Source of the DNA: Pocillopora damicornis
Taxonomy: Eukaryota
Reading direction: 5' to 3'
Assembly: GCF_003704095.1 (NCBI RefSeq)
Contig: NW_020847248.1
Span: forward strand, 1,178,001-1,242,000
DNA: 64,000 nt
Below the pieces are notes generated by a model. The model worked only from the letters and a program-made list of their open reading frames with translations. It ran no database searches and was not told the DNA's origin. Shown here piece after piece: positions 1 through 64,000 of the stretch; within the stretch, counting starts at the first letter, position 1, and each line of letters starts with the position of its first letter. The translations under genes and the position numbers were made by a program.

Positions 1-3000
1 GCAAGAGCCTTCAAGAGCCCAATCCAAAAGGTTTATTTATGATGTGTATTCCTCCACCCAATGTGACAGGGTCACTTCATCTTGGCCATGCCCTCACTAA
101 TGCTGTTGAAGACTGCATAACAAGATGGTAAGAAAATTGCCTATTTTTGGCCATGATTAGTGTAGTGTTTCTCTGGATGTGGAGACTGACTTCTTTAACT
201 TACAAAACCACATCTTTGTCAATGCTGCAATTATATAAACCACTACTTGGCTTTGTTGCTATATCCTAAATTATTAGTCTAATAAATGCTGTTTGTTTGT
301 AAACTAATAAGGACATGATTTCTCTAATTAGGAATCGTCAGATTGGAAAGACAGCATTATGGAATCCAGGGTGTGATCATGCAGGAATAGCCACACAGGT
401 ATTTGAACCCTTCAGTACTTGATATGTTTTGTATAATTCTCTCTTACTGCTTCTTGTTAAATTTCCTTTTACAACTTGTAAACATAATTTGATTTATAGT
501 GTCAACCCCTTCACCCTTGCACCTTCTAATAGATAGAATTATGGATGAAGTTATGAAATTCAATTTGTGAGGAGGAGGTCCTAATAATCATTTCTACAAG
601 TTTATTGGTTGACCACAATAGTCTTACTGACCTACAATCTTTCATGGCTGCAATAAATCTGATAATTCCATGGATAAGAGACTTTGTCAGATTTTGAATG
701 AACTCAACATGTACATTGTGGGACAGTACTTTAAGAGTTAGATCACTTTTAGTCAGTGCTTTACTCTTCTTTCAGGTAGTCCTGCATGTAATTCCATGGA
801 AAGACTTAATTCCTTTTCACTCTTTACACACTAACAACAGTATACATATTCACGATACTGTACCCCATNNNNNNNNNNNNNNNNNNNNNNNNNNNNNNNN
901 NNNNNNNNNNNNNNNNNNNNNNNNNNNNNNNNNNNNNNNNNNNNNNNNNNNNNNNNNNNNNNNNNNNNTTCACTCTTTACACACTAACAACAGTATACAT
1001 ATTCACGATACTGTACCCCATACTTTTTTTAAGGAACTGTCAAAGAGAATTTGTTTAACAATCACCAGCTTCTTAAGTTAGTGATCATTTCCTCATTTCC
1101 TTTGTTCTGATGAACTAAACATGTGACTCAGGGGTAATATTGCAGAAAGAAATTAGATGCTAGTCACTTAGGGGTCAGAGGGTTAAACATTGATTTTTGA
1201 TAACGTGAACAGAAACCAAAAGAAGACTGTATCTTTCATTTTAAATAAATTTAATATTTACTTGATAACTTTATTTTTAAAAGCAGCAAATAATTCTTGA
1301 CAATAGTTTACTGGATGAATGTTTTGTTTCTCTAGGTTGTGGTGGAAAAGAAGTTGATGCGCGAACAAGGTCTATCGCGACATGATTTGGGAAGAGAGAA
1401 ATTTGTTGAAGCAGTGTGGAAATGGAAGAATGAGTAAGTTTTTTTTTTTTCTGTCATTGTTGGCAAATAAAAGTTGACTCTGAAAGTTTGTAGCACCAGA
1501 TAGATTTTTTTTCCATAAAACTGAAAAAAATTACAAACACTTTGTTTTGATTCTGACAGGTGAATTGTGTACTATCCAATCACAATGATTGAAAAACCTC
1601 AAAACCCCAAATTTAACAATTGTTGCTGTTTGTATAATTTTAGCCTCGTTTTTCTACACATGACTGGCTTTTTCTATGACTACCATTGACATTCCACAGA
1701 TATTTCTGATGTTCTTTGTTTTCCAAGTTTCACAACAAAATATCATTGTACAACCAGAGATTGTACAAATTAAAAGTACAAATGTAGAAATTAACAGCGA
1801 TTTCTAAAATGTGTAAATTCATTTTCTCAACAGAAAGGGTGATCGTATCTATCAGCAGCTGAGAATGATGGGAGTTTCTGTTGACTGGGATAGAGCTTGT
1901 TTCACCATGGATCCTGTGGGTGAACTTTTGTTTGTTTGTTTGTTTGTTTGTTTGTTTTATGTAGTCAGACCATACACAATTTGTCCACTTTTAGGAGATT
2001 AGGTCGGCACTTTTGACTTTTAATCTCAACCCTTTAACTCCCATGAGTGACCAAGAAAGAATTTCTCCTTTCAATATCAATATAATATCAAGTAGACTAG
2101 CTATGAGAATAAAGGAAAATATCAATCAGGGGATAATTTATTAGTTGATCTTATACTAGATTCTCTGAGTTAACATGATGAGAATTTTATAACAGTCAGT
2201 AAGAAGATTTACTAACGAGATTGTGAGAGTGAAAGAATTAATTTAATGAGAGGCAGTACTCTGCAAGAAAAGAGGTATTAAGTCTTAATTTGTTTACAGT
2301 GAAATGTACATCTTCCAGCTAAAATCATGTCATTTATTTAAGTATGTCTTTGTTTGTGTTTCATCTTATCAGAAACTCAGCAGGGCCGTAAAGGAAGCAT
2401 TCATTAGACTCCATGATGAAGGACTCATCTACCGAAACAGACGGCTGGTCAACTGGTCATGTACCTTGAATTCTGCCATCTCTGATATTGAGGTAAACAT
2501 TCCAATTAAAATAGAATTCACTTCATATAGATCCAGCAACAATATCTGCAGGGTGTAAGGAAACATGGAAGAATTATGGCAGAGGGTAGAAATTAAAAGA
2601 GTAATCGCTACAAATGGTACTAAAGCAATGTTGTCAATCTTGAATAATACCCCCATAATGAATTGGCAAAATTCTCAAATTTTAGGTTGACAAAAAGGAA
2701 TTACCTGGAAGAACACTGCTACCTGTCCCAGGTTATGAAAATAAAATAGAGTTTGGAGTATTGGTGCATTTTGCTTACCCTGTGGAAGGTTCAGGTATTT
2801 TTTATTATTATTATTATTATTATAGAATTCTCAAATAGGAATTTTGATTCATCCGTAACTCGTTTCTATGTTAAAATAAGTCAAAATCTTTGGTTGATTT
2901 TGCATTTCCAACTTCCCAGTATGAAAGTCAGAGATGCTGCAGGGGATAGTGTTAATCATAATTATATTTTATGTTCTTATTGCAGATGAGAAGCTGATCG

Positions 3001-6000
3001 TTGCCACCACTCGTGTGGAAACAATGTTGGGTGATACAGCCATTGCAGTGCATCCAAATGATCAGAGATACAAGGTTAGGAGGATATACATGTAACTGGG
3101 ATTAACAATTATCCAATTGATAGAAAAAATTAGATCCGCCTTTTCCAATCAATGCTTGAGGAGTAAAACAAAGTCATCTGGAATTCAAGTTCTCACTGAG
3201 TACCAAAACTTGTGAATTTCAACTGTAATGAAATTTTGTAATGATTGTTTTTTTTAATGTATATTTAGCACCTTCATGGAAAATTTGCTCTCCATCCTTT
3301 CTGTAATCGCAAGCTGCCAATTGTGTGTGATGATATGGTTGATCCTGAGTTTGGATCAGGTACGTACTCACATGAACCCAAGAACCAGCAACACTTTAAT
3401 TTTGTGTTGTCCAATACCACTGTGTATGATGTTGGTAGCTACCACAGAGGGTAAAAGGAATTGTCCATGTCCTTAAGCACTCTTTAGTCCAGAGGCTATA
3501 GAAAAGTGATAAAAGGTGCTTGAGTGATAATGTTCAGTGTCCACTTCACTTTCTAGATTAAGGCTGATCATGGACATTAAATTTTAACATTAATTTTCAT
3601 AGGATCACTGTTTACAACCAACTACATTTTATCATGGAAAAGTGACTGTGTGATCTCTACCATTAGTGGCAACTGCACTGTGCATGTACAGGCTCAACAT
3701 AGGCTTTTTAAATATTAACTTAAATTTCCTTTAACATTGAGAAAGGATTGGTTATTTAGAGTGAAACTCATCATCAGAAATATATGGAATTTTACTGTAT
3801 TTCCAATAAGTGTCACAAAACTAACCTGCAAACAGCCACAGTTATCTGAGTGTGGTTGTTAGGTTTGCTTGTTTGTCCTCAATCCATTACACAATTGACT
3901 TTTCAGAATAAAATCAAAGTTTCCATGGTTTTCTGAGTTTTACGAGAAGTAGTGATCAGCTTTGGCAATTGCCACATAACTGTGTTTGAACTCTTCTCAT
4001 GCTCTTTTTTTTAGGTGCTGTCAAGATCACACCAGCTCATGATCATAATGATTATGGAGTGGGTCAGAGACACAGCCTTGACTTTGTCACTATGATTGAT
4101 GATAATGGTAACATCAAAGATCTAAAGGACTTTTATCCAGATTTCAAGCACTTTGCAGTAAGCTGTTTTCAGATCTGCTGCATGTACATGTATTGTCAGA
4201 AGAATATTGTTTAACCCATTGACTCCTACGTGTAACACGTGCCTACCCAAAAGTTAAAATTNNNNNNNNNNNNNNNNNNNNNNNNNNNNNNNNNNNNNNN
4301 NNNNNNNNNNNNNNNNNNNNNNNNNNNNNNNNNNNNNNNNNNNNNNNNNNNNNNNNNNNNNNNNNNNNNNNNNNNNNNNNNNNNNNNNNNNNNNNNNNNN
4401 NNNNNNNNNNNNNNNNNNNNNNNNNNNNNNNNNNNNNNNNNNNNNNNNNNNNNNNNNNNNNNNNNNNNNNNNNNNNNNNNNNNNNNNNNNNNNNNNNNNN
4501 NNNNNNNNNNNNNNNNNNNNNNNNNNNNNNNNNNNNNNNNNNNNNNNNNNNNNNNNNNNNNNNNNNNNNNNNNNNNNNNNNNNNNNNNNNNNNNNNNNNN
4601 NNNNNNNNNNNNNNNNNNNNNNGTGTGCGAAACCCACGAAGTAGAATTCATCATGCTTAAATCGATGTTTACTTGAATTCACGGCTAGAATATTGCGCAG
4701 CGTTGTGTTGAAAATACTGAAAGTTCTACGATTTAACACAAAATCTTCTATTAAACAATACTTTTTGGACATCTCATTAGTCAAACGTGATATTTACCGT
4801 GCCTTTGAATCTTCATAATGTCTCTAGGCCTCGTTTGAAGTCCGATAGTTTGGTTTTCGCTTTACGGCCCTAATTCGCATCGCTTTAGAGAATTGTAGTG
4901 TTGTCGACTCGAAAGCTTATTTTGTCGCCTTTAAGACCGTGATGTCCATTATTTTTCGAGCAGATTATTCTATAGCATTTTTCCTTTTCATTTTATGTTC
5001 CAGAAGGTCTAAAATGGTGGGAAAGGAACAGAAAATCCGACTTGAAAATATTGAAAGTCGGCCGCGCGTACGCCATTTCTTTGTATTTGATCATTTCTTG
5101 TGCACGCATAAAATGACGCCTCTGTACTACCCCCTAAAGTTATCAAAATAACTGCGCAAAAAACGGATTCTGATTGGTTTATAGATCCCCTAACAGTTTG
5201 GAGACAAAATTCTGCTTAGTAGGGGAGATAGGGGGGAAAGCGTCTCTCGCGCAAGTCCCCCACGCGGCACGGGCGGTTACGGGCGGTTCAGGTGTCAATG
5301 GGTTAAAATATTTATACTTGCCATACTTACATTTACGCATACACTAGATTCTAATAAAGTCTTCCATTGAGTGTGATATTGTGTCAGCTTGAACAATAAT
5401 TTGCCACTCGCTGTACACTATTCTTCTACAAAGCTGTCTCGGTGTACTAAATGTAACAGTTATATAGACAAGACAAGCAGAAAATACAGACAGGCAAATA
5501 TCATAATATGATGACTGACAGTGTACAGTGTTCTGTCTTATTTTAAGCATGACAGGTAAAACAAGTTTTAAATCTGTAGAGCAGTCGTTCTACCTGTTGA
5601 ATTTTCAAAAATTGCAAGGGATTTATTGAGTGAGAGGTACATATTAGAGGTGGTAAATTTTATGGACTACTGGTTCAAAAGGAGAACACTATGGGTTGCT
5701 ACAGTTTACATGTATGTACTGATTTGATTGCTGAAAAGTGGGCAATACAAATACTTCTGAATTGATGAAGGTTGTTTGAGAAAAGACATCTGGTTGAAGT
5801 ATAGAATGAGTGACTATCTTTGGAAACATTTATCTTTACCTTTTTTTGCACTCTTAATTTTAGGGTTTGAAGAGATTCAATGCAAGGAAAGTTGTACTTG
5901 ATGCTCTTACTGCTAAAGGTCTGTTTATCAAAACAGAAGACAATCAGATGGTTGTACCTATCTGTAGGTGAGTTTTACATGTAAGTTGGTTGGCCTGATT

Positions 6001-9000
6001 TAGTGACTTAACCCTTTACTCCCAGAATTGATTAACATGTTACTTCTCCTTTTAATATCCACACTGTATTCCAGCAAACAGGTAACGAGAATAATCAAAC
6101 TCATCAGTGAGGTAGAAGTTTTTATCTTGATCTAACAACAAATTTTCATAACTGATTTACATGAAATGTGTAGCAGCTAGTAAGGAGAATTCACAATCAA
6201 ATCTTGGGATTTAAAGGGATAAAGTGATCCTTTAAACCCTCCTACACAAAGGACAGGAAAGGAAACCTCTCATGCTTGTGAAGGTGAATTTTAAAATGGG
6301 AAAATGACATCTAGGAGACTTTAAATTTTAATGTCTCTTTTGAGGGATACCTTACAAAACCATTCTCTTTCATTCATGTTAAGTTCTGTACTGTATGGTA
6401 GTCTCTAATGGACATTGTTGCACTGATACAGCTCCTTACTGCTGCAGTATAAGGCTTAGAGTTACTCTACCTGACATTCTTTGCTTTCTCTCTCAGTCGT
6501 TCAAAAGACATTGTTGAACCTCTCATCAAACCTCAGTGGTATGTGGACTGTAAGGAAATGGCAGATATGGCTGTGAAGGTACAGTGACCCATAACGTCCA
6601 CAATTGATATTAAATGCTGTCGTTATCCAAGTTGTGATACAGATAAACCTTTTTTTCTTTATCAACCTTCACTATTAGTGAGACCACTTTTTTCTGCAAA
6701 CATCTGTTTTAAGTGGCTAATTTTTTAGAATATGGAATATTTGAAATGTGGCATAAGTCACTAGAGTAAGGGGAAAAGCAACCAGTTCCTTCTATCTCAT
6801 ATCCTTATTACTGTTACCTGTGTGATTGAATACTGCTTCAATACTGATAATTGTGTCTGCAGGCAGTGCGAAATGGAGACTTGAAGATCATTCCAAGTAT
6901 ACATGAGAAAGTATGGTACGGCTGGCTTGAGAACTGTAGGTTAGTTATGCAAAAACTTATCTCTGTATTTACCACGATGATTGATCCTATAAATGGCTCT
7001 TTTTTTGTCAGCGAGGACTTGGTTCAAACTGGTTTTTGAAACTTCACACCAGGGAAGTGATGTTGTAATTTGCGCCAGACAGTGGTTTGTGGGAACAGAC
7101 TGCCATTTGTTCTTAACTACACCTCTTGGTTGACGACAAACTCACATCTGATCCTGTAACAAAAGCTCTTATTCTCAGCGTCTATCTTGTTAAGGCAGTT
7201 TAATTTTTTACCAACCTAAACAGTTTGCCCTTCTACTTTTAGTGTCATGTCATGAACCTCCTGCAAGCACGGGCGCGAGTTGATATACATTTTCTTTCTC
7301 TAGGGATTGGTGCATATCTCGACAGCTTTGGTGGGGTCATCGCATCCCAGCATTTTTTGTGACCATTGATGATCCAAGTGTCCCACCAGGAGAGGTAAGT
7401 TTTTTTTTAAAGATGATAACGAATACTAAAAGAACAATTGTAAACTGAACGTCAAAGATAATCCACGATTGCGGTGTTTTTGCTTTACTTCGCTTTGCGA
7501 TTGGCCCACAAAACTCGCGCCATTCTCTCAACCAATCAGAGGCAAACTAAAACCATTCACGACTTGGTCGCACGCGTTTTCCCGCGCTTTGGGGCAGTTT
7601 GGTTATTTTTACTTTGAATTCTTTTTGGCTCTTAAGAGAATTTTCCTTTCCTCTGTTTGCCGTCGGGATTACTTTAGTTTTGGTGACGACATTCAATCGA
7701 AAAGCGCTCCAATTATGGCAAGTAATACTGATAGGTACAAATCCCATTTTTAAAGTATTTTCTGTCTTTAGAATTTTACAGAGAGTAAGTTTGAAAATTT
7801 ACTTTAGAATGCTCCGCGCATCGGATTGTTCCGTCCAGTAATTTTAATTGTCTGTCGTTGTCACGGTCATTTTCTAAAATATCAGTTACATTCGACGTTT
7901 CTCTTTTTCAGGATACTGATGGCAAATACTGGGTCAGGTAATGAAAAAAATTTATGTCCGCCAAAAAAAGAGAAAAAAAGAAGACAAAAATATTTAGGGG
8001 AAAATGAAAGGCAACAAGCAGGATTTTAATCTTCGTTATTGTGATCCTATTGTGTCGATTTTGTTTCAGTGGTCGCACCGAAGAGGAAGTATTGAAAAAA
8101 GCTGCAGAAAGGTTCAATGTAGCCCCCGAGAAGATCACTTTGAAACAAGGTAGTAATTGTTGTGATACCTGTTATGCATCCCCAGCCCTTGAAAATCCTG
8201 CCTGATCTCGTTCTTAACTTGTGTGTCCTGGTTTATTGCAGACGAAGATGTTTTGGACACGTGGTTCTCCTCCGGCTTGTTTCCTTTCTCCATATTTGGT
8301 TGGCCAGAAGAGGTTAGTTATCACATTTCGTGTGAGAACCTCAAGTGGAATTTTTTATTGGGTGTTGAATGTTATCGGAGGAGGCATCGGTCTTGTGTCA
8401 CTTTGCTCGGAAAACTCGCATCAATTACCGAAAGAATCAGAAACGAATACCAATTCCGACTGTCACTCACGTTTTCCCGGGCATGAACCCTTTTGCTTAT
8501 ATCTAGTTTGAGTTCTCATTGGCTTCTCGGTGTATGTACCTTTATTATGATTAGCTGTTGTAGTTTTGAATACTGCAGCTCCTCTGGGTGTGCTTCCATA
8601 AAGTGAAAATATCATTGTCGAAGGAATTTTTCATCTTTAATGTAACTAAGTGCATTTTATGGTTTATTTTTGACCCACGAGTTTTCAGTGAAGAGGAAGT
8701 GATGTTGTAATTTGCGCCAGACAGTGGTTTGTGGGAACAGACTGCCATCTGTTCTTGACCACACTGCTCGGTTGACGACCAATTCAATTCTGATCCTCTT
8801 TAACGAGAATGCCATATGAGTTTTTACTCTTGATGAGGGTTTTAAAACAGTCCCTCATAGAACAACCGTTAGCAAAGTAGGGACAAGACATCTACATTGA
8901 AATCCCTTTCTACTTTCTTTTCATTGCATTTCCTTTCTTAATAGACTGACGATTACAAGGTATTTTACCCTGGTACGTTGTTGGAGACTGGACATGACAT

Positions 9001-12000
9001 CTTATTTTTTTGGATTGCCCGGATGGTGAAATTAGGCCTTAAACTTACTGGTCAGCTGCCTTTCACTGAAGTGTTTCTTCACGCAATGGTGCGCGATGCG
9101 CATGGCAGAAAAATGAGCAAGTCTCTCGGGAATGTTATCGACCCCGTTGATGTCATTAAGGGGGTGTCTCTAGAGGTGAGGTGCATTTTCTTTAGGACTT
9201 GAACTAAGTTATAGGTTCAGTATAACAGGTGTCGCGTTCTTAGTCTGATTTTTTCTTTTCTTCTTCAAGAGATAAACAAACTCTTATTTGAGATAAACAA
9301 GTTCTTAAGCGTTGTCAGAGGTGGTATTTGATGTTGTTGTTTTTTCAATATGTAAATAAAAGAATAACTAATCCTTTGTGTTTTTAGGATCTACACCTTC
9401 AGCTTGAAAACAGTAACTTGGATCCGAGAGAGATTGAACGAGCTCGAAAAGGACAGGTTTGTCTGAGTATTGATGAATCTAAAACTCTTAATGGAAGTGA
9501 AAGTTCCTTTGATCACATGATACAAATTTTGTCATGCCAGATGACAAATTGTTTACTTAGACATTGAAAACAAACAAAATTTGACCTTGACTGAGTTACT
9601 TTCCATTGTCTTAAATGTTCCAGTGTGTATTTTGCCATACGCAGCCTACGGCTGGGCAGAACTAATGGCTGTAAAGTGGGGTAATTTAGCATTATCAAGA
9701 TAACGTAAATTGGCCACTGTGAAGAGTTTCAAAGCTGACGTTTCGAGCGTTTGTTCTTCGTCAAAGCGAATGAAGTGAAGGACCTTATGAGCGCTTCAGT
9801 ACGGACGGACAAGTTTGAGCCAGACCACTCGCCGACTCGTAAAAAATCTTCCTGCGAGAAGAAAAAAACGCTCGTCCTGCAGCACAACTAATGAGGCCTT
9901 CTCGCAAATTTAATTCCAAGACCTTGTTCAGGAGACAAGTTTTTTGTATCAACCCTAAAGTCTCGTCAGCCTCGCTGAGTGCGTCATCCGAGCATCAAAG
10001 CGTCGGTTTACTTTCTGATATTCGTTGTAACTTTCGTAGCTCTCTCGTCCAGAGCCAGTTTTCAAACCATCGATGCGGAGATGTCTTTGGAGAAATTCTG
10101 GCGCCGTGCATCTGACAGTTATAAATACGTGAACATCGCGGCCTCAAACTTTTTAACCCCTCAAAATGACTAGCATCTACTTTCTTCTTGCAAAATCATC
10201 CCTGAATCACACTTAAGGTCATGAGAATCAACCAAATGATCACCAACTAAAGAAGCTCCTTGATTGATAAACAAATTCTCTTCGTCAGCACCTGAGGAAA
10301 TGAGTAGAGAACAGTATGGAGAATATACATACTGATGTTGGGCGTGAAGGGTTGATCTCACTGTCTCTCTTTATTTTACTTTGGTTTATTTCAGACTTGG
10401 TTTATTTTTTTACCTTTCATTTCAGTGTTATGATACCATTTTACCCCGTAAAAACTTGTAATTGGGTATAACTCTGAAGCCTCTTAAATCTACAGAAAGA
10501 AGATTATCCTGATGGCATACCAGAGTGTGGCACTGATGCTTTGCGGTTTGCACTTTGTGCTTACACTGCGCAAGGTAAGTGTCCTTGTAGTGTCAACCGT
10601 TTGACTTCCATTAGTGACCAAACAATTTCTCCCTACAATATCAATACAATATAAAGCAGACAAGTGATGGGAATAAAGAAAAATATCCAATAGGGATTAT
10701 GAGTTAATCCAATACCACATTCTCCAAACTGACTTCATGAGAATTATAAGGCAGACCGTAAGGAAAGTTAATAATGAGATCTTGGCGGTTGAAGAGTAAA
10801 ATTACGGTGATACAAAGACTCATTCAAGCTCCTGAACTCTAAGGGAGCAGTTAATTAGATGGAAAACAAGCTGACCTGACTTTCCTTGTACTTTATTCTA
10901 CAGGACGGGATATTAATCTTGATGTACTTCGTGTGCAAGGTTATCGTCATTTCTGCAACAAGCTGTGGAATGCCACTAAGTTTGCGCTGGGCGGCCTGGG
11001 ACCTGACTTCAAACCGAATGTCAAACCAGAGGTGAGAGTCTTTGTTATGGAAATATCTCTTTCGGCAGGGGAAGGGACGGTAGTTATGCAGGGTGAGAGG
11101 CATTTATATAAAAAAAAAATCTGCCCCGCAAGTCATCTGCCAGGAATCAATAGCACGCACCGAGCTATTGTCCTACCATAGAGAGTTCTTGATCGCATTC
11201 TGTTTTGTCTCGTGTAATGAAAAGTTTTCATCTATTAACTGAGACAAGTCATTTTACAAACGGAAACTTCAATTAGTTATCAAACTGACATTTCTCTATT
11301 TGCGTTTCAAAGCTTATTGGGAGCGAAACTCTAGAAGACCGCTGGATTCTCAGCCGGTTATCTTATGCAGAGAAAACAGCAAATGAAGGCTTTAAGAACT
11401 ACGATTTCCCATCAGCCACGACGGCTATTTACAACTTCTGGCTTTACGAGCTTTGCGACGTTTATCTGGTAAGAAAAGTAGAATAAAAGGCGTGAAAAAG
11501 TTCTTTCTTAGAATCCTATTTAGTAATCACTTGTGAACTTCTTCGTGTTGCTTAAAAACATTTTTTGGTATTTTTTTCCTGTAGGAATACCTTAAGCCAA
11601 TTCTTCAAGGAGACAACAAAGAAGCAATCAACACAGCACGTAACACTCTGTATCCTTAAGATGCTCTTTTTAGTTTTCCCGGTGTACTTTTTATTTCCTT
11701 TTTCTTGAATCACTACAATGTTTAATTGAAACATGGCAGAAGTATTCTTCTTAAGAAAAAAGGGCAGAGGAAGAAATCATAGGGAGTAATATCTGATTAT
11801 TGACTGAGTGGAAGGGCCGGGCGAGAAATATTTGGCTCGAGATCATGATTAACGGACCGAGCGCTACGAGGTCCGTGTGTCATGAGCGAGAGCCATTGTT
11901 TTTCCTGTCCAGCCTAACCTAACTCGGTAAATAAGCATTTTATCATATGACCTCTAAGTGTTGAAAATTTCGAACATTTTGTTTCAACCCAAATAGGACA

Positions 12001-15000
12001 TACTCAAAAACAACAGAAGGGCGCACATTTGACAGCTACTAAAGAGATTCTACCATAATAACCTTCCTTTTTTTCTTCGAGTCAGAACAAGAAACTCACA
12101 GTTCATCGATACATCGACTCAGTCCCTGATCTGATTTATTTTATCGTGAAGTCCACAATGTCAATCCATGTTCTCGGAAAATGAAAAAGAACCGTTTGAA
12201 TGCAGGGCCGGACGGGTTTTTTTGCGAACCGGCTCGCGTCAACCCGTCTGGCTCTACACACGTCAGCTTCCACTATGGTTTTCTATTGGATAGTGCGCGC
12301 GGGACCTCACGTGACGTAAGATAAAATTCCTTAACCATTGCAAGCTACACGTGTTTGGAGAATGGGTTGATTCTTCTCAGTCCGTTCATGCCTTACGTGA
12401 CAGAGGAACTATTTCAACGATTACCGCGTAGGACTGAAGACTCACCGCCAAGTATTTGCGTCACACCTTACCCAGGGGAGGTGAGTGGTGATTGAGTACA
12501 AGGTTAGGGAAGGCAGGGAAAGGGTGCCTTTTAGTCACAACATATTCTTATTAATTCCTTTCACTTTTACAAGACTGAATAGATCCAATGATAAATTTCT
12601 ATCGAAAATAATTCTGAAATATTTGTTTTTCTTGGAAGGTTACACAGTTAACGTGTAGTTCTAGAGATCCCTCTATGTTTCTAAGGTGTTTCTTGCATGT
12701 TTAGCTTCCGTGGAGAGACGCAAACCTCGAGGACGAGTTGAATCTGGTGCAGACTATTGTGAAATCGATCCGTTCCATTCGTCAAGAGTACAACTTGACA
12801 CGTGCAAAGCCTGAAGGTATTCACCTATAAAATTCTTTTGTTTTAAATGTGGCAGTGAATAAAAAAAATGTTTCTCACCATGGTGTAGTCAAAGTTACTG
12901 ATAAGGGTGAGATCGAGGTGTTTCAAATCTGAAACTTAAACCCTTTACGCTCCAACATCAGTATGTTATTTTATGTACTGATTTTATACATTTTCCATGG
13001 TACTGACAAGGAGAATGTTTTTACTGATCAAGAGCTCCTTAAGTTGGAGATCATTTCTTTTATTCTCATGACCTTAATATTTCACTGAGTGGTGATACTC
13101 CAAGGAGAAATTGGACGCTAATCACTCGTAGCTGCGGGTTTACTTTTGTAGCTTGAGCTTGATTACGTCACAAGCTGGAATTTCGGGATTCGTTCACACC
13201 GAATCCTTAAACAAGTTTAAGAACTTAAAAAATCAATCTTTCAACGCCTTCATAATCGACACCTCTTATCCTTCAACTCTCTCGATAATATTGTTTTTTA
13301 ATTTTTTTTTAGTGTATGTAGTGTTCTCCGAACAGTCTTTGGCAGGAGCGGTCAGCAAATACACAGAAACGGCGTGCACGCTTAGTTCCAGCGAAAGGTA
13401 ATACTAAAATTCAATTGCGTGATCCTTCATAGGTTTTAGCGGCGCGTATCTTTAAAGATTCACAGCTCCATTTCGGCTAATGGGCCAGCTGGACTCCCGA
13501 CCGAGAGTTACTTTCTCGAGTCAACAAAGAGTTTAAATGGGTAACAGTCAGTTGTCCATGAGTCCCATTCAAAATGCAGTGAAGGTATCAGCTCTTTGCG
13601 CTGCTCTTAACTGGTTAATTCTAAGATTTCCTGTGGTTTTGACTCTTTTTCCTCACATGGCTGTTCATGGCTATGCTAACGTACGATGATGTACGTTACG
13701 TTTTTAAGACTCGTAGCTATGACGAAACTTTACTTCATAATATACACCCGTCCATGCGGTTGAAAAAGCACTCATTCCTCTTAATAATCAGCAAAACGCT
13801 TTTCGACTGAGTGCGGTAAAACCAAAACTTAAGTAATCCCAACGGCCAATCAAAAGAAAGGAAATTACCATAAGACCCAATGAGAACTCGAATTCAAAAC
13901 AACCAAACTGCCCAAAGCGCGGGAAAGCGCGTGCGGTCAAGTCGTGATTTGTTTCAGTTTTTGCATCCGATTGGTTGATGAAGTGATGCGGGTTTTCTAG
14001 ATCAATCACAGAGCGAAGTAAAGCGAAACGTGAGCAACCCCGGATCACATTCGACACTCATTTGAAAATTGCCCTAGTGACACTGAGATTCCTAATTAGT
14101 GTGACTGTTTCTGTTTGGCAGGATTCATGTGGTGTGCGAGGAGAAGCCTCCACGTGGATGTGCTGTGGCAACTGTCTCGGACAAGTGCGAAGTGCATGTG
14201 GTTCTCAAGGTATTTAGCTGACATCCTCTCATGTATCACCTTTTGAGTCATTTATGCGAGTGCTATAATGAGGAAACAGAAGTCGTTACACCACCTGCAT
14301 AATATTTTACAAGGTAACCCTTTCCTCTGTAATGGTTTTACTTTTAGGGTTTGGTGGATGTAGCTAAGGAAATCACAAAGTTGGAAGGAAAGAAAGATAA
14401 ACTAAATGGACAGCTGACGAAATTAAATGAAGCCATGGGAATTGCTGACTACGCCACAAAGGTATGATGCAATAAAATGGGCCAGCTTGATAAGAGGGGG
14501 AGTGTGGGGAGAGAAAGGTGTCCTTTAACATCCCTCTTTAAACCAAGCTAGCTGGTGGTAGGCACCTTAATGCCCACAGAATGGTCTTTTGGGATCGCCC
14601 TACTGGAAAACCTGCTCAGACCTTGTGGAGGAGAGGTGATTCCTCTCCTTTTGTTCTCGTTCAGTTATCTTGTGGTGCTCAATTTATCATTTTCGAGTTG
14701 CTTTAAGCCTTTGCATGAAAATGAAGCTTAGTGCGAAAATGAGTTTTGCTTGGATGTAAAAGGATAAGCACCAAAACCTGTTGATAAAAAAGGAGACTAC
14801 AGAAGTCGGGAAGGACCATTAGCTTAAATTACGTTATATTTCCTCTTTTGATGGTAATCAACATTTGCTGTTTTATGTGAACATTTCAGGTACCGGAGAA
14901 CGTTCAGCAACAAAATTCTGAGAAGGTAAATCTTTTGTAATTAACCTTCAATATATTTAATTTTATCAAATGTACAAGATTCAAATTACGAAGTTGTAAC

Positions 15001-15426
15001 GAAATCAGGCGGGAAAACTACTCTCTTGCTTAGGTTAGGTTTAAAAATGATTGTTGCAGGTGATTGTTGCCAAACTTTAAACGGTCATTTCCAAGATCAC
15101 TAAACCAGGACGATCACACCACAAGATTAACTTTGGTTTACGATTCTCAATCAAGAAGGGCAGAAGTTATAAGCAGTAGCTTGATTTACCTGAAACACCT
15201 TCAATTTTTACCAGGTTTGGGGGAGGGTTTTAACTAACTTTCAACTCCAGGCCTAAAACCGTTTACTTCAAAGGTAAATTCTATGTGAACTTATCTTGGG
15301 TCATGTGACATGACTATTACTTCTCAGAGATTGATTTTGGCTGTTTTCCTGTTTCAGCTCAAACAATTAGAGACTGAGCTTGGGAAGATCGAAAAGGCGA
15401 TTGCTTCCTTTAAACTGGCTGAATAA
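1..15426 (+). CDS. VARS1: Valyl-tRNA synthetase, cytosolic type (5'-partial, about 29 exons in window)
   Basis: Spliced exons approx 1-127, 332-398, 1336-1433, 1834-1915, 2373-2492, 2686-2794, 2986-3074, 3269-3359, 4015-4157, 5864-5967, 6497-6578, 6863-6939, 7304-7394, 7912-7937, 8070-8149, 8242-8312, 8945-9176, 9388-9456, 10496-10574, 10904-11031, 11313-11468, 11586-11649, 12345-12480, 12705-12816, 13312-13397, 14122-14209, 14348-14461, 14890-14925, 15358-15426 (TAA). Motifs: [13 protein letters not shown] (HIGH), [69 protein letters not shown] (KMSKS), [28 protein letters not shown] and FSSGLFP favour cytosolic VARS1 over mitochondrial VARS2. Confidence 0.96.
4211..5306. mobile_element. Non-autonomous piggyBac-like DNA transposon (about 1.1 kb, internal N-gap)
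   Basis: TTAA target-site duplication on both sides (4211-4214, 5303-5306); TIRs CCCATTGACTCCT / AGGTGTCAATGGG (12/13 match); subterminal ACGGGCGGTT direct repeats at the right end. Confidence 0.8.
7050..7156 (+). ncRNA. SNORD16: Box C/D snoRNA, U16/SNORD16 (snR87)-like, copy 1, in VARS intron 6940-7303
   Basis: C box GTGATGT 7057-7063; guide GTAATTTGCGC followed by D' CAGA; internal stem GGGAACAGA/TTTGTTCTT; C' TTGACGA; D box CTGA 7148-7151; terminal stem CAGG/CCTG. The guide is complementary to conserved 18S GCGCAAAUUAC. Layout matches vertebrate U16 as recalled (TGATGTCGTAATTTGCG...GGTTGACGA...CTGA). Confidence 0.85.
8691..8800 (+). ncRNA. SNORD16: Box C/D snoRNA, U16/SNORD16-like, copy 2, in VARS intron 8313-8944
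   Basis: Perfect 7-bp terminal stem AAGAGGA (8691-8697)/TCCTCTT (8794-8800); C box GTGATGT 8699-8705; guide 8707-8717; D' CAGA 8718-8721; stem GGAACAGA/TCTGTTCT; C' TTGACGA; D box CTGA 8790-8793. Confidence 0.87.
9693..9771 (-). mobile_element. Penelope/retrozyme-type repeat fragment with degenerate minimal type I hammerhead ribozyme
   Basis: Minus strand reads GCT-TTGACGA-AGAACAAACGCTC-GAAA-CG-TC-AGC (9767-9734). Stem I GCT/AGC, core CUGANGA (C mutated to U), GAAA, palindromic ACGT stem III, and a UC cleavage site. Confidence 0.65.
11650..12344 (+). other. U12-type (minor spliceosome) GT-AG intron in VARS
   Basis: 5' splice site GTATCCTT at 11650; branch site TTCCTTAAC at 12327-12335, 9 nt from the end of the intron (AG at 12343-12344); no polypyrimidine tract. 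Splicing restores ...TARNTL|YTCLENGL... in frame. Confidence 0.9.
11790..12325. repeat. Dispersed repeat with a long palindromic end, inside the U12 intron
   Basis: 11797-11933 forms an imperfect palindrome of about 135 bp (TTATTGACTGAGT...ACGGACC/GGTCCGT...ACTCGGTAAATAA). The rest is GC-richer than the intron background. Confidence 0.55.
13790..14078. mobile_element. MITE-like dispersed repeat family (CCAATCAGA / GCGCGGGAAAACGCG core); representative copy
   Basis: Related copies in either orientation at approx 7430-7715, 8380-8560, 23965-24140, 24750-24880, 25920-26100, 34490-34640, 54400-54592. Confidence 0.7.
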
Positions 15427-15917
15427 TTGAATTCAATGCTCCTGTCGAGAATAATGGTAAATGAATGGAATACCAAATATTTTTCTGCGTCTCCGTTGGT
15501 ATCAGAACCTGCGCAACTTTCTTTGTTCACCTCGCTCAGTCAACAGGCCCTCGCGGTCTGGCCAATCCTGAACCCCACTATGGGCCGTGGTCCTCAACTC
15601 ATTCCGAACTTCTCTTGGACAACAGCTTAAGGAAGAAACCCGGAAACTCGGTTGCTATTCACCTTCACTGTAATGCTGCGTGCGTGCATGTGCTGTTCGT
15701 GGAACGCGATGAAAGGTTCTCGAAGAGTGATTGTTGCGTTGTTCGACCTCTATTTGCACCTTCAAGTCACGGTCAGGCTGTTTAAGCGGCGGTCTCGTCC
15801 ACCATCTACAATGAGTGGCAAAAGTTTTGGGGCGCTAATTCTCACCTTGTTTGAACGGTTTCCAGTTTACTCATTTTAGGGCTGGATCTGAGCAACTTTC
15901 TTGGGAAATGGGTGGTT

Positions 15918-15920
<3 letters not shown>

Positions 15921-15956
<36 letters not shown>
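15921..15956 (+). repeat. Poly-G tract (36 nt) downstream of VARS stop
   Basis: Direct observation. A poly-C tract of 28 nt also lies at 34383-34410. Confidence 0.9.
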
Positions 15957-15957
<1 letters not shown>

Positions 15958-17697
15958 CGATGGCAAAAGTAATAAGAACCTCAATAATCAGGGGACTCCC
16001 TCTAAAGTGTAATGTTGATTTTATTCGTCCCCAGTACTTCTGTAACTCATTGCAGTTTTTCCAGCGTTGGCTCCAAATAATTCTATGAAATTACTTGACA
16101 GAAAATAGCTTGGAGCTATTTCATTTGGATAATCAACTAAACTGATCTTAAATTTACTGCAAATTTATCTTGTGCGAAATATTTTTGTTATGTGTGTAGG
16201 AACTTCGACGAAGCCTTTTTTATTTCTAATTAAATCAAAATATTCTGGAACTTAAAATTTGCGGTATTAAAGAAGAGGAGTTGAAATTACGCGTTATCAC
16301 TTGATCTTGAAATTTTAAACTCTGATTTCAACCCGGTCGTAACAAACGACGACTGACCTTGATCTTCCGAAGCTTCNNNNNNNNNNCCCCCCCGCTTTCA
16401 GCTTCCCACAGCTCACAGATGCAACTTTCATTTTACATACTGAAATAACACAATAGAATATCACTGAATAACAAGGATCTACTGTTATGAATACCCTTTA
16501 ATTTACCGCCTTAAATATAACCATGTACCGTTTTTACATTGACCAAAATATAACTATTATCTCCCGATATTTTTTAAGTTCCCTTTCCGCTTTTAAACAA
16601 GTCACTTCTTATCTTCGTATTGCACGATATACGCTTCTTACAAATTAGTTACAAATCATTCTACTCAAGTTCCTAGCAACGACACAAAGTTCATTTTACC
16701 TTAAATCTTTATCATGTATTTTTGTCATCCACCCACACTTGTGATTTATTATTATTGCTGGAATATAACCCTATCCTAGAAAACTAATAATTCAAAATTT
16801 TCCTTAGTGTGAACCAATCTTCGTTACAAAAATAACACTCTAAATAAGCTAACATTAAAAATCGCTGGGTTGTCATCAAGTGCACTGGTATCAAAATTCT
16901 CTCGGTGTGGGGGAGGGAGGAGGGGTTGGAAAGGGGCGTTCGCCCCCTCCTCAACCAAGACCCGAGAGTCTTGAGTAGCTATCGCAAACTGAAGTTGGCT
17001 TCTCCACAGCGGCTCGTAGATTCTAATAATAGGTCATAATAGGGGCTGTTTAAAATTTTAAAAAAAAACCTCCAATTTTTTCTTTCTTCCCTTTTAGCCA
17101 CTTTGCAACAAACAAAAAAACTACAAATTCACATGAAATTGCAATTTTACTTAGATACAAATAGATAAATTCCAGTTGTGGTACTGGAAGACAAACGACT
17201 GAGTGCACCAATATTTTCCACATTTGTTTTCACCCTGCAATTTTGAACGAAATCAAGTATGACCCTGATTAAGATACATAAATAAATGATAAATAACAAT
17301 ATTTTTTGAGCAGTTAAATATTTTCGCTTGTTTTCTCGACTGTGAAGGAACCCGGGCGACAGCAGTCATAAACATCATCAACAAATTCGAAACACAATGA
17401 ACCACTAACAAATGATACGTATAATTTTATGGGAACTTGAAACCATGAGAAATTTACCAAGCCTCGCTCATCAAGATCAGAACTGTCTGCAGCTTCAAAA
17501 ATTCGTGGAGGCGCCAAAAGAAAGGCGTGCCTGCAAAATTACAAAATAGTTTTACAAAGTGAAGAAAGCTACCTGTTGCTACAAGACCAATCTCATACCC
17601 AGACCCCCATGGGTATGAGGTTACTAGAAGACCATTCCCCGCTCACTTTACCCTAAATAACATTCTTCGAAGGTAGTGATCATAACTAAGAAACTTT

Positions 17698-20600
17698 TCA
17701 TAGATAATCATTCGCAGATGAAAACGGGACCAAACTCACCCGGTCAGAGAAGGTTACTTGCCAGGCGTCATCATCATCATCATATGCCCCAGGCTCCCCA
17801 TCTTCCTCTTCCAAAGCACTGAACCGCACCTCGTCAGACCAAATGTCTCGCAACCTCTCCGCACGCCTGCGTACTCTGAATCTCGACCCAGTCCTTCCAG
17901 TCGACAATGATTTGTCGTCAAAATCAATTTCGTCCGTTTGTTGACGGGCAAAGTTGATAAAAACCTGGGAAAATTGAACAAGATTTAACAACAAGATAGC
18001 CCATAAACCTAAGGGACAGGAAAGATCGAAGAAGCAGCCGGAAGAATTACTTACGTTATCCAGTGTTGTCTGGCTAACGGAATAGTCCTCGATTTTCAAC
18101 ACTTCATAGGATGATTCAATATGACCAAACACCTCGGAGAGTGCCATGACACCCGAGGGGAGCTGGTACTGAACCATGTTATGATGATTTTCCTGAAAAC
18201 GAGTGAATTTTTCTAGAGTAAGTGCCAAAGGAGTTACGCTATGATTCTTCTAAATAGTGTTCAGGCGTCAGAGAGAATTCCCTTTTATCAGAGGGAAGCC
18301 TTAACATAATAGTGTGTTCGTGCAGGAAAAAAAGGGGACAAGAACAAACGATGAAGGAACATGGATTTTTTTAAATGTTTATAATTTAACAGTTTCACCA
18401 ATTAGATTTTTCAAAGCTAAATACCCTGACACTTAAATCAAGTCTACCATACCATACCGTCTAGCAAACATGTAGTTGGAAAATTGCGTAAGTCTGTTTT
18501 ACCTTCAACGTTGCACGAGGGAACTTTTCGGAGAAAAACTGGTACAAAGGCTCCAAATTGGGTAGGTCTCCCTGAACACGGACAGTGATGATGTAGCCCT
18601 CCCCGAACCTGTCAAAAATTGAACGCGTTCCAGGTAAATCGAGCTTCTGCTCACAACTTCAGCCCTTTTTGATTGAGAATCATTAACCAAAACTAAAGTA
18701 CTCGCAACGGATATAAGTAACTCTGCATATAAGTAACTTCTCAAAAGAAGCAATGATAAGTCAAAAAAAAAAAACAAACACCAAAACTAAAGCGCAAGAA
18801 AGGCTAACAGTCAAGTCTAGCTCAGTCTGGTGGTGGCGCGAAACTTTTGGACCAATCAGAAAGCATTTTTAGACGAAAACATTGCTATTCTGGATTATTT
18901 TTGACACTCTACTGAAAAAGGGGTGGAACAGGATCCAAAAACAACTCGTAACTCTCCTTTGTGGATATTCGTGTGTACAACTGACCTGTTTTTCAGGTGT
19001 TGACAGCTTCCAAGGCACTTAAAGCGGCCATTGACCATGATAGCCAAGCGAGTGCACAGTGCTTCACATTCCTCCATACTGTTGGACATAACATAAGCGT
19101 GAGTTTAACCGAAAAAAACTGATTAAAACTTACGAGTAGTTTTGTGCTAGCCGTTGCTAAAAACTGACCTGTGCGAAGTCAAGATAACTGAGCGGCCGTC
19201 CTTAATGATATCCATTATCAAATTCCACAGAAAGCGACGAGCATGTGGATCCATCCCTGTGGTAGGCTCATCCTGAACACAGGAAAAAATGAAAAGAAAC
19301 ATTGTGATCAATCAAATTAGAGGGTCTCATATATCCCGAATCAGGACTCAAGGAATACAAAAACTGTCTTTTTCGAAGTCGTTAATGCTTTGTGAAAACA
19401 TGGGATACATATTCAAAACATGAACAGAGAAAAACCTGAGTGCGGAAAACCATAACCAAACAAACATATTTCAAACTGAAGCTGACATTTGCTTTGAACA
19501 ACCCCTCCAAAGTAGGGTCTACTTAGTTGAAATTTAGCATTTCGAAGTAGATTAACCTTGTCCTTATCTCGAAATATCGCATGTAACGGAAAGTTGGTTT
19601 AAAAAAAATTATCTCTCTTCGCTAACTGTCTACAAAAGGTTTGTTGGGGTTTCGTTTTAATTTGTATAATACTCAAAAAACAACAAATAACACGAATTAA
19701 TTACCAAGAATATTATTGGCGGGTTGCCAATCAGAGCCATGGCGGTTGAAAGTTTCCTTTTGTTTCCACCGCTGTACGTTTTGCTGGGTCTGTTAGCAAA
19801 GCGTGACAGTGAAAGCTTCTTGAGCGCCCACGATACAACCTAACGATAAATACAAGATTCCATCACGACAGAAATCTATACTACGTAAGATAAACGCTAG
19901 AGAGTGAATTTGTAAAAATGATGCTCGCGGGTTAGCGAGACCTAAATTTGCAAACAAAACTTTTTAACCCTTCAACTCCCGCGATTTGATTAGAGGTTCT
20001 TAATCCTTATATCAAATAAAACTCTACAACTAAAACGTTTATCCATTTTCATCTACTTTTAATCGATGATGTGGTGAAATTTTGAGAGAAGTTAGCACTT
20101 TAGATTACTTCTGAGCCAAACAGGGATATTGAGTCCCCTTCATTTGTTTCACGGTTCATTAAGACATGGTAGCTTGATGCGTGATCCAACTGAATTCTCA
20201 TTTTGGGGGGCAAATGGGACAATGACCCAGTTTTTTATTAAATTTTCCACAACCAGTTGTTACCAGTGACACAAAATTTAGGAATCGTGAAATTTAAGTA
20301 CAGAACGTTTAAAACAGGTCGAAACTAAATTTCTTTATTTTCCTTTTAACTACTATTTTCATAGGTTTTGTCTCAAAGTGGCATTCTATCTCAAAGAAGG
20401 TAAGTTTAAAATCTAAAATCGCAAGCGCTACAGAGGGCTACGCAGATGGTCCATGCTACTTACCGACTGCAATTCGTTTCCAGGAATTCCTCTAAGCCGT
20501 GCGTAAAGCGTCAGATGTTCACTCGCTGTCAGTTCATCGATGAGAGCGTCGAACTGGGGACAATATCCCATGCACTTATGGACCTTCTGCATCTCGGACA

Positions 20601-23600
20601 CAATACTGTTGTCAAAGAAAAAACAAACGTTAATTAATTGATCTGTCATTTCATCGGTAAAACAGTCCATACTTATGTCTATCTCGTCAATGTCTGTCTA
20701 CATCCGTCAGTCTGTCTGTCTGCCTGCCGTAACAGCGTCTCTATAAGCATCTGTTTCTGTCTATAGGTCATTGCCTCACTGAGTCTGTCAGTCTGTCTAT
20801 CCGTTTATCCATCTGTCTATCCATTAATGTGTCTGTCTGTCTGTAAATGTGTCTGTTTCCGCGTCTGTCAGTTCGTCAATCTACCCATCTGTCTCCCTGT
20901 CTGGAAGGCCATTCACCTACCTAAAACATCTATCTAATTACACGATCGAAAATTCGAATTATCGATGAGAGGGCTAATTAGAGCGACAACTCCAAGACTG
21001 TCCGATAATTTCCAAAGAGGGCGGATGTTCAGATTGTTTCAAAGCAGTCAAATGTCCTGACCAGATTGGTTATGTTGCAAGCTATTTGGTGTTCCACTCT
21101 ACGCTCCTTTTCACTTATCCATCGATAGCTGTTTTACCACATTGGGGTGGACACCAGAGGGTCGAAGGGCGAGAGGAAGACCAAAAACCACTTGGAGAAG
21201 GACTGTCGAAAGAGAGAGAGGCAAGGCAGGGTGGAAGAGCTGGAATTTGGCCAAGGCAGTGGCACACGACAGGGGGGTTGGGAGGACAATGTGACGGCCT
21301 CATGCGCCTTCTGATGCAACGAGCGATGATGATGATGATGATGATGACCGATAACTATTGCAATAAGCAACTGCAAAACTCATTTTCAGTGAACTAACCT
21401 TCGGCTTATGACTAACCTGTGTGTGTTTAGGTAGGCATTTCCCGCCGTCATTGAGGTGTCTCCGGTTAACATCTTAAATGTACTCGTTTTTCCAGCTCCA
21501 TTAACACCGAGCAAACCAAAACACTGCAAGGACGAAGGATAACCTTGAGAAAATGCGCTGTGAATTTTCTACCAAAGAATCTTCAAATGAATTTGCAAAT
21601 CAGTTCCAACTGATAGTGTAAAACTCACCTCTCCCTTAGGTACCCCTAAACAAAGTCTATCCACGGCCAGATGCTTACCACGCTTTCTAGAAAAGTAAAC
21701 CTTCGAAGAGAAAAGGAAGATAAATTGGTGACAATCCCGAAATTTATTGAAAAGTCGTATTTCAAAGGCAGTTATCTTTTGTTTTCATCAGCAATAACGC
21801 TGAGAATAACGCCACTGACTTCGATTAAGCAAACGAGGCTGTGTTACACCTGTATCTACTGTGTAACTGATCTAAATCCATTCACCACTGAATCTTCGCG
21901 GATCGCAACGCCTCACCTTTGTTAAGTTTTCTAACCGTACAAGGTCCCTTCTGGCGCCTCCACTCAGAACCCTATCTTTCTCAGCTGCTACGTCCTCGTC
22001 CAGGCCCTCCACTGGTTCCTTGGACACGTGCGTGCGTCTTAAGAGAACACATCGGTATAAATTATAACAACTATCATTTCGTGGCGTTCTTCCTTTATTC
22101 CTGTCAATACTGCGATCTAAAATCAACTCTCTTACTACTTGCCAAACATATCTTACCAATTTCAGCTCTAAGAATTTTTCGTCAAAACAGTGAATATTGC
22201 CCAATTGAAAGTTTTCTTTTAACCTTATCAATATTTTGCTTGAAAATATTAACATTACATGTAGAGATTCCTTTTGGTTTTTCTTGCAGGTGAAGGACTT
22301 TAAAAGCTCACCTTCGCTTCACAAAGAATCTGAATTCTATCAGCACGGTGAAAATAAAGAACACTATTCCTTCCACAGCCATGCATGCCAGGTTACGTGT
22401 TGTGAGGAGCCATTCAAAGGGATCCCTAATCTTATCGTCCTCACCTGAAAACAGACAAAAGGTCTAAAACGAAGACGAAGCCAACTGCGTTGGAACTAAA
22501 CCACTTGGGAAAAAACTTAATTGTCTAAGCTTTTAGCCTGATAACTGAGTCGTCGGAAATATCAACCATCTAGGAGTAACTGTTTTTCTCCCTTTGTTTT
22601 GGTCAGATTCATGAAAATGGTTACATCAGTTATACCTATTTATGTCTAGTGCAATTTCTAATGTGCTCTAACAACTCGTAATTGATTTTATTCCATACAT
22701 ACTGAGATTTACACTGCGAAGTATTATCATTCGTGTCTCTGATTGGACGAACGATGTATTTTCACAGTCGTTCGCTTCCAGTCTTCGAATTCAAATGTGA
22801 AAAAATATGGGAATGTTTGAAATAAAAACATCATACCATCAAAAGTGCTGGAACGACTTTAGGTCATTCGTTGCAATGTATAAAAAAAAATCACTCGTTC
22901 GCGGCGCTCACTAGTTCGTTTTTTTGATGCATCGCAACTTGTGAATAAACATCTTTCGCGCGCTCTTTCCATGATATAATCTCCATGTTATACCTATCTG
23001 TGTGTAGTACTCTGTCAAATACTGATTGTAAGCCAGGTCCATAAGACCATGTCCCAAACAGTAGTTCGGAAATCCAAGATTGATAATTCTCAAGGCTTCG
23101 TAAATTTTGGTTAACAGCTGAAAAAAAGAGCAAATAGATTCAATCAGGAACTTCAAAGGAGAGCTCACTATTGAGGGGAGTCACCTATCAAACAATACAA
23201 CATATTATCCATTTACATACTATTTCATAGGAAGCAGCATGAACGATACTGAGAACAAAAAATGTCCTTCTCACGTGTATCATACATTCAAATTGGTTGC
23301 TTGCAGTCCTTCATTGTTAATCGTCTCTATTCTGAATCATTCTTGTTCCTTTATGGGACATTTTCCCATATTGCTGTCACTCTCTCTGACAAATTAAAAT
23401 TTTTCGATTTCCCTCACGTTCAAGGTAATTTTGTGCGTTGAAAAAAAGATCCTGAAAACATTGTGTGATAGTTATATAACTCCGCCAGTTTTTTTTACTT
23501 TACCGTGTCGTCGTTAGTTTGCTTAGCATCATCTCTAACCAAACGCTGCATGCTAAGAGAAAATTTAGGTAGAGCACGAGATTTAAGCACACATAAATAT

Positions 23601-26600
23601 TCTTTTAGTGTAGTATCTTACCACATCATCTGGGAAAAGCTGCAGAATGAATGTAGTGACGGTAGCAGTAACTCCAACAAAGAGATTAACCACTATCATG
23701 AACACGTACGCGGAGCTGGCTTCGCTGAAATAGAACGCTCCTGGATACATCATGGGAGTAATGGACCATCTGCAACGAAACGTCAAGTGAAAGTTCGGCG
23801 AAAAATAGTTTATAGGAGACAGGAAATGAACTATTTTTAACTACGGTACAACAGGAGGGTGAAACGATAAGGTGGTGGGTGACGGTAACCAAATGGCTTC
23901 CTTTTCAAATCATCAGAATGCACCATAAAACAAAGAGAAAACAATCAGTGATTCATCATCACAGCGCAATTTGAGCGAGCGCCGTAAAACCAAAGCAAAG
24001 ATAAAATTGTCACAACGCCCATTCTGAACGGATTAAAATATCTCAAGACTACCAAAAGCTAAAGAGTATTGGAAGTAAACTCAAACTAACTCCCTGAATC
24101 ATGGGAAAAGGCGGGTGATTAAGTCAATCCGCCATTGGTTTTAGCCCTTAACTCCCCTAAGTGATCACGACAGAATTTCTCCTTACGATATCAATACAAT
24201 ATCAAGCAGACAGGTGATGAGAATAACTAAAAATATCATTTAGAGGATAATTAGTTGATCCAATACCAAATTCTCAAAACTAACATCACAAGAACTGTAT
24301 GGCAGACAGTGAGGAGAATTACTGATGAGATCTTGGGAATTAAAGGGTTAACTTCTATTTTTAACTTGTCAGTGATTAGTGGAGAGGTTAGTGCGAGTTT
24401 TATTGACAAATCACAGATCCAGGTGAAACAAACCAGAGCAATACCGGATTATTTTGACTTTCATTGGGTAACTGTCGACCCGTTTCGTACAAGAGAAACA
24501 GTTTGTGGTCATTCATTAACTCACCCGTAAAGCAGGAAGAGGCAGACAACGGCCGGGAAGTTCGTGTCTGAAGAGTAGGCTGGTACTTTAAACACGTGTA
24601 GGAGAGTGATACAGGCACACGCGGGGATTAGGTAGTTACACTGTGGGAAGAGTCACAGTAACACAGTTTTCGTTTATAATGCAGCTTTAGTTATCAATCT
24701 ACTTGCTACACGTCTTGAATAACCGCGATTGCTGAAGACTTTTTGCTATAGGACGCTTTTCGACTCAGAATCGTAAAAAACCAAAGTAATCACAGTAGCA
24801 AATCAAAACAATCATATAAATCACCAGAAATCACTCAGAACCCCAAAAAGCAAGCGAGAAAGTCGCGATTGACTTAACTTTCGTTTACTCCACTCTAATT
24901 GTCCTAAGCTGAACTCAAACTCAAAAGCGGACAAAGTGTGAGCCAAAGGCAAGAATTTGTCTAAAAGAATGAAAACTCTTTACTTACCAGATCCCAAACG
25001 TAGTTAGAAAGCCAGTAAATGACGGGGTCGACGCCGCTGACAAACTGCAGATGCTTAGCTTTGGAAGCTCTCTCGGTTACAAGAAATACGACAAAACTCG
25101 CCGGTACAAACGACATGGCGATTATCACAAAGATAGCAATCACTAGATCTGTTCCTTGACGCCTGCAAAATAACATAATAGCTCCATCAAAGAACTCTTC
25201 CTAGATGTAATGCAAAACCATCGTAAGAAACCGACCCAGTATTTTGTTTATGTTTCGTAACAGTTCACCGGTACTCATTTATAAACCTCGGGATGGTTGT
25301 TTAAAAGAAGCTCCGCGTTAATTGAGAGTTAAAATTAAAACTTCGTTTTGGTTTTTCGTGAGAGAAGCATATATTCGAGCTGGTTTTTTAATTTTATTTC
25401 ATCTTGCTGTAAGCAAAATTGAAGGAAACAAAATGTGAATGCTAAAATTGTCAGGAAGAGCTACAGAAAAAATTAAATGAAACATGGGTAGCTTAATCAA
25501 GTTTTGAACAACCCGGCTGTGGATATGGAAGCGTCTTACCGAAAAGCACCACATATTGACTCGGCCAGGGTTCGACCCCAGACCTCTCGATTTAAAGCCC
25601 ACAGTGCTAACCCGACGTTAGGCACAGCGTCTCCTACCCTCTTGACAAAGTGGATAAATGAATAATCTGAAAAACTCACATGTATCTGGCTGACAGCTGA
25701 TTGGAATCAGTTTTATTGAAGGGATGGTTAAACACTGTGATACCTGTCAAAGGAAAAAGGAATTTTTGTTAACACAAAAGTAGTAGGAAGCCTTGTTTTC
25801 ATGTCCCGCTTCACTATTATAATGATGATGATAAAGAGCTACCAAATTGAATTAGGGGTAATTTCTTATCATGTGTAAAATTGTCTTCCATTTTTCTTTC
25901 CTATAATTAATAATTGGTCTCCTCTACACCAACGAGAGACGAAACTAAAACTAATCACGACTTAGTTATTTGAGTTCAAGCGCGTTTCAGACGGTTTGCT
26001 TACTATATTTTGAAATATCGTTAGCTCCTCTATAAACTCTCCTTTGTTCCAATTGGCAGTTGTGATTCCTTTGGTGTTGGTTTGAGGAAATTCAATCGAA
26101 ATGTACAACACGAGAATATAAATCAAAACAATTGGATCAAAGAGGGGTTTACAAAAGACGACTTTGAAGATGAGTGTAACACTTAAAAAAAATAAGGAAA
26201 ATTTGGAAACACTGATATGTTACAGAGGGAAATCTGCACAGTGATTCACAAATGAAATTAAACAGGGACAACTTCTTAGGAAACGACCTATAAAAAGCAG
26301 CTGTTAACATCGCTGTGTCTACGTACCATAGGCTGCAGGATTCCCCTTCTCCTTTGCCAGAGAGGCTCGCAGAATGGCATTGTTCATAACATTCAAGTAC
26401 GTTGGCATGGCATGGTAGCCCTTGTTATTGTACCACGCCTACAGAAGTAAGAAGCAAGCCGGGTGAGTATGCATGCAAGTCTATATGAAGACAAACAAAC
26501 AAATAAATATACAAACCTTGACAGCTTCTCTGACAGCTAATCGTCTAACAGAGGCTATTTTAACTTTGTCCAACTTCTGAGGCACGAAACTCACAACTTC

Positions 26601-29600
26601 ACCGAAGGACAGCGCACCATATCTATGGTACGGAAAGATAAAAACGCCATCACGTCAAAGAACTAAAAATTGGGAACGTTTACCCCAGACGCCCAAATGC
26701 TATACTATAAAATACCGCTTAAAATCCCCATCTAATTGTTACCGACACGTTTGCTCCTCTAAAAGAAAACCCTACCCCCCCCTCCCCCGCCCATTCCACT
26801 CTCAACAGCTTACACCTTCGCAGCTAAAAATCTCCGGTTACACCAATCAAAATGATATCCCTTCATAGGCATCTCCTCCCCCGCCCGTAAGCTTCATTCC
26901 CTAGGACCCGTCAAGAGACCAGAAGATCCAAATAAACATAGTTCAATTACATTGTTTACGATCATTACCTGTGAAGCCTAAAAGTCTTCGTGGTATACAG
27001 GAGATATTTTGAAATATTTCTCCCCGTGATGTTCTGTAATGTATCCAATGTAATGGTGACCAGTTCCTTAGGATGTCGCCCGGCCGCTCCCCGGTCGCAC
27101 ACATACGCCGTCCTGTTAGCGGAGCACCGGCACCCCCTGCCCGTGTCCTTGTGAGTAACTGCATGGGACACATTAGATCCGTTTGTGTAAATGAACCCCA
27201 GGTTAAGGTTGGACGGTTTGAAATAATCATCAGAAACTTCGTCTATCGAGACCGAACACGAATGATTGAACAATTGGGCTAAGTTCTCCTTTGAAGGTTT
27301 AGAGTCTGTGGTAGTTAGATTGATTGAACGCAGACAACAAGTCGCTCCCACCCCAGAGAGGAGAGTCAGTGTTTTGTCCAGTCGCGACGCCAAGCGGTTC
27401 ACTCCCTTAGCCTCGTTTGCAAACGGGATGTAGTTAGGCCGCGGGAACATGGATGGAGTTAATTCCAATGGAGGTTGATCCGGGGACTTGGGAAACGAAA
27501 GGGCCATAACCATAGCAATAGAGATAAAAATGGCAGGTAAAAGGATTTGAGAGATGACTCCTTTGAAGTTTCGACGTGCATGGTGGAAACGTTTTATCAA
27601 CAGCGCGTAGAACTGCTGCAGTTTTAGAGGAGCACCAGTGAGTGTGCGAGAACCAACACCTTGGAATGCTGCATTAAACGGCGTCTGATCAGCTGGGAGG
27701 AAAAAGCGTATAGGCCTGAGAAATCGTATATTCCCACGTTCGAAAGCGTTCCGAAAAATTGGTTAAATGTATTACGTCGAATTATACTAAGTCAAGTAAT
27801 TTTTCACGAAGAATATATTTAAAAACCCAACAAGGATTTCTTTTATCTCTTTTTCTTAATTTTTCGCTTAATATTTCTTCTTGCATGACAACTGCAGTCA
27901 AACGTGAAAATATGTAAACAAACTTTTTTTTGTACAAACATGGTTTCCAAAGCTAAATGAAAGATCCTTAATCATTCACGATCTACGTACAATCTCGACT
28001 CCTAAAAGCCAATCTGCACTTGCTCCGGCTAAATAGGTTTGAATGTGTACTTACCATATTGATAGCCGGCCTCTTCCTGGATCTCTGGGCTTAACAGTTG
28101 TTCTCTCGCATTGTATCGAACCTCCGAAAAGTCGCCGAGTTCAATCTCTCCTTCCCTTGGTAAATCTTCCTCCCACTCGTCACCTGGTCCAGAGGGATCG
28201 CCGCTGAGCATAGTGCTCGAAGACTCAGCATGGTTTGAGGAGTTTTCAATGATGGAAGAATTGAGTTCTTCTGTCAGGCGCAAAATAAAGTGTTAAAAGA
28301 TTTGTGCCGGTTTGGACGCCTGGATGTTTCATTAGCCTTAAGAAATTTTAACTAACAATTGATTTCTAAAAGTACGAGGTGACCCTCAGGGCTGTCACTA
28401 ACTATTCAAGTGGGCGGGAGAATGAAAAAGGTAGCCAAGGTCTGAAATTTTTCAGGTTTCAAACTGCTCACGTCAGGAGAGGGGAGGTTCAGTGGGGAGG
28501 TTTACGGAGAGGCACTGATTTTTTTTTTTTTTTTTTTAAATTTTCATGCCACTACTGTTCCTTTTCTTCCACGCAATGAACAAAATTATGAAAGGTTTTA
28601 GACAATGATACCCTGGAGTATTACTTCTCTCTCTGGGTTGGATATCGCTTTCTATCCCGAGCAGTCCTACGGTATTTTTGAAAGGTTAGTCAAGTTAGTA
28701 TGCATTATACTCACAGCTTAACAGTGTAAAACAAAACAACAATAGAGACTGAACTTCAGTGACATTAAAAGTATGAACACAACGATGATTCAACTCCTCG
28801 TTCACGCGAGCCTCGAACGGCTTTCATTAAACTCTTTCAGTCTGATGAAACATTATTATTTACAACACTGTTAAATATTTGCATTTTTGATGAATACGAT
28901 AAATCTTATTTTTCCTTTGCCTCCCCTAATTGTAAAGTGTACAACATCAACGGTAAATTTGGCGGATGTTGGTGTCCGCTATAGAGGCAGTTCTTCGTAA
29001 ATCAATAAGGTTGACAAACCTGATTCATCTCGAGATGAAACGTCGGTTACCTTCAGGAAAACCTACAACAAAAAATAACATTATCAATAAAGGAGGAGAA
29101 AGCTTTGTCTTCGAACTTAGACTACGAGAAGTTCCCCTCTCCCAGCGTACCCCGTCGCACCATCCAAAAGAAACTGATAGGCTGAGAGTTTCGCGCGATT
29201 AATCCGAACCAGAAGTAGAAAGTTGCTTGAACAAATAGTAGTTTAAAGCTACTTATTAAGGTATCTGAAAGTTTTGCTCCATTGCAAGTTCGTCCCCTAC
29301 CTTCTTTTCCGGTTCGCCCTCAGAAAAAAACGACATCACCCCCACCAGTTCGCCCCAAGTGTTTCGACTCGTTCTTTATGACAGAACATATTCCTTTACT
29401 GTCGAAATCATAACATTTTGATTAACATGCATTTCTTTTTTTCAGTGTCAAACGCTAGTCCACGAAGGCACGCTAAAATGGGGGCGAACTTGTTTTACCG
29501 TAGGGGGGACATTTAATGGGGCGGAACCTCCATAAACCTCATTTTAACTTACAGAACAAATTTACCAAACTTTTTTTTTCTAGAAATACCTCCTCCAGTG

Positions 29601-32600
29601 CGGTGTCAGTGAGTCCAAAACTATCAATCCCCAGCTCAGATTGTTTCTTCTCCAAATCACTAAAGAAAATTTCAAATCCTCCCCGTTTGACGGAGTTGTC
29701 AGGCAGGATAAACGTGAGTTCCTGTTGAGTTTTCTGTTCTAGCCTGGCTGCTGGCACGTGAGATTTGATGAAATTTGTAACCTTTTTCGCATGGTCTTCA
29801 TCACTGCTCAGATGATCTGCGTATCACAGAGATTCCAAAGATCAGTGTCGGGATAAATTTTGCTTCGGTAAATACAATTTGGGCGGCTGGAATTATGTAA
29901 TGGTAAGCTCGCCTACCTTATAACGATGAGTTCCGAATTCGAATGTTACACTTACCAGAATGAAGTGTGCTATTGCTTGATCTCGTTTCGCTCGTTTCCA
30001 GTCCCTGGCTAGATTCCGCGGGTGTCATATGAACATTCACTATGGACCCCTGAGGAGTTCTGTCGCGCTTCTTCACCAGAGTAAGATGGTAACCATCTCC
30101 AAAGTGACTTTTCAAGAAAAGTGGCGAGCCTACACAGCGGAGCTTGCCGTTTGAAATGATGGCGATACGGTCTCCTAACAAGTCTGCCTCGTCCATAAAG
30201 TGCGTGGAGAGTAAGATAGTTCGACCTGGAAAAAACCACGCTCATTTTCTAAGTCTCTTGAATTAACGAGTTTGAGTCTTGTAAAAAGGCAATACATCTA
30301 TTGCTATTTTTAAACACGAGTGATGTAGGCTCAAGGGAATAATGTTAAGAGTATCCTGCATGGTGCGTGAATGTTTAGCAGTGAATAACTGAATATATGG
30401 GCTCGGAATGACCAAATACGCTAAATTCTCGGAACAGGATTGTTTAATTCTAGATCCTCTCGGGATGAATGAAAAGGTGAGGTGATGTAAGAATAACTTG
30501 TAAAGGATAACCGCGAGGGAAAGGTGCACTTAAGGGATGCCCGTCTCTTAGCTTAATCCTTTCTAAACTCAGTACTGTATAAGATTTGGAAAGTAGACAA
30601 CTTCCAGACCAGAAGAGCGTTCGACTATCCCTCTTAACAGAAACCTTCGAATCAACCTGTAATGCCTATAAGAAGAAATCGAAGGCTGTGACAACATAAC
30701 AATTTCATAAAAGCCCTAAGAACTGTGTACTTTGTCCAGTGGCACGCAGCGAAACTCTAACCAAGGTCAGTTAGTTCAGAATGGATTGAGGTCTCCGATG
30801 CAACCTTCCATCGATTTGACCTGAACTGATTTGTCAATCTTAGCCATTATTTAAATTTTCTTACCTCTCTTGTACTTAATCAAAAGGTCCCATATGGCCC
30901 TCCTGGCGTAAGGATCTACACCAGCAGTGGGCTCATCTAAGATAATAGTTCTTGACCCAGCCGCAAAGGCCATGGCCACAGAGAGCTTTCTCTTCATGCC
31001 TCCACTCAGGGTTTCTACGGCGCAGTGGCGTTTCTTGGGTAGCCCTACGTCCATGACAAGCCTGTTAAAGTAAGGTAAAGGTACAGTAAGCAAACGGGCC
31101 GATGAGTTAATTGAGCCGGAGCTTCTCCCAGGTTTCATGACATAGATTCGTAGAGTATCTCTACTCTTCTACCCAACTCTTCCAAATTACTGAAATGTTT
31201 GTGCACCATACATCAGGCTCCCCTGACAGTTCAGCGTCACCCATTTACACTCCTGAGTGGAGAGAAGCTCTGTGAGGGTAGTGTCTGGGCTCCAAACACA
31301 GCAAGATACCTTAGAGGACAGTCGATCCCAGACCTCAGCTTTCTCGTTACAAACGAAGAAGGGTGTAATAGAACTAGCGGTTAAAGAGGCAATAACTACA
31401 AGCCAAACAAAACAAGAAGACAAACATTACAGCTGTAGGAAGAGGAAAATGTACAGAGGTTTTGAGGACCCGTCACACTTGACATAATTGTTACTACGAG
31501 AGGCACATAATTTTAGAAAATGTAGTGCGAGAAAACTTTAACAGAAATCCTCTGTAGGAAATAAGTGTTAAAAATTGATCTAAACCTCTTCATTTCTCTA
31601 AACTTCAAACTGTTTGTTACTCATTATAATGTGTCACAGTTACTTACAACAGACGAAATAATATACTTCCTGATTAATATCTCGTTTGATTCATCTATCA
31701 GTAAATTACAACTAAGGAATTTCTGTACTTACTGATCCATCTCCCGTTGGACATCTTGCTCTGGCATTCCTTTAAGTCTTGCATAGAACCATAAATGCTC
31801 ATCTACTGTCATCCTGAACATCCAGAATCAAAAACAAAAACGGAAACTCTGAATACCATTTCCAATTCGACGATAGCCTGTGGCAATTCTGACTATTGAG
31901 TCAACAGTATAAGTTGCGTCTGGGGGCGTGGAACTCAATCAATAAATGAGCACTGCAATAATTTGTACCAATATATAGAAGAAGTTTTCAAACTGAAATT
32001 TCTTATTCTTCGTCCCAACAATTTGACCTGCACCCATACGGCTTACGCAACTATTTTTTATCACTCTATGAGGTGAAAAAAGAAGACAGAACATTGCCTA
32101 TATTTACACCTGGCTCTACCAGGACCAGCAAAGTAAATAAATACAGACAGAAATTCTGCTTTTTAATTGAGCGGGAAATACTGAAGTGCACAACCCACAA
32201 GAAACCCGTGTTGTTCTTCAATTCACCGTTTAAAAATTGTACACTCAATTCTTACAAATCAGCGACTGAGTTAAAAGTTGGCCTTTCACTAACCTGTCAA
32301 ATAAAACATTGTGCTGCGGACACATTCCCAGGCTCCGCCGGATCTTATCCATGTCATTCCTGATGTCACAGCCATAGATGTATGCAGTGCCAGCAGTGGG
32401 CGGGAACAGACCTGTCAAGATTGACATGGTTGTTGTTTTCCCAGCTCCGTTGTGGCCGAGGAAAGAAGTGATTTGTCCCTCATAAAGATTAAGCGTTAGT
32501 CCGTCAACCGCTAGCTTTTTGCCTTCTTTGTAAACCTGTCAACGAATTTGAATTAATGGCAACGTTACAAAAACAGGAATATCAGCAATTACGAGGATTG

Positions 32601-35600
32601 AATTCTTGGTTTACTCGTGATGAACTTAACATCGAACGGACTATCGTACTACGATTTCATTCCCAGGGGGCTAATGACCTCTTACAAATTTATCTTTGGG
32701 CTTTTTTTAAGGTCGTTAACATCTAAACCCCGTAACAAGGCGGGCAAGAGCGCTGTCACCTTTGCCATCCAGAACTCCAAGAAGTCGAAACTTTACAAAA
32801 TGTGTCTAAGTGAGTATGTGCTGGTTCACAGTGCAAACTAGCAAATATTAGCAAGCGACTACATCTACCTTTAACAAAGGAATTGGCAAAAGCAAATAAG
32901 AAAAGACAAGACCATATTTTACATACCTTAACAAGGTTTTCTATTGTGACACCCAGTGATAGGTGGATAGGTTCTCTCTCATACGCCAACAGTCCATCTG
33001 CCTGAGGCGCATCCTCCAGCTCATCCGATGTCATCATTTGAAATGTTCGACGGCTCATCTTAGGACAGGACTGCGTGTTGTGGCCGAACCAGTACGAAGG
33101 CTGAAAGACAAAATACCAGGGCCGCGGAAGGCCGTAGGAGCCTGGGTGAACAGCCTCTATGTACCACACCATAATAGCGTAGATTACAGCGTCCATCAAC
33201 ATGCAGTACAAAACTGTCAGCAGGTTGAAATCATCTCCTTTGATCTGGGGTCAAAAACGGTGGAGATCGACATTATTTTCAAAGTCAGAATAGCTAGGGT
33301 TTATTTTATAAATCAATATTGTGTAAATATTAAGAACAAAGGTATTGAAGATTGTCCTGCGAGAGGAAAGTTAGTAGAAGAGCTCAGTCATGAAAAAAGA
33401 AAAAAAATGGAAATTAATCCCTTATTCTTTAAAGTGACGTATAAATTGCACTGCATCTAGAGCTATCCCTTTAAGTACAGAACGTCTTGTTTTAAAAGAG
33501 TTTCGTCCATCTGCGACTTCATTCCCACGCATGGATCAGAATTAATGTGCGACTTTGGAAGTGGAATGCAAATTTATCAAATGCAGCGGTATCTTCGACT
33601 TGAGGTTAAGAATATTGTTGAAAATTAATGCATAGTAGCCTCCAATACGAAACAGTTCTAAATGAGCGTTACCAGACTGAAAGACGAACGCCCTGGGACA
33701 CTTTGTGGTGAAGAAGCCATCAAAATTAGTAAATCCTGAATTAAATAAATTATGTTATGTAATAAATAAGAAACCTGATCCTAGTTAAATTATTTCACGT
33801 AAAACAAACAGGTGTACAGGACTCTTTCCTAAGCTATGATTTGTAAAATATACGGGGATCTTTCCTGCGCTTTGTTATATAATACATACGGGACTCTTTC
33901 CTAGATTGGACCACTGCACCCCGACGCCTTCCTCTTCGTATATGGCAAAGTACCTCGCTCCCAATCCGAAAGCGGAAGTGGAGAGCAAACTAGCAGCCAT
34001 TTTCTCTTTGCCAGACACGTTCACAAAACCAGCCTCTTCTCGGATGGAAATAAACACAAAAGGAAGGTAGGTCAAGAAATATATTATCCCGCCGCAGGCA
34101 GACGCTAACTTCGCTTTGGAGAAAAACACTGAGATGAGAAAGCAGAATATAATGGTCACCACGGCAAACGTCATGAGGAACAACCAGATAATAACAGGAT
34201 CGCTGTAGTACAACACCTTGCCGTACTGTGGACATAACAACAAGACTACACGTTAGTATATCTATGGAAATGACTTCATTTAATCCAAGAGGTAACTGGG
34301 GTATGCAAATTTCCCGACTGGTTAAACGCAATAATAACTTCTTCATATCCACTCTTTCGTTCTCCTCCTTCCTTTCATCCAGCCCCCCCCCCCCCCCCCC
34401 CCCCCCCCCCAACCCATTACTACGAGGCATGTAATAAGAGAAGCCACTCTTTAGATCATCAGGTCAAAGCCGACCGCTACATTATAGAGAAAATTTCGAT
34501 AAAGTATTGTCAAACTAAAACAACAGTAATCACGACGACCAATAAAAACAAAGGAGTAAATCGAAATTAGCTAAATGACAACCAAGAATCGAAACAAGTA
34601 AACTGTAAACTGATTTGTGCGCGGAACAACGCAAGTTCCCAAGCTACGATTGTGTTTTCCTGTAAAATCTGGAAATCAGTGTTCCATGCAAAGGGAAAAT
34701 CTAAAAGGACGGTATGTAAAGCCACTTACCTTAAGGATTATAACCAGAAGGCCCACAGTAATGGACATGACACAGAGTGAGGTGATAAACCACGCCACCC
34801 AGTGCACAGCATTAGACAGACCCATCATCTTCATGACTTCCTTCAGACGCTGTTCTTTTTCGTACACAATGGCTTGTACAGCCAGAGCTACGGTGTAAAT
34901 CCACGACACTGTCATGCACAGAGGCATCATGTGCTCGATGATGAACATAAAACTGGAGAAGAAAAAGCAAACAACAAAATTTGATAGAGAGTTTGTCATG
35001 ATTTGTAATTTAAGAGAAATCTTAAACAACTGTGGGACACACTTTTTCATTTTTTCTATGTCAGTTCTAATGCAAAAACAACTGTAACGGCATCTAAATT
35101 CTGTACGAAAGATGGTGAATTGTGAGCTTGGTTGTGAAAAGAAGACAATTTTTTTTCTTTGTCTTGTCACGAGTGTGGGAGAAAGAAAAAGTTCTGAGTA
35201 CCCATAAGGAATCGAACCTCAGACCTTCGGATTCCGCGCTAGGTCGCTCTACCACTGAGCCTGCAAACTTTATGGATCGTATGTGACACGCTAATCGCAT
35301 ACTGCTAGGATCAGCGAAGTCGAAAGCCTCGCACGAGTTTAGCCCAGTACCTTATGGAGACTCAGAATAATTTCTTTGTCCTCACGCTCGTGACAAGATA
35401 AATTCTTACTTGTCTTTCACATAGCACGGATACGGCATCTCGTGGAGGTAGACAGCTGGTTTGATGACTTCTCGCCCAGCATGCAAATCAACAATAGCCC
35501 TCTCAATCTGGTCCTGAAGCCAGGTAAATCCTAAGTCATAGTAACGCTGATTCCAACTCTGGGGCCCCGGCATCCAGTAGCGATCACGGATGCTGTCGGT

Positions 35601-38600
35601 CGCGGGCGTGAAATAGGAAGCATTCATCCGAATCTTATATTTAACGTGAGGAGGCAGGCTGACATTCACCTTTATGTTCATGAACACGATTCCTGGAAGA
35701 GGTAAGATGGTTTAAAACTTCTTATCTAACTGTGCAAGTGCTTAACCCTTCATATCATAATATCAGTATGCACATTCTCCCTACAGTTCTCTTTGCATTT
35801 CCCAAAGTGCTAACAAGGAGAATTTGTTGAAAAATCAAAAGCTTCTTTAGCTGATGATCATTTCCTCTATTCTTGTTAACCTTAGTGTGCCATTCGGGTG
35901 TGAAATTGTAAGAAGAAATTAGACACTAGGCGCCAAAAGGTTTAAGGCCAAGATAAGACAAATTATCAGAATCGAAATAGGTTTCGTTTTTTCTTATAGT
36001 ATTTTAAGTTAGTCTTTAAAATAAAAACGGGTGGGCCTACTAACCTGCAACGACTTTAGAAGTGTCTCCATTCTTAGAGCCATTGATATTTAGGGCAAAA
36101 TTCAGCAGAGATCTCTCATCTTTAAAACCTTTGAAGATATTTAGGTTGAGGTGTGAAGCCATTTCCAACCACAAGCGAGCCACACTATCAATCATGTCCA
36201 GTTGGGTAATTAATGGGTTAGTGTTATCGCAACTGCGGGTTAGGAGCTCATCAAGTCCTTCGTATTGTCTGAAAAGTCAGATACAAGTGAGAATAAAAAG
36301 AGATTTAGAACGACGTTTATGATAACGGAAAAGGGCAGAACCGAGTTTTTCTAGTGTTAGTAGTGCTATGAATATCATTCATTGCGACACAATTTTTGGA
36401 AGGCCTCTTTAATCACCTGAAGTTTTCGCTAGGTTTGTGCCCAGTTAGGTTGTAAGCCTCGTTGTTATATCGATGCAGACATTTATGTTTATTGTTCAGC
36501 AGAAGTCCAAGGTAGTACTGTGAGTCATTTTGCCGTAACACGCCACGGATCCTCTTTGAAGTGTTCAACCATTCCTCGGCGAGATGTATCAGTTTTTCAA
36601 TGTCTGAAAATGTTCTGTTTGCCTGTGAAGGTTACAAAACCAAAAAAAACACTTCCATAAGATTTCAAGAAGTATCCACCAGATAACGATTTATCCACTG
36701 AATAACGTTATTCACCTTTCCAACAACAATAGCGTGGGTAAACAGAGGAACTGCCAGCGAGAGTTTAGGGGATTATCCAAGAAAAATGCGACAAATAACA
36801 TCCCTCTGTCATTAACCTCGAGCTGGACGCTGGATCTTTCAATCCGGAGCAACGCGCCGATCATTAGGGTATCGTCTCCCTCAAACGATAGAACCTGAAA
36901 AATCCTGCGTTACCTAACTTACCGTGCAAAACAACAAATAGTCTGCGAGCAAGCCCTCATACGCGTTGCTTTAACCCTTTCCACCCAAACATTAGCATAC
37001 TGTTCTTTATCCATTCCTATGATTCTTACAAGGAGAATTTGCCTAACAATCAAGAGTTTCTTGAACTTGCAATCATAACCTTTTTTCCTCATGGCCTTAA
37101 TGTTTGAATCAGGGATGACCCTACTCAGAGAAACTAAGAGATGCTTGTCACTCTTATGGGTTACAGGGTTATGAGTATCCTCACGAGCAGAGCTTACGAG
37201 AGCTTGCGCGCAGGCTAAACAGCAAAAGGCTTATATTGAGTCAAGTCACCTTTTTGATGATTTCATCAGCAGCTGTACCATTGGGGGAGTAGGCTATTTT
37301 CGGATTGTGAAGTAAGAGGTACAGCATAAGACGCATGGCTCGGGTTTTGCAAGCCTTGGTGCGGCAGCGGTAATCATACATGTGATCTATCACTTTCTTT
37401 TTGGGTTGTGCATCCGGGTCTGGGCCGCAAATGATTGGGCCGAGATTCTTCCACATCTCACGTAGGTAAATTTTGTTTCTCTCCCACTTGGTCTTGTTTT
37501 GGAGGTGATTTGTGAAGGAGAGATTGACACGCAACAACTGCGCAAGCTCCACTCCCTCTTGTACCAGGTGCACAAACTCAGTCAAATTCTTCAGCTGAAA
37601 GTTGAACACACAGTGATAAAGAATAAATGTTCCCATGCAGGACAACTTAAGTGCTGAATAACGAGCTCTGCAAATAAGTAAAGCTCTGCAAAGTTTTGGG
37701 TTTTGCACAGAGGGGTGTAACTCGTACAAAAAATAAACTAAGAGAAATGCTACCAAGGGAAAAATCTAACACAATGTCTCAATCCATTTGCTCTCAAAAA
37801 TCATTCCAAGTGTGATATTCTCTGACATCTTTCTGATCTATCAAGCAGAGACAAAGAATTGGCTCTAACTTCAAGGAACACCCTAAGGACCACCCTAACC
37901 GCCCAAGGAACACCCCAACCAACGACTTAAAACTTCAGGCCACAGAATGAATTAATGACTATAAAAGCGATCTCCACGGTAATGAACAATACTTAAGCAG
38001 TGGTGAAAATAACGCCTAAAAAAAAATTTACTACTGCTTATTAAATAAGTAGTGTTCATTAATTCACATTCATTTCTTAAACCGCGGTTGTAAATGATTT
38101 TCATATATTCGCAGTCATAGAAGAATTAACGTGTTTAAAAAGTAACTCCTTTCAAACTTATAGTGTTCTAAGTACTTCTTCAGGTAAAGTAACATAACTA
38201 TAAAGAAAAACCTTACATCTCCTCGCAGTTTTGTGTATGATTTGTTGTAATCCTTCAAGTCTTCACGGGTTACGTTCAGCTAAAAGGAAAACCATTTACA
38301 TTCACATTATAATTGCTCTGGTATAAATTGTACAATATTGATTTCACTGTTCATCAATAAAGTTTCATTTAATTGACTAAATGAGCAATTTATTCAACTT
38401 GTTGATGTAAAACACTTATTAAATTATAATATGACAATAATAATAACAACAATATTATAATAATGATGTTGTTAGTAATGATAATAATGATGGAGATGAC
38501 CATGATGATGATGATGATAATAATCATAATAATATAACAATAATAATAATAATAATAATAACAGTACAACATCATCATCGATGTGCTTGGGGGCGTATCA

Positions 38601-51400: not shown

Positions 51401-54400
51401 TGTTGACAATTGCTCTCAGTGTTAAGTTTCAAATTTTCTACTTTTGCTTGTTGACAGTTGCTCTCAGTGTTAAGTTTCAAATTTTCTACTTTTGCTTGTT
51501 GACAGTTGCTCTCAGTGTTAAATTTCAAATTTTCTACTTTTGCTTGTTGACAGTTGCTCTCAGTGTTAAGTTTCAAATTTTCTACTTGCTGCTCTACTGC
51601 TACCCAAAGAACAACTGTCTTTGCAGTTAAGATGATACAATGCACAATTTGTTACCATATTCCTTGCTGTATGTAAAAGTTTTACACTTACATGTATTAT
51701 CCAATAGTTTTTTTGGGGTTTATTGGCTCATATCTTGAGACAAGATGCTCATCTTTAACTGTCAACTCACTTTTGAGAAGCACTTTGTGATTAAATGGTT
51801 TACTAATTTTCTCCTCCAACTACACAGGTTCATCTCTGCAAGTAGCTCTTGTAGGATTGTTCGCTGAGATACTCTGTAGGTCTGTATTTTTTAATGTACT
51901 GTGAACAATTGAGTTGATCTACCATGGAATTGTAATTTAAAATGTCTGCAGTGCTATATTCTCATTTATTTAGTACAAATTTGTAAACTAATGATTTTTA
52001 TGCAATACATGTGAAGATGTTTCTTAGAGATGTTTCAAAGCTAGGCTATTGTTCCAGTTGTTCAAGGAGTTGACACAGTACAAGTCATGTCTCTTTTACT
52101 TTCTGTAGGTTTCCAAACATGTGTGTTGGTGCTTTGACAAGAGACAGTGTTCAGCAGGTAATGTTTTAGTGAAGTGATTTTAAAAACAAATTATTAGACA
52201 ATCTATTATTGATTTTCAGTGAGAATTGAAACTCTTTGAAATCTTTGAATTTCAATTTGAAATTGATTAGAGGATAAATTGACCACAGTAATGAATTTTA
52301 AAAATTTGATGTAGCAAACGTTTAACAGAAATTTCAGATTTTGCAACAGAGTATACAGGCTTTCTTTAATGATAAACTACCTCCTGAACTGGCTTGTAGG
52401 AGAACTGAAAAGATCTAGTGTTCGTCTTGACTGAAAATGTGAGGGCTTGGGTATCCAAGAGTCAAAGCTTTGAAGGGTTTTAGTAGGCTCAAGTATAATT
52501 CCCAGATGGGTAACTTGAAATTCAGCCAAAAAAGGTTTTTTTGGCCTTTTTACAAATTGGAGAACCAATATATATGCATGTAATATATATATATATATAT
52601 ATATCTTTTAAATTTGCTTGTTTGTTTTGTTTTGTGTTGCTTTTTTCATTTGTTTGAAAGACCTCTTGCCTATGTCCTCTCTGTGCATATATCCTATCAC
52701 TAATCTCAACAGAATTCAGCCCATGTTAAGCCCACAACTAATGTTATAGTTACCAGTACTGAAGTATCTATCTATCTGTAGGCATTGTCAAGTGGAATAT
52801 CAGCTGAACAGGTTTAATATTATTTTCTTTCTTCTATCAGATACTTGAAAAAAAATTTCCCTTCCTTAAAATGTTTAGTACACACTGTTTGTTTCAAAGT
52901 TGTGCATATGTGTAGGAAGTGATGTGAATCAGTTACAGTGCAAGATATTATGTACTAACAATAAAAAACAAAAAAAACAAGAATTTAATGTTTATTATTT
53001 TTTTGTAGATTCTTCACTTTTTGAGGACTAGAGCACACCCTGAAATGTTAAAAAAGGTTTGTATGAAAATTTGTTCTTTGTTCAAGTACAAGTTAATCTC
53101 TTTTCTGAAATAATGATACTTACTATTTCATGCTTTGTGGATCATGAAAAATTTTGTAAGTTAGTTATTTTTAAGCTTCATTGTTATTTTTTTCTACCTC
53201 CTTGTTGTTTGTCTACCAATAGAATTGGTATTGTCAATTTAAGGATAATTCTTTACAGACATAAAATGTTAACAGTGTTGTTGCTCAGGACACTTTCCCT
53301 TAACTGAAATTGGTCGAACTTACTGACATATTAAACAAAAACACTAAAAAAAATCCTTCAGATACTTTTGAAGAGTTTCCTGCACAACTTTTTTTCCAAA
53401 AAAATCCCGATAAATGTCAGTATCTTCACAACTGCTAAACTATCTCTCCCCTAACCCAACATTAACCTTAACTTGTTATCAGTCAAATTTCGTTCGGTCA
53501 GGGGAGGGGTAGATGTGCAGTTGCTCAGATACTGACTTTGATCCAAAATATCATCAGAGGAGTGAATGAGTCTTGGAGGTCAACTGATCTGAGCGGATAT
53601 TCAGTTAAGCCAGTCAGTTCTGACTTATGTTTTCTGGCCACGTGCGTCATGTTTCCTTCTGTCACTTATTAAACGACAATCTCTTTACTTCCCAGAATCC
53701 CATCATACCACCAACAATAAGTGATCAAATTCGACTCTGGGAACTGGAAAGGAGCCGAATGAAGTTCACTGAAGGTAAGGTCATAGTATCTTAGACTTAA
53801 GGGTGTCCTTAAGAAACTTACCCCTTTTATTCAGTGCTCAAATATACCCAAACTGCAAGGACAATATATTTTAACTCAAATAAAACGTTAAGCAAAGTTA
53901 ATCAGTTTTTTTTAAGGAGTCCATGTCGCCTTTCATTTTTCGCATTTATGGTGTTAACCTTCCAGAGACCTACACTTAACAGAAATATTTTCTTTTCTCC
54001 GCAGGTGTGCTATACAACCAGTTCCTCTCACAAGCAGATTTTGAAACCCTAAAGAAGTATGCTGAGGTAAGGGACCTTGTGCTAGTATCATGATTCACTG
54101 AACATTACTAGCTCACCAGTATTGCAACTATGTTGGCTTGTTGTTACATACACTCACATTTTCCTGAATTTGAATTAATTGCACAAAGTGAAGTGAATTA
54201 AAGTGAACGCATGGAGATTGAAATGTTTGGGCAAACGATAAGTCTGTTGTTTGTGTCTTTCGACTTTGAATATGTCAGTTTCCGTCTCAAAGTAATAGGA
54301 ACAGTTGAATACCTTTCTCTGTACCTATATATTTTGCATTGGTTTTACGTCGCTCTCGCAACCAGATTTATTGGGGCGATTAATCGGAACAAAGATTGAC

Positions 54401-54824
54401 ATCGTCATTAGACAATGACAACGCAAACTGCTTGAAGCGCGGGAAAACGCGAATAACATAGTCGCAATTGTTTTAAGTTTTGCGTCTGATTGGTTTAGAG
54501 GGTGACGCGAGTTTTCTGGGCCAATCGCAAAACGAATTAAAATGAAACAAAATCAAACCCGGATTACTTCAACACTTAATTCAAAATTTCTCTATATTCC
54601 ATCGAGTTGTTAGGCCATTCATCAGAACTTAGGCAAAGGACTTTCGCACTTAATCTGTTTCTTCTACTTTCAAACTGTTGTTGTAGCTGATCTTCCCTAT
54701 CGGTTTCTCTCTGCAGGATCTTGGTGTTCTAATGTGGGCTAACTCATCAAAGAGAGTTATTGTTGTTAGCCGCTCAGGTCATGATGACGTTAAAAGGTTT
54801 TGGAAACGACAGAAAAACACGTGA
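45434..54824 (+). CDS. GTF2H4: General transcription and DNA repair factor IIH subunit p52 (Tfb2), 17 exons
   Basis: Exons approx 45434-45573, 46517-46621, 47740-47868, 48433-48529, 49215-49315, 49430-49541, 49807-49875, 50322-50405, 50541-50601, 50958-51035, 51828-51879, 52109-52157, 52782-52811, 53009-53056, 53696-53774, 54005-54066, 54717-54824 join in frame. Motifs: [117 protein letters not shown]. Confidence 0.95.
51303..51586. repeat. 48-bp minisatellite, about 6 copies, in GTF2H4 intron
   Basis: Unit CTTGTTGACAGTTGCTCTCAGTGTTAAGTTTCAAATTTTCTACTTTTG at 51303, 51351, 51399, 51447, 51495, 51543, nearly identical. Confidence 0.95.
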
Positions 54825-57800
54825 CAGCTCGTGCTAATGCATAAGCTTGCAAGCCGTACTACTTCCTCGTGGTTGGCACGTGACTAGTAATGGAGAAACC
54901 GGTCCACGCGTGCGTCAGGGAACTACAAAAACGATGTGACAACTTCTGTACGTACTGGCTGGGTTTTTAAGGCACGTGAATTTCACTTGGCGCATAAAAT
55001 CTAGCCCATGCCTTCGTTTAGAAACTTGAAGTGAAATCGAAGAAATTTAACAAAAGGAAAAACAGATCAGGAAGCTGTGACCGAACAAAAATCCATCTCC
55101 AACTTAAAGAAAAATATTGACATTGACTAACAAATAGGAGAGAGATTTTTTTTTGATATTTTTTTTATTGGCGTATTCCAATTAATACTGTATATACTTG
55201 TTTCTGGAGGATGAAAACATTTGTAAACCTTTTACTGATTAGGAAAATAGTTTAACAAAATGTTTTCGCTCAATGGTGTTTTATTGCGTGCTTTTCCCCT
55301 TTCAGCATTCGCGTAGCTATGAACTTTCCAGCTAATGTTCCTTCCCTTTGTGTGCTATAAAAGTCGGGAAAGGTCCCTTGACTTTTTGTGGAAAGTGTTA
55401 GATTTGGCCGTGGAAGGTCTTGGTACGAGACTAAAAAATGAATTCAAGTAACATCCTGTATTCAGCCTGTTCTCAAAAAGCTCCAAATTTGTTATGCTCA
55501 GAAAACCCGATTTATGCTTAGTGCTTCAGAATGTTTTGCGCAGTGAAAATTGCCGCCTTCTCTCTGTTTAAGTTGCTGCGTTTCTGTAAATGGTACCTGT
55601 GCTGAACTTGGAATAATTTAGTCAGTGCATCTACCGACAAAATTGCGTTTTGCGCTTCAATTGGAAAGGGTATTTTTCGCGCGAAATTAACCTCCCAAAT
55701 CTTTGCCGCATTTTCGATTTAATTCGAATCATGTTTGGCCCTAACATGGTTTCTTCAGGATAACTTCTGACTCTTCTATTCGTCTGCTATCAAATTCGTT
55801 CTTTTAACCCGGCTTCCACGTAAAGCTCAAGGTCAAAGGTTATCTGCAGCGGAATCAGATCAGGGTATTACCTGATACCTGTCAAAAGAAGACAAGTACC
55901 AATGACTCAAGCTTTTGAAAGTTGTTAGGCGTCGCCTTGGCGATGAACACCTCAGATTTTAACCCTTTAAATCCCAGAAGTGATTACCATGTAACTTCTC
56001 CCTATAGTATCAATACGTTAGACAGCAAACAGGTAGTGAGAATACTCAAACTCATCACGTACAATTTTGTTATCTGGATTCAACGCGTTATTCTCGCGAT
56101 CAATTTACAAAGAAATGTGTAGTAGGTAGTGAATACTCAAACTCATTACGTACAATTTATTAGCTGGATTCAACACGTTATTCTCGCGATCAATTTTCAA
56201 AGGAATGTGTAGTAGCTAGTGGGGAGAATTGACAATCAGATCTTGGGAGTTAAAGGGTTGAGAACAGGGCTAATCCGTCGAGTGAATCGAGTTTAGGGAG
56301 GGGCATAATCGGATGAAATTTAGCGAGATAAAGCAAAACTTACCTTTGGACTATATCTCTGAGCTGAAAATCATGAAGAAATACGAACTTAATAGAACTT
56401 TACTTATGCCGGGAAGCATGCTAAAGACGATTTCGATTTGCATTCATCGACAAACCTCGGCTGCTAAGAGGAAGACTAGCAGCAAAAGGCATTGCATCTC
56501 TGCGTTCCCTTTGGAGTCGATCAAATACGACGATTAAAATTCCTTCACCAACGCGAGAAACGTACTTCGCATAAATAGATTACCTTTAGGAGGGCTAAAG
56601 TTATGTGCACCGGTAGAAGCCAATTACCCTAGTTATGTACATTTCGGCAAACAAAATGAATAAATGAAATCGATTGTAGTAGAACGCAGTTTTTTCAGCT
56701 TCCCAGCGAATTTTTTGGCGTTACCAAGACCGCTCTTATTCTGAGCCACAAAAAATTATTCCACTTTTTTTTAGGACCGTTACCCAATACAGCACCTTCC
56801 CTCCATAACAATCTTGATTTCCAGGCCCTGTTCTAATCCCACAATGATGCCTAATATTTTGTTTACACAAATCTTCTAGTGTAAAACTCCTTGCCTTTCA
56901 AATGTGCCGCAAACCGTCTACTTAGAATACCTAGAAACGTACTTTCATTGCTTTTACGTTACTCTCGAATTAAGGTAATCTCAGAATATAACTTCTAAAG
57001 CAACCTCTCTCCCTCTAGATATCATTATGAATACACACTTAAATATCAAGGTGGAATCGTTTTCTCTGTAGAGTAGCATATATCTTAAAGGTGCCTGTTG
57101 ATGTATGAAGATTTCAAAAAAAAGGTTCCTCGTAATTAAAAATCGGCACACGCAAGATAAAAGACGCTGTTTATTCCTTCGCTACACACGTGTGAAAACC
57201 TTGAGATAACGCTAAACGAAAAGACTATTTATTCTAAAACTTTTAATTCATAACCTGTCTCTGTCAGTGAACACAAACGAAGGAACGTAGGAGAGAAAAT
57301 TCGTGAGGCTCATCCGAGAAAAACGACTGAACAAGAACAAATTTTTGATTCCTACGCTTTTGAAACTCGGTTGGCATCAAGTACACGCACTGTCTCTGTA
57401 AAAACATGACCACAGAAGAACTAGCCAAGTGAGTCCTACTTACGACTCGGTCAGTGAAGGCCGGCGTTTATACCATTTTCTTGAGCTCCCCTGCTTTCAA
57501 ATCACATAAAAAATTAAGTATCCATTTAGTCTCCATTGTTCAGTTCAGCATGGAGTCATCAATTGATTACGGCCAGCTGCAGTCGAATTGAATGCTTTGG
57601 CAGTGAACCTTAAAAACACAGCACATGTTAATTAAAGTTAAACACTATGGCTTCCCCTTTCATAGACTACGCGGTCTCTTGAGGTTTTTCAACGGCAGGA
57701 AACAATCGATAGCCATGAGTCTGCGTTTAATGCGGAGGCGTAAATTTCGACTGAAAACAAGCCACATCCGGATTCCAAACTGAAAAAGTCAGACAACGGA

Positions 57801-58462
57801 AAAACTCACTAAGGACCATTAAGTTTGTCGTCTTAAATACAGATTTGTTTCGTTAAGGTTTATTTTTGTGCTTGAGTTGACTAATATGTTTATTGTAGCA
57901 CATACGTGAAATCATTCCAAGAAGCTTATATTTGCTGGGAGCAGGCGGTTTCGTATCATCTTGAAAATTGTTTCGATGTCTTTCACGATAGGCATTCATT
58001 TAGTTGCTTCGTTTTTAATTAGTGTTTGATTATTCCTCTGTTGACACAGTTTTGCGGGCTTTTAATCAAATGATCGAGGTGTCATAACCTCACGTAGTGA
58101 TCACAGAATTGTAAACTGAAACTGTTTTTGTCAGAGCAGTCACAAAGGAAACTCTCGCTGTAAACAAGCTCTTCTTCACAAGGCGGACGGACCTATATCA
58201 GCGCAAAAAATTACTTTGGGTCAATTAAACTTGGGCAAATTCTTTGACTTCCCTCACCATAAGAAGCTACGTGATTCCTGCTAATTCGAAAAACTTCCTT
58301 TACACACGTTTTCAAAGGAAGCCACAGGCTCTGTTTGTTTTTACGCCAAGTGATTACCAAAATTAGCCACTAACAAGCAAGTTATTGTCATCGCTGACAC
58401 CTTCAATACCCAGAGCCTCACTTGCACGTGGACAGTGTTATGAATTTTTTCATCCCGAAAAG

Positions 58463-61400
58463 ATGTCCGCTTCACCAATGGATACAAGGCAAGTAGGTAG
58501 ACATGTCTTTATTTTCTCGAAGCAGAATGGAAGCGAGAATTCTCCTACAATTATTGCAAAGCCTGTCAACATCACACAGGATTTGCCACGAGAATTTCTA
58601 CGCTATTTAAAAACATTGTTCGATATTCTTGACGAGAAGGGAACAGGCTTTGTGCGACTCTCTGACATAGAGACTAGGTGGAAAACTAAACAAGGCTCGA
58701 ATGGACTCGGAGAGGGAGTCATGGAAAATTTACGGAAGGTTACCCCCAAGAATGGGCTTCTGAACTTTGAAAGACTATGTACTGGAATGAAATTGGCCCT
58801 TAAAACGCAACCACGCGCCCAAACAAATGGTAGTGCGAACGGCTTAGATCACTCAACCAGAAGATCGAACTCGCTACCGCAGCTGGACACGGCTACTAAA
58901 GGTTGGACTTCCGATTCTAGCGAGGACTCATTTGCAGGCAACGAAAACAGAACTAAGGCTCAAGTAATTAACAAATTAAGGGATTGGAAGAATGAAAATC
59001 AAGAAAAGAGGCGTTCTCTGACTTTTAATGCTTCAAATCCACGGACAAACGGGAACGATAGCTCCGGAAGTACAAGTAAGTGTTTCTTTTGTTACGACAC
59101 GGTGGGCTGGTAGTAAATGATATTCATGGGAATTTCGGCCTTGAACCTATAAATAACCACCAATTTTCTCTTTGTGGTCCGAATTTTCTAATTAAATATG
59201 ACTAGTAAAAGAAATAATTTTTCTTTCGGGGCGCTTTTAACTTCATAAACGAACGCGCGTTAATTGAAAACAGTAAAGGTGTCCTAATCTAAATAGAACA
59301 CGGATTAAAGCATACCGGGCGCTTTAGCATATGTCCATATTTCGACGTTTTTACGTCAAAGGATGTCGCATATGTTTAAAATTAGTTCAATGGAACAGTA
59401 CTACAGAACTAGTGGCGAGACAATGTTTATTTTTTTTTATCTTTTGCACTCGTTCAATTCGCTTGAAAATTTATTATGTTTAAACTACCACCCTCTTGAT
59501 CTGAAGTAGTTTTTTTCGCATTTCAGAGGTTCTAAGACTGAGAAGTATTTACAACATGATAATTCGTTTGGCGTCAGATTAACGCTAAACGATTTAGTTG
59601 TAATCCTGAATTTGGGCACAAAAATTGGACGTGCCAAAATGTGTAAGCCATTCCAGCGAACACAATAGAGATTACGATTATCAAAATACCAGGTGGTCTC
59701 TCTGCATGGCGACCTCGATTATGTCTAAACAACATGTCAAAACTTTAAAATTAGACTGTAAGGCCAATGTACCGCTAATGTCTTCAGCCATGAAAAAATG
59801 TTTATTTTACATTGTCAATATAACATATCTTTTTCGTTGCATATGATTGATGAGAATATTAGCTGACAATTTAGAATTCCTGTGGAGATTATAGTTAACT
59901 TTTTAAAGTTTCAGAGGTTACAGATTTCATGTCTGGGCCTGTTGTGGTTCTTTCTCAAAAGTTATGTAATTGAGTCTTGACAGACCATGCGTCACATTAT
60001 TTTTTTGTGATAAACAAACTACCTCTTAACTTAGAAATGCTGGAGGCAGTGCTAGAAATAATCTTAAAACGGAAAAGGATGTTGAAAGCAAGGGAGATGC
60101 AGCAATATAATCAGGATGATGATGCAGCAGTGTCTCAATTATATCCCCTAGGATGTCAATATACATCCCTTCACAAGAGTTTCTGCCCTCAACTTCTTCC
60201 TAAAAAATATTGGATTTTTCTCATTCAATCTTAATATACAAATATCTTGGCTTTGAGACCCCCCCTAAGCCAACCCACATTTTGCAATGTCTAATATTTT
60301 TCATTAGATTAATGGATGGATTTTTCAAGCATTGATCACAATAGGTGAAGGACATAATTTGGAAGTGGAAAATAGATGCTTATAGGAGTTAATTTTTTAT
60401 AGAGGGGCATTACCAATGATGGTTGAAATTCCATCCCTATTTAGGGCAACACAAGTTTAAAGTAGACTGGGCCTTCATTAGAGTAAGTGGTGATGGGGGA
60501 AAATGAAAGACTTGTGAGACACTTAGAATCCAGTCTGTAAAACAGATGGAAACTACATGTACATGTACACAATTTGTATTTGCAATACAAATCACAATGA
60601 CATCACTTTACCTTGATTTTCACAAGCATTATAAATGACAAGGAAATGTTGAGTTGGAGTTATATGATACTCACTCTTCCACTCTGTTTTGAAAAACATC
60701 ATCTTCTTTGCAATATTTTCAAATGACAATAATGATACACTGTTTACACAAAGCTAACTTTTTAGCTACTCTTTCTAGACAGCTGTCTTTTTACTGAGTC
60801 ACCTTCTGCTACAGGAATTTTAATCCCCAACTCAGAGAACTGAAAGGAATTTTAGACTTCTTAGCAGAAATAAATTGCATTGTAAATAAGATTTGAGACT
60901 TTTTGCAAGAGCTGACAACTTTGACTTTAATATTGGATAAATTGTTTAAGAGACCTATGAATTCATGGTATTTTCCATCCCATACACTAGATCCTGCATG
61001 TTGACATAATTTATATGAGGCACTTTCTATTGAAAGGTCCTACAAAAGTGACAACTCTAATTACATTACTGACTGACACAGAACTCAGCCTCTGTGAGAT
61101 ACTTTAGGTTTTAAATTGTCCAGTATTACAGAAATGTTCTGATTATTTTCCACTAACTGTTTATTTAGCAAAAAGATACTGAGCCATTTTAAAAAGAAGA
61201 CCATGCTGTTCTTGTAAATAGAGATTCCAACAATTTAATTTACTGTTTCTATTATCAGTGAATTGTGACTGCATGTGCCAAACTGATTTCATGTTTGTGT
61301 TGACTTGCAGGTCCATCCTCAGGAAATGGAAGTCCAAAAGGAAGATCAAATTCTACAACAAAAGTCTACTTTGTTGGTAAAGAAATCAGCAGTAGTGTAC

Positions 61401-63853
61401 CAACAAATTTAAATGGACATATTAAAGATTCTGCTGCTCCTACTGAAATCCGGACAATTGACAAGGTAATTCATAAGATTATTTAACTTTCCTCACTCTC
61501 AAAATGTGGTGTCTTAGTTCAATTGGTAGAAGTATCTTAAACCACTTTCTGGTAGGAAAGGAATGCATTTTTTTAAAGTAACTATTATTCAATTAAATTA
61601 CTGAATATACGGTACGCAACAAATTGAAGGGTGTCCCTTTTTATTATAGTGCAATCAAAATTTATTGATATAATGAAAAAATTAGTAGAATCAACTATTA
61701 TTGTCCTTCATGATATGCAGTCAGGTTTCCAGACATATGTCTCTGTAATATTGATTATTGATTAAGTATTTAAAAATGATAATAATGGCACAATTTATTC
61801 TCCCAAGTGACTCTTTTGGTCAAAACAAATTATTTGCAAGCATATCTCATTTATATTTTGTCCTAGGTTAGAGTAATTTTTTTGATGACAACTTTGATAA
61901 ATATTGTATACTTATATCAATGCATGCAAGTAAGATTTGATAAGCTTAATATTCTGGCTGGAAAATGTAGTTTGCTTGATTTTTGTTGAGGGTCAAGCTT
62001 GGGAGATAAAAACATACCTGCAACTACCCGTAACCCTTCAGCTTGCAGCAGTGAGAGGAAATTGTACAATGGCTGCAAAAATAGTCTGGAATTTTTACAT
62101 GTAAACTATTTCATGCTATTTGAAGACTTTTCATCATGGACATTCACATCATTCGGTATCAGAGATATATTGATAATCCTAAAGATGGAAGAGACTTGAA
62201 GGGTGCAATGTTGGCACTCAAACTCAATTAAATGGCATCAAAAGTTATGTTTTTTCTTCTTTGTTGTACTCTGTTGATTAATTACGATGGAAGCCATGTT
62301 TAATATCTCTTTGAAAACTAAATGCTGTGCATTAATGTGGTCTTAATTAAATTGTAAGCACTGTAATAGCTTATTATTAATTTTATTGGTTAGATAGTAT
62401 GGTAAGGCTTGATTTGAAAACAAGAATGCTGGCAATATTTTTTATTCCTGTGATATTGTAGGATGCTAGATTACAAGAGCTTGATGATGAGCATGACCTT
62501 TTACAAAATGGTCTTCAGGTCATCGAAAAAGCTAGAAAGTGGTATTTTAAAAGAATCACAGCTATTCAGGAAGAGAAATTACACCTTCAAAATGATGACC
62601 AATATTCTCTTGAACAGGTAATTCATTATGTCATCATAATGTTTCATAACAAGTTTGACCAGGCGCCTGTATCAGAGAACATTCTAAAAATGCACATGCA
62701 TTAATTGATCAATTGTGATACATGTCGCTATAACTTGTTTAGATCAACTTGAAAATGATAAGTAAAAGCAATTCATTTTTGTAGTTTTGTATCATGAATA
62801 TAAGAAGAATATTTACCAACAAACCACCTGATTAAGGAGGCTGTGTAGCTGAATGAGTGACTCCTCAATGTCTGCTATTCACTTCAATTTGTTAACTGAA
62901 GAAAACATTCTATGAGGGAGGCAACAGGCAGATGAGCCTTTTCATCATATAGCAAACCAGTATCCCACTTTTAACATTTTCCACAAATCAGTCATTGCTT
63001 ATAAATATTGCCAGGATCATGCACCCTTTAGCAAGTATTTTAGGAATGAAGATTTGTATGTTGGTTATATGGCCATGAACAGTGTGGCCAACGGAAAGGA
63101 AGTATCAATGAAATTTGTTTTTCTAGGTGATGGGAAATACTTTTTGCAGTATAATTATGTTTGTCCTACTTTTACAGTATAATTATGTTTGTCCTATTTT
63201 TATTTGGCTTGAATGTTGCCCAGATTTCAAGCTAGAAAGAGAGCTTGAAAATTGCTGAAGATGCAATCATGGCAAAAGGGGCCATTTGACATACCAAAAA
63301 AAACAGAACTCTGACTAACAGAAATTATAGTCAAAATGAACACCATGTATGTTGCAAAAGGTCTGTAAGGCTTACAATTTGTATTCATTACTATAAAAAG
63401 ATTTCTGAATTTTTTTCTCTTGGGCTAACTTTTGAATATTAAATTTTTATATACATTTATTGCGCTCATCTACCCCTTTGCAGTTTCAGTATGAAATTTT
63501 GCTTCACAAGACAAGAAGGAGAGAGCTTGGTTTGGATGATGACTCTTTTAAAGAGCACAAACATCACATACAGAGTGTGAATCAGTCCTTAGAAAGAATC
63601 ATTGAAGGGAAATCACCTGTAAAGGTACACATAGTTTAGGTCTCTTGTTTGAGTTGCTTTTTCATTATAGAAGTTTCACCCTCAGGATTGATCATATTTA
63701 GAACAATTTTTGGCTCTTCCTTCTGCTCAGCTGATATGCTAACCCCTTTTGAATAATATGGATCATTTTTTTCCTTAGGCATCACCAACTTCAAGTTCAG
63801 AAGCTAGTAATGAAAAACAATGGCTGCAGGATGAAGTAGAACGTCTAAAAAAG
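58463..63853 (+). CDS. SAPCD2: Suppressor APC domain-containing protein (SAPCD2/SAPCD1 family), 3'-partial
   Basis: Exon 1 (58463-59075) encodes LPREFLRYLKTLFDILDEKGTGFVRLSDIETRW...LRKVTPKNGLLNFERLCTGMKLAL, resembling the SAPCD2 N-terminal EF-hand-like region. In-frame exons follow at 61311-61465, 62462-62617 (LQELDDEHDLLQNGLQVIEKARKWYFKRI, Suppressor_APC coiled coil), 63484-63624 and 63779-63853. The gene continues past the window. Start codon choice is uncertain. Confidence 0.82.
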
Positions 63854-64000
63854 GTCATTATAAAAATCATTAATTAGACTGTAGCCTGTTTTTTGTATGC
63901 ATAGTCTGTGTATCTCCTACATGTAGCCTGTTTATATGGCTAAATCTCAGGGATCTGAAAATTTCTAATTTTTAACCCATTTTTGTTGTTTTTAAATAAT

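Follow-up and report, generated by a model that had tools for sequence, protein, structure and literature searches.

The stretch of DNA analysed here (the window), 64,000 nt from the pocilloporid stony coral Pocillopora damicornis (G000:C3883:1178001-1242000), carries in consecutive order the genes for valyl-tRNA synthetase (ValRS, + strand), an ABCA2 orthologue (− strand), GTF2H4/TFIIH-p52 (+ strand), and SAPCD (+ strand). This four-gene arrangement is a modest leftover of conserved gene order, only parts of which are old, and is not a preserved proto-MHC block. We lean towards reading the region as a real, transcribed neighbourhood on a scaffold of an ancestral linkage group, in which the tight gene order combines parts that differ in age. 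The four neighbours are functionally unrelated housekeeping genes.

An earlier note on this DNA had proposed that the four genes follow one another without intervening genes and that they may preserve the arrangement that preceded the vertebrate duplications. The first proposal was borne out: the ORFs in spacers and introns of the window matched no Pfam family, no tRNA was found between the four genes, no Rfam family reached its gathering score in the window, and no other gene was thus placed between the four. The second stood in part, with the identities of the genes, some paralogon-type genes on the scaffold, and a GTF2H4-SAPCD adjacency within Hexacorallia in its favour, but with the four-gene adjacency not recovered outside hexacorals at the loci read.

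Gene Models and Assembly Gaps

The ValRS gene begins before the window, at G000:C3883:1175814, and its last coding exon ends at position 15423, followed by the stop codon (Table 1). Its exon ORFs matched the Pfam families tRNA-synt_1 and Anticodon_1, and the valS profiles TIGR00422 and NF004349 matched the gene exon by exon, in colinear order, and gave the top match for each of the exons tested. The closest PDB match was the Thermus ValRS (1gax), not IleRS or LeuRS. The core of a class I ValRS is present, with HLGH in exon 3-128, KMSKS in 8945-9199, and the anticodon-binding family named above, and the N-terminal extension is lysine-rich. In the profile search, this gene was the sole ValRS match in the genome. 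The split between cytosolic and mitochondrial ValRS has been reported to predate animals, and cnidarians to have lost mitochondrial aminoacyl-tRNA synthetases (PMC4558845); provided that this report is right on both the early split and the cnidarian loss, the coral gene belongs to the cytosolic (VARS1) lineage, with which its lysine-rich extension and its being the only ValRS match would also be in line.

All three runs of N in the window are non-coding. Gap 1 is flanked by exons 303-419 and 1336-1434, which correspond to positions 62-88 and 88-119 of the valS profile, and gap 2 by exons 3990-4157 and 5864-5968, which match positions 268-314 and 311-344, with a GTAAGC donor after 4157 and an AG acceptor before 5864. 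Since the profile positions run on across each of them, gaps 1 and 2 are intronic and hide no core exon. Gap 3 lies in the spacer between ValRS and ABCA2, and the adjacency of these two genes therefore depends on the scaffold join across 10 N.

Table 1. Features of the window. Positions are those of the 64,000-nt stretch unless a contig coordinate is given.
Feature	Position	Strand	Basis or remark
Valyl-tRNA synthetase	1..15426	+	Putatively cytosolic (VARS1) type; without its first ~2 exons, which lie upstream at G000:C3883:1175700-1178000
Assembly gap 1, 100 N	869..968		Inside ValRS intron
Assembly gap 2, 361 N	4262..4622		Inside ValRS intron
ValRS/ABCA2 tail-to-tail spacer	15427..17697		2.3 kb between stop codons; ORF inside without Pfam family
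Assembly gap 3, 10 N	16377-16386		In ValRS/ABCA2 spacer, beside poly-C run
ABCA2 orthologue, full ABC transporter, at least 31 coding exons	17698..45365	−	R1_ABCA1, exon colinearity, trees
ABCA2-GTF2H4 start-codon interval, 358 bp	45076..45433		Putative shared bidirectional promoter; head-to-head genes, RNA contigs
GTF2H4 (TFIIH p52/Tfb2)	45322..54824	+	Tfb2 and Tfb2_C profiles, RNA contigs
Dispersed repeat, ~175 bp, two tandem units	47175..47627		GTF2H4 intron 2
GTF2H4/SAPCD spacer	54825..58462		ORF inside without Pfam family
SAPCD (suppressor APC domain-containing)	58463..64000	+	SAPC2_N and Suppressor_APC; tblastn with Stylophora P0003

The coding region of the transporter gene runs from an ATG at 45075-45073 to a stop codon at 17698-17700. 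Exon 1 reaches 45306-45365 in RNA contigs, and spliced contigs show the introns 43661>44793 and 44886>45010. An R1_ABCA1 domain was found by Pfam, and 31 exon pieces are collinear with residues 1-2415 of the ABCA2 of a fish (Menidia), to which the identity is 61% over 1439 columns; the exons are also colinear with the ABCA2 of Antedon. This colinearity, together with R1_ABCA1, indicates a full transporter, in which membrane and nucleotide-binding domains each occur twice and an R1 regulatory domain stands at the C terminus. Among PDB matches, ABCA1 ranked first, followed by ABCA7 and ABCA4, with ABCA3 far behind. In quick LG+G4 trees, the coral transporter fell in an ABCA2 clade (SH-aLRT 100), apart from the ABCA1-like clade and from the ABCA1/4/7-like and ABCA12/13-like genes. 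The other members of this clade come from Menidia, a frog, amphioxus, Clavelina (tunicate), Antedon (crinoid), Lottia (limpet), Brachionus (rotifer), and Xenia (octocoral). The identity that the earlier note had given to the transporter was thus confirmed by a gene tree, and those of ValRS, GTF2H4, and SAPCD by profile matches.

The GTF2H4 gene has its ATG at 45434 and its stop codon at 54822-54824; exon 1 ends at 45570, exon 2 spans 46514-46621, exon 3 starts at 47740, and the last exon spans 54711-54821. GT..AG joints were seen in RNA contigs, and nine of the exons recur at the Actinia locus. The gene is single copy, as all six Tfb2 profile matches in the genome fall in it. The repeat in its second intron has an RNA contig depth of 2,000-84,000 with many odd joints, and further copies occur at 6012-6191, 24145-24352, and 55954-56259 and in the flanks of the window. 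From GTF2H4 to SAPCD, the spacer can be aligned with Stylophora on either strand and is thus non-coding.

The SAPCD exons were placed at 58463-59077, 61307-61465, 62462-~62700, 63481-63627, and 63779-63847, with a last exon beyond the window at G000:C3883:1242445-1242576, about 450-580 bp past its end. The product has the expected domain order, an EF-hand-like SAPC2_N domain followed by a Suppressor_APC coiled coil, and is 85-93% identical to Stylophora SAPCD.

A Divergent ABCA2/GTF2H4 Gene Pair

The ABCA2 and GTF2H4 genes are arranged head-to-head, with their ATGs 358 bp apart, and their spliced RNA contigs, obtained in three studies, end 15-110 bp from each other; these contigs show that the first exons of both genes are transcribed and spliced. 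Given this arrangement, the two genes probably share a bidirectional promoter, even though the contigs give neither strand nor true 5′ ends. Divergent pairs that share a bidirectional promoter are known to underlie some of the microsynteny conserved among animals. The coral pair resembles them in its orientation, its short interval, and its nearly touching transcript contigs, but it differs in that the pair is absent at the octocoral, crinoid, limpet, and fish loci and in that the coral promoter is putative. The pair provides a concrete divergent promoter candidate on which constraint can be tested.

Gene Neighbours in Other Genomes

Gene neighbours were compared within 10 kb on either side of an anchor gene at each locus, so that close but looser linkage may exist in these species outside this reach. 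Octocorals and sea anemones were represented by one species each, Xenia and Actinia. The GTF2H4-SAPCD adjacency recurs in Stylophora, where the order of GTF2H4, SAPCD, a sulfotransferase, and a DHHC gene is the same as in the coral, and also in Actinia, where the two genes are tail-to-tail, ~540 bp apart, and flipped in orientation when compared to the coral. The Actinia contig stops inside GTF2H4, so that the ABCA2-GTF2H4 junction is out of view there.

In Xenia, Antedon, Lottia, and Menidia, the orthologous ABCA2 gene is flanked by different genes, and a search for hidden exons of ValRS, GTF2H4, or SAPCD within 10 kb found none. In Xenia, ABCA2 is surrounded by UBAC1, a TVP18-like gene, an acyl-CoA dehydrogenase gene, and CENP-W, and in Menidia by FUT-like and PP2C genes. 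Similarly, neither GTF2H4 nor ValRS was found within 10 kb of SAPCD in Pinctada (oyster), Cloeon (mayfly), Larinioides (spider), and one further eukaryote. The four-gene adjacency expected by the earlier note in independent lineages was therefore not recovered at the loci read, where only GTF2H4-SAPCD recurred, and this within Hexacorallia.

We also observed an unexpected neighbour of SAPCD, a ZDHHC24-like (DHHC) gene, which adjoins it in the coral, Stylophora, the mayfly, and the spider. The best coral match of the spider DHHC gene was the SAPCD-linked copy (206 bits, versus 122 for the next). SAPCD and the ZDHHC24-like gene form a concrete pair, common to cnidarians and arthropods, for testing constraint.

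Scaffold Context and Comparison with the Human MHC Paralogon

The scaffold measures 2.17 Mb and also holds the only PBC/PBX locus of the genome, 455 kb away. Within 100 kb are a Methyltrn_RNA_3 (SPOUT1-like) gene, three Ctr genes, an eIF3G-like RRM exon, and a DAO+GCV_T gene. The presence of PBX and of SPOUT1-, CTR-, and eIF3G-like genes fits known macrosynteny, and the scaffold would be part of the ancestral linkage group from which human 9q32-34, 6p21.3, and 19p13 derive.

Eleven marker families of the paralogon were located in this fragmented assembly; one of them (PBX) is on the scaffold of the window and ten (Notch, BET, CSNK2B, MutS, PRRC2, ATP6V1G, ATAT1, UAP1, ANAPC2, and NELFB) are on other scaffolds, and a twelfth marker, UBAC1, had no match anywhere in the coral genome. 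As a rough estimate, one marker in 11 is about the macrosynteny expectation if the scaffold represents about one eighth of a chromosome, which is an assumed size, and chance alone would give at least one marker match on the scaffold roughly one time in ten. On another coral scaffold, ~95 kb separate NELFB from ANAPC2, two genes that adjoin each other at human 9q34.3.

The link to the MHC paralogon (6p21.3, 9q32-34, 19p13, and 1q21-25) is suggested by human map positions. The human counterparts of the four genes lie at 6p21.33 or 9q34.3, at a distance of one gene from VARS1 to SAPCD1, of a few genes from ABCA2 to SAPCD2, and of ~0.85 Mb from GTF2H4 to SAPCD1. The likeness lies in these positions and in the PBX, SPOUT1-, CTR-, and eIF3G-like genes of the scaffold, whereas none of the coral four is a classical anchor and ten marker families are found elsewhere. 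When compared to the human GTF2H4-VARS2 tandem and the MSH5-SAPCD1-VWA7-VARS1 run, ValRS, GTF2H4, and SAPCD are close in both species, but ABCA2 stands between ValRS and GTF2H4 in the coral, the orientations differ, and the coral ValRS would be cytosolic in lineage, with the mitochondrial enzyme reported as lost from cnidarians (PMC4558845). GTF2H4, VARS2, VWA7, and the MSH5-SAPCD1 read-through have been described as members of the HLA region (PMC8248358), and ABCA2 serves as a marker of the chromosome-9 paralogue (PMC10751288). In amphioxus, proto-MHC genes are reported to be spread along one whole chromosome, with compaction coming later (PMC13012124). With the amphioxus genes so dispersed, a compact ancestral block is not the accepted picture.

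Discussion

Chromosome-scale conservation of linkage between cnidarians and vertebrates is established, and it has long been asked how the MHC region arose from a pre-duplication linkage group. The common ancestor of cnidarians and bilaterians may have had the four genes tightly linked, within tens of genes of one another, whether adjacent or not; once the vertebrate genome had duplicated, VARS1, GTF2H4, and SAPCD1 would have ended at 6p21.33, and ABCA2 and SAPCD2 at 9q34.3, with the coral left undivided. We consider this unlikely, though deserving of attention. All four orthologies hold, the two human sets are bridged by SAPCD as one gene from before the duplications, and the closeness in human of VARS1 to SAPCD1 and of ABCA2 to SAPCD2, each expected in roughly ≤1% of cases in a shuffled linkage group of ~1000 genes, exceeds the simple macrosynteny expectation. 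In addition, Xenia ABCA2 abuts UBAC1, which in human is also a 9q34.3 gene, and the fish ABCA2 has a FUT-like neighbour, as does the human one. However, none of the non-hexacoral loci read shows any of the pairs within the 10 kb reach, the amphioxus genes are dispersed with later compaction (PMC13012124), and GTF2H4 is paired in human with VARS2, whose lineage is reported to have separated before the origin of animals (PMC4558845). A stricter version, implied by the earlier note, is highly improbable, namely that the ancestor had the four genes side by side under a constraint, regulatory or structural, that kept them together. The possible ABCA2/GTF2H4 promoter and a GTF2H4-SAPCD adjacency kept across Scleractinia and Actiniaria would agree with it, but this proposal is contradicted for ABCA2, whose orthologues in Xenia, Antedon, Lottia, and Menidia adjoin other genes than GTF2H4 and ValRS, and the differing orientation of GTF2H4 relative to SAPCD in coral and anemone argues against a fixed regulatory unit.

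It is also improbable that the human positions match by chance or that part of the gene order results from a scaffolding error. The 10-N gap between ValRS and ABCA2 and the dispersal of ten of the 11 located marker families would be consistent with such an explanation, but ValRS exons are colinear across the two larger gaps, Stylophora has the same order from GTF2H4 to the DHHC gene, and the PBX, SPOUT1-, CTR-, and eIF3G-like genes nearby point to the linkage group. We thus return to a neighbourhood of composite age. Its oldest component would be the link between SAPCD and the ZDHHC24-like gene, common to arthropods, and the GTF2H4-SAPCD adjacency would be at least as old as Hexacorallia. Neither the octocoral nor the bilaterian loci read showed ABCA2 between ValRS and GTF2H4, head-to-head with the latter on a putative shared promoter; this placement may most simply be read as a hexacoral or scleractinian rearrangement of genes that were already on one chromosome.

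The current picture is unchanged by these data: neither the octocoral nor the bilaterians read share the tight block, in keeping with a late origin of the compact MHC as recently reported from amphioxus (PMC13012124). It is conceivable, if on balance doubtful, that ValRS, ABCA2, GTF2H4, SAPCD, and the ZDHHC24-like gene are the remnants of one small block that stayed tightly linked for >600 million years and was split between 6p21.33 and 9q34.3 by the vertebrate duplications. If this were true, the arrangement from before the split would be seen in the coral, and the MHC would gain in SAPCD a new anchor to its chromosome-9 paralogue. As a clean, gene-dense example, the locus places a single pre-duplication gene, SAPCD, beside counterparts of both the 6p21.33 and the 9q34.3 sets.

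Gene Content and Continuity of the Block

Four consecutive genes with no others between them had been described in the earlier note, and this arrangement was borne out: no Pfam family was found on the ORFs of the spacers and introns of the window, no tRNA was found in it by a tRNA search, and no Rfam family reached the gathering score when the whole window was scanned. The scaffold bearing the window measures 2.17 Mb, within an assembly of 234.35 Mb in 4393 pieces. The closest named relative of the window SAPCD was that of Stylophora pistillata (identity 85% across the full ORF and 93% across the first exon), and the genome is thus that of a pocilloporid stony coral. Searches were run exon by exon rather than with a joined protein model as query.

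The valS equivalog profiles matched each tested exon of the valyl-tRNA synthetase (ValRS) in colinear order, and the top PDB match of this protein was Thermus ValRS rather than IleRS or LeuRS. Its N-terminus carries a lysine-rich extension encoded upstream of the window; a GST-like N-terminal domain was considered and rejected, the upstream exons being without a Pfam match. A genome search identified the GTF2H4 gene as the sole Tfb2 locus of the coral. Since the valS positions continue over the first two assembly gaps, both are intronic and the core ValRS exons are all present. The third gap lies in the 2.3 kb tail-to-tail spacer of ValRS and ABCA2, so that the order of these two genes hangs on a small scaffold join.

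Coordinates of the genes, gaps, repeats and comparison loci. Window coordinates count from its first base; G000 is the coral genome, C3883 and C3290 are its scaffolds, and L numbers are flanking or foreign stretches read for comparison.
Feature	Position	Strand	Remarks
ValRS	contig 1175814 (upstream of window) to window 15423	+	Pfam tRNA-synt_1 and Anticodon_1 on exon ORFs
ABCA2	window ATG 45075, stop 17698-17700	-	R1_ABCA1 domain; 31 exon pieces colinear with fish ABCA2 residues 1-2415
GTF2H4	window start 45434, stop 54822-54824	+	Tfb2 and Tfb2_C; nine exons common to the Actinia gene
SAPCD	exons from window 58463; last exon about 450-580 bp past window end	+	SAPC2_N and Suppressor_APC
Gap 1	window 869-968		exons either side match valS positions 62-88 and 88-119
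Gap 2	window 4262-4622		exons either side match valS positions 268-314 and 311-344; GT donor and AG acceptor correctly placed
Gap 3	window 16377-16386		adjoins poly-C run
ValRS exon 1	L013:7700-7969 = G000:C3883:1175700-1175969	+	in-frame Met upstream of main Met
Amidase gene	L013:6755-7471	-	head-to-head with ValRS
Second amidase exon	L013:4230-4481	+	among five N gaps
DHHC gene, coral	L014:5463-6509 = G000:C3883:1247463-1248509	+	single exon
DHHC gene beside SAPCD	L029:13325-14259	-	
DHHC gene beside SAPCD	L030:33859-34623	-	
Repeat of ~175 bp	window 47175-47627		two tandem units in GTF2H4 intron
Repeat copies	window 6012-6191, 24145-24352, 55954-56259		also in L004, L005, L013, L015
Ctr gene	L016:7801-8136	-	≤60 kb downstream of window
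Ctr gene	L018:8731-9279	-	≤60 kb downstream of window
Ctr gene	L022:6969-7262	+	≤60 kb downstream of window
ANAPC2	G000:C3290:250194-250376		
NELFB	G000:C3290:343447-346629		
UBAC1, Xenia	L028:6928-9477		immediately upstream of ABCA2
ABCA2, Xenia	L028:10001-23457		followed by partial duplicate

Orthology of the Transporter and the Synthetase

A 265-aa ABCA exon was used as the query of a large profile search, which yielded both the tree set and the anchors for synteny; its top full-length matches were an ABCA2 from a fish and an ABCA2-like protein from a crinoid. In quick LG+G4 trees of 30 and then 36 rows, in which the window gene was represented by its joined exon translations, the transporter fell in a clade (SH-aLRT 100) with fish and frog ABCA2, amphioxus, tunicate, crinoid and limpet sequences, rotifer ABCA2 and the ABCA2-like gene of the octocoral Xenia. 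The ABCA1-like genes of vertebrates, tunicate, urchin, rotifer, snail and arthropods formed a separate clade (SH-aLRT 99). The naming of this gene as ABCA2 was thus upheld, and the position of the coral and octocoral genes inside the ABCA2 clade places the divergence of ABCA2 from ABCA1-like genes before the cnidarians.

A genome search found no ValRS gene besides that of the window. Cytosolic and mitochondrial ValRS are reported to have parted before the divergence of animals and choanoflagellates, and cnidarians to have retained just two mitochondrial synthetases (PMC4558845). Taken with the single gene of the coral, this makes the window ValRS most likely the VARS1 orthologue, in which case the human GTF2H4-VARS2 pair contains a paralogue that was lost from the coral. 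The upstream Met in exon 1 adds 38 residues that are basic and Ser/Thr-rich with zero acidic residues, an addition that, judged by composition, resembles a mitochondrial presequence. Through alternative starts, the one ValRS of the coral could reach both compartments, and such dual targeting would fit the loss of mitochondrial synthetases in cnidarians. The ValRS starts lie ~250-370 bp from the neighbouring amidase gene. A second amidase exon was observed on the opposite strand, among five N gaps, and the scaffold may therefore be misassembled here.

The ABCA2-GTF2H4 Junction

The start codons of ABCA2 and GTF2H4 are divergent and separated by 358 bp. In polyA RNA contigs from three studies, ABCA2 exon 1 extended from 45010 up to 45306-45365 (splices 44886>45010 and 43661>44793), and GTF2H4 exon 1 from 45322-45429 to 45570 (splices 45570>46514 and 46621>47740), leaving a gap of 15-110 bp between the contig ends of the two genes within any single run. 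The stretch between them is a putative bidirectional promoter, as read from contigs that show neither strand nor true ends. The dispersed repeat in the GTF2H4 intron reached a polyA RNA contig depth of 2,000-84,000 with numerous odd joints, which is what a SINE- or MITE-like element present in many transcripts would give.

Gene Neighbours in Other Genomes

Each comparison locus covered 10 kb on either side of the anchor gene. In Stylophora, GTF2H4 immediately precedes SAPCD on the same strand, and the same sulfotransferase and DHHC genes follow. In Actinia tenebrosa, GTF2H4 is found ~540 bp beyond SAPCD on the opposite strand, in a contig that stops inside GTF2H4. The GTF2H4-SAPCD pair is thus retained across Hexacorallia, with one gene inverted.

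In the coral, SAPCD is followed by a sulfotransferase gene and then by a DHHC palmitoyltransferase gene. A DHHC gene is also located 570 bp past SAPCD in the mayfly Cloeon, where ANAPC2 comes next, and an unannotated DHHC ORF lies 4.8 kb past SAPCD in the spider Larinioides. When the spider ORF was compared with the whole coral genome, the SAPCD-linked copy was the best match (206 bits; next 122), and C-terminal motifs are common to the coral, mayfly and spider proteins. Clusters named ZDHHC24 were among the protein-atlas neighbours of the DHHC protein, which we take as a lead only. SAPCD and this ZDHHC24-like gene, found together in the coral, Stylophora, mayfly and spider, are a candidate for a pair conserved between cnidarians and arthropods, and the association appears older than the cnidarian-bilaterian split.

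ABCA2 neighbours were compared in Xenia, Antedon, Lottia and Menidia; a shorter Xenia ABCA2 region used as query returned five proteins, none from a hexacoral. Around ABCA2 lie, in Xenia, UBAC1, a TVP18-like gene, an acyl-CoA dehydrogenase, CENP-W and a partial copy of ABCA; in the crinoid Antedon, ODR4-like, MLLE, RPL28 and a DED gene; in the limpet Lottia, a scramblase; and in the fish Menidia, a fucosyltransferase and PP2C. Human UBAC1 and ABCA2 are both at 9q34.3. Neither GTF2H4 nor ValRS was found within 10 kb of SAPCD in the oyster, mayfly, spider and one further eukaryote, and when all window exons were searched locally against these ABCA2 and SAPCD loci, no unannotated copies came to light. 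As ABCA2 is placed otherwise in the octocoral, crinoid, limpet and fish, the four-gene adjacency is not general among the loci compared, over 10 kb on each side, and the position of ABCA2 in the coral looks derived. A literature search found no paper joining GTF2H4 and microsynteny, and ABCA2 alone of the four genes was mentioned in the proto-MHC papers checked.

Scaffold Context and the MHC Paralogon

Within 100 kb of the window, we found genes for a SPOUT1-family RNA methyltransferase, three Ctr copper transporters, an amidase, a uromodulin-like ZP protein, several GPCRs and a DAO+GCV_T dehydrogenase (sarcosine or dimethylglycine dehydrogenase), together with an eIF3G-like exon. The three Ctr genes are interleaved with the uromodulin-like ZP/D8C gene and the dehydrogenase gene. 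The coral genome has a single PBX locus, which shares the scaffold of the window and lies 455 kb away from it. Notch, BET, CSNK2B, MutS genes, PRRC2, ATP6V1G, UAP1, ATAT1, ANAPC2 and NELFB were found on other scaffolds, and UBAC1 had no match in the coral genome. Human SPOUT1, SLC31A1/2 and PBX3 are located at 9q32-34, and EIF3G at 19p13.2.

The window scaffold, ~1% of a genome whose assembly is fragmented, thus carries one of the 11 paralogon markers located, which by a rough estimate is near the prediction from chromosome-scale conservation and only weakly above chance. On scaffold C3290, ANAPC2 and NELFB are ~95 kb apart; their human counterparts are close neighbours at 9q34.3, and this stretch is a candidate for a second 9q34.3-like segment in the coral.

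Origin of the Four-Gene Block

We infer that the region is a piece of a linkage group related to MHC paralogues, in which SAPCD bridges the 6p21.33 and 9q34.3 gene sets. These parts of the proto-MHC proposal were supported, but not a four-gene adjacency shared beyond the hexacorals, the partners being missing from the octocoral and bilaterian loci over 10 kb on each side. A small ancestral block containing all four genes is unlikely, with some room left for it by the human map, on which VARS1 is close to SAPCD1 and ABCA2 close to SAPCD2. The tight block of the coral is probably a mixture of an old SAPCD/ZDHHC24-like pair, a GTF2H4-SAPCD pair of hexacoral age, and a placement of ABCA2 unseen elsewhere. 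For human GTF2H4, VARS2, VWA7 and the MSH5-SAPCD1 read-through, HLA-region membership is documented in PMC8248358. The composite agrees with what is reported for amphioxus, where the proto-MHC genes lie scattered over a chromosome, their compaction having come later (PMC13012124).
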